A stretch of 64,000 nucleotides of DNA from Puia sp. (GCA_035937535.1 DASZHV010000002.1:31639-95638); one strand, 5' to 3'; positions 1-64,000 are shown, numbered from the stretch's first letter. The notes: generated by a model from the letters alone, not told the origin. Numbers and translations are program-made.

Positions 1-44
1 GCGGGAATGTGGAAGTCAGGACTATCGTTCCAATGGAACTTTAA
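1..44 (+). CDS. 3' end of a YciI/DGPF-family protein (partial, starts before the window)
   Basis: Frame from nt 3 reads GNVEVRTIVPMEL-stop (TAA 42-44), matching the YciI C-terminal G-x-VEVR-x-I motif. It lies directly upstream of an ECF42-like sigma factor, the usual pairing. Not in the ORF track. Confidence 0.7.
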   Translation, partial: GNVEVRTIVPMEL

Positions 45-72
45 TTTAGGTGAGCCGTCAAGCGATCTCATC

Positions 73-1323
73 ATGCAAGAAAAAGAATTACTCCCTCATC
101 TTTTCCGCACTGAATACAGGAAAATTATTTCGGTACTGGTACGGCATTTTGGATTTGAACAGTTTGCCTTTGCTGAAGATATTGCCAGTGATACATTTTT
201 AATTGCTGCGGAAACCTGGGGTCTAAAAGGATTGCCGGAAAATCCGGTTGGCTGGCTGTATACAGTTGCTAAAAATAAAGCCCGTGACCTGGTAAAACGG
301 AATGCTATTTTCCAGCATAAAGTCCGTGTTGCAGTTATCAGCGATGAAAAATCAGATCCAGAAACCGATATTGATCTTTCTGAAGAAAATATCAAAGATA
401 GTCAGCTGCAGATGATGTTTGCCATTGCCGATCCGATCCTGTCCATGGAATCTCAAATTGCGCTGATCCTTCGAATTTTATGCGGATTCGGTATTGAAGA
501 AATCGCTGATGCCTTTTTAACCAATAAGGAAACCATTCACAAGCGACTTACCAGGGCAAAGGAAAAAATAAGATCAGCTCAAATTAAAATTATTTTACCG
601 TCATCAGGTGAGATCAATCAAAGAGTGGATGCCGTTTTAACAAGTTTATATCTTTTATTCAACGAGGGTTACTATTCCAGCAATCACGATTCGGTTTTAA
701 GAAAGGATTTCTGTCTGGAAGCCATGAGGCTTACGCTGCTGCTTATTGAAAATGAAAAGACAAATAAACCCAGTGTGGACGCTTTGTTTGCACTCATGTG
801 TTTTCATTCATCCCGCTTCGATGCGAGAGTAGATGACAAGGGAGAAATCATCCGCTATGAAGAGCAAAATGTCGAGTTATGGAATGAAGAATTGATCTTA
901 AAAGGCCATTATTATTTAAATAAAGCGTCCAGGGGAAAGGAATTAAGCAGTTATCATATTGAAGCTGCGATCGGTTACTGGCATACGATTAAAGATGACA
1001 GCACCGAAAAGTGGGACAATATCTTACAATTATATAACCAGTTATTATTTATCAGGTATTCACCAGTAACCGCTCTTAACCGGACCTATGCGCTTTCGAA
1101 AGTAAAAGGTAAGACTGTCGCTATTGAAGAGGCAGAGAAACTTGGTTTAACGAATAATCATCTCTACCACGTGTTACTCGGCTATCTTTTTACCGGAAGT
1201 GAAAATACAAAAGCAGTCCGGCATTTAAAAACTGCGCTGAAACTGGCAAAAACGGATAGGGAGAGAAACCTAATCAGAAAAGACCTGAAGAAAGTATGGG
1301 AGTATGGGAGTATGGGAGTGTGA
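73..1323 (+). CDS. ECF sigma-70 factor with long C-terminal TPR-like extension (ECF42/DUF6596 type)
   Basis: Region 2 AEDIASDTF...WLYTVAKNKARD, region 4 LRILCGFGIEEIADAFL...IHKRLTRAKEKI, then LYLLFNEGYY and TPR-like helices. ATG 73 preferred over ATG 7, which overlaps the upstream CDS. Confidence 0.9.
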   Translation: MQEKELLPHLFRTEYRKIISVLVRHFGFEQFAFAEDIASDTFLIAAETWGLKGLPENPVGWLYTVAKNKARDLVKRNAIFQHKVRVAVISDEKSDPETDIDLSEENIKDSQLQMMFAIADPILSMESQIALILRILCGFGIEEIADAFLTNKETIHKRLTRAKEKIRSAQIKIILPSSGEINQRVDAVLTSLYLLFNEGYYSSNHDSVLRKDFCLEAMRLTLLLIENEKTNKPSVDALFALMCFHSSRFDARVDDKGEIIRYEEQNVELWNEELILKGHYYLNKASRGKELSSYHIEAAIGYWHTIKDDSTEKWDNILQLYNQLLFIRYSPVTALNRTYALSKVKGKTVAIEEAEKLGLTNNHLYHVLLGYLFTGSENTKAVRHLKTALKLAKTDRERNLIRKDLKKVWEYGSMGV

Positions 1324-1363
1324 AAATTATTCCCATACTCCCATACTCCCATACTCCCATACT
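1293..1363. repeat. Inverted pair of 8-bp tandem arrays: (AGTATGGG)x3 plus a partial copy, and (CCCATACT)x4
   Basis: Read directly: 1293-1322 and 1331-1363, between convergent genes. Confidence 0.95.
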
Positions 1364-1367
1364 TTCC

Positions 1368-1628
1368 TCAGCTTTCCTTCGTGTGTAAAAAGCTACTGAC
1401 TTTTTCCTGTGCAGTGTGTAGAAAATCGCTTCCCTTAGCCTGAGCCTGGGCAAGAAACTCAGCACCTTTAGTTTTGATCGTTTCTCCCAGAGCCGCAGCA
1501 TCCAGATGTTCATGCATGGATGCAGGAACTTTTTCCTTAATATATTCCATCATATGATTTGCAGCATCCTTTGCCTGCTCTGCGGTCAACCCGATTTTTT
1601 CCTGTAATGATTGAATTAATGCGTTCAT
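1368..1628 (-). CDS. Small helical hypothetical protein (86 aa)
   Basis: ATG start with A-rich upstream context; amphipathic N-terminus MNALIQSLQEKIGLTAEQAK; fills the gap between genes. Confidence 0.75.
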   Translation of the reverse strand: MNALIQSLQEKIGLTAEQAKDAANHMMEYIKEKVPASMHEHLDAAALGETIKTKGAEFLAQAQAKGSDFLHTAQEKVSSFLHTKES

Positions 1629-1705
1629 AAAAAAAGATTTAGACAGGAAATTTAATGAAATAACACGATTTAAATCATGTTATTCCCGGAATTTACAATT
1701 GCTTA

Positions 1706-2959
1706 TTATTTCATAGATGGTACAAGTTTAAAAACAATCACTTCGTGGGATGCAATTTCATGCATCAGCTTTTTATCCGTTTTCCCTGCATCTTTTTTCA
1801 ACCAAAGATCCCTCAGTGAAAAATATTGATTGTCAAAATGGATTTCAAGCCCGGACTGGGCATCTGAAATATTAAGGTCCTTCCAGTCAAGGCTAATTTT
1901 CTTTGAACTGCCCGTACGGTTCAAAAAACAAATCGCCAATTCATTATTTTTTAAAGGCTTAACCCACATCTCAAGACTATCCGGCATTATCATTTTAAAT
2001 GCAGAAATTCCACGGGCATCCTGGTCTATGGCTATCATTTCTTTATTGGTAAGAATATCCCTTGTTTGTGGTGACATTTTACGTAAATCATTTCCGGCTG
2101 CAAGGGGTGCAGACAGCATACACCAAAGGGAAAAATGTGATTTGTCCTCATTAAAACTCATGCCATTTCCAACTTCCAGCATATCCGGATCATTCCAATG
2201 ATTCGGACCATTGTATTTCCTGATGGGTATCTGTTTATCAAGGATACTTATAACAGATTGAGCTTCCCAGTTGCCGTAATTTTTGTTTGAAATGAAACTG
2301 GGAGTAATATCACCTGTAGTTCGATATAATTCGCCGACGCCGCCTGCCCAAAGCCAGGGTGCATGACCACCCCATTCGCAGATACTAAAAACAATAGGCC
2401 TTCCGGTTGCCCTTAATGCAGCACTCATGGTTTTATAAGCTTCCGGTGTATTGAGACTATCGGTATTACACCAGTCATATTTCAAAAAATCCACACCCCA
2501 GGACGCATATAATCTAGCATCTTCATATTCATGACCCCGGGTGCCCGGATATCCAGCGCAGGTTTTGGATCCGGCGCAATTGTAAATACCGAATTTCAAA
2601 CCTTTTGAATGAACATAATCTGCAAATGCTTTCATTCCGTGGGGGAATTTAACGGGATCAGCAACCAGGCTGCCATTCTGATCGCGATCCATGGCCATCC
2701 ATCCGTCGTCCAGTACAAAATATTGGTAACCTGATTCCCGCATTCCTGAACTGATAAAAACATCAACCATTTCCCTCAGCATGTCCTCGCTGATCTTTGT
2801 CTGGAAAGTATTCCATGTATTAAATCCCATCGGGGGTGTTGGCGCAAGCCGGCCGGTAAGAATTTTACCATTGGCTGAGGATTCATTGCCTTGGGGAAAT
2901 GCGTCGAAGAAAAAAACAAGACTAAGAAATATTAGCAGCGGAGCTTTGAAAAACTTCAT
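1706..2959 (-). CDS. Alpha-galactosidase, glycoside hydrolase family 27
   Basis: Signal peptide; TPPMGFNTWN, LDDGW, FLKYDWC (nucleophile Asp), RTTGDI, WNDPDMLEVGNG. Confidence 0.95.
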   Translation of the reverse strand: MKFFKAPLLIFLSLVFFFDAFPQGNESSANGKILTGRLAPTPPMGFNTWNTFQTKISEDMLREMVDVFISSGMRESGYQYFVLDDGWMAMDRDQNGSLVADPVKFPHGMKAFADYVHSKGLKFGIYNCAGSKTCAGYPGTRGHEYEDARLYASWGVDFLKYDWCNTDSLNTPEAYKTMSAALRATGRPIVFSICEWGGHAPWLWAGGVGELYRTTGDITPSFISNKNYGNWEAQSVISILDKQIPIRKYNGPNHWNDPDMLEVGNGMSFNEDKSHFSLWCMLSAPLAAGNDLRKMSPQTRDILTNKEMIAIDQDARGISAFKMIMPDSLEMWVKPLKNNELAICFLNRTGSSKKISLDWKDLNISDAQSGLEIHFDNQYFSLRDLWLKKDAGKTDKKLMHEIASHEVIVFKLVPSMK

Positions 2960-3038
2960 GGTTGAAAGTTTAAGGTTGCAGAAAGATAAGTTATTAAAAA
3001 TAAAAAATATTCATACCAGTTCATATGAATATAAACCG

Positions 3039-3812
3039 CTAATCGGGATACTTTTTATCATTGATATACTGAACTATTCCCAGCAGGCTCTGTTCATTTA
3101 TTTCATTATCGTGCAGAGAGAAAAATCCATCAAGCAATTTTGAATCATCCTTAAATGCGCGACGTACAGAATTTTCTTTTAGCAACAATTTCCGGAATAT
3201 CTTGTTTCCCGGATATGTAAGAAAAAATTCATAGGTATCTGTAAATTCATCATATTTTTTCCCCTTTGTAGAATACCCATCGGATGAATAATCTGCCCAA
3301 TAATAATTTGTGACGAGCCTTTTATATAAAGAATAACCTTTGGGAGATTCAATAACAGGAATCAGATAAAATTTATTACTGATCCAGGATATTTTTTGAA
3401 AAGTATATAGCGTGTTATTTTCAACCAACTCAAAACTAGAAACAGAATCGATCCCATAAGTCCTTAATTTATAAGTATTGTCAATCACGTAAATAAGATT
3501 CTGCATCTTATCATAATTAAATAGCATTTCCTGGTCAGGTTCCGGAATTCGTTTATGATTTATTAATTCAATATGTCCCTGTACCCATGATTTAGCCAGA
3601 TAAGGGCTCCCTTCAACCTTTTCCTTTTCAAAAAAATGTGGTAACAAATTAGGATTCCTGTCTAAAAAGGAAGGGAGTTTTGGGCCAGTAGGGTCCTGGT
3701 CCTGGGCTTCCACATGAACAAAACTAAACGTTATGCACAATAGAATACAAAGACAGAATCGTTTCCTATTTTTCCCTGTAATTACCACCAGGTTTATCTT
3801 ATTAAAATCCAT
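3039..3812 (-). CDS. Secreted hypothetical protein
   Basis: Long ORF with signal peptide ending VEA-QD. ATG 3812 preferred over TTG 3827. Confidence 0.75.
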   Translation of the reverse strand: MDFNKINLVVITGKNRKRFCLCILLCITFSFVHVEAQDQDPTGPKLPSFLDRNPNLLPHFFEKEKVEGSPYLAKSWVQGHIELINHKRIPEPDQEMLFNYDKMQNLIYVIDNTYKLRTYGIDSVSSFELVENNTLYTFQKISWISNKFYLIPVIESPKGYSLYKRLVTNYYWADYSSDGYSTKGKKYDEFTDTYEFFLTYPGNKIFRKLLLKENSVRRAFKDDSKLLDGFFSLHDNEINEQSLLGIVQYINDKKYPD

Positions 3813-3943
3813 AATAAAATTAAACAATATAAACTAATGCATTCAGACTACATTATGTATTACATGGAATTATTCAAAGTTGAAAACCGGGAAGGTCAGT
3901 TTTTAATTCAGTACCTGAGATATAAAATCAAACTGGGGGACAT

Positions 3944-3979
3944 AAAAAAGCCGTGCAAATAGTTATTTACACGGCTTTT
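3944..3979 (-). terminator. Intrinsic terminator downstream of the OmpA/MotB-like gene
   Basis: AAAAGCCGTG...CACGGCTTTT stem; T6 tail on the minus strand. Confidence 0.75.
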
Positions 3980-4039
3980 CAATTATTTTAAAAATAAAGA
4001 ATCTGTTTACTGATTACCATTTATTGAATATCATGGAAT

Positions 4040-4831
4040 CTATTGGCCCATCATATCCCATAATTTCGAAAGATCGGGATTCAGGACGATCTGAATGCGG
4101 CGATTCATAGCTCTCCCTTCCTTGGTACCATTATCAGCAACAGGATTATACTTACTTCTTCCACCTGCAAGCAATCTGGTAGGATCAACATCATAACTAT
4201 CTCGCAAAACCCTGACAATGCTATTTGCTCTTTCAGTGCTCAGGGACCAGTTATCAGTAAAGCGGGCATTATGAATTTTAAGAGAATCGGTATTACCCAC
4301 AACATAGATCTGAACCCTGGGATAATTATTGAGTACGGATGCCAGGGGCGATAGTGCGTCCTTGAATTTTTTTCCAAGTGTAGCGCTTCCCTGTGCGAAC
4401 AACAATGCTTCAGGAAGACTTACATACAAAAATCCATTTCTGAAACTAACATCAATACCTGAATCAGCCAATGCAGATAATCCGGTAATAATTTTTTCCC
4501 TGATTTCTTTCAGGGATGTTCCCTGTTCAGCAAGAGCCGCGTTCAACATAGCCTGTCTCGCCTTCAAATCATTAATAAGATTCCGGTATGCCGTGGCATC
4601 TTTACTTAAAGAAGCATTCTGACTTGAAAGGCTGGAGATCTGATTATTCAGATCAGCAATCTTGGCATTACTTGCATTTATTGTATTGGTGAGATTCGTG
4701 TTGCAGGTTGCCGAATCAGTTTGCAACTTTTGGATATGGTCCTGCGCAGCCAGAAGTTCTTTCTTTGCTTTGCAGGAACTCATAGCGATCATAATGGCAA
4801 AAAAAATACCTGAGAATAATCTTGATTTCAT
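4040..4831 (-). CDS. OmpA/MotB-family peptidoglycan-binding lipoprotein with coiled coil
   Basis: Lipobox MSSC; coiled coil; VVGNTDS, NWSLSTERANSIV, RAMNRRIQIV. Confidence 0.9.
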   Translation of the reverse strand: MKSRLFSGIFFAIMIAMSSCKAKKELLAAQDHIQKLQTDSATCNTNLTNTINASNAKIADLNNQISSLSSQNASLSKDATAYRNLINDLKARQAMLNAALAEQGTSLKEIREKIITGLSALADSGIDVSFRNGFLYVSLPEALLFAQGSATLGKKFKDALSPLASVLNNYPRVQIYVVGNTDSLKIHNARFTDNWSLSTERANSIVRVLRDSYDVDPTRLLAGGRSKYNPVADNGTKEGRAMNRRIQIVLNPDLSKLWDMMGQ

Positions 4832-5131
4832 AACTAAAGTTTTAAGTTGTTTTTAATTGTTTTAATAACTGCCGTATAATTATTCAATTTTGAATATTCA
4901 GAATTATAGTTTTTTATATTGCCTCTAACCCTTGAAAATTAGTAGGATTTCAAAATTCGGGTAAATCTTACTAAAAATTCAATTTTGATAGCTGAGGTTG
5001 GATAAGTAACAGTTAAATAACCTCTAAGTAGGTCGAAAAAACATTTATTTCAGTTCGTTTACCAATACCACAAAGACTACAGTGGTTTATCAGGAGATAT
5101 CCACTGTAGGTCTGACAAAATTCAGGCCATA

Positions 5132-5602
5132 TTATGGTTTGAGCATTGACCAATGTACATTCCTAAACTGCCATCCACGAAACGTTTTTTCAGCCAGAGC
5201 GCTGAAATAACCTCCCTGCGATAATTTTCTTCCGGACGAATCGATAATCTCTTCATGAAAACCAGCCCCTATAGATGCCAAATTTGGAGTCAACGGATCT
5301 ATACGAAGATGATCCCATTGAAGACTTATCTGACGGAAAGTCTTTACCAGGGTATCTCTTATATATCTATTGGCGCTTTGATAGTCCTTGAATGCAAGCC
5401 CTCCCTCAACAGCCATAAAAAAACCAGGGTTGTCTTCAAAATAATCAAGCCAGGCAATAGGCCCTTTTACTGAAAGATCCGATACAATATGTTCTGTCAT
5501 TCTGCTTACGCTGTCTTTTACATCATCTGCATCTTTTGAACTTAGTGACGAATTATTAGAATTACAGGAAAAAAAGAAGATTAACAACCATATATATTTC
5601 AT
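5132..5602 (-). CDS. NTF2/SnoaL-like lipoprotein
   Basis: Lipobox FFSC; C-terminal GWQFRNVHWS strand pattern. Confidence 0.7.
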   Translation of the reverse strand: MKYIWLLIFFFSCNSNNSSLSSKDADDVKDSVSRMTEHIVSDLSVKGPIAWLDYFEDNPGFFMAVEGGLAFKDYQSANRYIRDTLVKTFRQISLQWDHLRIDPLTPNLASIGAGFHEEIIDSSGRKLSQGGYFSALAEKTFRGWQFRNVHWSMLKP

Positions 5603-5663
5603 AACAGATATCGTTTAAATTGTTCTTTAAAGTTAAAAAGTCTTTGTAACTTTTGATTGATCT

Positions 5664-6056
5664 ATGACTTTCAAAAACGCCATAAGCTGGTTTGAAATTC
5701 CAACAGCGGATATTAACCGCGCTCAAAAATTCTATGAATCAATTTTTGATATCCGTATGGCCCCATTGGATATGCCGCAGCTTCAAATGCGGCTTTTTCC
5801 TTTAACCGATATGATGAATGGGATTGGAGGTGCATTATGCAATAGTGGCGGATTCTATATTCCGTCCGAAGATAAGGGACCACTGATTTACCTAAATGCG
5901 AATCCGGACGTACAAATTATCCTTGACAGGATCGAGTCTGCGGGCGGCAGGATTACAGTTCCCAAAACCCAGATTTCGCCTGAGTATGGTTATATGGCTG
6001 TGTTTATAGATACGGAAGGAAACCGGATTGCATTACACTCCGTTCCGCAGGGATAA
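5664..6056 (+). CDS. VOC/glyoxalase family protein
   Basis: WFEIPTADINRAQKFY and GYMAVFIDTEGNRIALH. Confidence 0.92.
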   Translation: MTFKNAISWFEIPTADINRAQKFYESIFDIRMAPLDMPQLQMRLFPLTDMMNGIGGALCNSGGFYIPSEDKGPLIYLNANPDVQIILDRIESAGGRITVPKTQISPEYGYMAVFIDTEGNRIALHSVPQG

Positions 6057-6093
6057 ATTACCTTTCTTTCAAAGTTAATTTAAATCCGTTCAC

Positions 6094-6504
6094 ATGTCAG
6101 TTATCCACTTTATACTTTCATCTGTTTGCATAGGTGTTGCAAATACGGTTATAGAATGGTTTTTCATTGGCTTTTTGTTTCATAAATTTCAGGCCCTGAC
6201 GCCACAAACCTGGCGACCTGAAAGCTATTCAAGTTATATATATAGCAGCTTATTATCTCTTCTGTTTGGGGTAATATTTACCTTTTTCTATTTAAAAATA
6301 GGGTCTAGATATGTTCTACCAGGAAATTTATGGTCGGCATGTAAATTAGGTTTAATGTGTTTCGCAGGTTTTACTTTTATCTCTGAATTGGGCAATGCCA
6401 TTTATATCAACTACGACAGGAAGTTCCTGGCGGGCAAATTGATCGCCATCTGTCTAAGTTACATAGTTGCAGTAATTATTGCTGGCTATTTCTATTCTGT
6501 ATAA
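6094..6504 (+). CDS. Integral membrane hypothetical protein (about 4 TM)
   Basis: Hydrophobic segments; co-oriented with the VOC gene. Confidence 0.75.
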   Translation: MSVIHFILSSVCIGVANTVIEWFFIGFLFHKFQALTPQTWRPESYSSYIYSSLLSLLFGVIFTFFYLKIGSRYVLPGNLWSACKLGLMCFAGFTFISELGNAIYINYDRKFLAGKLIAICLSYIVAVIIAGYFYSV

Positions 6505-6922
6505 TTTTAAGAGCAGTATATATTCAGAAAAATTATCTGGTTCCAGTTAACCAGCCTTACGGGATTTACAAGTTAATATTATACAAAATAAAGGATAACA
6601 GTTGTAGGAGATTCTACTCAATTATTTTATTTCTAAATACAAAAAAATCAGCAAGCTGGATTTACATCTGGTAAAAACAAGAGTAGCCCCGCTCTCCTGA
6701 CGCTGTGCATAAATTAATTGACATTATCTTAATATTCCACCCATTCAAAATTCTTACCTTTCTAAAAGGAAATTAATCAGTAAGATATATTTCCTCCCCA
6801 GGCGTTTCTCATTTTTGATACTTCATTCATAACCTTTTAAACTTATAAATTAACAGGCTACCACCTGGAATAAGCTTATCCATTGAGTTTAAACCATTTT
6901 ATTCATTCTAAAATTTTATTGT

Positions 6923-7660
6923 ATGTCTAAAAAACCAAATATCCTGCTCGTGCACGGAGCATGGGCAGACGGATCCAGTTGGGGCAAAGTAATTTCTCTT
7001 TTAACAGAAGCAGGATATAATATAGTTGCGACACAGCAAAAATTGGTTTCCCTTGAGGATGATGCTGAAACAGTAAGGCGTGCTGCTGAATCGTTGGATG
7101 GTCCTGTTTTGCTAGTCGGACATTCATATGGAGGAGCTGTAATCACAGAAGCGGCCCATTTATGTCCCAATGTAATCGGGTTGGTTTATATTGCCGGCTT
7201 TGCATTGGATAAAGGAGAAAGTCTTGAGATACTTTCAGCCAGCGGACCCGTTGCACCTCCCGGAGCAGCAGCAATCCGTCCGGATAAATATGGATTCCTA
7301 TGGATCGATAGAGAAATGTTTGCAGATAACTTTTGTCAGGACGTTGATAAAACGGAAGCACATGTTATGGCTGTAGTCCAAAAACCTCTTTCTTTAACCG
7401 CATTTCAGGGTAAAATAACCGATGCCGGTTGGAAAAACCTGCCCTGCTGGTACCAGGTTTCTATGAACGACCGAATGATCCCTCCCCCTGCTGAGCAATT
7501 CATGGCTACGCGTATCAATGCGAGAACTATTACGATACCTGCGAGCCATGCATCCATGGTTTCTCATCCGGAAAATATAAGTGAATTCATACTTGGAGCT
7601 GCTAAAGAACTTCATGCATCTTTCGCTGACGAAGCAGCAGTACATGGGTTATTGGAATAA
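6923..7660 (+). CDS. Alpha/beta hydrolase
   Basis: LVHGAW oxyanion loop, GHSYGG nucleophile elbow, DRMIP Asp, ASHASM His. Confidence 0.92.
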   Translation: MSKKPNILLVHGAWADGSSWGKVISLLTEAGYNIVATQQKLVSLEDDAETVRRAAESLDGPVLLVGHSYGGAVITEAAHLCPNVIGLVYIAGFALDKGESLEILSASGPVAPPGAAAIRPDKYGFLWIDREMFADNFCQDVDKTEAHVMAVVQKPLSLTAFQGKITDAGWKNLPCWYQVSMNDRMIPPPAEQFMATRINARTITIPASHASMVSHPENISEFILGAAKELHASFADEAAVHGLLE

Positions 7661-8368
7661 AAGTGTACCGAATCGTTCATAATCGTGAAAATTGGTTCTG
7701 GTGGGTTGCCAGGACCATTCTGAGACATTATTATCATAATCTATCCGGTAAAAATTAGCCCGCCAGCGGGTCCCTTTCACGGGTGGTATATTAGTCATGG
7801 GCTTAAGAAGTTTGTAGGGAATAAAAAACTCCGCGGTCCAGGCAACAATATCAGTATTATTTTTGATCACATGGGTAGCGTGCCGGGTTTTTCGATTGCC
7901 CTCATAATGCCAGGGTCGCCATCCGAGGAAATTTCCCTTAATATTAGGAACGAGTATTGGCAATTCATAGTTGAAAGGTGAAAGTTCATATTCAAAATAC
8001 ATGGGCACTGTTTCATCTGTCCAAAAAAACGCCTCCACTACATCTTCATTAAATAAATCTGAATAATCTTCCTTCAATGTAGATGTAAGTTTATTGTCCT
8101 GGCAATAATACAGGCAATAAATACCTGAATCTGAATACAGTATTTTCATCTTTGTCAGGTAAATATCTCCGTGTTCATTCCTTTTGAGCAGTGGGAGCCA
8201 TTTTTCTTCATTCCAGTTAACGGCAGTTCCATCTCCCGTGATTTCAAAATCTTTTGTTTTGTTTACGGACAGTACGGAAGAACTGAGAGATTGGCTCCGA
8301 AGGGTCAATGCTGGCAGTGAAACAAAAAATAAAAACGAAAGTAAAAATACCCTGTAAGTAATATTCAT
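7649..8368 (-). CDS. Secreted carbohydrate-binding family 9-like protein
   Basis: Signal peptide; ITGDG...W, DVVEAFF, YFEYELSP, WTAEFFIP, WRANFYRID. Confidence 0.8.
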   Translation of the reverse strand: MNITYRVFLLSFLFFVSLPALTLRSQSLSSSVLSVNKTKDFEITGDGTAVNWNEEKWLPLLKRNEHGDIYLTKMKILYSDSGIYCLYYCQDNKLTSTLKEDYSDLFNEDVVEAFFWTDETVPMYFEYELSPFNYELPILVPNIKGNFLGWRPWHYEGNRKTRHATHVIKNNTDIVAWTAEFFIPYKLLKPMTNIPPVKGTRWRANFYRIDYDNNVSEWSWQPTRTNFHDYERFGTLLFQ

Positions 8369-8394
8369 ATATTCCTTTCCGTGGTTGTAATTAT

Positions 8395-9288
8395 CTATTT
8401 ATCGAGCATGGGGAATAATTTTTTTATGTCATCATCATTGGGCTGAGCACCGTATTCACATATTTCAAATTCTTCTATGTACTGTACTTTATCAGCCCGC
8501 TCCTTACCATACCATTTTTCAAGAGATGCCCTGGCTTCGGGTTTGACCGGTCGTGCATTTTTTTTGTATAGCCATTTTATACGATCCTCTTTGCTTTGAG
8601 GTACCTCTTCGGAATAATGTCCGATCCACGGCAACCATTCGTACATCTGGGATTCATGGGCATCCAGGGCAGCAATTTTTTTATCATACGTACTGGTAAT
8701 ATCCACCACAATGTCGGGACGAAAAGGATTGGGTCTTTGAAAATGATCTTCATAATATATGAACACCGGATTTTTTTTCAAAGCAGGTGTTTCAGGTTCG
8801 ATATTGGGTACTGCGACCATGTATGCTGCATCCTGTACCAATACGCCCGTATACCGGTGATCAGGGTGATAATCATTCGGACGCGGAGCAAATACCAGGT
8901 CCGCATTCCATTCACGAATCTCTTTAATGATCTCCAGCCTTACTTCAAGAGTCGGCATAAGCAGCCCATCGTGGTTGTCAAGTACGTCATATGTAATGCC
9001 CAGCCGTTTTGCAGATTCCTGTGTTTCTGCATACCTCCTTTTTGCAAGTTCCTTCCCTTTTAATGTCTGATGACCAGCATCTCCATTTGTTACAGAAACA
9101 AATTTTACAGCATAACCCATCCGGGCAAAAAGTGCAGCTGTGCCACTACTCTTTTCATCACAATCATCCGGATGTGCCCCGAACATGATAATACGGATCT
9201 TTCCGTTATCCTGCTGCGCGTTTACTGAAACCGAAATGCAAATATGCAACAGCATTATAAATAAAAAATTCCTGCAAAATATTTTCAT
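8395..9288 (-). CDS. PIG-L/LmbE family deacetylase (secreted)
   Basis: GAHPDDCD, TNGDAG, DYHPDH, LDAHESQ; signal peptide VNA-QQ. Confidence 0.92.
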   Translation of the reverse strand: MKIFCRNFLFIMLLHICISVSVNAQQDNGKIRIIMFGAHPDDCDEKSSGTAALFARMGYAVKFVSVTNGDAGHQTLKGKELAKRRYAETQESAKRLGITYDVLDNHDGLLMPTLEVRLEIIKEIREWNADLVFAPRPNDYHPDHRYTGVLVQDAAYMVAVPNIEPETPALKKNPVFIYYEDHFQRPNPFRPDIVVDITSTYDKKIAALDAHESQMYEWLPWIGHYSEEVPQSKEDRIKWLYKKNARPVKPEARASLEKWYGKERADKVQYIEEFEICEYGAQPNDDDIKKLFPMLDK

Positions 9289-9341
9289 AAAAAAACTTTA
9301 GTGTGATTATAATAGAAACCAGATTTTGAATACCAGAGATG

Positions 9342-10499
9342 CTAAATATAAATGCTGCGTTCCTGGTCCACCTCTTCCCTAATCTTATGAATTGCATAAT
9401 CCAATTCTTCTTTAGTAGTGAATCTTCCCAGGCTGAAACGAATGGAACTATGAGCTTCTTCTTCAGTTAACCCCATTGCTATTAAAACATGGCTTGGTTC
9501 TGGTGACGCAGAGCTGCAGGCAGAACCTGATGATACTGCGATATCTTTGTTCATATGGATCATCAGGTCGCTTGCACGACAATTTGCAAAGCGAAGATTA
9601 GTAACCTGTGGCAGCCGGTTTATTTCCGGACCGTTTCGAAAACATCCTTTTAATTTGAGCAGGGATTCTTCAAGGTAATTCCTTAAGGATGCAATAGAAT
9701 TGCTTTCAACGGACAGGTTATCCTGAGAAAGTTCGCAAGCCTTGCCAAGGCCTACGATACCCGGCACATTAAGAGTTCCACTTCTCATACCCATTTCGTG
9801 ACTGCCACCATTGATTTGTGCCGCAAGCCGCACCCTTGGGTTTTTTCGTCGCACATATAGCACACCCACTCCTTTGGGACCATAAAGTTTATGTGCACTT
9901 AAAGCCATCAGATCGATCCCATCCTGCTGGACATTGACAGGCAGCTTGCCAATTGCCTGTGTTGCATCCGTGAAAAAAATGATATGATGTTTTTTTGCTA
10001 TGGCGCCGATTTCCCTGATAGGTTGTACGACGCCAGTTTCGTTATTAGCATACATCACGGCAATCAGGATGGTCTGGTCAGTGATTGCTGATTCAAGTTC
10101 TTCGGAATTGATGAAGCCGTCCCTGTTTACTTTCATATAACTGATCCGGGCTCCTCTTTTTTCCAACTGGATACAAGTGTCTAAAACAGCTTTATGTTCA
10201 GTTTCAACTGTAATAATATGATTCCCTCGGGTGCCATACATCTCAAAAACTCCTTTTATCGCCAGATTATCACTTTCTGTTGCTCCCGAGGTAAAAATAA
10301 TTTCTTTGGGATCTGCTCCTATCAATGAAGCAATCTGTTCGCGGCTGATTTTCACAGCCTCTTCTGCTTCCCACCCATACTGGTGGCTGGTACTTGCAGC
10401 ATTTCCAAATTTTTCAGTAAACCATGGAAGCATAACCCCGAGTACCCTCGGATCGCAGGGAGTAGTTGCATTGTTATCAAGATAAACTGGAAGTTTCAC
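9342..10499 (-). CDS. iscS: Cysteine desulfurase (IscS/NifS group I)
   Basis: YLDNNATT, FTSGATESDN, SAHKLYGPKG (PLP Lys), SSGSACSS (catalytic Cys); GTG start. Confidence 0.93.
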   Translation of the reverse strand: MKLPVYLDNNATTPCDPRVLGVMLPWFTEKFGNAASTSHQYGWEAEEAVKISREQIASLIGADPKEIIFTSGATESDNLAIKGVFEMYGTRGNHIITVETEHKAVLDTCIQLEKRGARISYMKVNRDGFINSEELESAITDQTILIAVMYANNETGVVQPIREIGAIAKKHHIIFFTDATQAIGKLPVNVQQDGIDLMALSAHKLYGPKGVGVLYVRRKNPRVRLAAQINGGSHEMGMRSGTLNVPGIVGLGKACELSQDNLSVESNSIASLRNYLEESLLKLKGCFRNGPEINRLPQVTNLRFANCRASDLMIHMNKDIAVSSGSACSSASPEPSHVLIAMGLTEEEAHSSIRFSLGRFTTKEELDYAIHKIREEVDQERSIYI

Positions 10500-10607
10500 A
10501 GACCCGGGATAATTTGATAATAAAATTAGGAAGGATTTGTAATACGAGCTTATTTAGTTATTTTATTCAATAAAATCATTTAACTTTTTGTGACCAAATG
10601 CTAAGTA

Positions 10608-13061
10608 ATGCTCAGAAATTATATAAAAATTGCCTGGCGAAACTTTCTTAAGTACCGCACATTCAGCATAATCAATATTATCGGGTTATCTTTTTCTGTC
10701 GCGTTTTGCCTGTTGTTATTTTTTTATATCCGCAAAGAACAGTCCTACGATACTTTCTCTGAAAATAAAGACAGGCTGTTCAGATTTGAAAGCACCAATT
10801 TTTGGAGTTCCCCTGAAAGCAAACCAGCAAACCAACTTTTTAGCTTTCTTACAAAAGATGATAAGACCGACAATATCCTGACAACTTCTCTGATCATAGG
10901 CAGAGATATACAACAAAATTTCCCCGAAGTAAAAGGTATAGTACGTTTTCAAGACCAGGGCAACGGTCTTATCAAATTGAATAAAGAAGTTTATAAGGCT
11001 GGTCATATCGTATATGCAGATGATAATTTTTTTAAGACTTTCTCTTTCCCGATCATAAAAGGAAACAAGGAAGCTTTGAAATCGTCCATTAAAAACGTTG
11101 TCATATCCGAAAATACAGCAAAGATATATTTTAGCAATTCAGATCCCATCGGCAAAACAATTGGCCTCGTCAGCGACAGCACAAGTCTTTTTACCATTGC
11201 AGCAGTTGCTGAAAATCCTCCGGATAATTCAAGCATCGTATATGATGTTGTAATTCCTCTTCAGTCCGATCCGGGATACGCTGAAAATATAAAGCAGGGC
11301 TTTAATCAAAGCTCCCATTTATTGTTTATTGAGTTGAAAGAAGGAGTTTCAATGGCTTCCTTCTCAGATAAATTAAATCTCTGGGCAAAAAAATATTATG
11401 TTGAGCCTTTTGTTTCTACTTATGGTTCATTTCTAAAAGATTTTGATTTCAAAAACTACCGATGGCATTTACGACCCATGGCTGATTGCCATTATAATTT
11501 GTCCGGACCCTGGGGGCATTATACGGATGCGAAGAATATATATCAGCTTGCCTGCCTCGTAATCATTATTTTGCTGATCGCCTCATTGAATTATGTGCTG
11601 CTCGTGATCTCCAATGCTTCTGCACGATCCCAGGAAGTCGGTGTAAGAAAAGTAATGGGTGCCAACAGGAAATCTATTATTATGCAATTTTGGGTAGAAA
11701 CCCAGATCATTATTTCTATATCGGTGATCATCGGATTAATTTTGACCCTTTTTCTTCTTCCATTGTTTGATAATATTATCGGAAATGACCTTCGTATCGA
11801 TAATATTAACTGGAAAGACATCATTCCAGCTGTTATGATTCTAAGTTTCTCACTGGGTATTCTGGCAGGTTATTATCCGGCACTGATTATTTCAAAAATG
11901 AAGCCCGTATCCATCCTTAAAAGTTTCAGGACTTTTAAAATTAATCCCTATTTTTCAAAGGTGCTGGTTGTATTGCAATACACAGGATCTGTGGTACTAA
12001 TGATATCTGCCTTCATCATTACCCGGCAGATGCGCTTTATAAACAATAAAGATCTGGGGTTTGACAAGGAGCAAGTGCTTATAGTTTCTAACCCTGTCTG
12101 GAATATGGATTTTACTAAACATGCGAGAGAACAACTGGGAAATTTTGCCAGATCACAACCTTATATTTCATATTTCTCTGGAATGAATGGCGGTCTGAAT
12201 GGTGCAAATAATATGAACGGTTTTAAGTTAAACGGGGAACAAAAATGGAGAAAACAATTGTCGGTCGATTATGATTATTTTGAAATGCTCGGCATCCATT
12301 TTTTACAGGGCAGATCTTTTTCCAGGACTTTTTCAACCGACAGTTCCAGGAAAAAACGTCCGGCCGTAATCAACGAGTCTTTATTAACATTACTGGGCGA
12401 TAAAGCGAAAGTTGGCGAATATTGCGAACCCATTGATGCTACCATTATTGGTGTTGTACAGGATTATAATTTTGAGACGCTATCAAAAAAAATCGAACCT
12501 GAAGAACATGTTCTCGGACTGAATTATGAAAGTTCCTTTATGTTCAAAATAAAAGCCGGACAAATTCCAACAGCGATTTCTGGTATCGGAAAAGAATGGA
12601 AAAGTTTCACAAACTATCCATTCGAGTACACGTTTCTGGATGATACCATTAATAAAATGTACGAATCAGATAAAAGATGGGAGAAAACAATTCAGTTCTC
12701 CTGCTTTTTTGCCATTTTCATTGCATGTATGGGTTTGTTTGGTCTTTCTGCTATCAATGCAATAAACCGTACCAAGGAAATCGGAATTCGCAAAGTGCTT
12801 GGAGCTAGTGTGAGAAATATTGCCGTCACACTTTCATCAGGATTTATGAAGATGGTAATTATCGCTATAATCATCGCCACGCCGCTTTCCTATTGGATCA
12901 TGAGCAAATGGCTGGACGATTTTGCATACAGAATAGACCTCAGCTGGTGGATGTTTGTCGTAGTTGGTGCAATTGCGTTTATAATTGCGTTGGCAACTAC
13001 AAGTTTTCAAACCATCAAGGCAGCTGTTGTTAATCCGGTGGAAAGTCTGCGGGCAGAATAA
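10608..13061 (+). CDS. ABC transporter permease (MacB/FtsX-like, duplicated domains)
   Basis: MLRNYIKIAWRN start; QEVGVRKVMGA and KEIGIRKVLGAS; ends NPVESLRAE. Confidence 0.93.
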   Translation: MLRNYIKIAWRNFLKYRTFSIINIIGLSFSVAFCLLLFFYIRKEQSYDTFSENKDRLFRFESTNFWSSPESKPANQLFSFLTKDDKTDNILTTSLIIGRDIQQNFPEVKGIVRFQDQGNGLIKLNKEVYKAGHIVYADDNFFKTFSFPIIKGNKEALKSSIKNVVISENTAKIYFSNSDPIGKTIGLVSDSTSLFTIAAVAENPPDNSSIVYDVVIPLQSDPGYAENIKQGFNQSSHLLFIELKEGVSMASFSDKLNLWAKKYYVEPFVSTYGSFLKDFDFKNYRWHLRPMADCHYNLSGPWGHYTDAKNIYQLACLVIIILLIASLNYVLLVISNASARSQEVGVRKVMGANRKSIIMQFWVETQIIISISVIIGLILTLFLLPLFDNIIGNDLRIDNINWKDIIPAVMILSFSLGILAGYYPALIISKMKPVSILKSFRTFKINPYFSKVLVVLQYTGSVVLMISAFIITRQMRFINNKDLGFDKEQVLIVSNPVWNMDFTKHAREQLGNFARSQPYISYFSGMNGGLNGANNMNGFKLNGEQKWRKQLSVDYDYFEMLGIHFLQGRSFSRTFSTDSSRKKRPAVINESLLTLLGDKAKVGEYCEPIDATIIGVVQDYNFETLSKKIEPEEHVLGLNYESSFMFKIKAGQIPTAISGIGKEWKSFTNYPFEYTFLDDTINKMYESDKRWEKTIQFSCFFAIFIACMGLFGLSAINAINRTKEIGIRKVLGASVRNIAVTLSSGFMKMVIIAIIIATPLSYWIMSKWLDDFAYRIDLSWWMFVVVGAIAFIIALATTSFQTIKAAVVNPVESLRAE

Positions 13062-13065
13062 TCAG

Positions 13066-14505
13066 TTAGATATCCAGACTCCATCCCGATCTGTATGTTC
13101 GTTTCACAAATTGATTCGCGTCTTCAAAATTCGTAATGCGCATTTCAGGCCCGTTCCATAGCAATTTAATATTGCGGCCTGGAAATTCGGTATCATTCCC
13201 ATTTTTCTTCTGGATATTGGTACTCCTGATCGCCAGATTACCCATCAGCACAGATTCAGTAAGCGGACCTGCGATATCAAAATTGGAACTTAAATTTTTT
13301 GCCTTCTCGCTTCCGTAACCCGCCATACATGCTTCTATCCATGCACCATAGTGACCCTCGTCTCCGCCAGGTACCCGCATGAGTGTTTGCGGAGTTTTAT
13401 CAGACTGAGTTTTACTGGTTGGCAAAAGTTGGGGATTTACACCATAGGTGCCACACATCATTTTACCCTTTGTACCTAAAAATATCGCACCATTTCCTCC
13501 ATCTCCCATAAGTTCATTGGATCCCAGCTCAACAGGTCTGGTTGGTTGAATTCCACCATCCATCCAATGCAATTCAACATTTGGTTTGCCATTTTTGCCT
13601 TCAAATATCAATGTGATATGGGATGATATTGGCCCGCTGTCCGGTGCATATTCTGAATGCCAGTTTTCAACATATCGCGTTGCCACACTGCACTCAGCGG
13701 AAACAGGATACCCTAATCCAAGTACTGCAAAAGCCGGCGCCATGATATGACATGCCATATCACCCAGGGCCCCCGTCCCATAATCCCACCATCCCCTCCA
13801 GTTGAAAGGTAGCATGCCATCGAAATAAACCTTTTCAGGAGCTGTGCCCAGCCATAGGTTATAATCAAGTGTGGACGGAATATTTGATGCAGTTGTTGGA
13901 CGCCTGAGTCCCTGCGGCCAGATGGGTCTGTCTGTATAACAAAATATGGTAGTAACATCTCCGATTAATCCTACCTGGTACCATTCAATCAATCTTCTTA
14001 CACCATCACCCGATGCACCCTGGTTTCCCATTTGTGTAACCACCTTATATTTATGAGCCGCCTCTGTAAGCATCCTTGCTTCATAAATATCGTGTGTAAG
14101 AGGTTTTTGTACATATACATGCTTGTGCATTTGCATGGCTGCCATGGCAGCAACTGCATGCATATGATCCGGGGTCGAAACAGAAACGGCATCTATGCTT
14201 TTGGATTCCTTTGAAAGCATCTCGCGGTAATCCTTATAATATTTTGCCTGCGGAAATTTTTTACGTGTATCTGCAGCACTTACATCATCCACATCACATA
14301 AAAAAGCGATATTGGCTTTCCCACTTTTATCAAAATGATCTATGTCGTCGGCTCCTTTTCCTCCTACACCGATACTTGCAATGGTTATTTTATCACTGGG
14401 CGCTATAAAACCCCTGCCTAAAACATGCCTTGGAATAATATAAAAGCCTGCTGAAGCGAGCACACTATTTTTTAAGAACCAGCGGCGGGAATTTTGCTTT
14501 GACAT
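13066..14505 (-). CDS. Gfo/Idh/MocA oxidoreductase with Tat signal
   Basis: SRRWFLK twin-arginine; IGVGGKG; STPDHMH; HVYVQKPL; GALGDMACH. Confidence 0.92.
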   Translation of the reverse strand: MSKQNSRRWFLKNSVLASAGFYIIPRHVLGRGFIAPSDKITIASIGVGGKGADDIDHFDKSGKANIAFLCDVDDVSAADTRKKFPQAKYYKDYREMLSKESKSIDAVSVSTPDHMHAVAAMAAMQMHKHVYVQKPLTHDIYEARMLTEAAHKYKVVTQMGNQGASGDGVRRLIEWYQVGLIGDVTTIFCYTDRPIWPQGLRRPTTASNIPSTLDYNLWLGTAPEKVYFDGMLPFNWRGWWDYGTGALGDMACHIMAPAFAVLGLGYPVSAECSVATRYVENWHSEYAPDSGPISSHITLIFEGKNGKPNVELHWMDGGIQPTRPVELGSNELMGDGGNGAIFLGTKGKMMCGTYGVNPQLLPTSKTQSDKTPQTLMRVPGGDEGHYGAWIEACMAGYGSEKAKNLSSNFDIAGPLTESVLMGNLAIRSTNIQKKNGNDTEFPGRNIKLLWNGPEMRITNFEDANQFVKRTYRSGWSLDI

Positions 14506-14777
14506 ATTATCAATGATAATTTAAATAAATCATGGTACATCCCAAAGTTCCGTAAATATTATGAATGAAGCCTTTACTGATTTTCTCAAAATTATCGAAG
14601 AGCTTGGCCCTGAAGCGCAAAAGGAATCATCTCCGATTCAGGCCTAAAATAAAAATTTCCCTTTGAACCAATTCCTGGTAATGAAAGATTTTAACAATAC
14701 ATGTAGCAGCCATTCTCCTGCAATGCCTGTCATATCTCCGTTAATACCTGTAAACTACACTTAAAAGACGGTCAAGC

Positions 14778-15350
14778 ATGAGAAAATATATATGCATCTC
14801 ACTTACTTGCTTAATATTTTCAAAGATAACAACCGCCCAGGTTGGTCAGATATACAAACCTTTTAAAGTAGATATTGGCATAGGGACAATTATACAGTCC
14901 GCTAAATTAAACGGCCTCCTTTTTTATATGGAACCCAGTTACACTTTCGCAGGAAAGTTTAAAACCGGAATCAGGTTTGAGCAGGCCGTGCTAAGCATGA
15001 AAAATATTGGATCCTCCGCATTGACTTTTGATTATTATATCTTAAATAAAAATAGCTTTCGCGTATTTGCTGGTGGTGGTTACAGTTATTACAACACCGC
15101 ATCTTCCGGTGGTTGCGATCCTGGACCTACTACCACACAAATTATCAGGAGTACTAAAAACTCAGGGGGACTTGTAAGAATAGGATTCGATTTAAATCAT
15201 TTTCATTTGGGTCTCGAATATAACTTCGTTCCTTCAACGTATGTTAATGCAATCGGAAATGATGCTCAAAATTCTCCAATGGTTATCTACAAAAACAATT
15301 ATTTCGCACTGAAAATAGGAGTCATTATTAGGGGAAGTAGGAAAAAGTGA
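14778..15350 (+). CDS. Outer-membrane beta-barrel protein
   Basis: Signal peptide; alternating amphipathic strands (FKVDIGIG, YMEPSY, FHLGLEYNFV, YFALKIGVII). Confidence 0.75.
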   Translation: MRKYICISLTCLIFSKITTAQVGQIYKPFKVDIGIGTIIQSAKLNGLLFYMEPSYTFAGKFKTGIRFEQAVLSMKNIGSSALTFDYYILNKNSFRVFAGGGYSYYNTASSGGCDPGPTTTQIIRSTKNSGGLVRIGFDLNHFHLGLEYNFVPSTYVNAIGNDAQNSPMVIYKNNYFALKIGVIIRGSRKK

Positions 15351-15389
15351 TATTGAAAATATTCTGAATTTCTTTAGATCCTTGCTCTA

Positions 15390-16229
15390 ATGAGACAACA
15401 CCAGTTCATTACATTTTTTATCATATTACTATTTTGCAGCTGTCTGGCTCACAGACAGGGAATGTATCTAAGCCCGATGGATTCTCAAACCATACCTTAT
15501 CATACAATTCCATTAAAATCGGATTCCCTGAAGAGTGCTTTTTATGGAAGTTTAATATATTCAACCGGAACTGCCAATGATCAAGGTCAGGACTGGGTTC
15601 GTGCTGGTCAGGCAAGCATTTACCGGAGTCACAATCTGGGTAATGTCCAGGCATACTATGGAGGCAATGTTACTCTTGGCACTTACGGGTTGTCCGATTT
15701 TTATAATTCGCATTATAAACACAGAGGAGGCTGGTCAACATCAGGGTGGGGTATTCCCATTGATACATTCTATCATATCCCCGGCAGGAAGTATTCCATT
15801 GGAAGCTATGGAATTTCGGCCGGTATTAATGGGGTGAAAACTTTACGTCATTTAGAATGGAGATACCTGGGTTTCGAAACTTCTTTGCAAAAAGAATTTG
15901 GAGATTATTATGAATTCAGAAAAAATCTGGTGGATACTGCCGCCAATATCATATTCAAAAATAATCTTACCGGAACAATCGGGATTTATACAGAATCCCT
16001 TTGGAGAAATCGATATGGGACGCAATATGGATTGAAGTTCTCCATGAATATGCTGGTCAACCCTAAATCTGAATATACCATGCAGAATACTTATGGTATT
16101 TTCCCTATTTCTTATTTTTCAATGACTTTTCATATTACTACAAAACAATTCACAGGGTTTATGCAGGGAAATTTTGGAACAAAGGCAGCCAGTTTTCAAA
16201 TTGGCACGAGTTACAGAATTGGTAAATGA
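15390..16229 (+). CDS. Hypothetical lipoprotein, possibly beta-barrel
   Basis: Lipobox FCSC; aromatic beta-rich sequence ending FQIGTSYRIGK. Confidence 0.7.
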   Translation: MRQHQFITFFIILLFCSCLAHRQGMYLSPMDSQTIPYHTIPLKSDSLKSAFYGSLIYSTGTANDQGQDWVRAGQASIYRSHNLGNVQAYYGGNVTLGTYGLSDFYNSHYKHRGGWSTSGWGIPIDTFYHIPGRKYSIGSYGISAGINGVKTLRHLEWRYLGFETSLQKEFGDYYEFRKNLVDTAANIIFKNNLTGTIGIYTESLWRNRYGTQYGLKFSMNMLVNPKSEYTMQNTYGIFPISYFSMTFHITTKQFTGFMQGNFGTKAASFQIGTSYRIGK

Positions 16230-16357
16230 AACTTTTAGTTTATAATAAAGGATAATTTACTTTTGGAGATCCGGAATTCCTTCATCTTTGTTGCAACTGA
16301 ATAACGTCCAACAGCATTTCAATTGATAAACCGTTATGTATTTCCCACCCAGTAGAT

Positions 16358-17806
16358 ATGTCAAAACGAAACATTCCTTGCCTGCAAATAATTCTAGTAG
16401 TATTTGGAATTTTATTCATGGTTTATTGCAGGAAAACAAATTCCCAACAGAACCTTCAACCTCTTCCACCAGCCCAGGGTATACCCGTCAATGTAACAAT
16501 TGATCCGGAACATCCTTCTTTTACCATTGCATCAAATTATCTGGGACTCAGTTTTGAAATGACGGCAATTACTGACAGCAATTATTTTAATCCCGACAAT
16601 CCAACTTTTGTACATTTAATAAAAAATCTGGGTACGGGAATTTTTCGAATTGGCGCCAACGGTGTTGATAAAACGTTCTGGACCGGAAAACCACGACAGG
16701 TTTCAACTCCTGTTGATTCTATTAGTACGACGGATATTGACAGATTCAGTCGTTTCATCAAGACCATTCAATGGAAAACGATTTTTGGACTGAATATGGG
16801 CGGCAATTTTAATCCGGCAATAACTGCAGATGAAGCAAGTTATGTATCCAAGGATTTATCCGGGTTACTTCAGAGTTTTGAAGTAGGTAATGAAGCAGAT
16901 CTTTACCCGGGAAACGGGTATCGTAATCCCGGTTATTCTGAAACTGATTTTGATGGTGAATGGCAACAATATTATAATGCGGTTGAATCAGCAACGCCCA
17001 ATACAGTTTTCTCAGGCCCAGCGTTTGCATACAATCAGACATGGCTGTATAATTTTGCCAGACAGGAAAGCAGTCATATAAATGAATTGACCATTCACTA
17101 TTATCAGGCAGGGCCTGGCACGGATCCTTCCATCAATCTTAATACTTTACTTGCGCCGAAAGCAGACAGTGCCATGGATAAATTTGGAAATGCCGTATAT
17201 GCTATAGCCCTAAGTGTGCAAACTCCTTACAGGGTAGCAGAATGCAATTCGATATATGGCGGTGGAAAAACAAATGTGAGTAATACATTCGGAGCTTCTT
17301 TATGGGCCATCGATTTTATGTGGAGGCTTGCTTATATGGGTTGTTCAGGTATTAATTTTCATGGAGGCGGTAATGGTCCTTATTCGCCTATTAGTGATTC
17401 AGCCGGAATCTTTTTTGCAAAGCCAGAATATTACTCCATGTTATTCTTTAAGAACGGAGCACAGGGAAGGGTGCTGCCATGCAATGTAAATGCAGGGACC
17501 GAAAATGTTACAGCTTATGCAAGTAAAACAGCCGATGGAACAATTTATGTTAGCATTTTGAATAAGGAACCGCAAACAGATGTTGCTGTTACACTTCAAA
17601 CGGGAGTTTCTGCACGCTCGGTTACATTGAATTCGCTGACTGCTTCAAATCTGAATGCAACCAGCGGTCTGGTTCTTCAGGGATATACATTGAATCCTGA
17701 TGGCAGTATTATGACTTCATCCTTACAATCATATACGGCAGGTGAGTCCGGGATTACGGTGAATATTCCCGCGTCAAGTGCTATGCTTGTGATTATTCAT
17801 CCTTAG
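16358..17806 (+). CDS. Glycoside hydrolase family 79 (beta-glucuronidase/heparanase-like) lipoprotein
   Basis: LGLSFE, FRIGANGVD, EVGNEADLY (acid/base), RVAECNSIYGGG (nucleophile), VSNTFGASLW, GINFHGG. Confidence 0.88.
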   Translation: MSKRNIPCLQIILVVFGILFMVYCRKTNSQQNLQPLPPAQGIPVNVTIDPEHPSFTIASNYLGLSFEMTAITDSNYFNPDNPTFVHLIKNLGTGIFRIGANGVDKTFWTGKPRQVSTPVDSISTTDIDRFSRFIKTIQWKTIFGLNMGGNFNPAITADEASYVSKDLSGLLQSFEVGNEADLYPGNGYRNPGYSETDFDGEWQQYYNAVESATPNTVFSGPAFAYNQTWLYNFARQESSHINELTIHYYQAGPGTDPSINLNTLLAPKADSAMDKFGNAVYAIALSVQTPYRVAECNSIYGGGKTNVSNTFGASLWAIDFMWRLAYMGCSGINFHGGGNGPYSPISDSAGIFFAKPEYYSMLFFKNGAQGRVLPCNVNAGTENVTAYASKTADGTIYVSILNKEPQTDVAVTLQTGVSARSVTLNSLTASNLNATSGLVLQGYTLNPDGSIMTSSLQSYTAGESGITVNIPASSAMLVIIHP

Positions 17807-17899
17807 TTATTCATAATCCGCCGTCTTTCGCTAAAATTAAAGAAAGCAAAAATGGAGATTGGTATAACCCAATCAATATGCAGTTGTTTTAAGGCTTTA

Positions 17900-18163
17900 T
17901 TTCGTAGTCGCACCGGAGCCTCCGAAAGATTTTTTCCAGATCACCACTTCAGTTGAAACTTATATTTCCGGCATATTCCTTTTAGCGTTCTTTCGGGGTT
18001 CTTTCAGGTTTCTTGCGGAATTCCGCAATATACCTAGGAGAAACCTGAAAGAAACCTGAAATGAAAATGTCAGGATAGCATACCAAATATGGATTCAGGC
18101 CAATCAATCAATTCAAAACCATTAAAAAATAAATCCTTCGTAGCCTCCGGTGTGACTACGAAA
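17900..18163. repeat. Nested inverted-repeat element (REP-doublet or MITE-like)
   Basis: 33-bp arms 17900-17932 and 18131-18163 are inverted copies (29/33 by my alignment). Internal inverted arms 17991-18012 and 18040-18061; 16-bp perfect palindrome 18013-18028. Confidence 0.8.
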
Positions 18164-18246
18164 GAAATGTTAAGGATGATGGTATGTTTGTCTATGTGTC
18201 GTCATAAGGCATGCGATTTGCCTTTTAATAATTATAAACATTTTTT

Positions 18247-18567
18247 ATGAAAAAGTTAATGATTCTATGCATTGTAAGTGCATTCTGCTATAGTGCTCTC
18301 AGCCAAGGTAGTATGGTAAAAAAGTCTGATACGAACATGTCATTTACAAATAAAATGGAAAAGGAATATGTAATGATGAAAGATGGTTTGGCATTACATG
18401 TAAAAAATGGCAATACAACGACACTTAGTAGTCCATTTAAATTAAACAATGGAGGCCTTGTCATGCCTAATGGAACTATACAATTGTCGGACGGGACTAC
18501 TAAAAAGCTTAAGGAAGGAGAGTATATCGATATAGATGGACAAATGGGTAAGACTAAAAATAAATGA
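18247..18567 (+). CDS. Small secreted DUF6799-like protein
   Basis: Signal peptide; VMMKDG...VMPNGTIQLSDGTTKKLKEGEYIDIDG. Confidence 0.8.
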   Translation: MKKLMILCIVSAFCYSALSQGSMVKKSDTNMSFTNKMEKEYVMMKDGLALHVKNGNTTTLSSPFKLNNGGLVMPNGTIQLSDGTTKKLKEGEYIDIDGQMGKTKNK

Positions 18568-18639
18568 TGAGGAGGGAAATTTTACCTTATCCAAAAAGTT
18601 CTTCTTTTCACTACACAATAGGTAATATTTTTATCATAT

Positions 18640-18677
18640 AAAATCCTAAACCAATTTGGAAATTGGTTTAGGATTTT
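18640..18677. terminator. Bidirectional intrinsic terminator
   Basis: 17-bp perfect stem AAAATCCTAAACCAATT/AATTGGTTTAGGATTTT between convergent genes. Confidence 0.8.
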
Positions 18678-18698
18678 CAAAAAGAGAAATTGAGACGG

Positions 18699-19238
18699 TT
18701 AAAATGAGGAGTAAGTGAATTTTTGTCCACCTATTGAAGCCTCCAGCATCAGGCCACTTATTTCCTGGGTATAAACTGCTACCCCTTCCCTGTATTTTAC
18801 GTTGGTCGATGCGCCGGATTTGACAGCAACTGCAGAAGCCTGTCCGCTAAATTCAATTTTGTTTTCTTTAAACCGATTAAATGCATCTTTGTTTTCAAAG
18901 AAGATGACTTCCCTGTATGCCTGTCCACCTACCTGCGCCCCTACGTCTACCTGTACCATCTTTGCGGTGCCGATCGCTTTGCCTTTTTCATATAATGCTC
19001 CTCCACCGCCTGCTCCACCCACTATAACTCCACCCTTTCCCACATCCGGGAAGATGGCATATCCATAAGCATTGATGAAGAGGTTGCTCATAGAGGCGTC
19101 AGTTTTTATAAATGTTGCTTTTGCATTTTTGCAATCGATTAAGATTTTTTCCTTATCATCCTGCGCTTTAATTAAGCGTGGTAAGAATAATAAGGCTAAT
19201 ACAACTGATGCCAGCGTTATGATTTTGTTCTTTTTCAT
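18699..19238 (-). CDS. Ysc84/SYLF lipid-binding domain protein (secreted)
   Basis: AYGYAIFPDVGKGGVIVGGAGGGG; GAQVGGQAY; GLMLEASIGGQKF. Confidence 0.88.
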   Translation of the reverse strand: MKKNKIITLASVVLALLFLPRLIKAQDDKEKILIDCKNAKATFIKTDASMSNLFINAYGYAIFPDVGKGGVIVGGAGGGGALYEKGKAIGTAKMVQVDVGAQVGGQAYREVIFFENKDAFNRFKENKIEFSGQASAVAVKSGASTNVKYREGVAVYTQEISGLMLEASIGGQKFTYSSF

Positions 19239-19413
19239 AATTGTAATTTTAATACTTGGAATTATTTAATACAATTATGTTCTTCAAAAAATTTGCCATC
19301 CTGAATGACTGTGTATTTTTTTACCCAGATTTGACAGCCGGTCCGACATCAAGCGTTAAAGAAGATAACGTTAAATAAGCCACTACTTGCGGGAATAAGA
19401 ATTGCAATAAATA

Positions 19414-19656
19414 GTGACAAGCCTTTTAGTAATGAGGCCATATATTCAACCCCTCTCAGAACTGAGTGAACAGCGACAGGTTACCATTTGCGAGGGGAAA
19501 TTATTTTTAGTTGATCATGGGAATTTTATTTTGTTAACCAGCCCGATCGTTTTTAAAAATGGAATCGTTATTAGCATAGATGGAATTATGAATATGCCGG
19601 ATGGTAAAACAAGAAAGCTCGGGGAAGGAGAGTATGTATCAACGTTTAGTTTATAA
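19414..19656 (+). CDS. DUF6799-like small protein without signal peptide
   Basis: NGIVISIDGIMNMPDGKTRKLGEGEYV is similar to the 18247 protein; start uncertain (GTG 19414 or ATG 19432). Confidence 0.6.
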   Translation: MTSLLVMRPYIQPLSELSEQRQVTICEGKLFLVDHGNFILLTSPIVFKNGIVISIDGIMNMPDGKTRKLGEGEYVSTFSL

Positions 19657-19771
19657 AAATGGTGACCCTTGTGGAACAAAGTAGGATTGAGCGACATGAA
19701 AAAGGGGAAATAAATTGCAGTTATGGCTTTATTAATTTATCTGATAAAGCGGGGAGCAAGCAACAAATAAA

Positions 19772-19812
19772 TTATAAAGCCTGTCCCGGCTTAGCTGAGA
19801 TGGGCTTTATAA
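19772..19812 (-). terminator. Probable ssrA terminator hairpin
   Basis: TTATAAAGCC...GGCTTTATAA stem about 50 nt downstream of the tmRNA 3' end. Confidence 0.6.
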
Positions 19813-19864
19813 CATAATCGGTATACTAAAAATCCGCCTTCATTTTTATTTCGGCGGGCAAATG

Positions 19865-20232
19865 TGGAGGTGAGGAGAATCGAACTCCTGTCCAAACATA
19901 TTCTTCAAAAGCTTTCTACATGTTTATTTGCTAATTGATTGTCGGGGAAAGACAGGGTAGCAACAAACCAATCATTCCCTTAGCTGAATCGTCTTGAGCT
20001 CAGATCACAGCCTTTCTGAACAGCATCCTCTTTTGTTATTAGTCGGCGGTGCAGCTTGGTAACAGGCGAACCTGCCACACGGCCCGAATGACTACTTAAT
20101 CACTGATTAGGCAGCCATGGCATACTGTGTATTGCCATTTGAGATTTGAATATTCAGATTAACGTGCTAATTATCCAACGCACGACATGCTTATACTTTC
20201 AAAGATCTACGCTGTCAATACCAGGCACCCCC
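19865..20232 (-). ncRNA. ssrA: tmRNA (transfer-messenger RNA)
   Basis: 5' GGGGGTG pairs with 3' CACCTCC-A, with G3-U70 alanine identity. T-arm GGAGTTCGATTCTCC. Tag frame GGC AAT ACA CAG TAT GCC ATG GCT GCC TAA = GNTQYAMAA at 20136-20107. Confidence 0.97.
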
Positions 20233-20246
20233 GATAAATCAACCTG

Positions 20247-20254
20247 CAAATTTA
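20247..20254 (-). promoter_or_regulatory. Bacteroidota -7 promoter box for ssrA
   Basis: TAAATTTG on the minus strand, 14 nt before the mature 5' end. Confidence 0.75.
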
Positions 20255-20310
20255 ATCATTTTTTTCTAAACAGGGAAGAAGAGAGAGATCTGCAATACTG
20301 AATGCAACAA

Positions 20311-20345
20311 ACTCCCATACTCCCATACTCCCATACTCCCTTACT
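20311..20345. repeat. (TCCCATAC)x3 plus one variant, 8-bp tandem array
   Basis: Same unit as 1293-1363; begins 5 nt after the rseP stop. Confidence 0.95.
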
Positions 20346-20350
20346 TGTAT

Positions 20351-21748
20351 TTATCTCCCTCTCCCCCATCCAAACCAGTCGTTTCCATTTACATAGATGA
20401 CGAGTGCGAGTATTAGTACCATGCCGACAACCTGAGCATATTCCAGTACTTTTTGACTAGGTTTACGTCCTGTAACCATTTCGAGTAATGTGAACAGCAC
20501 ATGTCCCCCATCCAGGGCCGGTATGGGCAGGATATTCATGAATGCAAGTGCAATGGAGAAGAATGCAGTGATCATCCAGAATGACTGCCAGTCCCACATT
20601 GAAGGGAATACCGAACCCATGGCTTTAAAACCTCCTACAGTTTTATATGCTTCCGTTTTGGGTGAAAATATTTTCTTGAACTGTCCTATATAACTTTTTA
20701 ATTTTTCACCCGCTAACTGAACACCTGCCGGGAAAGAACCGAAAAAGCTGTATTGTGTTTTTTCAATTCGGATCAAACCCAGGCTATCCAGTTTATCGAA
20801 GTCGAGTCCATTAACCAGGCTAAATCCTATTTTGCCATCGGCATTCACATCTGCATATAATGTATCTGTTGTACCCTTTCTTTCCACTGTCAAGGTTACG
20901 CGTTGTCCCTTACGCGCATAAAGCGCTTTTTTAAATTCTTCAAAAAATGGAGTCGAAATACCATTTACTGTGGTTAACTGGTCAAATCGTTTAAGGCCGG
21001 CTTTATAGGCATTAGTCGTATCCGGAATTATATCTGCAATCACCGGGATCCTGGGTAGAAAAAAAAGAGATCCGTTCCTTTTTCTTTCCGCTAGTTTTCC
21101 AAGAATCGCAGTAGGTATATTAATAGATTGATGAACACCATCACGGATGATTTCTACCTGTCCGCCTCCTGCCATCAAAACTTTTTCCGGCAGTTCTTCG
21201 AAATAATTAATATCCTGTCCGTTTACTGTCAGAATTTTATCTCCATTCCGGAATCCGATATTATACATCAGGCTGTCCGTTACGTCAACGCCATAACTGA
21301 GACTGGATATAGGTAATTTTTTCTGTCCCCATGTAAACAGGATCATTGCATATATAAAGAATGCAAGCAGTATGTTCATCGTCACACCACCTACCATGAT
21401 GATCAGGCGTTGCCAGGCTGGTTTGCTTCTGAACTCCCAGGGCTGCGGAGGCTGATTCATTTGTTCTTTATCCATGCTCTCATCCACCATGCCGGAAATT
21501 TTCACATATCCTCCAAGGGGAAGCCAGCCAATACCATATACTGTATCACCGATTTTTTTCTTTACCAGTGCAAACCAGGGATCAAAAAACAGGAAGAATT
21601 TTTCAACCCTGCATTTGAAAAGTTTAGAAGGAAGATAATGACCAAACTCATGTATAATAACAATAAGGGATAATGAAAGAATAAGTTGGGCGGCTTTGGT
21701 GCCAGCATTTGCCCAGTCGATCGCCAGCAATAGAGTGGTATTATTCAT
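20351..21748 (-). CDS. rseP: RIP metalloprotease RseP (M50, PDZ)
   Basis: IHEFGH, GWLPLGGYVKISGM, NILPIPALDGGH. Confidence 0.96.
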   Translation of the reverse strand: MNNTTLLLAIDWANAGTKAAQLILSLSLIVIIHEFGHYLPSKLFKCRVEKFFLFFDPWFALVKKKIGDTVYGIGWLPLGGYVKISGMVDESMDKEQMNQPPQPWEFRSKPAWQRLIIMVGGVTMNILLAFFIYAMILFTWGQKKLPISSLSYGVDVTDSLMYNIGFRNGDKILTVNGQDINYFEELPEKVLMAGGGQVEIIRDGVHQSINIPTAILGKLAERKRNGSLFFLPRIPVIADIIPDTTNAYKAGLKRFDQLTTVNGISTPFFEEFKKALYARKGQRVTLTVERKGTTDTLYADVNADGKIGFSLVNGLDFDKLDSLGLIRIEKTQYSFFGSFPAGVQLAGEKLKSYIGQFKKIFSPKTEAYKTVGGFKAMGSVFPSMWDWQSFWMITAFFSIALAFMNILPIPALDGGHVLFTLLEMVTGRKPSQKVLEYAQVVGMVLILALVIYVNGNDWFGWGRGR

Positions 21749-21798
21749 CTTACAAAGATCAGCTGCAGTCCGCGTTCACGTTATGCTTGCCGGGAATT

Positions 21799-22965
21799 TT
21801 ACAATTTTATTAAAGAAGCCGCGAAGTTACGCGCCTCGCCATCGCTTTCAAAATAATCTTCCAGTGTTGGCTGGTCCACAAATGATATTTTATGTATCGT
21901 TTTTTCAATCAGATCCGTCATATCCAGGAAGCCAATACGGTTTTTTAAAAACGCATATACGGCAATTTCATTGGCCGCATTCAACACACATCCTGCATTT
22001 CCCCCCTTAGCCAGGGCATCTTTCGCGAGTTGTAAATTACGAAAGGTCTTAATATCCGGCTCTTCAAAAGACAATTTATCGGGTTTGTTAAATGTATATC
22101 TCGGGATTTTATTCGGAAGCCTTAATGGAAATCCCAGGGCATACTGAATCGGAAGTCTCATATCCGGAAGCCCCATCTGTGCTTTAATGCTGCCGTCTTC
22201 GAATTGCACCATACTATGAATGATGCTTTGGGAATGAATCACGACCTGGATCTGTTCGGGCAGCAGATTGAATAACCATTTGGCTTCGATCATTTCGAGA
22301 CCCTTATTCATAAGTGTAGCGGAATCAATGGATATTTTAGCTCCCATTGACCAGTTCGGATGCTGGAGGGCATGATCCCTTTTAACATTTACAAGAAAAT
22401 TTGGTTTCTTTCCAAGAAACGGACCGCCGGAAGCAGTGAGAATAATTTTTTCGATGCGGTTACGCGTTTCTCCTAGCAGGCATTGGAAGATGGCCGAATG
22501 TTCCGAATCCACCGGAATAATAGGCGCACGGTTATCAACTGCCTTGCGCATTACGATGTCTCCGGCTACAACGAGTGTTTCCTTATTTGCCAGGGCAATC
22601 GTTTTACCATGTTCGATAGCAGTAAGCGTCGGCATGAGTCCCGCAAAACCAACAATTGCAGCCATCATCACATCATAATTATCCATCGCTGCCACTTCAA
22701 GCAGCGCTTTCTCTCCGGCAAATACTTTGATAGGCTGGGCGGACAATGCCTGTTTTACATTTTGATATTTGGTTTCATCCGCAATAACCACAATATCTGG
22801 CAGAAACTTTAATGCCTGTTTAATTAAAAGATCAACATTATGATATGCAGTAAGTATTTCGGCAGAAAACAATTCAGGATTTGCCGCAATTACATCCAGG
22901 GCCTGGGTTCCCACCGATCCGGTCGAACCAAATATAGCAATCCTTTTCTTCTGCATATTATTCAT
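21799..22965 (-). CDS. dxr: 1-deoxy-D-xylulose-5-phosphate reductoisomerase
   Basis: IFGSTGSVG, LANKETLV, PVDSEHSAIFQ, HPNWSMGAKISIDSATLMNKGLE. Confidence 0.98.
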   Translation of the reverse strand: MNNMQKKRIAIFGSTGSVGTQALDVIAANPELFSAEILTAYHNVDLLIKQALKFLPDIVVIADETKYQNVKQALSAQPIKVFAGEKALLEVAAMDNYDVMMAAIVGFAGLMPTLTAIEHGKTIALANKETLVVAGDIVMRKAVDNRAPIIPVDSEHSAIFQCLLGETRNRIEKIILTASGGPFLGKKPNFLVNVKRDHALQHPNWSMGAKISIDSATLMNKGLEMIEAKWLFNLLPEQIQVVIHSQSIIHSMVQFEDGSIKAQMGLPDMRLPIQYALGFPLRLPNKIPRYTFNKPDKLSFEEPDIKTFRNLQLAKDALAKGGNAGCVLNAANEIAVYAFLKNRIGFLDMTDLIEKTIHKISFVDQPTLEDYFESDGEARNFAASLIKL

Positions 22966-23022
22966 CAGAACTTTCGCGTTGAAAGGTAAATCTAGTGAAT
23001 TCCGGTTGGACGAATGGAAAGA

Positions 23023-24519
23023 TCAGTCCATGTATTTTTCCAGCGGTTCAGCAAAACTCCGGTCATTACTCAGTCTTGGCACTTTATTCTGACCTCCGAG
23101 TTTGCCGATGGATTTCATATAATCTATAAAACCGTTTTTCTTTACAGGATGAATTTGAAGTGGTTGAAGAATATTTCCTGCAATCAAATCATCATAATAA
23201 ATATTTTTTGCCCGCAGGTTACTGTCAACCTTGCTCGCAAATGCACGCATATCTGCAGGTCTGTTTTCAAATTCCACAAACCATTCATGAAATGATTTAC
23301 CGTCACCCAGTCCCTTTATATATGGCGCAACAGTAAACTCATTTATCTGCACGCCTTCTTCCTTGGCAGCTTTCATGAGACTATATTCCACTTCCTCACC
23401 GATAACGTGTTCCCCGAATGCAGAGATAAAATGTTTAATCCTTCCCGTTACAACAATTCGGTAAGGATCGGTACTTACAAATCGAATTGTATCTCCAATA
23501 TTATACCCCCATAAACCTGCGTTGTTATTTATAATGAGGGCATAGTTTATGCCGGTCTTCACGTCCTTTAAAGAAATCCGTGTGGGGTTTTCATTAAATA
23601 TTTCATCCGCTGGAATGAATTCGAAAAATATCCCGCTGTTTGTATTCAGCATGAGCCCTTCTTCTTTCCTGCTGTCCTGGAACGCAAAAAATCCTTCGGA
23701 AGCGGGATAGGTTTCAATCGTATCAATTTGCTTGCCGATGCTGTCGAGCAGGCGATCCTTATAGGGTTCAAAATTTACACCACCGTGCACAAGTACTGAA
23801 AAATTTGGAAAAAGGTCTTTGATACGTTTTCCCGAAACAGTATTGAGACGGTCAAAATACATTTGCATCCAGGGAGGTATTCCACTGATCAGATTCATAT
23901 CCTGATTAATGGTTTCCTCTACAATTTTATCGAGTTTGATTTCCCATTCTTCAATACAGTTGGTTTCATAACTGGGAAGCTGGTTGGTGCGCAGGTAATG
24001 CGGTATATGATGGTTTACGATGCCACTCAGTCTCCCGGTAGGTATATTGGCAATTCTTTCCAGCTCCGGTGAACCTGAAAGAAAAATCATCTTACCATTA
24101 GCAAACGATGAATTGCCGGTTTCTGCCATATAACAGAGTAAAGCATTTCGTGCAGTATTAATATGGTTTGAAATCGAATCTTTCGAAATGGGGATATATT
24201 TAATCCCGCTGGTCGTGCCGGAAGTCTTGGCGAAATAAATCGGCTGGCCCGGCCATAATACATTGTGCTTACCCAGCTTTATCTGGTCAATATAAGTTTT
24301 AAACTGCTCATAATCCCGGACGGGTATGGCCGCTTTGAATTCCTCATAAGTTTTTACTGTCTCCAGGTGGTGCTCACGCCCGAAAACCGTTTTTGAGCCT
24401 GTCTTTAGCAGACTTTTAAGGATGTTTTCCTGATCCTCCAGGGCTGAGCTGAGCTCTTTGCGGGTACTCCTATATATATAAGAAGCGAAAGGCTTGGCTA
24501 AAAACGACTTGATCTTCAT
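23023..24519 (-). CDS. GH3 auxin-responsive-promoter family (acyl acid-amido synthetase-like) protein
   Basis: AKTSGTTSG, YPASEGFFA, YNIGD adenylation motifs; LGGQNKVPRL C-terminus. Confidence 0.9.
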   Translation of the reverse strand: MKIKSFLAKPFASYIYRSTRKELSSALEDQENILKSLLKTGSKTVFGREHHLETVKTYEEFKAAIPVRDYEQFKTYIDQIKLGKHNVLWPGQPIYFAKTSGTTSGIKYIPISKDSISNHINTARNALLCYMAETGNSSFANGKMIFLSGSPELERIANIPTGRLSGIVNHHIPHYLRTNQLPSYETNCIEEWEIKLDKIVEETINQDMNLISGIPPWMQMYFDRLNTVSGKRIKDLFPNFSVLVHGGVNFEPYKDRLLDSIGKQIDTIETYPASEGFFAFQDSRKEEGLMLNTNSGIFFEFIPADEIFNENPTRISLKDVKTGINYALIINNNAGLWGYNIGDTIRFVSTDPYRIVVTGRIKHFISAFGEHVIGEEVEYSLMKAAKEEGVQINEFTVAPYIKGLGDGKSFHEWFVEFENRPADMRAFASKVDSNLRAKNIYYDDLIAGNILQPLQIHPVKKNGFIDYMKSIGKLGGQNKVPRLSNDRSFAEPLEKYMD

Positions 24520-24633
24520 GTTTTAGGCCTTCGATTTAAGGACAAACGTACAATAAAAGGCAATATCACCGGCCACATGTCCAATAGGCCCAAGATTTTT
24601 AACGGATTCCTTCGAAATTAATCTGATTCCCCT

Positions 24634-24641
24634 TACCTTTG
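24634..24641 (+). promoter_or_regulatory. -7 promoter box for rplU-rpmA
   Basis: TACCTTTG, with TTCG (24611-24614) 19 nt upstream. Confidence 0.75.
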
Positions 24642-24662
24642 CAGCCCTAATATTGCATCGTT

Positions 24663-24965
24663 ATGTTCGCAGTTGTACAAATAGCAGGCAGCCAGTTCAG
24701 GGTCCAGAAAGACCAGACACTCTATGTTCCAAGGGTTGAAGGAAATGCAGGAGATCACCTTGAGTTTTCAGATGTATTGCTTTCCAGTGCGGGTGGTAAA
24801 TTCGCCGCAGGAAAAGACGTGAAGAGTGTTGTAAAAGCTGAAATCATTGGCCATGTTCAGGGTGATAAGGTGATATCGTTCAAAATGAACAGAAGAAAAG
24901 GATTCCGTAAAAAACATGGACACCGAACTCATTACACAAAAATCAAAGTGACAGATATCGCTTAA
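24663..24965 (+). CDS. rplU: 50S ribosomal protein L21
   Basis: MFAVVQIAGSQFRV...RRKGFRKKHGHRTHYTKIKV. Confidence 0.98.
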   Translation: MFAVVQIAGSQFRVQKDQTLYVPRVEGNAGDHLEFSDVLLSSAGGKFAAGKDVKSVVKAEIIGHVQGDKVISFKMNRRKGFRKKHGHRTHYTKIKVTDIA

Positions 24966-25018
24966 TGAATTTTATTTTTATCCGCCGGTTAGCGGATCCA
25001 ATTTTTCAAATCTAGTGT

Positions 25019-25297
25019 ATGGCACATAAAAAGGGCGAAGGCAGCGTAAAAAACGGTCGCGATTCGCAGAGTAAAAGACTCGGTGTTAAAATTTTTGGGG
25101 GACAGGCAGCGATAGCTGGTAACGTCATCATTCGTCAACGTGGTACAGTTTATCATCCCGGAAAAAATGTTGGTGTGGGTAAAGACTTCACCTTATTTGC
25201 TCTCACGAATGGCATTGTTGAATTTAAAAAAGGAAAGGCCGACAGACTTTTTGTACACGTTGTAGACGCTCCTTCAGAAGTTACAGCGAAAGCTTAG
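25019..25297 (+). CDS. rpmA: 50S ribosomal protein L27
   Basis: [24 protein letters not shown]...RQRGT. Confidence 0.99.
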
Positions 25298-25326
25298 TTA
25301 GTAACATTATATCGTTCTAAATACTG

Positions 25327-25372
25327 ATTCTTTAGAAATATTCAAAAAAACTTTTGGATAATTCTAAAGAAT
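25327..25372 (+). terminator. Long hairpin after rpmA (probable terminator)
   Basis: ATTCTTTAGAA/TTCTAAAGAAT 11-bp stem plus an inner TATTCAAAA/TTTTGGATA stem. Confidence 0.6.
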
Positions 25373-25424
25373 TTCTATTTTTACTATGTAAAGTATTTTA
25401 CTAACCATTTAAATTCTACAAACA

Positions 25425-25523
25425 ATGGCAACAGCAAAAAAAGCCGCTAAGAAAAAAGCAGCTCCAAAAAAGAAAGCAGCTCCTAAGAAAAAGGCTGCTA
25501 AGAAATCTGCTAAGAAGAAATAG
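25425..25523 (+). CDS. 32-aa histone H1-like Lys/Ala/Pro-rich basic peptide (missed by the ORF track)
   Basis: MATAKKAAKKKAAPKKKAAPKKKAAKKSAKKK-stop. A-rich initiation region; candidate promoter TTTG-N19-TATTTTTA (25353-25383); dedicated terminator; repeats differ at synonymous positions. Confidence 0.85.
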   Translation: MATAKKAAKKKAAPKKKAAPKKKAAKKSAKKK

Positions 25524-25551
25524 TTTTCTTCATTCATTAGCTGAAAATAGT

Positions 25552-25582
25552 AAAGTCCCCCGGAATATCCGGGGGACTTTTT
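25552..25582 (+). terminator. Intrinsic terminator of the basic-peptide gene
   Basis: AAAGTCCCCCGGA-ATA-TCCGGGGGACTTT 13-bp stem ending in a T run. Confidence 0.9.
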
Positions 25583-25624
25583 AATTTCGTATTTTTGTTA
25601 TCTCATCTTCCCAAACATAAGCCC

Positions 25625-27295
25625 ATGGCGGTTTCTAATGAAGTGATTGCTGAAAGTTTTTCTCGGCTCTCCAAACTGATGGACATCCACGGAGAGAACC
25701 CTTTCAAAATAAAATCATATGCAGCTGCATCGTTCAGCATCGATAAATTAACAGAAGAACTCAGTGCCATTCCGCGTGAAAAAATAATGTCTATTAAAGG
25801 CATCGGACCAAGTATTGGCAAACAAATCATCGAAATACTCGACACAGGTGAATTACCCCAACTTCATGAGATAACCGCCAAAACACCTCCCGGAGTCATC
25901 GAAATGCTCCGAATTAAGGGTTTGGGTCCAAAAAAGATTTCAACAGTCTGGAAGGAGATGGAAATCGAATCTATCGGTGAATTGATGTATGCCTGTGATG
26001 AAAACCGTTTGATGCTTTACAAAGGATTCGGTGAAAAGACACAACATAATATTCGGGAGACAATAGCGTTTTATCTTCGTAGTCAGGGAAGTTTTCTCTT
26101 CGCTGAAGTGGAGGGTTATGTTCTTTCCATTCATAAAAAACTCCATGAATCTTTCCCCGGCGAATTGATTTCTATTACCGGAGCTTTCCGGCGTCAACTC
26201 GAAATCATTAATCAGGCGGTGTGGATCACAAGTTTACCCTTCAGCAGCTTAATTCCATTTTTTACAACACATAAATTCCTGATAGAAGAGGAAAAACCTG
26301 ATGAACTGCTCATTTCAGGCCAGGAAAATATTAAACTTAAATTTCAAATTGTTACACACGATTCATTTCATTCGCGCTTATTCGAAACCAGCTGCAGTGA
26401 GACATTCCTGGATTACTGGAAACAACAATTTAAACTGAATACAGCTGTCCAATCAGAAGAAATGATCTTTCAGCAGGCCGGCATTCATTTCATTCCTGCT
26501 CCGCTTAGAGAGAACCCGGTCATTATAGAAAAAGCCAGACTCTCTCCCCTTCCTCCTCTTATTAAATTTTCAGATGTTAAAGGTATCATACATAGTCACA
26601 GTAACTGGAGTGATGGACTGAATACCGTTGAAGAAATGGCTAAAGCCTGCATTGAACAGGGATTTGAATATCTGGTCATCAGCGATCATAGTAAGTCGGC
26701 ATTTTATGCAAACGGTCTCTCAGAAGAAAGAATCCGTGAACAACACCTTTATGTGGATGAATTAAACACAAAACTGGCACCCTTCCATATTTTTAAAAGT
26801 ATTGAATGTGATATTCTAAACGACGGGCGACTCGATTATAGCGATCAGATCCTTTCCACATTCGATCTGGTGATCGCCTCGGTTCATTCGAATTTAAAGA
26901 TGAGCGAGGAAAAAGCCATGAACCGTTTGCTCACTGCCATACAAAACCCTCATACACGCATCCTGGGTCATCCGACAGGTCGTCTCCTGCTTAGCCGTGC
27001 CGGATATCCTGTTGATCATAAAACCTTGATCGAAGCATGTGCAGTACATGGTGTTGTGATCGAATTGAACGCGCACCCTCGCCGTCTTGATATGGACTGG
27101 CGATGGATCGATTATGCCCTGCAAAAAAATGTCCTGATCTCCATTGATCCCGATGTACATTCCATTACAGGTTATCATGATATTCATTATGGTGTACTAG
27201 CAGCTCAAAAAGGCGGAGTTACTGCAGCGAATAATTTGAGTAGTTTTACTTTGAAAAAGATGAAGGAGTTTGTATCCAAAAAGCGGTATTCGTGA
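25625..27295 (+). CDS. polX: Family X DNA polymerase/PHP exonuclease, non-canonical (polymerase Asp residues missing)
   Basis: HhH motifs IKGIGPSIG, IKGLGPKKI, KGFGEKT; GAFRR; PHP motifs HSHSNWSDG, SDHS, ECDI, GHPTGR, DPDVH. ATG 25625 preferred. Confidence 0.92.
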   Translation: MAVSNEVIAESFSRLSKLMDIHGENPFKIKSYAAASFSIDKLTEELSAIPREKIMSIKGIGPSIGKQIIEILDTGELPQLHEITAKTPPGVIEMLRIKGLGPKKISTVWKEMEIESIGELMYACDENRLMLYKGFGEKTQHNIRETIAFYLRSQGSFLFAEVEGYVLSIHKKLHESFPGELISITGAFRRQLEIINQAVWITSLPFSSLIPFFTTHKFLIEEEKPDELLISGQENIKLKFQIVTHDSFHSRLFETSCSETFLDYWKQQFKLNTAVQSEEMIFQQAGIHFIPAPLRENPVIIEKARLSPLPPLIKFSDVKGIIHSHSNWSDGLNTVEEMAKACIEQGFEYLVISDHSKSAFYANGLSEERIREQHLYVDELNTKLAPFHIFKSIECDILNDGRLDYSDQILSTFDLVIASVHSNLKMSEEKAMNRLLTAIQNPHTRILGHPTGRLLLSRAGYPVDHKTLIEACAVHGVVIELNAHPRRLDMDWRWIDYALQKNVLISIDPDVHSITGYHDIHYGVLAAQKGGVTAANNLSSFTLKKMKEFVSKKRYS

Positions 27296-27302
27296 CTCTC
27301 AC

Positions 27303-27459
27303 AATGTGAAAAATGTGTATTTGTGGGATATGTGATAAGGTAGGAATGAAATGTAAAATCTAATGTAAGATTAGAAAGTTAAATTTTCCACGAATTCAAT
27401 TTTTAATTCAATTTTTCATTTCATCTTCACATTCCTACATTTTCCACAATTCCACATTT
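27303..27459. repeat. Degenerate inverted short-repeat arrays (AATGTG-like / CACATT-like)
   Basis: AATGTGAA AAATGTG TTTGTGG TATGTGA after the polX stop; TTCACATT CCTACATTT CCACAATT CCACATTT after the kinase stop. Confidence 0.65.
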
Positions 27460-27465
27460 AAAACG

Positions 27466-30400
27466 TTATAAAATCAGGGCTGCCTGCACTTCGTCATAAA
27501 CCGGCAGTTCAACAAAAAATGTCGTTCCTCCATTTTCCGTAGTTTCAAACCAGATTCTTCCCTTGGCCTGTTCGACAATCGTCTTACTCATAGCGAGACC
27601 GAGTCCGGTTCCGGAAGACTTAGTAGTAAAATTGGGAATGAAAATTTTGGACCGCATCTGTTCCTGTATACCTTCTCCATTATCGCTGATCCGGACCTGA
27701 ATATTTCCTGCAATCAATTCCTCACTCAGGCTTATTACACATGTTAGTTGGTTATGACAGGCTTCCAGTGCATTCTGGAGTAAATTAGTGAAAAGTCGGT
27801 TCAACTGGGTTTTATCAGCATAAACCAATACTTTTTCGCGCACAGGTACCCACTTGAATAATACGTGCTCCATGGTCTTATACAACGAAGTTAGCGATGA
27901 TAACATTTCATGCAAATCCAGTACTTCATTCTGCGGATTGCCAATATGCGCAAACTGGCTGAAATCAGAGGCAATTTTGGAAAGATGATCAATTTGTTCA
28001 ACCAGGGTTTTTGCAACACTGGCTGTCAGTTCTTTTACATTCGGCGCATCGCTGGTATTAGCTTTCTGAAGGTATTGAATACTCAGCTTCATGGGAGTCA
28101 GCGGATTCTTGATTTCATGCGCTACCTGGCGGGCCATTTCGCGCCAGGCCCCTTCGCGTTCGCTTTTCGCAAGTGCAGACGCACTTTCAACCAATTGGGT
28201 CACCATCTTGTTGTATTCACGAATCAGTCCGCCGATTTCATCATTCTTCTTCCATTCAATCAGCTCGTTGGTCTTACTCAGGTTTACCTGCTGCATTTTT
28301 TCCGAGATCAGTGAAAATGAAGTCGTGATGCGATTCGTGAGGAATACAGCGATGGTTCCTGCAATAAGGAAGATAAACACGTTCAGGTTGATGATGGTTA
28401 CCAGGAATCGCGATATTTCATCATTCAGTTCATCCTCTGTGTTAAATGAAGGAATATTAATATATGCCGTGGATACAGTTTTTCCCAACCTCAACGGACA
28501 ATAAATACTCTGAAAACTGATACCACCCATTTTTTCCTGGTTAAAAAATTCAATGGAACTCAACCGGTTCATGTAGTAATAAGCAACCGGATTCATCAGG
28601 TCGCTCAGCATACCTTTGGTATAAATAAATGGGTTGGATGATACGATCAGGGATCCATTAATATCGTAGAGATTGATATCTGCATTGTGAATCTCTGCAA
28701 CGTTATTAATAATAATGTCCAAATCTCCACGGGGCATTTGTTTTACGGGGTTTGAAACATTTGTTGCAGTTTGAAATGATTTAAGACGTGTGGCGATTTC
28801 ACCTGATATCACTTTTAATGAAGCGCTGAGACGATCCTGATTATTCCGATTGTACCTGTTTATCAGGAAAAAGATAGTCGAAACACCAATAACAAGAAAC
28901 AGGAAAAGACTTACAAAAATGATAGTTGCCTGAATCTGCGAACGGATATTCAGTTCAAGAAATTTTTTAAGCTGTGACCAATGCAAGCGTGTTTGTATCA
29001 AAACCGAGCTCAGCCAGAATAGTGCAACAAGAATAAGAAAAGCACTAAACAAATAAGCGAATAGGGTAATAGCTTCTATCGGCAGATTGTCTCTTTTTGC
29101 GATTACAATGATCTTATTATCAGAAACTATATGCCAGAGTTCATCGTAGCCGTTATTTTTTCGCTGTTCATAATCCTGCCTAGGCAGAAGGCTGTCATCA
29201 AGTTCGGTAGGAAAAGGATAGTTATTGTAATAAGTAACTAATTCATTGTCGCTGTAAATCGCATATGAATAGATTGGCGAATACTGCGGAAGGTATTCTT
29301 TGCGTTGCTGGGTAAGTTGCGGAGCAAGGCCCTCTGTTTTATAACTCCTGGGTTCGGCCTGTACAAATAGATATCCCTCCGTTTTTCCAGCGCTGTTTAC
29401 AATCTGTTTCTTATAGATATAACTAAATTCATTATAAGTCTTCTCATAGTACATCAGGTTAGGAATCGTTGTGGGTTTACCCTGAAGTTTAAAAATCGTA
29501 TTTAGTGTATCAAATGAAACAGGTTCCTGATTATAAAGGGGTTTCTCGGTGGAATCGTAAGTATAAATTTTAGTATCATATTTTGTAAGGTAAGCACTGA
29601 TATTAATATTGATCAGGCTGTCTTTTAGATATTTGTTTTCCACCGGATTTCTGAAACGGTTAAACTCGCGTTGTAATAAATCATTTTCAAAATATATCAG
29701 CGACATACTGACGAGTCTTTCGCTGGAAGGATCAGTTTGTTCCGCAAGACGTTCAGCAAGACTTATTCTTGCCTCCCGTTCAATTTTCTTGTTTTCAAAA
29801 ATGATGATCACAGAAATGGACCCGGAAAAAATAAAAAGCCAGAACATGATTTCCGAGATATTCAGCCTGAATCGAAGCCCGGTAATTATGTTCCTGATCA
29901 TCAGCCACAGATAGCATAAAAGCCAGATCAGCACATATATATCCAGCTCCACCAGCTGGGTTTTATTATGCAAAGTGATATCGGCCAGCCCGATGGTAGC
30001 CACCGTGATCGAAATGATAAGCAGGTTACCTTCCAGGTAGCCCCGGATAAGCCGGAGAATAATCTGCGTAAAAATAAAGTAACTCAGTGCGAGAGCTGCG
30101 AGGATAATAAAACCTATAAAGCTGTAAATCGTCAGGCTGAAAAAATTTGTTACATTAAATGAGATGCGCGCGTCAGCTACCAGGCTCTGCACGATATCCG
30201 CAAAGAGAAAAGTAGCTGTAACAAGTACCGACATGGTGGCAATAATCACGAGCGCCCTTTTAGAAAAAGCCCTGAATACAGGAATCCTGTATTCGCCGAT
30301 TTCCTGTTGAATAAAGATTACAATCCAGCAAAAAAGCAGAGCGTTGATCAACAGATCACCGAGAGAACGCAGGATGAAATTTGAACTGTAAATGGTTGGA

Positions 30401-31242
30401 TCGAATAATTCATACTGGCGGAAATAAAAAATGCCAGGGAAAGAATAGGTAATGATCCGGAAGCAAAGAATGGTAAGCACAAGAAAAATTATCCCGGCAA
30501 TCCTGCTGTACTTTTCAGCAATGGCATGGGCCATATTATGAATTACAACCATGAGCAGAAGCACACCCGTAAATACAACCAAAAGCAGGAACAGGCTATA
30601 TTTAGCCGCATGATAAGATTCTGTTTTAACGAGGTAGAAAAGGGTTTCTCCTTCCCTGTTCCTTACCGGGAAGGGTGAAGGATTTGAAGTAATGCGCACT
30701 CTAATCTCTGCTGAGGAAAATCCCACAAAAGCTGGTTTCAGGTTTTCAGTTGAAATAAAATATTGCCACCGGACTGGAATAAGCGCAATCACTGTGAGCG
30801 GATAAGGCAGCATTTTGTTAAAAGAATGCTTTATAATTTCAAACTGTCCGTTGCTAAGGTTCGCAAAATAATTCCCATCAGGTTTAAACAGGAAGCTGTC
30901 TGGAAGTACCGATGATTGATCACTCCAGAATGTGAGATGCTCACTGAAGGGATGATTCCGTTCATAGATAAGGATACCGTATTGCTTATCCAAGAGATCA
31001 TTGAGTTCAGCAAGCGAATAATTTTTATCTGAAAGCCTTCGGATCTTCAGTTCATTTCGGGTTAATTTTTGAAAGTCATTTTCTCTTTCCTGCAAGAAAG
31101 ATTCAATGGAATTCCGGAGAATTCTTGTAGTGGAATTTCCACTGAGATAGGCATTGATGCCATATGCTGCAATAAAGAGAAAGATCCCTGTAAGGATGAG
31201 GTAAATATTCCTAAGTAAGAAGTTTTTTAGAAATAAAATCAA
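27466..31242 (-). CDS. Large multi-TM sensor histidine kinase (HAMP-HisKA-HATPase, NtrY-like core)
   Basis: AWREMARQVAHEIKNPLTP H-box; LFTNLLQNALEA, ISDNGEGI, FTTKSSGTGLGL. TTG start overlaps the mazG TGA (TTGA). Confidence 0.93.
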   Translation of the reverse strand: MILFLKNFLLRNIYLILTGIFLFIAAYGINAYLSGNSTTRILRNSIESFLQERENDFQKLTRNELKIRRLSDKNYSLAELNDLLDKQYGILIYERNHPFSEHLTFWSDQSSVLPDSFLFKPDGNYFANLSNGQFEIIKHSFNKMLPYPLTVIALIPVRWQYFISTENLKPAFVGFSSAEIRVRITSNPSPFPVRNREGETLFYLVKTESYHAAKYSLFLLLVVFTGVLLLMVVIHNMAHAIAEKYSRIAGIIFLVLTILCFRIITYSFPGIFYFRQYELFDPTIYSSNFILRSLGDLLINALLFCWIVIFIQQEIGEYRIPVFRAFSKRALVIIATMSVLVTATFLFADIVQSLVADARISFNVTNFFSLTIYSFIGFIILAALALSYFIFTQIILRLIRGYLEGNLLIISITVATIGLADITLHNKTQLVELDIYVLIWLLCYLWLMIRNIITGLRFRLNISEIMFWLFIFSGSISVIIIFENKKIEREARISLAERLAEQTDPSSERLVSMSLIYFENDLLQREFNRFRNPVENKYLKDSLININISAYLTKYDTKIYTYDSTEKPLYNQEPVSFDTLNTIFKLQGKPTTIPNLMYYEKTYNEFSYIYKKQIVNSAGKTEGYLFVQAEPRSYKTEGLAPQLTQQRKEYLPQYSPIYSYAIYSDNELVTYYNNYPFPTELDDSLLPRQDYEQRKNNGYDELWHIVSDNKIIVIAKRDNLPIEAITLFAYLFSAFLILVALFWLSSVLIQTRLHWSQLKKFLELNIRSQIQATIIFVSLFLFLVIGVSTIFFLINRYNRNNQDRLSASLKVISGEIATRLKSFQTATNVSNPVKQMPRGDLDIIINNVAEIHNADINLYDINGSLIVSSNPFIYTKGMLSDLMNPVAYYYMNRLSSIEFFNQEKMGGISFQSIYCPLRLGKTVSTAYINIPSFNTEDELNDEISRFLVTIINLNVFIFLIAGTIAVFLTNRITTSFSLISEKMQQVNLSKTNELIEWKKNDEIGGLIREYNKMVTQLVESASALAKSEREGAWREMARQVAHEIKNPLTPMKLSIQYLQKANTSDAPNVKELTASVAKTLVEQIDHLSKIASDFSQFAHIGNPQNEVLDLHEMLSSLTSLYKTMEHVLFKWVPVREKVLVYADKTQLNRLFTNLLQNALEACHNQLTCVISLSEELIAGNIQVRISDNGEGIQEQMRSKIFIPNFTTKSSGTGLGLAMSKTIVEQAKGRIWFETTENGGTTFFVELPVYDEVQAALIL

Positions 31243-32021
31243 TCGGCGGTTTTTTGTTTTTTAACTCTATTCCAGATCGAATCCAGTTCTGAAAGAGAGA
31301 GGTCCATCATTTTTTTACCGGATAAGCCAACAACTTCCTCCATTTTCATGAACCGGTAGATGAATTTCCGGTTGGTTCGCTCCAGTGCCGTTTCAGCATC
31401 AATACTCAAAAATCGTGCATAATTAATCATTGAAAACATCAGATCACCAAATTCCTCCTCAATTTGATCCCGGTCACCTGCAAGCACCGCTTCCTCGAGC
31501 TCCTTTTTTTCCTCTTCCACTTTTACCCAAACCTCGTGACTATTATTCCATTCAAAGCCAACCTGCCTGGATTTCTCCTGAAGGCGGATAGCTTTAACTA
31601 CTGCAGGCAGTGAGGCGGGCACACCCGAGAGTACTGATTTTTTACCTTCCAGTAATTTGAGTTTTTCCCAGTTCTGTTTTACGTCCTCTTCAGAATCTAC
31701 TGTTACGTCACCATATATATGCGGGTGACGGGCTATAAGTTTTTCACTGATTCCCTGGAGCACATCTTCCAGGCTGAAACGGTTTTGCTCCTTTGCAATT
31801 CTGGCATAAAAAAGCAGGTGAAGGAAAAGATCCCCCAATTCTTCTTTTATTCCAGGCCAATCCTCCGAAATGATCGCATCCGTGAGTTCATACAATTCTT
31901 CAATACTCAGTGTCCTTAAAGTCTGAATGGTTTGTTTGCGATCCCAGGGACATTTCTCTCTCAGTTCGTCCATAATATTTACTAACCGCAAAAAAACCTT
32001 TGAAAGATTTTCTGATTCCAT
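31239..32021 (-). CDS. mazG: Nucleoside triphosphate pyrophosphohydrolase MazG
   Basis: LREKCPWDRKQT, EELYE, EELGD, RHPHIYG, EEEFGDLMF. Confidence 0.96.
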   Translation of the reverse strand: MESENLSKVFLRLVNIMDELREKCPWDRKQTIQTLRTLSIEELYELTDAIISEDWPGIKEELGDLFLHLLFYARIAKEQNRFSLEDVLQGISEKLIARHPHIYGDVTVDSEEDVKQNWEKLKLLEGKKSVLSGVPASLPAVVKAIRLQEKSRQVGFEWNNSHEVWVKVEEEKKELEEAVLAGDRDQIEEEFGDLMFSMINYARFLSIDAETALERTNRKFIYRFMKMEEVVGLSGKKMMDLSLSELDSIWNRVKKQKTAD

Positions 32022-32024
32022 AAA

Positions 32025-33092
32025 TTAAAATTCAAAAACCGAAAAAATAAATGCTGCTGAGAAAATTAAAAGCTGAACAAAAAATGCTAGCATTAATAAC
32101 AATATATATTTCAATATCGTCTTCCCTCTCCCCTGGTCGTAAAATTTGCGCATGGCCCTATAAAAGTAATAAAATGGAAAAAGCAAAACCAGTAAAATAA
32201 GCCACTTGAGCCAGTTCCATCCAGTATCTGTCTTCAATTCCGCGAGTCCGAAATAAACGAGAAGCACCAGAAATGAAAAAATATAAAGATGAACAGAGAA
32301 TATCCCATGATCAACATAATAAAATTGTTTACGCCGGATATAAAGCAGTTTTAGCAAAAAGGCAAATGCAGGAAGGCTGATAAAAAGTACTTTGGGAATA
32401 TTATGTGTATAGTTATTCAATAAATCACGGAACAAAGCCGAGGGATCCTTTCCTTTTCGTATATTTAATTCAATCTTTCTGATATTAAATTTTCTATTTA
32501 GCCAGCCATCTCTTTTAGATTGAGGCAGCGCTTTCTGAGCTGAATCATATGCTGCGACTGAGGGATAATCACTTTCCTCTAATTTAAAATGTACTCTTTC
32601 CGGTGCTTTTTGAGAGTTGTCGTCATTAATCTTAACTATTTGACTATTTACAGCATCGTGCACCTGCTGGATTACCAAAGAATCACGGGCATTTTTTGCA
32701 TTCGCTAAGAGCTCCCGGAAATCTGCATCCTTTTGAATTTCTGTCCGGGCTTGGTCCCCGATATGTAATTTCTTTACGTCAATAATTGAAAGAAAAATCA
32801 GGAAAAATATGGCCGAGGTAAATATATACATCCGGATCGGGTCCAGGTACCGGGCCCTTCGCCCTAGCATATACTCCTTCGATAAAAATCCGGGTTTTGC
32901 AAAGAGATCCTTTACTGTATTAAAAAATTTCCCGTCAAAATGCGTTAAATCCGAGAAAAAATGAGTTAGAAGGTGCCAAACGCTTTGTTTTGGCTCAATA
33001 TTTTCCTGTCCACAGGCAGGACAATACCTTCCGGTTGTTTCAGTTCCGCAGTTAAGACATATCTTTTCTGTTCTTATCTTGCTGTGTGACAC
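32025..33092 (-). CDS. DUF3667-domain membrane protein with N-terminal Zn ribbon
   Basis: CLNCG...YCPACGQ; KPGFLSKEYMLGRRARYLDPIRMY; C-terminal TM helices; GTG start. Confidence 0.88.
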   Translation of the reverse strand: MSHSKIRTEKICLNCGTETTGRYCPACGQENIEPKQSVWHLLTHFFSDLTHFDGKFFNTVKDLFAKPGFLSKEYMLGRRARYLDPIRMYIFTSAIFFLIFLSIIDVKKLHIGDQARTEIQKDADFRELLANAKNARDSLVIQQVHDAVNSQIVKINDDNSQKAPERVHFKLEESDYPSVAAYDSAQKALPQSKRDGWLNRKFNIRKIELNIRKGKDPSALFRDLLNNYTHNIPKVLFISLPAFAFLLKLLYIRRKQFYYVDHGIFSVHLYIFSFLVLLVYFGLAELKTDTGWNWLKWLILLVLLFPFYYFYRAMRKFYDQGRGKTILKYILLLMLAFFVQLLIFSAAFIFSVFEF

Positions 33093-33178
33093 TTATTTTT
33101 TAATTAAAAATAAAGATACTGGCAATAATTAACACCTGCTTTTTCCGTTTAGAAAATAGATTTAAACTAATTGGTCCT

Positions 33179-34015
33179 ATGTGTGGTCGTTTTCCCATCA
33201 TCATTTTTTTCCTGCTTTTAACTTTTTCTTCTAAATCCCAATATTACTATAAGGATATTGTGCTTACAAAGCAAAACCAGGATAACTGGAAATCGCTTCG
33301 CAATCAGAAAATTAAGGAAGTTGACATAGTAAGCATCGATGCAAACGATGAACCAACACCGGGTTTTATTTGCAAGCAAAAAATTTCTTCAGATTTCAGT
33401 TCCATTTCGACATTTACAAAGTCCGCCGACATATCGGAATCCACTGTTACTTCATATTATGACCCCAGTGGACATCTCATTAAAACAGTAGATACGAGCG
33501 ATACATATAAGAGCACAACGGAGTATGGTTATAATGAAACCGGGAATATTAGTAATCTGCTGAATAATTCAGTAGAAACAGATAACCATATTGTGGCAAC
33601 TGAAAAACATTTATGGATTTATGAAGGGTCAATACTGAAACAGATGATCAAAATAAAAGGAGAAACAGATTCTACGATCGTGTTTTTCGAAAAAGATGAG
33701 AAAGGAAATATCATTGAAGAAAAGCCGGTCAGGGCCGGACAAAAACTGCCATCCACCTACTATTACTACGACAACGAAGGAATGCTGACAGATATTGTGC
33801 GCTACAATAAGAAAGCAGGAAGATTATTACCGGATTACATTTTTGAATACAATTCTGGACATATATCTTCTATGCTCTTTGTTCCATCAGGTTCAACAGA
33901 CTACCAGAAATGGAAATATACCTACAATCCTAATGGCCTAAAGGAAAGCGAAATATGCTATGATAAAAAAGGACAGGTTGTAGTAAAAATAAATTATACA
34001 TATAATTTACACTAA
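33179..34015 (+). CDS. Secreted hypothetical protein with YD/RHS-like beta repeats
   Basis: Signal peptide; YYDPSGHL, YGYNETGNI, EKDEKGNI, YYDNEGML, YTYNPNGL. Confidence 0.75.
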   Translation: MCGRFPIIIFFLLLTFSSKSQYYYKDIVLTKQNQDNWKSLRNQKIKEVDIVSIDANDEPTPGFICKQKISSDFSSISTFTKSADISESTVTSYYDPSGHLIKTVDTSDTYKSTTEYGYNETGNISNLLNNSVETDNHIVATEKHLWIYEGSILKQMIKIKGETDSTIVFFEKDEKGNIIEEKPVRAGQKLPSTYYYYDNEGMLTDIVRYNKKAGRLLPDYIFEYNSGHISSMLFVPSGSTDYQKWKYTYNPNGLKESEICYDKKGQVVVKINYTYNLH

Positions 34016-34134
34016 AAGACCCGAATCACGCAATGATTTGAATTGCATTAGGATTAGCATGGTTTTGGCAAGAAATTTGATCCTCTATACCGTCCGTTTT
34101 CCGGTCCCTTTGATAAATCCAAATATCCAATACT

Positions 34135-36612
34135 ATGGAAGGCTATATACTTCACTATGGGAGAATACTGTTCCCGCGTTCCTTCCTTTTTTCTGTTTTT
34201 TTAATATTATTCTTTACGGATTCTGTACAGGCCAAAACGCTGGTTATCGGTGTTGGATCAGGATATATTTCAGTTCCGGATATGACCGGATTAAATCCGG
34301 GAGATACACTCGCGATCAAAACAGGACAATATTCAGGGGCTGCATTTAATAACCTGACCGGAATAACAATTACAAATAATGGAGGAGTCGTATTATTTAA
34401 CGGACAGGTTACCCTTAATACGCTGAAAGAATGTGTATTCTCGGGTTTCCAGTTCAGGAATATTCCCGGCATTTCCATCCGCTGGGATGGCAACTCAAGA
34501 AGATGCGTCGAAAAAAATATCTCTTTTATGGATTGTGCCGGAAACACTAATGATGCTTCGGACCACAATGTATATAATGGTGATACTTCATCATTAAAAC
34601 TTTATATGTGCAGTTTTGATTCACTGACACTTTTCAGATCCGGAATGTTATTGATGGGTGGATGGGGAGAAGCGAAGGATCTGGTTTGTTATATGGATAG
34701 TATTGTACTAAGCCGGATAAAGATTGACAGCACCCTGACAAATGGAAATGAAGTAAGGGGAATTATTTTCAGGATCGATGCACATGACTGGAAAGTCACT
34801 TATAAAGGGACAAATACTCTTTCAGGCGATATAGGTATTTTTTTTATGGACGGGAACGGGAGCATTCATAATATTTATAGGATTGGCGGCCGTGGATATA
34901 TTATCCGTATATGGAATGTAGGCCTGAAAAAACCGGGAAATACTTATTTCTACAATAATATAGATCTCAATAGTACGCAATATGGTACTCTGGATACACG
35001 CGTGGATCCTGTTGAATTTACTCAGTATACAACAGGCGGCAACTGCTATATATTTAATAATACAGTTGGAAACAAGGAAGACCATATAGGATATTGGTCA
35101 TCCCTGGCAGTTGTCGGAACATTTTCACCACCCTGGATCTGTCAGACGAGGAACAATCTTGGATTTAATCTGTCTACAAACGGTAAACCTCCGATAACCA
35201 TGAATCAATCCAGTAATACCTGGATCTCGGATTCATCAAATAATATGTATTTCGATAAACCAGATGGCGTAGTGGATCCTATAACTTGTGTGCCTTCGGA
35301 CAGTAGTCCTGTAATTGGAAAAGGACTCACGCTTGCCCTTGTTCAGGATGATTATTACCATAATCTGAGAATCGGCGCTTACGACATTGGCGCAGTACAG
35401 CATGGAGGTGCGATCATTCCATCACCTCCGAATCTGCCACCTGTTGTTCTTACTGGTGCTGCACAAACAATGACGTTGCCCTCAAACAATACGGTTCTCG
35501 ATGGATCAAGATCCTATGATCCCGATGGAAGTATCAGCAGTTATGCATGGGCGTTAGTTTCAGGAACAGGGGGCACTATAGCGACTCCATCTGCCGCATT
35601 TACTAAAGTCAGCGGGCTGACTCAGGGAACATATATTTATCAGTTAACTGTAACCGACAATAATAATGCTTCTTCATCGGCACTCGACACAATTATAGTA
35701 AATCCGGCAGATAGCATTCCTGTCGCAAATGTTTTACCAGTCGCCAATGCCGGACCTGACCAAACAATTACCGCACCAATTAATACGGTAACCCTTGACG
35801 GGTCGGCCTCATACGACCCTGATGGAATAATAAAATCATTTAGCTGGGTAATGATTTCAGGACCAGGTTCAGTGACTATCAACAATAGCAATACAGCCAA
35901 CCCAACCGTTGTCGGTTTAATTCCGGGTGTATATGCATTTCAGCTTACGGTTACCGATAGTGTTGGGGCTATAAATACAGATCAGGTAAATATCACAGTT
36001 AATCCGGAACCGACTATTCCAAACCAAACACCTGTAGCAAACGCTGGAAATAATCAAGCAATTATTGCTCCGGTTAGCAGTGTAGAGCTGGATGGAAGCA
36101 GGTCTTATGACCCGGACGGTACGATTGTAAATTATTATTGGAACCAGGTTTCAGGTCCTTCCAATTCAGTAATTACAAATAGTGGAACCACAAAACCAAC
36201 AGTTTCAAATTTGATAGTGGGTACTTATGTTTTCCAATTGACGGTGACAGACAATAGTGGTGCAACAGATTATGATCAGGTAACGGTTACGGTAAATAAA
36301 GGAGATACAACTACTATCCCTCCGGTTAATATTCCACCCGATAATAACCCTGGATCCAATGATCAATTCATTGTTTATCCCAACCCTGCGCAGAACCTGG
36401 TAAATACAAGGATCTCGGACTCTTTGAATGGAACTATCAGGTTAAGAATGTATGATATAAACGGAAGAGTAGTTTTAACTGACCAGTCAGAGAAATCGAT
36501 TGAGTCATTTGAAAAATCTTTTAACATCAGCTCACTTGCATCTGGTATGTATACTATTCAGGTAAACATAGCAAACAGAAAAACCATGGTAAAGAAATTC
36601 ATTAAACTATAA
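34135..36612 (+). CDS. T9SS-secreted protein: beta-helix-like N-domain, three PKD/K319L-like domains, type A sorting domain
   Basis: Signal peptide; YDIGAVQ anchor motif; three repeats PVANAG...LDGS.SYDPDG.I..Y.W; CTD IVYPNPAQN...SSLASGMYTIQV...KKFIKL. Confidence 0.9.
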   Translation: MEGYILHYGRILFPRSFLFSVFLILFFTDSVQAKTLVIGVGSGYISVPDMTGLNPGDTLAIKTGQYSGAAFNNLTGITITNNGGVVLFNGQVTLNTLKECVFSGFQFRNIPGISIRWDGNSRRCVEKNISFMDCAGNTNDASDHNVYNGDTSSLKLYMCSFDSLTLFRSGMLLMGGWGEAKDLVCYMDSIVLSRIKIDSTLTNGNEVRGIIFRIDAHDWKVTYKGTNTLSGDIGIFFMDGNGSIHNIYRIGGRGYIIRIWNVGLKKPGNTYFYNNIDLNSTQYGTLDTRVDPVEFTQYTTGGNCYIFNNTVGNKEDHIGYWSSLAVVGTFSPPWICQTRNNLGFNLSTNGKPPITMNQSSNTWISDSSNNMYFDKPDGVVDPITCVPSDSSPVIGKGLTLALVQDDYYHNLRIGAYDIGAVQHGGAIIPSPPNLPPVVLTGAAQTMTLPSNNTVLDGSRSYDPDGSISSYAWALVSGTGGTIATPSAAFTKVSGLTQGTYIYQLTVTDNNNASSSALDTIIVNPADSIPVANVLPVANAGPDQTITAPINTVTLDGSASYDPDGIIKSFSWVMISGPGSVTINNSNTANPTVVGLIPGVYAFQLTVTDSVGAINTDQVNITVNPEPTIPNQTPVANAGNNQAIIAPVSSVELDGSRSYDPDGTIVNYYWNQVSGPSNSVITNSGTTKPTVSNLIVGTYVFQLTVTDNSGATDYDQVTVTVNKGDTTTIPPVNIPPDNNPGSNDQFIVYPNPAQNLVNTRISDSLNGTIRLRMYDINGRVVLTDQSEKSIESFEKSFNISSLASGMYTIQVNIANRKTMVKKFIKL

Positions 36613-36630
36613 ATCTGCGGTTGTTGAATG

Positions 36631-36657
36631 AAAAAATCCCGGAATACCGGGACTTTT
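36631..36657. terminator. Bidirectional terminator
   Basis: AAAAAA-TCCCGG-AATA-CCGGGA-CTTTT between convergent genes. Confidence 0.75.
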
Positions 36658-36677
36658 ATTATTTACAGAAGACCTTC

Positions 36678-38264
36678 TTAATGCATTCCTTCAGCTAAAG
36701 CCGGTTGTTGTTTACTTCTTTTTACAAACAATACAAAAGGGATACAAATAAGGAATAAAATACCGAGATAATAAAATACATCCATATAAGAAAGTACACT
36801 GGCCTGTGCTGAAACAGAATAGTCAAGTGCCTTATAAGCAGATTGAAGCGCAATATCAGGTTGCATGCCTTTGGATATGAAACCCTGTTGAATGGCATGT
36901 ACATGTCCTATAACTGCAGGATTGTTCACGTCCAGTTTGCTGACAAGCGTACTGCGGTGAAACATATTCTGACGCGCCATGAAAGTGGTAATAAGAGCAA
37001 CACCAAATGATCCGCCTACCTGACGCATCATACCCGTAAATGCTACTCCCTGGCCTATTTCGGCTCCTTTAAGCGTACTTAATGACAGACTGGTAATGGG
37101 AATGAAAAGAAGTGGTAATCCCACACCACGTGTTACCAGCATCCAAAAAAAGTTTTCGGTTGGTGTACTATTTGTGAGAATAAAATAACCCCAGAAACAG
37201 AAAATAGCAAAAATCAGCATGCCCATCGAAACCAAAAATTGTTGCGGAACTCCCTTGCTTAGAATGATACCGACAATAGGCATGAGAAATGCTGTTGTAA
37301 TTGCTGCAGGTACCATGAGCATGCCTGATTGAAAAGCCGTCCACCCCAATGTACTCTGCGTATATACAGGAATAATGAAAGTGGATCCATACAAACCAAA
37401 TCCTAATAAAAATGTAAGGCCGGTCCCGATTCGCAGATTTCCATTTTTTAAAACCCGAAGATTGACGATCGGGTTTCTGAATGTCAGTTCACGCCAGAAA
37501 AAAAAGAATGCGCCCAAAAAAGCAGTACAAGTGAACAAAACAATGAAATTATTGGAGAACCAATCATCATCCTGTCCTTTTTCCAATACATATTGAAGTG
37601 ATCCAACAGATACGGCAAGCAGGGCAATTCCAAGCCAGTCAATATCAGCAACAGCGCTTTTTTTACCATAATTGGGATTTCGAATAAACTGGAGTGTGAG
37701 CAAAGTTGCTATAACACCGATCGGTATATTAATATAAAATATATAAGGCCAGGAATAATTTTCAACTATATATCCCCCCAGCGGAGGTCCAAGTGTGGGA
37801 CCTACAATAACTCCTAATCCATAAATGGCTTGTGCCATACTTCTTTTTTCAGGAGGGTATGATTCTGTGATGATAGTTTGTGAAGTTGCCAGAAGAGCAC
37901 CGCCACCAAGTCCCTGCATAAAACGGAAAAACACGAGCTCCCAAATACCGTTGGCGTTTCCGCAAAGAAAGGAACAGACGGTAAAAATCATGATGGAAGC
38001 CGCAAAATAATTACGTCTTCCAAATTGGGTTGACAGCCAGCTGGTCATTGGAATGATGATTACATTCCCGATGGCGTATGCTGTAATCACCCAGGCAACT
38101 TCTGTTAGAGTTGCACCCAGGTTACCGCGCATATCATTGAGTGCGACGTTTACAATCGTTGTGTCTATAATTTCCAGCAGGGTACAAATAATGGCTGTGA
38201 TGGTAATGATCGCACGCCTGGAACCATATTCAACCAAAGAATCCTGCGATAATGTTTGTGCCAT
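36678..38264 (-). CDS. DHA2-family MFS efflux permease (EmrB/QacA)
   Basis: LEIIDTTIVNVAL, WLSTQFGRRNY, RFMQGLGGG, GPTLGPPLGG. Confidence 0.95.
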   Translation of the reverse strand: MAQTLSQDSLVEYGSRRAIITITAIICTLLEIIDTTIVNVALNDMRGNLGATLTEVAWVITAYAIGNVIIIPMTSWLSTQFGRRNYFAASIMIFTVCSFLCGNANGIWELVFFRFMQGLGGGALLATSQTIITESYPPEKRSMAQAIYGLGVIVGPTLGPPLGGYIVENYSWPYIFYINIPIGVIATLLTLQFIRNPNYGKKSAVADIDWLGIALLAVSVGSLQYVLEKGQDDDWFSNNFIVLFTCTAFLGAFFFFWRELTFRNPIVNLRVLKNGNLRIGTGLTFLLGFGLYGSTFIIPVYTQSTLGWTAFQSGMLMVPAAITTAFLMPIVGIILSKGVPQQFLVSMGMLIFAIFCFWGYFILTNSTPTENFFWMLVTRGVGLPLLFIPITSLSLSTLKGAEIGQGVAFTGMMRQVGGSFGVALITTFMARQNMFHRSTLVSKLDVNNPAVIGHVHAIQQGFISKGMQPDIALQSAYKALDYSVSAQASVLSYMDVFYYLGILFLICIPFVLFVKRSKQQPALAEGMH

Positions 38265-38284
38265 AGAAATGATCTTCTGAATAT

Positions 38285-39394
38285 CTAATTACCTATATGA
38301 ACATCCACATTAACATTCATACCTGCCTTCAAACGATTCAATAAAGAATCCTGCTTATTCGTAAATTCTATTTTAATAGGAAGGCGTTGTACAACTTTTA
38401 CAAAATTACCACTGGCATTGTCCGGTGGAAGCAGGGCAAATGTAGCGCCTGTCGCAGGTGAAAAGGATGAAACAGTTCCATCAAATTTATGACCCGGGAT
38501 GGCGTCCACTTCGATAACAACAGGTTGTCCGATCCTGATTTTACTATATTGCGTTTCTTTAAAATTGGCGACGATCCATAAACTCTGGTCGAGTACAATA
38601 CTGAAGGTTGACTGTCCGGCAGTTAAATACTGCCCTACCTGGACATTTACCTTTGAAACAAGTCCGCTAGCCGGTGCAGTCAGAACCGTATATGATAAAT
38701 TCAATTTAGCATCGTCCACATCAACCTGTCTTTGTCTGCCAGTTGCAGCTGCAATACTTATTTGGGAAGAAGTGGCCTGGCTCTGAATGCTTACTGCATT
38801 GGTTGCGCTATTAGCTTGTTTTCTTTGTTGCTGAAGTATCAGTAATTGTTTCTCCGCTGATTCTTTTGCAGCCAGTTTGTCTTCATATTGCTGTTGAGTA
38901 ACAGAATGATCTTTGATCAGGTTCGCATAACGATCAAATTCCTGCGTACTCTGCCATACATCCACTTTTGCTTTTTCAATCTGTCCATCAATTGCAAGTG
39001 CAGCAAATTCACTGGTTCCGATATTTGAATGCGCAGCAGCTGAGGCAGCTTTGGCAGATAAAAAATTACTCTGGGCTGTTGCCAGAGCAGCTTCAGCCTG
39101 TTCAAGCTTAATGCGCTGATCACGATCATCCAGAATCAGCAGGGTGTCTCCCTTTTTAACCATCTGATTATCAGATACGCGCACTTCTTTAACAAATCCT
39201 GAAATCCGGGGAATAATAGGACTGATATTCGCAGCTATTTGTGCATCATCTGTTTCAGCATGTAATTGGGCATGATGCCACTTTGAAATTCCAAACCAGC
39301 TTCCTGCAACGACCAGGGCTATGAGAATTACCAGAAATATTTTACTTCTTTTGGGGGCTTGCGCCTGTCCGTTATTTTCTTTTGCTGTTGCCAT
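38285..39394 (-). CDS. HlyD/EmrA membrane fusion protein
   Basis: ETDDAQI, ANFKETQ, LLPPDNASGNFVKVVQRLPIKI. Confidence 0.95.
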   Translation of the reverse strand: MATAKENNGQAQAPKRSKIFLVILIALVVAGSWFGISKWHHAQLHAETDDAQIAANISPIIPRISGFVKEVRVSDNQMVKKGDTLLILDDRDQRIKLEQAEAALATAQSNFLSAKAASAAAHSNIGTSEFAALAIDGQIEKAKVDVWQSTQEFDRYANLIKDHSVTQQQYEDKLAAKESAEKQLLILQQQRKQANSATNAVSIQSQATSSQISIAAATGRQRQVDVDDAKLNLSYTVLTAPASGLVSKVNVQVGQYLTAGQSTFSIVLDQSLWIVANFKETQYSKIRIGQPVVIEVDAIPGHKFDGTVSSFSPATGATFALLPPDNASGNFVKVVQRLPIKIEFTNKQDSLLNRLKAGMNVNVDVHIGN

Positions 39395-39417
39395 AAATCT
39401 TAATAATTTTTGGTTGA

Positions 39418-40758
39418 TTATTTTATATTTCTTGTTGTTGCCAATACGCCAGCTCTTTCCAATAAGGTATTAAATGCTACTATGGCATCCGCCTTTGCGA
39501 GTTCAAGGCTGATCTGGCTTTGAAGCATGAGTGCGTTTGCATCCAGCAAATCGGTTACTGTAAGGAGGCTGTTTTCATATTTGTTTTTTACAATCTTATA
39601 GTTTTCTATTCCCTGCTCAATAGCCACCTGGCTTACCTGGATTTTTTTATTAGCTGTTAATAAATCCTCATATGCCTGGTTTACCTGATTTCTTACCTGA
39701 TCATAAAGTTCTTCTTCATTTGCCTGCACTTCGGCAAGTTTTGCTTTGGCCCCGGTTACATGTGCATTTGTTTTCCAAAGGGATGAAACATTATAAGAAA
39801 GGCCGACTCCAAAAGTGACGGCATTGGTAATTGTAATAAAGCTGGGAATATCCGCTACGATGTATCCGCCGGTTAATGCAAGAGATGGATAATAGTCCGC
39901 TTTCGCTGTTTGAATACCAACTTCTGAAGCTTTTTTCCTGTAAGCAATTGCCTGCATGTCCTTACGATTTTGAAGAGCTAGTTGTTCATATTCCTGTATA
40001 CTTTTTATATCACCAGGTTCCACGAGACTGGTTGAATCGGGAATAATAACTGTTTCTTCCGACAAGCCAAGCATAATATTCATATTAACCATGGCCAGTT
40101 TCAGATTGTTCTCCACGTCTGCCATGGTCAGTTCAATATTTGCAGTCTGTAATAAAGCTTTAAGTTTATCATTGCGGGCAAGCAGACCATTTTTTTCAAG
40201 ATTTGCAAAATCTGCGTCACGGGATCTTGACTGTGCCAGGTTTTCCTGGATGACCCTTAGGTTAGCTCTCGCTTTGTACAGGTTGGTGAACGCATTAATA
40301 GTATTCATGATAACCGCTTCCCTATCCTGATCAGCATCTAAAACAGTTGCTTTCTCAAGAAATTCAGAAGAACGGATTCCATATTGGATTTTAAATCCTG
40401 AAAAGACAGGTAGACTCAGGTTCGCACTACCATAAGCTGCCTGGTTTACATTAATTGGTGCGGCTGCCGAGCCTCCGCTGTTGGATTTATACTGCAGGTT
40501 GATATTTGGTTGCGTGAGACGCAGGTAGGAACCGCTGACTTTAAAATCAGGCAGCTGGTTCTGTTTTGAAACCATTGTATTAGCAGTAGCCTGATCTATC
40601 CGTGCATGGGCTGCACGAAGTGGTTTACTGTTTTTAATACTCAGATCTATGGCTTCATCCAAAGATATTTTGCGCCCGCCATCCTGTGTATATCCTGAAA
40701 CGGATAATAGCAAGAGAGAAAGAAAAGGCAAAGAGGTGAAAATGCTTCTAAGATTCAT
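39418..40758 (-). CDS. TolC-family outer membrane efflux protein
   Basis: Signal peptide; two OEP repeats (LSLPVFSG; KYENSLLTVTDLLDA). Confidence 0.93.
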   Translation of the reverse strand: MNLRSIFTSLPFLSLLLLSVSGYTQDGGRKISLDEAIDLSIKNSKPLRAAHARIDQATANTMVSKQNQLPDFKVSGSYLRLTQPNINLQYKSNSGGSAAAPINVNQAAYGSANLSLPVFSGFKIQYGIRSSEFLEKATVLDADQDREAVIMNTINAFTNLYKARANLRVIQENLAQSRSRDADFANLEKNGLLARNDKLKALLQTANIELTMADVENNLKLAMVNMNIMLGLSEETVIIPDSTSLVEPGDIKSIQEYEQLALQNRKDMQAIAYRKKASEVGIQTAKADYYPSLALTGGYIVADIPSFITITNAVTFGVGLSYNVSSLWKTNAHVTGAKAKLAEVQANEEELYDQVRNQVNQAYEDLLTANKKIQVSQVAIEQGIENYKIVKNKYENSLLTVTDLLDANALMLQSQISLELAKADAIVAFNTLLERAGVLATTRNIK

Positions 40759-41383
40759 GTGTTAGTATTGCTTTGTAAATAGTTCTAAGGTGTACAGATA
40801 ATTTTTTTTTAATTATGCGCTCAAAATCTTCATCTTTGAGCGTTTCCATATGGTGATATTTTTTATAAAATTCCAGATTGATCAGCATATACGAAACTGT
40901 ACCGACCAGGGTATTCGTTAACATTGGGATGTCAATATTTTTCTTAAACAGGCCTTTTTTCTGACCGAGGCGGATAAGTTCATTAATGTTTTCAGAATTC
41001 CTTGTTTTCATCTTCTCCACCATCTGAATTATGGAAGGATTCTGGTTGATTATTTGTTCACATAATAGAATCCGGTGAAAAGCTTTACGCTTTAAAAAAT
41101 TGTCTATATATATATCTACCAGGCCATACATTTTCTGAAAGGGATCCAGACTATCGTCTTTTAATAACTTTTCTACATTTTCCAGAAGGTTCAGGCTTTT
41201 CCTTTCAAAAATCTCCTCCATTAGTTTTTCTTTTGAACCAAAATAGTAAGAGATCATAGCCGTATTTATACCGGCTGCTTCGGCAATATCCCGGACAGAA
41301 GTCCCATCAAAACCTTTCTGGGAAAATAACAGCTCCGCACTATCCAGTAATTGGGTCTGTTTTATTGACAAGGATGGTTTCAT
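40748..41383 (-). CDS. TetR/AcrR transcriptional regulator
   Basis: LFSQKGFDGTSVRDIAEAAGINTAMISYYFGSKE helix-turn-helix. Confidence 0.96.
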   Translation of the reverse strand: MKPSLSIKQTQLLDSAELLFSQKGFDGTSVRDIAEAAGINTAMISYYFGSKEKLMEEIFERKSLNLLENVEKLLKDDSLDPFQKMYGLVDIYIDNFLKRKAFHRILLCEQIINQNPSIIQMVEKMKTRNSENINELIRLGQKKGLFKKNIDIPMLTNTLVGTVSYMLINLEFYKKYHHMETLKDEDFERIIKKKLSVHLRTIYKAILTHES

Positions 41384-41387
41384 GCCG

Positions 41388-41414
41388 CAAAGTTAATTAA
41401 ACGTTTGTTTAATT
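41388..41414 (-). promoter_or_regulatory. -7 box (TAACTTTG) with adjoining palindromic TetR operator
   Basis: AATTAAAC-GTTT-GTTTAATT at 41395-41414; the -7 box ends 4 nt before the ATG. Confidence 0.7.
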
Positions 41415-41519
41415 TTATCAATAACTGAAATATTTTTTTGAGTAATTCAGAACCACTTGTCATAATCCACACTTAATCAATTGATTTATTGCTATTTTCA
41501 CGACTATTAAAAAAATGAT

Positions 41520-43541
41520 ATGAAACTGTTATTATCTGGTTTATTTATAATTGCATTGATATTTTCTTCCTGTCATCAGGCTGTTGATTCAAATATGTCC
41601 TCTAATCAGTCCGATCCTCTGGATATTGCTTCACAGGATAGTTCTGTTAAACCGCAATCCAATTTTTTTTTATTTGCAAATGGTACCTGGTTGAAAACTA
41701 CCGAAATCCCTCCTTCTCAATCATCCTGGGGTGCGTTTTCAACTTTGCTTGATAGCTCCCTTAATCGATTAAACCGTATTCTGGATTCACTGGCCGGTAT
41801 TTCAAATGCACCAAAGGGCTCTATAGCCCAGCAGACCGGCGACCTATATATAAGTGCTATGGATTCCACCGGAATTGAGAAAAAAGGGTATCTGCCGGTT
41901 AAACCAGAGCTGGATAGTATTTCTGCTATTAAAAGCAAGGCGGGGCTCTATCATGAAATTGCAAAAGAATACGCAATTAACCACGCTCCTTTCTTTTCAT
42001 TTTATGTAAGTGCGGATGACAGAAACAGCCTCATTAATGTCGCTCATTTCGACCAGGGCGGACTTGGTTTACCAAGCAGGGATTATTATTTTAAAACTGA
42101 TTCTTCCACCAAAAAAATCAGGGATGCTTATATCGCTTTTATAACAAAAACATTTTCATTGCTTGGCCAGTCACCTACGGATGCAGCCAAAACAGCCAAA
42201 TCCGTTTTTGACCTGGAAACATCGATGGCTAAAGTTTCCAAAACACCCGTTGATCTGAGGGACCCGATTAAGAATTATCACAAAATAAATGTTGGTTCCA
42301 ATCCGGATCTGAAGAAACTGGTGATCGTTTTTGGCGTTTCTGCCGACACGATACTTGTTGGACAGCCTGAATTTTATAAAGGATTAGGCAACCTGTTGAA
42401 TAATACACCGCTCGAAACAATAAAAAACTATCTGTGCTTTCATGTGATGGACGATGACGCAGATTATTTGTCACATGATTTTGTTGACGCAAAATTTGCG
42501 TATAACAAATTACTAACGGGTCAGACGCAAATGAAAGAAAGATGGAAGCGAATGACAACCCTGGTTGACAGACAACTGGGAGATAACCTTGGACAGATCT
42601 ATGTTCAGAAATATTTTACGGCAGCTGACAAGGAAAGAATCAACCAGCTCATAGATAATATTATTGCCACATATGCCGAAAGAATTCAGCAACTGGATTG
42701 GATGAGTGATTCTACCAAGCAGAAAGCAATTATTAAGCTACATGCAATTGTTAAAAAAATTGGATATCCAGATAAGTGGAAAGATTATTCTTCCATAGAT
42801 ATTACAAAGGACAATATCATTTCCAATCTTCGGGGTACTTCCCATTTTGAATATAACAGGTCCATCGCGAAAATAGGAAAGCCTGTCGACCGTTCCGAAT
42901 GGCAGATGACACCTCCCACAATTAATGCATATTATGATCCTACACAGAATAACATAAATTTCCCTGCAGGCATTTTACAACCGCCCTTTTATTTTTCTTC
43001 CGGAGATGACGCCGTAAATTACGGAGGCATTGGTCTGGTGATCGGACATGAGATCACTCATGGATTTGACGACCAGGGCCGTCAATATGATGCTGATGGA
43101 AATCTGAAAGACTGGTGGTCGGCAGAAGATGCAAAGAGATTCAAACTACGCGCTCAAAATATCATCAACCAGTACAATGGCTATATCACGGCAGATACTT
43201 TTCATCTGAATGGTGAACTGACAGAAGGTGAAAATATTGCTGACAACGGCGGTCTCGCCATTGCATATGCTGCATTCAAAAAAACAGTACAGGGTAAGGG
43301 AAATGAGAAAATTGACGGATTCACATCCGATCAGCGCTTTTTCCTTTCACATGCCCAGGTCTGGAAAATAAAAACGAGGAAAGAAAGGCTTATCACGATG
43401 GCACTTACAAATCCGCATTCATCACCGATGTGGCGTGTAAACGGTCCGGTTTCAAATATGCCTGCATTTTATGAAGCTTTTCAAGTTCATCCCTCTGATC
43501 CCATGTATAGGCCAGATAGTTTACGTGTGAAAATCTGGTAA
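41520..43541 (+). CDS. M13 metallopeptidase (neprilysin/PepO-like) lipoprotein
   Basis: Lipobox FSSC; INAYY, NFPAGILQ, GHEITHGFD, GENIAD, PHS. Confidence 0.96.
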   Translation: MKLLLSGLFIIALIFSSCHQAVDSNMSSNQSDPLDIASQDSSVKPQSNFFLFANGTWLKTTEIPPSQSSWGAFSTLLDSSLNRLNRILDSLAGISNAPKGSIAQQTGDLYISAMDSTGIEKKGYLPVKPELDSISAIKSKAGLYHEIAKEYAINHAPFFSFYVSADDRNSLINVAHFDQGGLGLPSRDYYFKTDSSTKKIRDAYIAFITKTFSLLGQSPTDAAKTAKSVFDLETSMAKVSKTPVDLRDPIKNYHKINVGSNPDLKKLVIVFGVSADTILVGQPEFYKGLGNLLNNTPLETIKNYLCFHVMDDDADYLSHDFVDAKFAYNKLLTGQTQMKERWKRMTTLVDRQLGDNLGQIYVQKYFTAADKERINQLIDNIIATYAERIQQLDWMSDSTKQKAIIKLHAIVKKIGYPDKWKDYSSIDITKDNIISNLRGTSHFEYNRSIAKIGKPVDRSEWQMTPPTINAYYDPTQNNINFPAGILQPPFYFSSGDDAVNYGGIGLVIGHEITHGFDDQGRQYDADGNLKDWWSAEDAKRFKLRAQNIINQYNGYITADTFHLNGELTEGENIADNGGLAIAYAAFKKTVQGKGNEKIDGFTSDQRFFLSHAQVWKIKTRKERLITMALTNPHSSPMWRVNGPVSNMPAFYEAFQVHPSDPMYRPDSLRVKIW

Positions 43542-43584
43542 CATTATGGTCATATAAAGAGGTTGGTCATCATACTAAAAATCA

Positions 43585-43615
43585 GTTAAAACCCTTGTCA
43601 GACAAGGGTTTTAAC
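43585..43615. terminator. 31-bp near-perfect palindrome (terminator or protein-binding site)
   Basis: GTTAAAACCCTTGTC-A-GACAAGGGTTTTAAC. Confidence 0.55.
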
Positions 43616-43845
43616 ATTTCATTCAGTGGGTCGCCATGATAAAAAGTGACCCATATTGGATTTCCATCTCATGAAAACCTGACTATATTTGTTCTGGAAT
43701 TAAAAATAAAAATTTCCATCCGGATCGATTCCAAGGTTGCTTTCCCGCGCATTGCACCACACCAAAATTCTCTGCCATTACCCCTGATGATTCTTGCCGT
43801 TAAGATTTTTGTCAAATTTTTTTTTCACTATTAAATCGTCACATT

Positions 43846-44268
43846 ATGAAACCAGTATTCGCAAACTTTAATCTTAGGAAATCAGCCTCCGTCCTGGCAG
43901 CCGCAGCGTTATTAACGCTTGGTTCTGCAAAATTGCAGGCAGCACCGATCATTGAAAAAATAATTAATCCAGCCGACAAGCAGGTAACTGTCAAATTTGT
44001 CGGAGCCACTGAAAACAATCTGGTATTCCACCTGGAATTTGATAACAAATCAGGTGAAAAGTTTTATCTCATTATTAAAAATGATGCAGGTGAAATCGTT
44101 TATCAGAATGCCTACAATGACGTGCATTTTGAAAAGAATATCCGTTTACCAAAAGAAGATACAGAAATACGTCCAACATTTATAATCCGTACAGCTAATG
44201 AACAGATTGAAAAGAAATTTTCAATCGACCGTAAAGTATCGGAAGACTTTGTAGTAACTTCTTTGTAA
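43846..44268 (+). CDS. Secreted hypothetical beta-sandwich protein
   Basis: Signal peptide ending LQA; FYLIIKNDAGEIVY; own terminator. Confidence 0.8.
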   Translation: MKPVFANFNLRKSASVLAAAALLTLGSAKLQAAPIIEKIINPADKQVTVKFVGATENNLVFHLEFDNKSGEKFYLIIKNDAGEIVYQNAYNDVHFEKNIRLPKEDTEIRPTFIIRTANEQIEKKFSIDRKVSEDFVVTSL

Positions 44269-44281
44269 GATATTTCTTTTC

Positions 44282-44317
44282 AATAAAAAAGCCCTGCTGT
44301 TGCGGGGCTTTTTTATT
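44282..44317. terminator. Bidirectional intrinsic terminator
   Basis: AATAAAAAAGCCC...GGGCTTTTTTATT. Confidence 0.9.
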
Positions 44318-44454
44318 GGGTTATGGCTTATGGGTTTTGTGGGTTATGAGCTATGGGTTATGGATTAGTTTAAATATGTAATTATAATTTCATCCAGCAA
44401 ACACCGTAATCCATAACCCATATCCCATATCCCATAACCCATAATCCATAATCC
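44318..44454. repeat. Inverted pair of 7-bp tandem arrays (GGGTTAT)x7 / (ATAACCC)x7, degenerate
   Basis: 44318-44368 and 44406-44454, between convergent genes. Confidence 0.9.
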
Positions 44455-44456
44455 GG

Positions 44457-45752
44457 TCAATTATCAACATCTTTAATTGAAGGACGAATATCCGCAGGAT
44501 CCCGGTGTTCATATTTCAAATGAAAATTCTTTAAATCCGGTTTGAATCTTCTTTCCCGATGCAGATCATATTGATAAATATCCTGTCCTATCCGATATAA
44601 AAATGGTAGTGCGACACTGTCATATTCGTATTTGTTATCGTTCAGTATGCCATCTTCATTTGCATACACTGTTGCAGATAGCATAAACTCAATATGATTT
44701 TTAAAATCCACGATATAAGCAACATCAGTTAAAAACCCATATGCCCATCCGACTTTATTAAATACACGGATGTTGCCGGGAATCTGGCGCCCTCCCTTCT
44801 GAAAATAAAATTTTACATAACTATCATAAAACTCCGACGTATCATATTTAGGAAAAGGTGTTTCGGATGGGTATTGCGAAAGATACCGGTATAAGAACAA
44901 ATAATCGGCCGGTTTGAGCGCAAAACGTTTTGATTCCTGAACAGATAAAGGGAAAAGGGCTGTTTGCAGGATTTGCTGCAAGTCCTCCAGTGGAATTCTG
45001 TTATGACGTGTGAAATCCATGGGCTCCTGAATGAGACTGTCGCTTGTATTCAGATATGCTTTGCCGATTTTTACATCTGGTGAAAATTGAAAAGAGTCCT
45101 TATTATATGCAGGCGGTAGGAGATAAATTAAATTACCCTTAGCATCAAAGAATCGAATCTGATTTGTATGTCGGTTTTCTGATTCGGTCAATGGCATGAA
45201 CTGGCGCACAATCCTGGTATCAGGAAATCCCATTGAATGTAATCGCCTGTTCAGTTCCTTCTGCCCTACAAATTCATACATGCGGTTATAAGCATCATTA
45301 TCACTTATCAGAAAAGCTTTGCGGATAAATTGAGCAATTGATGGATATCCCGTTTCTGAACTACTGTCGCTATTTAATTCTTTTTGTCCGGAATAACTAC
45401 TATCGTATTCCATCCTTGTGAATTTGTCAATGCCTTGTTTATGCAGGCGGTTCAGTTTCTCAAGCACAAGAAGGGCTAGCGGAAGTTTAACTGTGGAAGC
45501 CGGATAAAAATAAAAGTCCCTTCCTACATGAAAATAATAATTCCTAAACCTTGGCCTGTTACCGGCATCACGGTCAATCTGTGTATAAATAATCTGTATC
45601 CGATAATTATCCGGATGTTGAATCAGTTTCTGTAAAATGGAATCCTGGTCCGATAAGAGAATTTTTTCCAAAAAGGGATCCGTCTTAAACTGGCTTTTAA
45701 CCAAACAGGAAAGTGTAAGCATCCAAATCAGATGAAGAATAAAAAATTTCAT
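44457..45752 (-). CDS. Serine hydrolase, class A beta-lactamase-like fold
   Basis: YPASTVK (SxxK), ISDNDAYN (SDN), NKVG (KTG-like). ATG 45752 preferred over TTG 45776. Confidence 0.85.
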   Translation of the reverse strand: MKFFILHLIWMLTLSCLVKSQFKTDPFLEKILLSDQDSILQKLIQHPDNYRIQIIYTQIDRDAGNRPRFRNYYFHVGRDFYFYPASTVKLPLALLVLEKLNRLHKQGIDKFTRMEYDSSYSGQKELNSDSSSETGYPSIAQFIRKAFLISDNDAYNRMYEFVGQKELNRRLHSMGFPDTRIVRQFMPLTESENRHTNQIRFFDAKGNLIYLLPPAYNKDSFQFSPDVKIGKAYLNTSDSLIQEPMDFTRHNRIPLEDLQQILQTALFPLSVQESKRFALKPADYLFLYRYLSQYPSETPFPKYDTSEFYDSYVKFYFQKGGRQIPGNIRVFNKVGWAYGFLTDVAYIVDFKNHIEFMLSATVYANEDGILNDNKYEYDSVALPFLYRIGQDIYQYDLHRERRFKPDLKNFHLKYEHRDPADIRPSIKDVDN

Positions 45753-45842
45753 GCAAACGAAAATACTAAAGTTCAAATTGACCCTAAATCTGATTTAAGT
45801 GGATATTCAATTTCACTCATTATATCCATAAGGAAACATACA

Positions 45843-45899
45843 ATTAACCCTGACTTAACCAACACTTAACAGGGTTACCGATTTGCATTTATACTTTTG
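45843..45899 (+). promoter_or_regulatory. Three (A/C)TTAAC direct repeats at 11-bp period plus -7 box TACTTTTG
   Basis: ATTAAC 45843, CTTAAC 45854, CTTAAC 45865; -7 box 45892-45899. Confidence 0.65.
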
Positions 45900-45922
45900 T
45901 ATGGTACCGAAATAACCTTATC

Positions 45923-46588
45923 ATGAAAAACCTTTCCAGGGTTTTAAGCCGCAACCCTGCGTACTTTTCCGGTTATCTCCTTTTTGTTATTGTTCTAACA
46001 AGCTACTGTCTGTCCATCAATAAGCCGGATGGCTTCATGCTCATAAACAGATTTCATTTCAAAATGCTGGACTATTTTTTTATCCTGTTTACTAACCTTG
46101 GTAATGGGTTATTTGTGATTGGGCTGATGGTTTTTTTGTTTATCCGTAAAAAAATCGGCTGGACATTGCAAATAGGAATCTGTTTCCTGGTTTCGGGTCT
46201 GCTGGTACAGGTTCTAAAACACCTGATTCACAGCCCAAGGCCAAAATTGTATTTCGGACCCGGTGCAATCCATTGTATTCAGGGAATTACAGGAACCGGT
46301 TCAGGCAGTTTCCCCTCCGGACATACCGCAACAATTTTTGCTCTTACTACCCTTTTGTGTTTATACTTTCCAGATAGAAAATCTGGCACATTATTTATCC
46401 TGATTGCCGCTCTGACAGGTTTTTCCAGGATCTATCTCTCGCAACATTTTCCGATAGACGTACTGGCTGGTTCCTTTATAGGAGTTCTGGTTTCGGTGGT
46501 CGTATTCTTGCTCATTCCTATGAAATTTTTTGAAAAACGATTCCCGAATTCCAAATGGGAGCATCAATCGATTAAATTGCGCCATTAA
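45923..46588 (+). CDS. PAP2-family phosphatase
   Basis: KHLIHSPRP, SFPSGHT, SRIYLSQHFPID. Confidence 0.93.
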   Translation: MKNLSRVLSRNPAYFSGYLLFVIVLTSYCLSINKPDGFMLINRFHFKMLDYFFILFTNLGNGLFVIGLMVFLFIRKKIGWTLQIGICFLVSGLLVQVLKHLIHSPRPKLYFGPGAIHCIQGITGTGSGSFPSGHTATIFALTTLLCLYFPDRKSGTLFILIAALTGFSRIYLSQHFPIDVLAGSFIGVLVSVVVFLLIPMKFFEKRFPNSKWEHQSIKLRH

Positions 46589-46594
46589 CATGTC

Positions 46595-48151
46595 TTGAAT
46601 TTCAATAAAAAAATCTGGTTACTCATCGTATTTAGTTCCCTGCTCCGCATGCTTGTCGCATATTCACTGGAGCTGGGAAATGATGAAGTTTATTATCAAA
46701 CCTACGCCCAGCACCTGCAATGGAATTATTTCGATCATCCGCCCATGGTGGCCCTGCTTATACGCTTATCTACTATAAATCTGTTTTTCCACAATGAATT
46801 CTTTATCCGGCTTGGTTCCATCCTTTGTGCCGCTGCCGGTACCTGGATGATTTTTATTATTGGCAGTCAAATTAGAAATGCCAGAACTGGATGGATATCA
46901 GCTATTCTATATAGTACCTCATTTTATACATCTGTCATTGCCGGCACATTCATATTGCCTGATTCTCCACAGGTACTCTTCTGGTTGCTTAGTATATATT
47001 TCATGGTACGAATACTTGAAAGTAAGCCTCCGGATAAATACCTGGCCGGCCATTTTATTCTTCTGGGCATTAGTGTGGGTGCTTGTATCATGAGTAAAGT
47101 GCATGGAGTTTTTCTATGGCTGGGTTTTGGAGGATATATAATTTTTCATCGCAGGGATCTTTTGAAGTCACCCATGCTTTGGATTTCCGGAGCTATCAGC
47201 CTGCTGATCATATATCCCCTATATCAATGGAATCTCGAAAATCATTTCATAACATACAATTATCATCAGGGAAGGATTAGTTTTTGGGGAATTAAACCGG
47301 ACATGGATCACTTGCTGCAACAGGTTTTAGGTTCAGTTTTTTACAATAATCCGGTAAATTTTATACTCTACATCCTAACACTGGTCGCCATCGCTAAAGG
47401 GAAAATTAAAAGACTTCCGAAAGAATACACATTGTTTCTCTGGCTTAGTCTCCCTTTAATTACAGTGCTGTTATGGACCTCCCTTTTTAACGAAACCCTG
47501 CCTCACTGGTCGGGACCTGCCTATTTGTCTCTTATGTTGCTGGCGGCTTGCTGGCTGGATGAACAATCAAATATCCGGGTTAATGCTAGATGGCTTAAAC
47601 CTGCCGTATGGGTTTATATTGGGGTCGTGCTACTGGGAGTGCTCAGCATACGGTTATTGCCGTTCCGTATCGGGAGTAGCCAGGTCAAAATAATGGGTAA
47701 AGGAGATATAAGTCTGGACATGAATGGCTGGCACCAATTCGCTTTACGATTCGATTCAGTGTATCAGGCAGATATAGCTTTTGGAAGAATGAAAAGCAAC
47801 GCTATCATTGTTTCCGATTACTGGTTTCCAGCCGCACATTTGGATCATTATTATGGAATGCCCTTTCACCACAACCTCCTGGCTTTTGGACCGATTCGGG
47901 ATATTCATCATTTTGCATGGCTCAATCAGCGGCGGCCAAGATTAGCCAGGGGCTCGGATGCTTATTTTATTTATGCAACCAATTATTACGGACCGCCACG
48001 CGCTGCCATTAAAAATGATTTTGAAAGGGTAGATGATTCACTGCTTATCCCGCAATGGAGGAATGGAAAGCCGGTACGGTATTTCGTAGTTTACAGGATG
48101 CACAATTTCAGGGGAGACAGCCTGGATTATCTGATTCCGGGAATCCACTAA
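46595..48151 (+). CDS. GT-C glycosyltransferase (ArnT/PMT-like, GT39/83)
   Basis: NDEVYY...YFDHPPMVA; PDSPQ; multiple TM; TTG start. Confidence 0.88.
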   Translation: MNFNKKIWLLIVFSSLLRMLVAYSLELGNDEVYYQTYAQHLQWNYFDHPPMVALLIRLSTINLFFHNEFFIRLGSILCAAAGTWMIFIIGSQIRNARTGWISAILYSTSFYTSVIAGTFILPDSPQVLFWLLSIYFMVRILESKPPDKYLAGHFILLGISVGACIMSKVHGVFLWLGFGGYIIFHRRDLLKSPMLWISGAISLLIIYPLYQWNLENHFITYNYHQGRISFWGIKPDMDHLLQQVLGSVFYNNPVNFILYILTLVAIAKGKIKRLPKEYTLFLWLSLPLITVLLWTSLFNETLPHWSGPAYLSLMLLAACWLDEQSNIRVNARWLKPAVWVYIGVVLLGVLSIRLLPFRIGSSQVKIMGKGDISLDMNGWHQFALRFDSVYQADIAFGRMKSNAIIVSDYWFPAAHLDHYYGMPFHHNLLAFGPIRDIHHFAWLNQRRPRLARGSDAYFIYATNYYGPPRAAIKNDFERVDDSLLIPQWRNGKPVRYFVVYRMHNFRGDSLDYLIPGIH

Positions 48152-48232
48152 TATGCTCCCGTTATTTTACTATACGGAAATTTCCCCTATAGGATTTCAG
48201 AAAAAAAGCTCTTGGTTCCTGAAGGAATAAAC

Positions 48233-48240
48233 TAGATTTG
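48233..48240 (+). promoter_or_regulatory. -7 box for the RRM gene
   Basis: TAGATTTG, 17 nt before the ATG. Confidence 0.6.
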
Positions 48241-48257
48241 GGTCTTATTAGACCACC

Positions 48258-48545
48258 ATGAAACTTTTTGTTGCGGGACTCCCTTATGATTTTGACGATA
48301 CCGATTTAAAGGAAATGTTTGAACTCTACGGTGAAGTAGTTTCAGCCAAAGTTGCCATAGACCGAGAAACACGCAAAAGCAGGGGCTTTGGATTTTTAGA
48401 AATGAGCGCTGCCCTGGAAGCAAAGGAAGCGATAGATGCTTTAAACGGAGCCAGACTACGTGGAGGTAAGGAACTCGTTGTCCGCGAAGCTGAAGAGAAG
48501 CCAAGGGATAGTAACAGCGGTGGTGGCTACCGGCCAAGAAGATAA
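48258..48545 (+). CDS. RRM RNA-binding protein
   Basis: RNP2 LFVAGL, RNP1 RGFGFLEM, Gly/Arg tail. Confidence 0.95.
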   Translation: MKLFVAGLPYDFDDTDLKEMFELYGEVVSAKVAIDRETRKSRGFGFLEMSAALEAKEAIDALNGARLRGGKELVVREAEEKPRDSNSGGGYRPRR

Positions 48546-48547
48546 TC

Positions 48548-49318
48548 CTAGTTATTCAGCCTTACAAATCCTCCATCAATCGGATAGTCAGTTCCCGTTA
48601 CGAACGAGGCTTCATCTGAACAAAGATATAATGCCAGTGCTGCAATCTCTTCGGGTTCGGCCATTCGGCCAATGGGTTGGGATGCAGATAATTTCATAAA
48701 CATTTCTTCCTCCAGACCTGGATAATTTTTTGCAATAAAACCATCTACAAATGGTGTATGTACACGCGCCGGAGAAATAGAATTGCACCGGATATTATAT
48801 TTGATATAATCTTTTGCGATAGAAATTGTCATGGCTGCAACGGCTCCCTTTGTCATGCTATATGCAAATCGGTCTGGCAAACCAACAAGAGCCGCTATAG
48901 ATGCCATGTTTAAAATCGATCCACCCCTTGCTTTCATATGGGGAATGCAGGCTTTTACCATATGATATACACCTTTTACATTTACTGAAAATAATTTTTC
49001 AAAATCTGCAACCGATGTGTTCTCTGCATTTCCGATATGTGCGATTCCTGCGTTATTCACCAGTATATCCGGAATTTGTTTACTGACAATCTTCTGAACC
49101 ACATTTTGAACAGATGATTCCTGATCTACCGCACAGTGAAAAAATTCAACGATACCAGATTCTTTCCTTATTTGTTCAACAGTTTCCCGCGAACCCATTT
49201 CATCAATATCGAGAAGGTAAACACTGGCTCCCTGTTTTGCGAACATCATGCAGATCGCTTTGCCGATACCACTGCCTCCTCCTGTGATAATAGCTGATTT
49301 ATCTTTTAAACTATACAT
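48548..49318 (-). CDS. SDR family oxidoreductase
   Basis: ITGGGSGIG, NNAG, YSMTK, NSISPARVHTP. ATG 49318 preferred over 49366. Confidence 0.94.
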   Translation of the reverse strand: MYSLKDKSAIITGGGSGIGKAICMMFAKQGASVYLLDIDEMGSRETVEQIRKESGIVEFFHCAVDQESSVQNVVQKIVSKQIPDILVNNAGIAHIGNAENTSVADFEKLFSVNVKGVYHMVKACIPHMKARGGSILNMASIAALVGLPDRFAYSMTKGAVAAMTISIAKDYIKYNIRCNSISPARVHTPFVDGFIAKNYPGLEEEMFMKLSASQPIGRMAEPEEIAALALYLCSDEASFVTGTDYPIDGGFVRLNN

Positions 49319-49489
49319 ATCTGAAGCTATTCTATTTTGCCGGCCCTTTTGTATCTTGTCCTTCATGCAAGCGATTCCTGCAATTGAAAAAATCTATAAC
49401 GTGAACATGAAAATACGGAATAAAGCAGCAGGGAAAAATAACCAGCCAGAACACATCCCCGCTAATAGCTGAAAAAGGGTATTGTTCCG

Positions 49490-49497
49490 TAAATTTG
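49490..49497 (+). promoter_or_regulatory. -7 box for the FAD oxidoreductase gene
   Basis: TAAATTTG, 16 nt before the ATG. Confidence 0.6.
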
Positions 49498-49513
49498 CAT
49501 TCCATTTTTTCCC

Positions 49514-52435
49514 ATGACGCAAAAGCTGAAAGATCTCTCTGCCCGGCTCGAAGGTGAATTTTATGTTGACGAAACAACGAGGATTCTGTATGCAACAGAT
49601 GCCTCTGCTTACCGGGAACTACCCCTTGCCGTTGCGGTACCTAAATCAAAAGAAGACCTGGTGAAGCTTATAAGATTTGCAAGGGAAAATCAGACTTCCT
49701 TAATACCAAGAACTGCCGGCACTTCATTGGCTGGTCAGGTTGTAGGTAAAGGAATTGTTGTTGATGTTTCTAAAAATTTTACAAAAATTATTGAATTTAA
49801 TATTGAAGAAGCCTGGGTGCGGGTGCAGCCAGGTGTGATCCGTGATGAACTGAATCTTTTTTTAAAACCATATGGTTTACTTTTCGGCCCTGAAACTTCA
49901 ACGGCAAACAGGGCGATGATCGGCGGAATGGTAGGCAATAATTCATGTGGTTCCAATTCGGTAGTTTACGGCAGCACGCGGGATCATTTAATGGAAATAA
50001 AGGCTTTGTTAAGTGATGAAAGTGAAGTCTTATTTCATCCGATGAGCCTGGAAGAATTTCATAATAAATGTGAAGGTGAAAACCTGGAATCTTCCATTTA
50101 CAAAACAACCCGAAGCCTGCTTGGCAATTATGATAACCAGCTAGGTATCAGAAAAGAATTTCCAAGGAAATCCGTTGAAAGAAGAAATACCGGTTATGCA
50201 CTGGATATATTATTGGATTCTGCACCCTTTACTGCCGGAGGACCCGATTTCAATTTTTGTAAACTGATCGCAGGTTCAGAAGGAACGCTGGCTTTTATTA
50301 CAGAAATAAAATTACACCTGGTTCCTTTGCCACCCATAGAAACCGGACTATTATGCGTTCATTTCAATAGTATAGATGAAGCCCTGCGGGCTAACCTGGT
50401 TGCGCTCAAATACAAGCCAAGCGCAAGTGAACTAATCGATCATTATATTCTGGAATGCACAAAGGATAATATAGAACAAAGTAAAAACAGGTTTTTTGTA
50501 CAAGGCGATCCCGGTGCAATTCTCGTTATTGAATTTAAAAGAAACAACCGGTCAGAGATTGAAAATATCGTAGGACCTTTAACTGAAGATTTGAAAGTTG
50601 CGGGCCTGGGTTATCATTTCCCTCTTCTATTTGGGGAGGATACAAATAAAATATGGTCTCTGCGAAAAGCAGGATTAGGGCTACTCGGTAATATGCCGGG
50701 AGATTCCAAACCGGTGCCGGTAGTGGAAGATACAGCTGTTGATGTCCATGACCTTCCTGCTTATATTAATGATTTTAACAAACTGCTTACTAAGTATGGT
50801 TTGCATTCTGTTCATTATGCCCATGCCGGCTCAGGTGAAATTCACCTCCGTCCCATCATCAATCTAAAGACAGAAGAAGGGAACCGAATGTTCCGGACTA
50901 TCGCAATTGAAATTGCCGGACTGGTAAAAAAATATAATGGTTCACTAAGTGGTGAACACGGAGACGGGAGACTGCGAGGGGAGTTTATCAAAAAGATGGT
51001 TGGAGAACATAACTACGAACTTTTTAAAATCATTAAAAAAAGCTGGGATCCTCAAAGCATATTCAACCCGAATAAAATTGTTGATACTCCGCCTATGAAT
51101 ACCATGCTCCGGTATACACCTGGGCAAGCAACTCCTGTTTTCAATACTATTTTCCGTTATTATAACCAGGACATTTTACAACATGCAGAACAATGTAATG
51201 GATCAGGAGATTGCAGAAAAACAAAATTATCGGGTGGGACCATGTGCCCATCATTCATGGCAACAAAAAATGAAAAAGATACAACGCGTGCAAGGGCCAA
51301 TATTTTGAGAGAATTTCTGACAAATTCAGAAAAGCTCAATCGCTTTGATCATAAAGAAATTTATGAGGTGATGGATCTTTGTCTGAGTTGTAAGGGATGC
51401 AAGTCTGAATGTCCCTCCAATGTGGATGTGGCCAAACTAAAAGCAGAGTTTCTTCAGCAATACCACGATGTACATGGAGTGCCCTTTCGTTCCAGGCTGA
51501 TTGCAAATTTCAACAGGACACAACAGATCGGATCCGTATTACCTGGTCTTTATAATTTCTTAACGGGTAATGCCATTACAAGCCGGATTATTAAAGGTAT
51601 TTCCGGGTTTGCCGTGGCCCGTTCCCTTCCCACCCTTTCGAAGCAAAGTCTGCAGAAATGGTATAATAAAAATTCAAAAGGAAAAAGTAAAAAGGAAAAA
51701 AGAATGGTTTACTTATTCTGTGATGAATTCACCAATTACAATGATACTGAAACAGGCATCAAAGCTATTCTCCTTCTTGAAAAACTGGGATACGAAGTTG
51801 TCATTCCAAATCATGAAGAAAGCGGCCGGGCATGGTTGTCTAAAGGGCTACTAAGGGATGCAAAGATAATTGCAAATAAAAATATTTCTCTTTTAAAAGG
51901 TCTGGTGAATAAAGAAAATCCTCTTCTTGGCATTGAACCCAGTGCGATTCTTACTTTCCGGGATGAATATGTGGACCTGGCCGATGATGAACAATTTGTT
52001 GCGGCCAAAGAACTATCAAAGAATGTATTTCAGATTGATGAATTTATCGCAGCAGAAATAAAACAGGGAAAACTGGATAAAAACTTATTTACAAAAGAAG
52101 CCCGCCTAATTAAACTTCATGGTCATTGTCAGCAGAAAGCATTGTCTTCCGTTTCGCACACTGTTACCATGCTCTCATTCCCCGAGAATTACAGGGTCGA
52201 AACCATTCCTTCCGGCTGTTGCGGAATGGCCGGCTCTTTTGGATATGAAAAAGAACATTATTCCCTCTCGATGCAAATAGGAGAACTGGTATTGTTACCC
52301 GCAGTCCGTCAACAACCCGATGAGGTAATTATTGCTGCACCTGGCACAAGCTGTCGTCACCAGATAAAAGATGGCTGTGGTAAAAAAGCGTTGCATCCGG
52401 TTGAAATTCTTTATGATGCCCTTTTAAAAGCTTAA
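49514..52435 (+). CDS. FAD-linked/Fe-S 2-hydroxyacid dehydrogenase (YdiJ/GlcD-GlcF fusion-like)
   Basis: YATDASAY, GTSLAGQ, GEHGDG, CNGSGDC, CLSCKGCKSECP, HGHCQQK, CCGMAGSFG. Confidence 0.93.
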   Translation: MTQKLKDLSARLEGEFYVDETTRILYATDASAYRELPLAVAVPKSKEDLVKLIRFARENQTSLIPRTAGTSLAGQVVGKGIVVDVSKNFTKIIEFNIEEAWVRVQPGVIRDELNLFLKPYGLLFGPETSTANRAMIGGMVGNNSCGSNSVVYGSTRDHLMEIKALLSDESEVLFHPMSLEEFHNKCEGENLESSIYKTTRSLLGNYDNQLGIRKEFPRKSVERRNTGYALDILLDSAPFTAGGPDFNFCKLIAGSEGTLAFITEIKLHLVPLPPIETGLLCVHFNSIDEALRANLVALKYKPSASELIDHYILECTKDNIEQSKNRFFVQGDPGAILVIEFKRNNRSEIENIVGPLTEDLKVAGLGYHFPLLFGEDTNKIWSLRKAGLGLLGNMPGDSKPVPVVEDTAVDVHDLPAYINDFNKLLTKYGLHSVHYAHAGSGEIHLRPIINLKTEEGNRMFRTIAIEIAGLVKKYNGSLSGEHGDGRLRGEFIKKMVGEHNYELFKIIKKSWDPQSIFNPNKIVDTPPMNTMLRYTPGQATPVFNTIFRYYNQDILQHAEQCNGSGDCRKTKLSGGTMCPSFMATKNEKDTTRARANILREFLTNSEKLNRFDHKEIYEVMDLCLSCKGCKSECPSNVDVAKLKAEFLQQYHDVHGVPFRSRLIANFNRTQQIGSVLPGLYNFLTGNAITSRIIKGISGFAVARSLPTLSKQSLQKWYNKNSKGKSKKEKRMVYLFCDEFTNYNDTETGIKAILLLEKLGYEVVIPNHEESGRAWLSKGLLRDAKIIANKNISLLKGLVNKENPLLGIEPSAILTFRDEYVDLADDEQFVAAKELSKNVFQIDEFIAAEIKQGKLDKNLFTKEARLIKLHGHCQQKALSSVSHTVTMLSFPENYRVETIPSGCCGMAGSFGYEKEHYSLSMQIGELVLLPAVRQQPDEVIIAAPGTSCRHQIKDGCGKKALHPVEILYDALLKA

Positions 52436-52663
52436 AGGTCAAAGCTTAAAGCCTAAAACTTTATTGATCTCTTAGGATCATTCGAAAAAATGGTGGATTA
52501 ATACCTGTAAAGCAAAGGTGGATGCTAAAATATATTTTAACTTACTTATCTTTTTACTTTAGGCTTTAGGCTTTAGGCTTTAGGCTTTAGGCTTTAGGCT
52601 TTAGGCTTTAGGCTTTAGGCTTTAGGCTTTAGGCTTTTTTACTTTTTACTTTTTACTTTTTAC
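52430..52663. repeat. Heptamer arrays: degenerate (GCCTAAA)x4; perfect (CTTTAGG)x11; (TTTTTAC)x4
   Basis: 52430-52457, 52557-52633 and 52636-52663, read directly. Confidence 0.97.
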
Positions 52664-52671
52664 TTTTCAAT

Positions 52672-53790
52672 ATGAACACAAGAAGGGAATTCATTCAGAA
52701 AATCAGCGGCTCCGCAATCGCCCTTTCCGTTTTACCAGGTTACCTGCCGGCTGCTTGTACGACTTTACCTGATGAAGTATACAACGGACCAGTACTAAAG
52801 GTCGCTATCCTGGGTCTCGGCAATTATGCAAACCGGGTAGCCGATGCAATGTTATCCTGCAAAAAGGCCAAACTTACCGGGGTGATTAGTGGAACGCCTT
52901 CCAAAATCAAAATCTGGCAGTCCAAATTCAATATTCCCGAAAAAAATTGTTACAACTATGAAAATTTCGATGCTATAAAAGATAACCCCGATATTGATGC
53001 GGTCTATGTAATCACACCAAATGCTCTCCATTCTGAGGAAGTGATCCGTGTTGCCAGGGCCGGCAAACAGGCGATTTGCGAAAAACCGATGGCTGTAAGT
53101 GTTAAAGAAGGTGAGGAAATGATTGAAGCCTGCAAAAAGGCAAATGTAAAATTATTGGTTGGTTACCGGATGCATTTTGAACCTCATACGCTGGAAATCA
53201 TCCGATTGAGGAATGCCGGTGAATTTGGAAAAATTGCTTTTTTCCAGGGCCTGTCTGGTTTTATTATTGGCGATCCGAATCAATGGCGACTGAATCCAAA
53301 ACTTTCCGGTGGTGGCTCGATGATGGATATCGGCATTTATTCGGTTAATGGTTCCCGTTATATGACCGGAGAAGATCCCATTTGGGTAAATGCGGTGGAA
53401 ACTAAAAACGATCCGGTTAAATTTGTCCAGGGAATTGACGAGACCATTCAATTCCAGCTGGGATTTCCAAACGGAGCCGTTGCATCCTGTCTTTCTACTT
53501 ACTCCATGAACTGGCTGGACCGGTTTTTTCTGGATGGTTCAGAAGGGTTTGCAGAATTGTATCCCGCTACAGGTTATGATCCCACGCAGGGACTTACCCA
53601 TAAAGGCCCTTTGAATTTCCCTTTTATACCACATCAAACGATACAGATGGATGAAATGGCTGCTATCATACTTGAAGGGAAGAAACCCATTTTACCTGTG
53701 GATGGAGAAGAAGCACTTAAGGATTTAAAAATCATAGAAGCGATTTATAAAGCCGCTCAAACCGGCAAGACGGTCAATTTAAAATTATAA
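52672..53790 (+). CDS. Gfo/Idh/MocA oxidoreductase (glucose-fructose oxidoreductase-like), Tat signal
   Basis: TRREFIQK; LGLGNYA; ITPNALH; ICEKPMA; GGGSMMDIGIY. Confidence 0.93.
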   Translation: MNTRREFIQKISGSAIALSVLPGYLPAACTTLPDEVYNGPVLKVAILGLGNYANRVADAMLSCKKAKLTGVISGTPSKIKIWQSKFNIPEKNCYNYENFDAIKDNPDIDAVYVITPNALHSEEVIRVARAGKQAICEKPMAVSVKEGEEMIEACKKANVKLLVGYRMHFEPHTLEIIRLRNAGEFGKIAFFQGLSGFIIGDPNQWRLNPKLSGGGSMMDIGIYSVNGSRYMTGEDPIWVNAVETKNDPVKFVQGIDETIQFQLGFPNGAVASCLSTYSMNWLDRFFLDGSEGFAELYPATGYDPTQGLTHKGPLNFPFIPHQTIQMDEMAAIILEGKKPILPVDGEEALKDLKIIEAIYKAAQTGKTVNLKL

Positions 53791-53795
53791 ACCGT

Positions 53796-54728
53796 TCAGG
53801 AAGCAAGACACCATTCCGCCGTTTGCCGGATTCCATCCTCATAACTTGTCGGTTTGAATTGGAATGCCTTTTCAAATTTAGAGGAATCAAATTCGTAAGG
53901 GAATTCAAATTGATAGAGCATTTCCTTCATTTCTTTCATGATGGGAACAAATAAGCCGACAATAGTTAATAACCATTTTGGTAAAACCTGAACCTTCGCC
54001 TTAGCATTCAAATATTTTGCTGAAACAGATACAAATTCATTGCTGGTCAGGCCAGGTAACGAACTGGGTAAATGCCAGGTCTGTCCATAGGCAGATTCGG
54101 TAGTTGCCAGTATATATAATGCTTTGGCAGCATCGGGAGTATAAGTATAAGTGTGAGTCTGATTTGCCCTAACGAAACATTGTCCCGCTTTTCCCTTTTT
54201 CAACCTGTCGAAAATCATAATATATGACGCACTCGTAGTCGTTGCACGCGGACCATAAAAATCAGCCGCTTTTGCAATTATAGCCTTGAGGCTGCCCGAT
54301 TTCATTTCGCTGAGCAGCATTTCATCTATCTCTGCCCGTACTTTTCCTTTTTCACTGCAGGGATTATATGGTGTCGTTTCTGTCATCTTTCCGATTACTT
54401 TTCCGTACATATATACATTATCAAAAAAAATCAGTTTCGCGCCGGAAGCTTTACAGGCATCGATGGTATTTCTCATTATAACCGGCCAGCTGCTTCTCCA
54501 TACTTTAATACTATATTGCAATCCCACCAATAAATAAACAATATCTGATCCTTTCACTGCCTGAAAAACCTGTTCCCTGTTTAACACATCCGCCTGGACT
54601 ATTTCTGCATCCCCTACGGGTTTTGGATTCCTTGAAACCAAACGTATATTCTGTTCATTTAATTGAAGAATAGGGATCAGTTCTGAAGCAATAGTTCCGT
54701 TTGCTCCCAGGATAGTATGAAGAGCCAT
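53796..54728 (-). CDS. NAD-dependent epimerase/dehydratase family protein
   Basis: ILGANGTI; FFDNVYMYG; AADFYGP. Confidence 0.88.
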   Translation of the reverse strand: MALHTILGANGTIASELIPILQLNEQNIRLVSRNPKPVGDAEIVQADVLNREQVFQAVKGSDIVYLLVGLQYSIKVWRSSWPVIMRNTIDACKASGAKLIFFDNVYMYGKVIGKMTETTPYNPCSEKGKVRAEIDEMLLSEMKSGSLKAIIAKAADFYGPRATTTSASYIMIFDRLKKGKAGQCFVRANQTHTYTYTPDAAKALYILATTESAYGQTWHLPSSLPGLTSNEFVSVSAKYLNAKAKVQVLPKWLLTIVGLFVPIMKEMKEMLYQFEFPYEFDSSKFEKAFQFKPTSYEDGIRQTAEWCLAS

Positions 54729-54978
54729 AAAATTATTTACTACAAATTTAAAGTTATATTCAATGTTTTGACTCCTGATATACTAATTCAAATAAAATAA
54801 CTTACACATATTGAAGCTCCGATTGAATTTCATTATTACCGATTGTAAAGGAAAGATGAGGAGATAATCTTATGGTCGGTATATTTATTCCTGATGAAGT
54901 AGTATTGTAGTAGGACCCTTTTCAATTTTGCATCCTATCTTTACAAATATTATTCATCCGGATAATTTAAATCCATTC

Positions 54979-55512
54979 ATGCCGAACAGACGCGTTGCCA
55001 TTCAACAATTACTCATGATCTGGGCCGGAGTCGCTCTCCTTCCCTCCTGTTTACAGAACGAAAAGAAAGTATCGATTCCGCTTAAACTCATTAATATCCT
55101 TCCGGAGGACGAAAACATGCTGGCTGAACTGGCTGAAATCATTCTCCCAAAAACAGATACACCAGGAGCCAAAGACCTCTCAGCCCATCTGTTTGCATTG
55201 AAAATGGTCGACGATTGTTATTCAAAAGCAAACCAGGAAAAATATTTGGAGGGAATGAAAGCGTTTGAATCTTTCATAACGAAAAAAACCGGTAAATCAT
55301 TTACGGAGCTAAGTCTTTCTGAAAGGCAGTCCATCGTAGCCGAACTGGATATGCAAAAACCTTCAGGCGATGCCCTCTCATTTTTCTATCATTCAACCAA
55401 GAGATTAACCGTTCAGGCTTATACAACCTGTGAATATTATATGACAAAAATCCGTGGATATAAAATGATCCCTGGAAATTTCCAGGGTTGTATTCCATTA
55501 AAAACTGCATAA
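54979..55512 (+). CDS. Gluconate-2-dehydrogenase subunit 3 family protein (Tat)
   Basis: MPNRRVAIQQ twin-arginine; EIILPKTDTPGA; QAYTTCEY...PG. ATG 54979 preferred. Confidence 0.88.
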   Translation: MPNRRVAIQQLLMIWAGVALLPSCLQNEKKVSIPLKLINILPEDENMLAELAEIILPKTDTPGAKDLSAHLFALKMVDDCYSKANQEKYLEGMKAFESFITKKTGKSFTELSLSERQSIVAELDMQKPSGDALSFFYHSTKRLTVQAYTTCEYYMTKIRGYKMIPGNFQGCIPLKTA

Positions 55513-55527
55513 TCTTAATCTAACGAT

Positions 55528-57237
55528 ATGGGCAATCTGAACGATGGCGTGAAAAGCAGGACCTATGATGCGATTGTGATCGGATCCGGTATGAGCGGTG
55601 GATGGGCAGCAAAAGAATTATGCGAAAAGGGATTGAAAACCCTTGTGCTTGAGAGAGGACGGGATGTTGTTCATCTTAAAGATTATCCCACTACCAATAT
55701 GTTGCCCTGGGAGTTTGAACACCGGGGTCAGGTTCCGGAAGCTATTCAGGAAGCCAACCCTGTGGTTAGCCGGTGTTATGCATTCAGGGAAGACGCTATG
55801 CAATTCTTTGTAAAGGATACAGAACATCCTTATGTTCAGGATAAACCGTTTGACTGGATCCGGGGTTACCAGGTAGGCGGCAAGTCCCTGTTATGGGCGC
55901 GGCAGACACAACGCTGGAGCGATTTTGATTATGAAGGACCTGCGCGGGATGGTTTTTCGGTTGACTGGCCTATACGTTACAAGGACATTGCACCCTGGTA
56001 CAGTTATGTTGAAAAATTTGCAGGTATATCGGGAAATAAAGACGGGCTTGCTGTATTGCCTGACGGTGAATTCTTACCCCCATTGGAATTAAGTTGTGTA
56101 GAAAATTACTTCAAAGATTTTATTTCAAAAAACTATAAAGACCGACATGTGATCTATGCGCGCTGCGCGCATTTGACAGAACCCAAACAGATACATTTGG
56201 ACCAGGGCCGCGGACAATGCCAGAACAGGAATCTTTGCCAGCGTGGATGTCCGTTTGGTGGATATTTCGCTGCAAATTCAACTACAATTCCCTGGGCTTT
56301 GAAAACAGGTAATATGACTCTTCGTCCTTTTTCAGTTGTGCATTCAATAATTTATGACGAAAAAAAGGGAAAGGCTTCCGGCGTAAGAGTCGTTGATGCT
56401 CATAGTAAGGAAGTGATAGATTATTACGCCAGAATAATTTTTGTGAATGCTGCAGCAATAAATACCAACCTCATACTTTTAAATTCAAAATCGAATCGCT
56501 TCCCTAATGGTCTTGGTAATGACGGAGGGATCCTTGGAAAATATTTTGCATTTCATAACTACAGGGGGCATATTTCGGCAGAATACGAAGGATTTATGGA
56601 TAGGACTACGGCAGGCGGAAGACCTACGAGTGCATATATTCCTCGTTTCCGGAATGTTCACAAACAGGAGACAGATTTTCTCCGCGGTTACGCCACCGGA
56701 TTTTTTTCAGGCAGGTTTAGCTTTCCCAAAGCGGATGGATTTGGTACAACTTTAAAAGATAACCTGGCTAGGAAGGATCCTGGTCCCTGGCGTGTGGGTT
56801 CTCATATGATGGGTGAAACCATTCCTAAAGAATCGAATTTCTTAAGCCTCGACCAGCATAAAACAGATGAATGGGGAGTGCCCCTCATTAAGTTCTCAGT
56901 GGATTATGACGAGAATGATAACAAGATGGTCAAAGATTTCTCCGATCAGTTAACAGAGATGTACACTAAAGCCGGATTTACGAATATCAAAACAGATGAC
57001 AGTCATCAGGCTCCGGGACTGGATATTCATGAAATGGGAGGTGCACGCATGGGAAAGGATCCGAAAACTTCCATTCTGAATAAATGGAACCAGATGCATG
57101 CTTGTGAAAATGTTTTCGTCACGGACGGTGCCTGCATGACTTCGACTTCAACGCAGAATCCTTCGCTGACTTATATGGCCCTTACTGCACGTGCATGTGA
57201 TTATGCAGTTTCCCAAATGAAGAAAAACGAAATTTAA
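55528..57237 (+). CDS. GMC-family flavoprotein oxidoreductase (glycoside/glucoside 3-dehydrogenase-like)
   Basis: IVIGSGMSGG...LVLERG; QCQNRNLCQRGC; IHEMGGARMG; QNPSLTYMAL. Confidence 0.93.
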   Translation: MGNLNDGVKSRTYDAIVIGSGMSGGWAAKELCEKGLKTLVLERGRDVVHLKDYPTTNMLPWEFEHRGQVPEAIQEANPVVSRCYAFREDAMQFFVKDTEHPYVQDKPFDWIRGYQVGGKSLLWARQTQRWSDFDYEGPARDGFSVDWPIRYKDIAPWYSYVEKFAGISGNKDGLAVLPDGEFLPPLELSCVENYFKDFISKNYKDRHVIYARCAHLTEPKQIHLDQGRGQCQNRNLCQRGCPFGGYFAANSTTIPWALKTGNMTLRPFSVVHSIIYDEKKGKASGVRVVDAHSKEVIDYYARIIFVNAAAINTNLILLNSKSNRFPNGLGNDGGILGKYFAFHNYRGHISAEYEGFMDRTTAGGRPTSAYIPRFRNVHKQETDFLRGYATGFFSGRFSFPKADGFGTTLKDNLARKDPGPWRVGSHMMGETIPKESNFLSLDQHKTDEWGVPLIKFSVDYDENDNKMVKDFSDQLTEMYTKAGFTNIKTDDSHQAPGLDIHEMGGARMGKDPKTSILNKWNQMHACENVFVTDGACMTSTSTQNPSLTYMALTARACDYAVSQMKKNEI

Positions 57238-57239
57238 AA

Positions 57240-57261
57240 GGCTAAAGCTTAAGGCGCTAAA
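57240..57261. repeat. Three degenerate GCCTAAA-type heptamers after the GMC stop
   Basis: GGCTAAA GCTTAAG GCGCTAA; same family as 52430-52457. Confidence 0.55.
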
Positions 57262-57314
57262 TTGCGTAACTTGTAAAAAAAGTTACATCGATCCATCATC
57301 TATATTTAACCCTT

Positions 57315-57968
57315 ATGTCCAAATTAAAGATTTCCATTTCAACGTTTATACTAGCCATCATATTCTGTTCATGCTCCAACTCGTCCATGCGCATTATGGC
57401 GACCTGGGTAAATAAGGAAGACAAGCCGGTTCCTCAACCTGGCAGGCACAAGATTTTTATTTTCGTTATGACACAGAATTATGATGTTCAGGTGAATCTG
57501 GAAAATGACCTGGCGGATGCCGCTCAGTCAAAAGGAATCAGAACGGTTAAGAGTATTGATGCATTTGGGCCCATTCTTACTTTGGATAAATTACCAAAAA
57601 ATGATGTATTGTTAAAAGCCATACGTGACCTTGGTTGTGACGGTATTTTTACTGTTGCGCTGGTTGACCAGGAATCAAAAACCCACTATGTACAGAGTAG
57701 TTCATCAGGAGCATTTGTCCCCTATGCTGGTTATGGATATTATTATAGCGGATACTATGCGTACAGCCCTTCTTTCTATTCACCCGGATATTACACAACG
57801 GATAAAACTTATTTTATAGAAAGCAACCTGTTTAATGCCGTTACTGAAAAAATGCTGATATCCATGCAGTCCAAAGTAGTGAATCCGCCGACAGCCATTA
57901 AAGCCAGCAAGCAATACACTCAAATGCTGGTGACCGAACTGCAGGCTCAGGGATTTATGAAAGACTAA
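57315..57968 (+). CDS. Hypothetical lipoprotein (DUF4136-like)
   Basis: Lipobox FCSC; Tyr/Gly-rich loop YYYSGYYAYSPSFYSPGYY. Confidence 0.78.
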   Translation: MSKLKISISTFILAIIFCSCSNSSMRIMATWVNKEDKPVPQPGRHKIFIFVMTQNYDVQVNLENDLADAAQSKGIRTVKSIDAFGPILTLDKLPKNDVLLKAIRDLGCDGIFTVALVDQESKTHYVQSSSSGAFVPYAGYGYYYSGYYAYSPSFYSPGYYTTDKTYFIESNLFNAVTEKMLISMQSKVVNPPTAIKASKQYTQMLVTELQAQGFMKD

Positions 57969-57971
57969 AAA

Positions 57972-59468
57972 TCATTTCTTAAAAATCATCGGGATATGAA
58001 TTTCCAATTTGCAGCCAATACCAGGCTTGGTTTCAAAACCTACAGTACCATTGAATGATTCCACCCGGTTGATAATATTGACTATACCAACGCCGCTTTT
58101 CTTCATACCGACCTCGAATCCAATGCCGTTGTCATTGATCAGTACATGAATCTGACCATCAGCGGTAAACATTTTTATTTGAACACGGGAAGCAGAAGCG
58201 TGTTTATAAACATTATTCAGTTGCTCCTGGATTACTCTGTAAATATTGAGTTTTAAGTCATCCAAAAGCTCTGTTTGATCAGGCAAATCATATTCAAAAG
58301 TTATCTTGAATCCTATGCCTTCTTCCATAATTTTGATCAGCGATTGAATCTGTTCCTTCAAATCAAATCCTTTCAGAGGAGTTACGTGCTTTCTGCCGAG
58401 GATGCGTATTTCAAGAATGGTAGCGTCGATTAGCCGTATGGATTTATCAACAAATTCTTTTTTCCCGGCAGGTGTTAATCTCGCAGTACTCAATACCATT
58501 CTTGCACTCGCCAGGAGCTGATTCGCATTGTCATGCAGTTCCCTGCCAATTATATTGCGTTCCCTTTCCTGGGCCTTGATTACCGCACGTGTTATTTTTC
58601 TCTGCTCCTGTATCTGCAGTTCAAGCCTTTCCTTTTCCATCTCTCTTTGAAGTCTGCGGATCTCTGTTACATCCCTCACAATTGCCATAACACTGTCCTC
58701 ACCAAATTTCTTCACATTTGCTTCCGTTTCAACAATGGTCCCATTTTTACGAATCATAATCCTCTCACTCATAAAATGCTTTCCTTTCATCACTAAATCA
58801 TTCCTGATAGGTTTTTCTATAAGTTGTTTCGGACAAACAAGGGAATTGATATTCATTTTGAGCAACTCCTTTTTCGTATATCCGAATAATTTACAGAAAC
58901 TACCATTTACATCAGTAAAATTTCCATCGTAATCGGTCACAAGAATCGGATCCGAAGCCTGCTCAAAAAGTGATCGGTATTTCTTATCATTTTCCCTAAT
59001 CTCATGCAGCGCTTTTTCTCTTGCCGAAAGATCCGTTCCTGCTCCGAGAAGGCAAAGCTTTCCCTCATAAGTAACTGAAATGCCATTGAGATGGAAGAGC
59101 AATCTCGCGCCATTTCTAGCAACTATTTCCATTTCAATTTCATTATACCCTTCCTTAAAAACCTTCCTCGTGGCAGCTATCATTTGCTCATGATCCTGTT
59201 TATCAAAAAAATCCAGGGGATGCATTTTTTCAATCTCTTCCCCACTGTATCCGGAAACTTTTTCGAAATTCTTATTCCATCGAAGATATTTACCCTTTTG
59301 ATCCGTCAGGTAAAAAATTCCAGGCAGACAATTTATAATTAAATCAGAAAGTTCCCTTTCTTTGATAAGCCGGTCCTTTAAGGAAAGTTTACTAATCCCT
59401 TTAAGTACAGGAATTTTATTGAGGGGATTCTCCGGACCGGGGTCGGGTCTTTTATTCATTGCTTGCAT
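57972..59468 (-). CDS. Cytoplasmic PAS-PAS HisKA_3 histidine kinase
   Basis: Two PAS domains; AQERERNIIGRELHDNANQ; QEQLNNVYKHA, NDNGIGF, GVGIVNI. Confidence 0.92.
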   Translation of the reverse strand: MQAMNKRPDPGPENPLNKIPVLKGISKLSLKDRLIKERELSDLIINCLPGIFYLTDQKGKYLRWNKNFEKVSGYSGEEIEKMHPLDFFDKQDHEQMIAATRKVFKEGYNEIEMEIVARNGARLLFHLNGISVTYEGKLCLLGAGTDLSAREKALHEIRENDKKYRSLFEQASDPILVTDYDGNFTDVNGSFCKLFGYTKKELLKMNINSLVCPKQLIEKPIRNDLVMKGKHFMSERIMIRKNGTIVETEANVKKFGEDSVMAIVRDVTEIRRLQREMEKERLELQIQEQRKITRAVIKAQERERNIIGRELHDNANQLLASARMVLSTARLTPAGKKEFVDKSIRLIDATILEIRILGRKHVTPLKGFDLKEQIQSLIKIMEEGIGFKITFEYDLPDQTELLDDLKLNIYRVIQEQLNNVYKHASASRVQIKMFTADGQIHVLINDNGIGFEVGMKKSGVGIVNIINRVESFNGTVGFETKPGIGCKLEIHIPMIFKK

Positions 59469-59852
59469 TTAGATAATAAATTTTCAATCACGCAGTTCGC
59501 TGCTTACATCAATTCGTTAAAATCCCTGATAATCCATTAAAATGTCAGTTTGACGTATAAATGGAATCTTTTTTATTTCGGGGTGCAAAATTAATTTATT
59601 TTCTCATAAAATATATATAAAACTTGATTAATATTAACTTTTATGTGCTTCAAATGTTGGTATTTACGATTCGAGCATTTAACAGGTTGATTTCGAACAC
59701 CGTTCTATTTTAGAAAGCGATCAAATAAATATGGAAAGTGGTAATATCTGCTCCCTGGCGGTAATATTCCCGGAAGGTTCTGAATACCTTCAATGAAAAT
59801 TTTCTTTGTTTTTAAAATATAAATTCTGCTGGTCCGTCTACCTCTTTATATT

Positions 59853-60431
59853 ATGTGGCAGGCAGAAACGATACAATTCCCGATGACCGGCTCAAATTCA
59901 AATTCCATATCGGCCGTTGTGAAGGCCTATAGCAGACGCTTGTTGGGATTTATCCGCAAACGGGTAACAAATGAGGCTGATGCGGAAGACATTCTGCAGG
60001 ATGTCTTTTACCAGCTTTTAGGCAATAAGGAACCCATCGATCAGATCACTGCCTGGCTTTTTACTGTTGCGAGGAATAAAATCATCGACCGCAAACGGAA
60101 AAAAAAGCCATTGGCGCTGGATGGCCTTTTTTCCGAAACGGATGACGGAGAAATGAGTGACTGGATGGATCTTATCATGGATGATTCTTCCAATCCGGAA
60201 ACCATTTATTTGAGAAACCTATTCCAGGAAACACTGAAAGAATCATTGGACGAATTACCTGAAGAACAAAAACAGGCATTTGTTCTGAATGAAATGGAAG
60301 GAATTTCGTTCAAACAAATATCTGAAGAAACGGGTATTCCGGTAAATACTTTGATTTCGAGAAAACGATACGCAGTGCTTCATCTGCGTATGAAACTTAC
60401 AGACCTGCACAAGGCATTAAAAAACTATTAA
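59853..60431 (+). CDS. ECF sigma-70 factor
   Basis: DAEDILQDVF, WLFTVARNKIID, ELPEEQKQAFVLNEMEGISFKQISEETG, TLISRKRYA. Confidence 0.95.
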   Translation: MWQAETIQFPMTGSNSNSISAVVKAYSRRLLGFIRKRVTNEADAEDILQDVFYQLLGNKEPIDQITAWLFTVARNKIIDRKRKKKPLALDGLFSETDDGEMSDWMDLIMDDSSNPETIYLRNLFQETLKESLDELPEEQKQAFVLNEMEGISFKQISEETGIPVNTLISRKRYAVLHLRMKLTDLHKALKNY

Positions 60432-60442
60432 AATAAAACACA

Positions 60443-60805
60443 ATGAGACGCTCCAGATTTCCCCGATTTATTCTTTTTCTATTATTTGTTTTTGCTTTCC
60501 TTGTTCCGCTTAGTTTCATCATTATGGCGCTTTGGAATAATATCCTGGTTGTCGTGGTGCATGTATCAGTAATAAATTTCTGGCAGGCACTGGGACTTTT
60601 TGCCTTATCCAGGATTTTATTTGGCGGATTTCCAGGTAAGCCCGGTTGGGCTGGTCATGGCCACCGCAGGCGAGAAATGGAAGAAATGAGAAATAAATGG
60701 TTTAATTTATCTCCGGAAGAAAGGAAAGATTTTAAACAGAATTGGAAAAGCCGTTGCGGGGGTGAACAAACGGCCGCTTCAACTGAAACTGCCAGCACTG
60801 ATTAA
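60443..60805 (+). CDS. Small membrane protein co-transcribed with the ECF sigma (possible anti-sigma)
   Basis: TM helices, INFWQALGL...SRILFGG, charged C-terminus SPEERKDFK; 11-nt gap after the sigma gene. Confidence 0.82.
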   Translation: MRRSRFPRFILFLLFVFAFLVPLSFIIMALWNNILVVVVHVSVINFWQALGLFALSRILFGGFPGKPGWAGHGHRRREMEEMRNKWFNLSPEERKDFKQNWKSRCGGEQTAASTETASTD

Positions 60806-60864
60806 TTTGGAAACCTGGTATTCCCAATCGATTAAGGAAAAAATGACTTTACTTGACTATCTTG

Positions 60865-60886
60865 AGGGGCCGCAAGGCCCTTTTTT
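60865..60886 (+). terminator. Intrinsic terminator of the sigma operon
   Basis: GGGCC-GCAA-GGCCC-TTTTTT. Confidence 0.8.
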
Positions 60887-60907
60887 ATTTCGATTCACTG
60901 ATTCTAA

Positions 60908-61828
60908 GTGAACAGGTCAACGATGGTGTTTAAAAAACGAATTAATATACTTGCCCTGCTTAGCAAAGCCTTTAAAGGATTCAGAAATAATGATCCATTG
61001 AGAATGGCGGGGGCTACAGCATTTTTCACCACTTTTGCGTTGCCTGCCGTTCTGATAATACTCATACAGATTTTTGGGCTCTTTCTTAGCCCCAGGTTTG
61101 TTACCAGGCAGATATTCCATAATCTCGCAGAAATCGTAGGCAGGAACACAGCAGGAGAATTACATAAAACATTATTTAATGTCCATAACCTGTTCAGAAA
61201 CTGGTATGAGGCTGTGCTGGGTTTTCTTTTTTTGATATTTGTAGCCACCACCCTTCTCAAAGTGATAAAAGATTCCTTAAATCAGATATGGAATATCAGG
61301 AGGATAAGCAATGCAGGCATTAAAATCAGCCTGCTGAACCGGGCGAAAGCAATTTTGGTGATTATGATTGCAGGCATAATGTTTTTGGTTGTTTTACTTG
61401 CAGAAGGAGGTTTGGATTTAATCCAAAAAAATTCGAATGAATTATCTCCTGGTTCACAAGTCCTGGTAAAAACGGTCATCAGACAACTAATTTCACTTAT
61501 TCTGGTTTCCGCATGGTTTTTCTTACTGTTCAAATTGTTGCCGGATGGAAGACCTTCCTTAAAAACAGTTATTGCCGGTGCTTGTTTTACCGGTCTGTTA
61601 TTCACTTTTGGGAAATTATTACTTAAATGGTTATTATCCTATAGCAATATGCAAACGGTCTATGGAGCATCCACCTCGTACATGCTGCTCCTGCTATTTG
61701 TATTCTATTCTTCTTTTATTTTTTATTTCGGTGCCAGCTTCACTAAGGTCTGGGCCGAATTTCATAATCAACCCATTAAGCCGTCAAAAAATGCCGAGTG
61801 CTATGATTGGCATCGGGTTACTATTTAA
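60908..61828 (+). CDS. YihY/BrkB-family membrane protein
   Basis: MAGATAFFTTFALP, IKDSLNQIW, YGASTSYMLLLLFVFYSS; start GTG 60908 or ATG 60923. Confidence 0.92.
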   Translation: MNRSTMVFKKRINILALLSKAFKGFRNNDPLRMAGATAFFTTFALPAVLIILIQIFGLFLSPRFVTRQIFHNLAEIVGRNTAGELHKTLFNVHNLFRNWYEAVLGFLFLIFVATTLLKVIKDSLNQIWNIRRISNAGIKISLLNRAKAILVIMIAGIMFLVVLLAEGGLDLIQKNSNELSPGSQVLVKTVIRQLISLILVSAWFFLLFKLLPDGRPSLKTVIAGACFTGLLFTFGKLLLKWLLSYSNMQTVYGASTSYMLLLLFVFYSSFIFYFGASFTKVWAEFHNQPIKPSKNAECYDWHRVTI

Positions 61829-61839
61829 CTAAGAAACCT

Positions 61840-62268
61840 TTATTTCGGCTTGAATTCCATTTTTACTCCAATGCCCTTGCCCGCTTTCTTTTGCTCCGGG
61901 GTTTGATAAATTGTCTTTGTCATGGTCCCCAGGAATTTCCCGCCATATTTCAGATAACTGATGGAATCTGATTTTTTGATAATGGTCGCTTTATCGATAT
62001 CAGCCTGTGTTGGAATTCTGTCCAGGTATTGTGTTAAATACTTTTTTGCCATATGGTGATCCACATTGGTTTTTTCAATCTGACCCATTGGGATTTCTTT
62101 CTCAGGAAATATTTTTGATACAGAGATCCTTGAGGATGTTTTCCGTTTGGCGGGCACTTTTGGCTCTGCTTCTTTTGCCTGTCCAGGATTTGATTCACCA
62201 GCCTGAACTGCTGCTTTTGATTTTTGTGCCACTGTTAATATGTTTAGGTTCCAGGTAAATATACGCAT
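61840..62268 (-). CDS. Basic hypothetical protein
   Basis: Lys-rich ORF filling the gap between genes; start uncertain. Confidence 0.65.
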   Translation of the reverse strand: MRIFTWNLNILTVAQKSKAAVQAGESNPGQAKEAEPKVPAKRKTSSRISVSKIFPEKEIPMGQIEKTNVDHHMAKKYLTQYLDRIPTQADIDKATIIKKSDSISYLKYGGKFLGTMTKTIYQTPEQKKAGKGIGVKMEFKPK

Positions 62269-62283
62269 AATAAAAAGGACGGG

Positions 62284-62391
62284 TAATTGTTAATGGTTAA
62301 TGGTCAATTGTTAATGGGATTTTGGTAAATTGTTGTTCAAACTATATTCACCATACTTCATTGACAATTAACCATTAACCATTGACTATTT
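62284..62391. repeat. Inverted heptamer arrays (TAATGGT)x5 / (ACCATTA)x5, degenerate
   Basis: 62284-62318 and 62357-62391, between divergent genes. Confidence 0.85.
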
Positions 62392-63252
62392 ATGAAACTG
62401 ATCAGGTGGAAGAAAGGAGGCAAAACCTTCCCTGGAATAATCCTGGATGAGCATTATTATGATGCTTCTGCCTTTGGAGAAGACTACGATGAAGAATTTT
62501 TTGAATCAGGCGGGCTATCACGCTTAAGAGCATTTCTTGATAAAAATAAGGGGGATTTAATAAAACTGGCAGAACCGGTAAACCTTGCCAGTCCTATAGC
62601 CAGGCCATCCAAAATTGTCTGTATTGGCCTGAATTACGCGGATCACGCAAAGGAAACAAATGCCCAGCCACCTGTGGAACCTGTTATCTTTCTGAAATCA
62701 ACCACAGCCCTGAGTGGTCCCTTTGATCCGATCATCATTCCTAAGAATTCAAGGAAAACGGACTGGGAAGTTGAACTGGCCATCGTAATGGCAAGGAAAG
62801 CTTCTTATGTTCAGGAGTCAGAGGCACTGGACTATATCGCGGGTTTTTGTTTGCACAATGATGTAAGCGAAAGAGAATTCCAGATGGAAAGAAGTGGAAC
62901 CTGGGATAAAGGAAAAGGATGCGATAGTTTTGCTCCGCTGGGTCCTTTCCTTGCTACTCCGGACGAAATGCAGGATATTAATCAACTCCGGCTCTGGCTG
63001 AAGTTAAACGGAAAAACAATGCAAAGCGGAACAACTGCCAACCTGATTTTTAAAATCCCCTTCCTGATTTCTTATATCAGCCAGTTTATGACGCTTCTTC
63101 CTGGTGACCTGATTTCAACCGGAACTCCGGCTGGTGTCGGACTTGGAATGAATCCACCTCTTTATCTTACTCCCGGAGACGTTGTTGAATTAGGTATTGA
63201 CGGACTTGGAGTTTCCCGCCAGAAACTGGTCCGTTACGGTGAACTTTACTAA
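62392..63252 (+). CDS. Fumarylacetoacetate hydrolase family protein
   Basis: CIGLNYADH, DWEVE, HNDVSERE, KGKGCD, ISTGTPAGVG. Confidence 0.95.
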   Translation: MKLIRWKKGGKTFPGIILDEHYYDASAFGEDYDEEFFESGGLSRLRAFLDKNKGDLIKLAEPVNLASPIARPSKIVCIGLNYADHAKETNAQPPVEPVIFLKSTTALSGPFDPIIIPKNSRKTDWEVELAIVMARKASYVQESEALDYIAGFCLHNDVSEREFQMERSGTWDKGKGCDSFAPLGPFLATPDEMQDINQLRLWLKLNGKTMQSGTTANLIFKIPFLISYISQFMTLLPGDLISTGTPAGVGLGMNPPLYLTPGDVVELGIDGLGVSRQKLVRYGELY

Positions 63253-63476
63253 CTCTTCAAATGAAACCGGGGAATATTCCTCCTTTTCCGGCCAGTTACA
63301 TGATTTATCATACAACCCACACAATATGGCATTTCTTATATAAGTGATGGTTTAATTTACGATTGTATTCAGGACGCAGGAATTGAATGCCATTACCATT
63401 AAACCTTACTTATGAAATTGCAGGAATGCATGACTGGCTTTTATTATGTTTAACTTAGAAAAAATGTAGCCTGTTA

Positions 63477-64000
63477 ATGATTGCCGACCCCACGAATATT
63501 TGTTTTAAAAAAATTGTCGTAAGAATTTTTATTACCCCTAACCTCCGACCAGTCCGTGCCCTTTTTTTCCTTTTTCTTTTTTTCGGAACAACACGACCCG
63601 TTTTTGCTCAGGCATACAATGTTGACAGCCTTGTCAAATGGGTTGAAATGCATCCGAAAAACGATTCGACAAGAATACATATGATGCACCGGATCAGCTA
63701 TTTACTTAGCGAAACGGACGTCAATAAATCTTTTGCCTATTATGAACGGGTTTCGAAACTGAGCGACTCCCTAAATTTCACCTTTGGCAGGGCACTTGCC
63801 AGTATTAACCTTGGAATCCTTCTTTCTTCCGCTGGAAATTTTGAATCGAGCACCAAAGCCTTCTTTAAAGCTGTAGACCTTGCAAAATCTTGCGGAGCAC
63901 GCCGGGTGGAAGCCGTCGCATTGAATAATATAGGAGAAAATTTTGCTTCGCTGAAAGACTATGACAAATGCCGTCAATATGCCCTTCAGGCCATAGAAAT
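63477..64000 (+). CDS. N-terminus of a secreted/periplasmic TPR protein, probably a TPR sensor kinase (runs off the window)
   Basis: Open frame to the end of the window: signal VFA-QAYNVDSL, NDSTRI, TPR-like ALASINLGIL and AVALNNIGENFASLKDYDK. Not in the ORF track. Confidence 0.82.
   Translation, partial: MIADPTNICFKKIVVRIFITPNLRPVRALFFLFLFFGTTRPVFAQAYNVDSLVKWVEMHPKNDSTRIHMMHRISYLLSETDVNKSFAYYERVSKLSDSLNFTFGRALASINLGILLSSAGNFESSTKAFFKAVDLAKSCGARRVEAVALNNIGENFASLKDYDKCRQYALQAIE

Follow-up and report, generated by a model that had tools for sequence, protein, structure and literature searches.

Tandem arrays and genes in the window

The window, by which we mean the whole 64-kb (64,000-nucleotide) stretch of DNA that was analysed, comes from a soil Chitinophagaceae with a Puia-like genome, and its closest relatives are Chitinophagaceae and Puia MAGs. 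The first-pass annotation had described a family of short tandem arrays abutting genes in this stretch, and a Pfam scan of the 10 ORFs adjoining arrays confirmed a sigma factor, RseP (M50 with PDZ), PolX (HHH with PHP), a histidine kinase, a beta-lactamase-family hydrolase, an FAD oxidase and a Gfo/Idh/MocA protein; the gene names GMC and FAH are that annotation's reading of the sequence and lie outside the scan. The tmRNA was the only Rfam match in the window. The arrays were borne out where they had been reported, either by Tandem Repeats Finder (TRF) or, for two that were too degenerate for TRF to reach (the AATGTG-like array and a GCCTAAA-type array after the GMC stop), by inverted repeat and reading of the sequence. 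TRF found 12 arrays of period 6-9, whereas 100 dinucleotide shuffles gave 0.17 on average and at most 2, which excludes a chance origin; a 50-kb E. coli control had none of period 7-8. With head-to-tail units of 5-11 nt far above composition expectation (TRF and shuffles), the arrays are long simple sequence repeats; they are real, biased in orientation and belong to a class of bacterial repeats that is known but still lacks an explanation. TRF distinguished at least five units in the 64 kb, among which only AGTATGGG and TGGGTTA contain GGG runs.

At the convergent junction of the sigma factor gene and an 86-aa ORF lies an inverted pair (1285..1371) made up of AGTATGGG x3.4 (1293-1319, TRF), inside the 3'-terminal codons of ORF 7..1323, and TCCCATAC x4.1 (1331-1363, TRF), which ends 4 nt short of the stop codon of the minus-strand ORF 1368..1628; the 43-nt inverted repeat is 91% complementary and its hairpin has a folding energy of -66.7 kcal/mol (z -14.1). 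The AGTATGGG unit is common to this locus and to that at 20311-20345, where TRF detected a single array, ACTCCCAT x4.4, which reads as ATGGGAGT x4.4 on the minus strand. On that strand it begins 5 nt beyond the rseP stop (20351), and the tmRNA 5' end (20232) follows 79 nt downstream of it; in metatranscriptome contigs the tmRNA alone was well covered, and one low-depth contig ran across the array. Relatives carry arrays with the same or unrelated units at the rseP stop. The convergent junction of PolX and the histidine kinase holds the degenerate AATGTG-like pair (27305..27459), a 62-nt inverted repeat (27311-27372 / 27398-27459) of 71% complementarity and fold z -4.3, whose 5' arm is without C and whose 3' arm is without G. 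In addition to the arrays listed by the first-pass annotation, TRF revealed an inverted pair of period-11 arrays at 17972..18069 (CTTTCAGGGTT / AGAAACCTGAA), nested in a second inverted repeat (17896-17935 / 18128-18167; fold z -7.1).

Further along, a canonical two-way intrinsic terminator (AAAAAAGCCCTGCTGTTGCGGGGCTTTTTT, 44285..44314) follows the stop of ORF 43846..44268 and precedes an inverted pair (44317..44454) of TGGGTTA x7 (44317-44367) and TAACCCA x6.4 (44407-44451; both TRF), which comes to within about 3 nt of the beta-lactamase-family gene's stop (44457, minus strand) and folds at -59.2 kcal/mol (z -7.3). Terminators also adjoin arrays at the orthologous sites in L001, L003 and L041. 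The FAD oxidase-Gfo junction has a plus-strand 5' arm, AAAGCYT x5 (52427..52461; TRF unit AAAGCTT), which runs across the final two codons and the stop (52433-52435) of the FAD oxidase/Fe-S gene, and a plus-strand 3' arm (52557..52667) in which CTTTAGG x11.6 (52557-52637) is followed immediately by TTTTTAC x4.6 (52636-52667; both TRF), ending 4 nt before the start codon of the Gfo/Idh/MocA gene (52672). The CTTTAGG copies are perfect (100% matches), whereas the five of the 5' arm match at 75%. Loop alignment and a motif scan identified a conserved plus-strand block (GGATGCTAAAATATATTTTAACTTAC, 52520..52545) in the loop of this pair, so that the CTTTAGG array sits between the block and the Gfo start codon; related blocks occur also in relatives without the 5' arm. 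The block may be a candidate Gfo promoter or operator, and the Bacteroidetes promoter pattern TTG-N17-21-TAnnTTT(G/T) had no match in the loop. Directly 3' of the GMC stop is a degenerate, unpaired plus-strand array (57238..57261; AAGGCTA AAGCTTA AGGCGCTA). Finally, a pair of TAATGGT x4.9 (62284-62317) and CATTAAC x3.6 (62359-62383; both TRF) at 62284..62390 lies between divergent genes with starts at 62268 (minus strand) and 62392 (plus strand), presenting a C-rich, G-poor strand upstream of both start codons; its hairpin has -40.9 kcal/mol (z -7.0), and the same TAATGGT/CATTAAC pair is found in L005.

That the arrays might be due to chance or to assembly artefact is a negligible prospect. 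The window does come from a metagenome assembly, and in soil metagenome runs short-read contigs broke at the arrays, with depth rising 50-100-fold in spikes because the units recur elsewhere; owing to the contig breaks, these runs gave no direct evidence of within-population copy-number polymorphism. However, the shuffle control rules out chance, the rseP array is identical in an independent metagenome contig (L081), and arrays of this kind turn up in dozens of assemblies made independently, isolate genomes among them.

Inverted pairing and polarity

As a comparison set we used 2.17 Mb of related Bacteroidota loci, in which period 7 was dominant (209 of the 369 TRF arrays) and 260 of the 329 arrays of period 6-9 (79%) lay in intergenic DNA, which makes up 16% of the sequence. 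The basic unit is an inverted array pair bracketing an intergenic spacer, not a single oriented array: an inverted partner was present for 109 of the 260 intergenic arrays (42%) compared with 2.7% by chance, and same-unit arrays at one junction were inverted in 36 cases and direct in 4. The first-pass annotation had noted inverted arrays at junctions and had missed that they are the arms of hairpins; its grouping of the loci into one class holds, as both period and geometry are shared. The frequency of inverted pairs was 8.1% at convergent junctions, 3.7% at tandem and 3.2% at divergent ones, and of 103 arrays scored for contact with a stop codon, 39 overlapped it and 25 began 0-3 nt past it.

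Polarity had been described as strict, with the purine-rich strand following stop codons and the pyrimidine-rich strand preceding start codons. This was so at 12 of the 12 gene ends named in the window, which amount to about seven independent items (five inverted pairs and two single arrays), but across the 2.17 Mb it is a bias rather than a strict rule, and it arises largely because the arrays form inverted pairs. The stop-codon half stands above background, as arrays after stop codons were purine-rich in a ratio of 27:12 gene clusters (p 0.01) and background sequence 3' of stop codons is unskewed. The start-codon half does not: the ratio of 19:13, against 61% expected, equals the general G-poor composition of leaders, G exceeding C in 32% of sequence upstream of start codons. 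The inverted pair itself carries one binary polarity, the 5' arm having more G than C at 35 of 45 independent sites, and at truly convergent junctions the 5' arm was G-rich at all nine independent sites when scored by eye, the window's 27311 pair included. Orientation that simply followed the replichore had been named as grounds for abandoning the idea; orientation does not follow a replichore, since an inverted pair reads alike on both strands, and same-unit arrays more than 1 kb apart within one locus were 36 inverted and 31 direct.

TAA/TTA was present in 56% of units compared with 35% of background. Stop codons as the seed of the purine bias gained no support, as units with sense-only and antisense-only stop triplets stood at 14:6 (p 0.12) and TAA and TTA at 6:5. 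Units containing ATG were enriched merely 1.4-fold and had no orientation.

Stem structure and possible RNA hairpins

Either strand of a pair can fold into a long hairpin, with stems of up to about 40 pairs (z from -3.5 to -14). This raises the possibility, which we consider unlikely though worth weighing, that they are selected RNA hairpins acting as two-way terminators without a U-tract, as REP-like 3'-end protectors or as RNase III insulators, their tandem-repeat make-up being merely the route by which a stem evolves. The contact with stop codons, the excess of pairs at convergent junctions, the length and stability of the stems and the retention of position while both arms change unit together are all in keeping with this, and a heptamer-repeat hairpin cut by RNase III has experimental precedent (PMC12721329). 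The symmetry of the stems is DNA-like, however: 91% of their positions are Watson-Crick, mismatches on the sense (transcribed) strand of tandem-oriented pairs included 29 G.U and 31 A.C, thus no G.U excess, and the comparison of folding energy between sense and antisense strands (13:8) was not significant. RNA-level selection is therefore undetected, and the RNA-end protection, Rho control or antisense control proposed in the first-pass annotation gained no support. The array stems also differ from an intrinsic terminator (GC-rich hairpin plus U-tract), with no T-tract 3' of the stems examined, while canonical terminators (hairpin plus U-tract) are present elsewhere in the window; because one of these adjoins the 44317 pair and already serves that junction, array pairs are unneeded as terminators there. 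At the FAD oxidase-Gfo junction the conserved block in the loop is possibly a promoter, and the two arms may therefore lie on different RNAs. Arm lengths, too, are poorly matched (rho 0.24). Variant units were in significantly mirrored order in only 4 of 28 pairs, and we rejected mirror order as proof of arm-to-arm copying; in one relative (L095), a 36-nt stretch of heterogeneous units is mirrored perfectly, a fresh palindrome.

Persistence at junctions and turnover of units

Arrays persist at particular junctions. All nine relatives keeping the FAD oxidase-Gfo junction have arrays there, with differing units in both arms, as do 8 of 11 at the GMC-stop junction (the 57238 ortholog) and, with changed units, 4 of 7 at the 44317 junction; 14 of 19 shared junctions never have an array. 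Copy number and unit variants differ between orthologous arrays of close relatives, e.g., CTTTAGG-type arrays range from about 4 to 19 copies and the TTTTTAC-related array has 2 copies in L001 compared with 4.6 in the window. Units drift continuously between close relatives, and across species both arms switch unit together.

The units had been called unrelated, which does not fit the sharing of AGTATGGG by two window loci or the wider survey: units were shared in 26-38% of comparisons within the same genome and in 4-6% between genomes, and they thus form genome-specific families. Such families suggest, from the sequences compared, dispersal, inter-locus homogenisation or a trans-acting factor. 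One form of the last, an improbable one in our judgement, is that the arrays are a binding-site lattice for a genome-specific DNA- or RNA-binding factor with which the unit co-evolves. The sharing of units among unlinked sites of one genome and the constant period would be accounted for, and for two junctions separated by 6.5 kb the units tended to co-change in six relatives, although not significantly (p 0.1, n=6), so that concerted unit change per genome is suggestive at most. Against a lattice are the presence of at least five units in one 64-kb window and the continuous drift of units between close relatives; single-unit systems such as GGGAATC or TAACTGA suit the idea better than the window does.

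Still less probable is a mobile-element reading, in which the pairs would be small MITE- or REPIN-like palindromes with heptamer-repeat ends. Chryseosolibacter histidini (L070) does have dispersed elements, about 250 bp long and alike in their interiors, whose flanks are inverted (AGTCCAC)n arrays. In the window, however, each junction has its own unit, the pairs lie at junctions that are orthologous across species, the 10 array-adjoining ORFs lack a transposase domain (Pfam), and the loops and flanks of the window pairs are unique, having no other copies within the 2.17 Mb; for this uniqueness of the loops we rejected the MITE reading of the window pairs.

Proposed origin and significance

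On balance we lean toward the arrays being heptamer/octamer STRR-like microsatellites that arise by slippage and inverted duplication and are then filtered by gene-end constraints. Arrays would be born from local sequence and be lengthened or shortened by slipped-strand mispairing, with the preference for 7 nt being the one already noted for bacteria. The partner arm would come from inverted duplication, by fold-back or template switching, after which the arms would slip largely independently, as the weak correlation of arm lengths and the mirrored order in only 4 of 28 pairs indicate. Gene-proximal constraints would select the surviving orientation; leaders before start codons would be kept G-poor, a filter we propose because the pre-start background is G-poor and arrays there match it, and a further, unexplained preference would place the G-rich, C-poor arm 5', after stop codons. 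For the cell, the likely consequence would be a by-product of variable strength, as long hairpins and variable-length leaders, whether in 3' UTRs, intercistronic RNA or 5' UTRs, could tune RNA stability or expression, in the way of the hmw heptamer repeat hairpin of H. influenzae. Mutation by itself would not predict the G-rich 5' polarity at convergent junctions, where the post-stop background is unskewed, and slippage alone fails to yield genome-specific unit families. The strong positional persistence could mean selection instead of inheritance.

To our knowledge, heptamer repeats (STRR and relatives) have been without explanation since 1990. The regularities seen in Bacteroidota, i.e., an inverted pair at stop and start codons, G-first polarity, long persistence at junctions and genome-specific units, are quantitative and testable, and a mechanism of either sort, mutational or functional, has to reproduce them. 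On the practical side, the arrays break short-read assemblies, and the hairpins and variable-length leaders that they create may change how neighbouring genes are expressed, in the window a Gfo-family oxidoreductase behind 11.6 perfect repeats. A bolder and rather doubtful proposition is that palindromic heptamer arrays serve many Bacteroidota as evolvable elements at gene boundaries, of fixed polarity with the G-rich arm first, which would end, process or insulate transcripts without a U-tract and have their genome-specific units kept alike across loci by a trans-acting factor or by inter-locus copying.

Comparison with known systems

REP/BIME and REPIN sequences of Proteobacteria are extragenic palindromes at gene ends that form 3' UTR hairpins and can stabilise the upstream mRNA; REPs are a conserved 20-40 nt family of hundreds of dispersed copies tied to RAYT transposases. 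Unlike these, the window stems are locus-specific tandem repeats with unique loops and flanks, and no dispersed REP-type palindrome family was found in the window. The annotation's likening of the arrays to the STRR heptamers of heterocystous cyanobacteria is apt, as both are tandem heptamers in non-coding DNA with a few unit families per genome, but the phylum differs and STRR unit sequences are absent, so the arrays resemble STRR in kind without being members. PMC4679880 and PMC4692102, in summarising earlier work, give heptamers as the commonest long-unit class among STRR and Mrazek long simple repeats (5-11 nt units) and polymerase slippage as a proposed cause, and PMC4692102 reports inverted pairing to be rare in Nostoc, whereas 42% of intergenic arrays are paired here. 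TAACTGA direct repeats occur in Beggiatoaceae, some cyanobacteria and five Bacteroidetes, with one inverted set among 170, and have been proposed as a translational-regulator binding site; other heptamer repeats occupy the same Bacteroidetes spacers, e.g., in Gramella forsetii (PMC4679880, MacGregor 2015). They share with our arrays the heptamer unit, fixed orientation and placement just upstream of start codons, but TAACTGA is a single unit, whereas here pairs dominate and units vary.

The GGGAATC heptamers of Xanthomonas campestris and X. axonopodis are intergenic, form 70-75 opposite-strand pairs in "convergent orientation" per genome, keep position and type (single or inverted pair) between species while varying in length, and are transcribed, with function unknown (PMC4692102, Rehm et al. 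2015). Our arrays share this geometry, close arrays of the same unit lying on opposite strands (36 inverted, 4 direct) with their G-rich strands converging (35/45). Xanthomonas, however, is a proteobacterium of 65% GC with one G4-forming unit (GGGNATC) genome-wide, while the window, from Bacteroidota at 40% GC, has several units, most of them G4-incapable, in arrays flush against stop and start codons. In H. influenzae hmw1A, (ATCTTTC)n in the 5' UTR, between promoter and start, is transcribed and pairs with a complementary G-rich arm in a long hairpin that is cut by RNase III; repeat number tunes expression, and change in repeat number needs both transcription and the hairpin (PMC12721329, Rapun-Araiz et al. 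2025). For the (CTTTAGG)n leader of the Gfo gene, hmw would by analogy offer the best mechanistic model, the likeness being one of geometry. It is a single locus with a known phase-variation phenotype. Its polarity is also opposite (repeat arm 5', G-rich arm 3'), and both its arms lie in one 5' UTR, while here one arm is usually in the 3' end of the neighbouring gene. The inverted heptamer pairs of Xanthomonas and the hmw 5'-UTR hairpin are the closest precedents for the arrays described here.

Tandem arrays and inverted pairs in the window

All the 7-8 bp tandem arrays of the first-pass annotation that Tandem Repeats Finder (TRF) is able to call were recovered where they had been placed: AGTATGGG/TCCCATAC at 1293-1363, ACTCCCAT at 20311-20345, TGGGTTA/TAACCCA at 44317-44451, AAAGCTT at 52427-52461, CTTTAGG (11.6 copies) with TTTTTAC (4.6 copies) at 52557-52667, and TAATGGT/CATTAAC at 62284-62383. 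An "AATGTG-like" 62-nt inverted repeat (27311-27372 and 27398-27459) is degenerate beyond the reach of TRF, and a second, degenerate GCCTAAA-type run (57238-57261) lies directly 3' of the stop codon of the ORF named GMC. Seven of the proposed gene names were backed by Pfam (sigma factor, RseP, PolX, histidine kinase, beta-lactamase-family hydrolase, FAD oxidase and Gfo/Idh/MocA), and a tmRNA gene occupies 19862-20232 on the minus strand. The arrays are not random: the window holds 12 of period 6-9, whereas 100 dinucleotide-preserving shuffles gave 0.17 on average and never more than 2, and a 50-kb E. coli control treated in the same way was free of period 7-8 arrays.

At five of the seven loci, two oppositely oriented arrays lie 7-95 nt apart, and every one of these pairs can fold into a long hairpin, with computed energies (kcal/mol) and z-scores of -66.7 and -14.1 for 1285-1371, -59.2 and -7.3 for 44317-44454, -40.9 and -7.0 for 62280-62392, -35.5 and -4.3 for 27311-27459, and -71 and -3.5 for 52420-52675. 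A period-11 pair at 17972-18069 behaves alike (z -7.1). Around it lies a second inverted repeat of 40 nt, 85% complementary, the whole forming a nested palindrome of ~270 nt (17896-18167) between ORFs 16358..17806 and 18247..18567 whose outer arms matched only orthologous spots in two related loci (L082 and L083).

Three further features of the window were noted in passing. A period-7/14 A-rich array at 51668-51704, inside ORF 49514..52435, encodes a lysine-rich stretch (..KGKSKKEK..) in what is apparently the linker of an FAD oxidase/Fe-S fusion protein; it is kept in relatives (L001 at 9029, L005 at 8966, L041 at 8995) and is separate from the intergenic phenomenon. A period-15 TRF match at 25437-25505 arises from an unannotated 32-residue ORF (25425-25523, plus strand) encoding MATAKKAAKKKAAPKKKAAPKKKAAKKSAKKK; the product resembles a small histone-H1-like protein rich in lysine and alanine, and a canonical terminator follows the ORF. 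A good match to the Bacteroidetes -7 promoter motif, TAAATTTG, occurs at 20233-20260 on the minus strand, where it precedes the 5' end of the tmRNA by ~18 nt; L082, L083 and L085 conserve it.

The nearest relatives are uncultured Chitinophagaceae labelled Puia sp. or "Bacteroidetes bacterium", at up to 95% amino-acid identity, and soil metagenomes contain DNA of the window. Across 52410-52696, contig depth in four such runs (X1-X4) climbed from ~10 to 600-1600 over the CTTTAGG/TTTTTAC arrays, where the contigs break, so these units must recur there at many other loci or organisms.

Pairing and polarity in a larger sample

We collected 80 loci surrounding Gfo-gene orthologues (one genome per species) and 80 more around rseP from metagenomes, which with the window amount to 2.17 Mb; genes were called crudely as long non-overlapping ORFs, and flanking proteins were clustered so that each independent site counted once. 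Period 7 accounts for 209 of 369 arrays, with period 8 next (67). The arrays are predominantly non-coding, as intergenic DNA, 16% of the total, holds 260 of the 329 arrays of period 6-9. An inverted partner lies within 400 nt of 109 of these 260 (chance rate 2.7%); a separate direct partner accompanies only 26. Within single junctions, array couples comprised 36 same-unit inverted, four same-unit direct and 24 of different units, whereas arrays sharing a unit over distances above 1 kb were 36 inverted and 31 direct; inverted pairing is therefore a local property, and array orientation does not track the replichore, an effect that had been named as a possible refutation. In one relative, Chryseosolibacter histidini (L070), we also saw dispersed ~250 bp elements (2052-2282, 5059-5291, 8315-8581, also 11130, 18803 and 20474) with similar interiors (GGCATTC..CCTTCGAA..CCGTCAT..) and inverted (AGTCCAC)n heptamer arrays at both ends, which resemble MITE-type elements whose termini consist of tandem repeats.

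Since an inverted pair is the same on both strands, each has one binary polarity, the G-rich or the C-rich arm coming first, and a G-first polarity yields purine-rich arrays after stops and pyrimidine-rich arrays before starts, whether the junction is convergent, tandem or divergent. This latter pattern, proposed earlier as strict, held at all 12 named gene ends of the window (~7 independent observations), but in the 2.17 Mb it is a bias and no strict law. The 5' arm has G>C in four of the five window pairs, the AAAGCYT arm at 52427 being purine-rich but not G-rich. Among 82 pairs in the larger sample (~46 independent sites), the 5' arm had G>C at 35 sites versus 10 (p 2e-4) and was purine-rich at 35 versus 11 (p 5e-4), and all nine junctions judged truly convergent, including that of the 27311 pair, were G-first. 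Up to 15 nt from a stop, arrays were purine-rich in 27 gene clusters versus 12 (p 0.01 against background), while those within 40 nt of a start were pyrimidine-rich in 19 versus 13, the background level. Paired arrays carry the strongest bias (14:3 after stops, 11:2 before starts), whereas in unpaired ones it is weak. The start-codon half of the polarity follows from leaders being G-poor in general (32% of 40-nt stretches 5' of start codons have G>C). Background composition does not explain the G-first half at stop codons, as the 40 nt 3' of stops are unskewed (48% purine-rich, 46% G>C).

Turnover and persistence across relatives

The arrays turn over in unit and copy number while persisting in position. 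At the FAD oxidase-Gfo junction, all nine relatives that keep the junction have arrays, eight of them both arms, and the unit drifts in both arms from AAAGCCT/AGGCTTT through AAAGCGT to AACGCGT or GAACGCT with GCGTTAA. Arrays occur in eight of 11 genomes at the junction 3' of the GMC-type ORF and in four of seven at the 44317 junction; 14 of 19 shared junctions never bear one. Copy number is labile, CTTTAGG ranging from ~4 to 19 across the relatives compared and TTTTTAC from two in L001 to 4.6 in the window. The arrays 3' of the rseP stop are, depending on lineage, of AGTATGGG, GCCTTAA, AATTGG or GTTGAAA type, and a complete inverted pair occupies the rseP-tmRNA spacer in several distant Bacteroidota. 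The units had been described as unrelated, which needs correction because they are genome-specific: when two arrays of one locus lie over 1 kb from each other, they share a unit (at most one mismatch) in 26-38% of comparisons, versus 4-6% between loci. Relative to random intergenic heptamers, the heptamer units of all 161 sequences more often contain TAA/TTA (56% versus 35%) and ACG/CGT (20% versus 10%), while GGG/CCC and AGA/TCT are depleted, all independently of orientation.

Between the arms at the FAD oxidase-Gfo junction lies a conserved block, CTGAAATATTATTTTAAC (52520-52545), upstream of the Gfo/Idh/MocA gene. The block, which reads CCTGAATTTTAATATATTACAG in more distant relatives, precedes the Gfo orthologue in L001, L005, L007 and L041 and, in diverged form, in L006, L008, L011, L014 and L015; it is present too in relatives that have no 5' arm. 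In L004 (~60-113) the whole loop is gone, the block included, and only a short palindrome, TAAGCCTAAGGCTTA, now separates the stop of the FAD oxidase from the Gfo start. The block did not match the Bacteroidetes TTG...TAnnTTTG promoter pattern; it may act as an operator or alternative promoter. In either case the CTTTAGG arm would form the Gfo leader, with the two arms on separate RNAs.

Selection on RNA or mutation of DNA

Such a separation of arms would count against the main rival reading, namely that the hairpins are selected as U-tract-free boundary elements, RNA stabilisers or RNase III sites. In its favour, pairs occupy 8.1% of convergent junctions versus 3.7% of tandem and 3.2% of divergent ones (not collapsed for orthology), and of 103 arrays next to a stop, 64 overlap it or start no more than 3 nt beyond it. 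However, no T-tracts were present 3' of the stems read, which argues against a terminator role, and a canonical two-way terminator adjoins the 44317 pair in the window and its orthologues. Arm lengths correlate weakly (rho 0.24), and variant units follow a mirrored order in just four of 28 pairs, with one exception in L095 where 36 nt of heterogeneous units are mirrored perfectly. If RNA were selected, G.U should lead the mismatches on the transcribed strand. The stems of 45 tandem-oriented pairs, however, were 91% Watson-Crick with 29 G.U, 31 A.C and 56 other mismatches. Sense RNA folded better than antisense at 13 sites and worse at eight, which is not significant. We thus detected no RNA-strand signature in the stems, and we consider this reading rather unlikely. 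Elsewhere in L095, three near-identical hairpins (11954-12010, 12095-12150, 15392-15447), with three ACGCAAAG units per arm, sit 3' of apparent tRNA ends in what appears to be a duplicated tRNA-plus-terminator module.

We lean instead towards the best-supported reading, in which the arrays are heptamer microsatellites of the short tandemly repeated repetitive (STRR)/long simple sequence repeat (long-SSR) kind. Slipped-strand mispairing would create and remodel an array, inverted duplication or template switching would supply the partner arm, the arms would afterwards slip separately, and gene-proximal constraints would select their orientation. We infer the slippage and fold-back copying from what is established about how repeats and quasipalindromes mutate. 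This mutational reading does not account for the convergent polarity, for why arrays persist at particular junctions or for units being genome-specific. A candidate explanation is transcription-dependent instability, in which untranslated, purine-rich nascent RNA would form stable RNA:DNA hybrids right after the stop.

Comparison with known heptamer repeats

Our literature search found no description of such arrays for Chitinophagaceae, nor of several unit families per genome, the G-first statistic or junction persistence. Heptamers are reported to be the commonest bacterial long-unit repeats, with polymerase slippage proposed as their origin (Mrazek 2007, as cited in PMC4679880 and PMC4692102). 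Beggiatoaceae, cyanobacteria and five Bacteroidetes have TAACTGA arrays immediately 5' of start codons, and other heptamers were noted in Gramella spacers (PMC4679880). Xanthomonas genomes each hold 70-75 inverted, "convergent" GGGAATC pairs whose position and type are kept between species while their length varies (PMC4692102). In H. influenzae, the (ATCTTTC)n leader of hmw1A pairs with a G-rich arm into a long hairpin that RNase III cleaves and that is needed for repeat-number change (PMC12721329).
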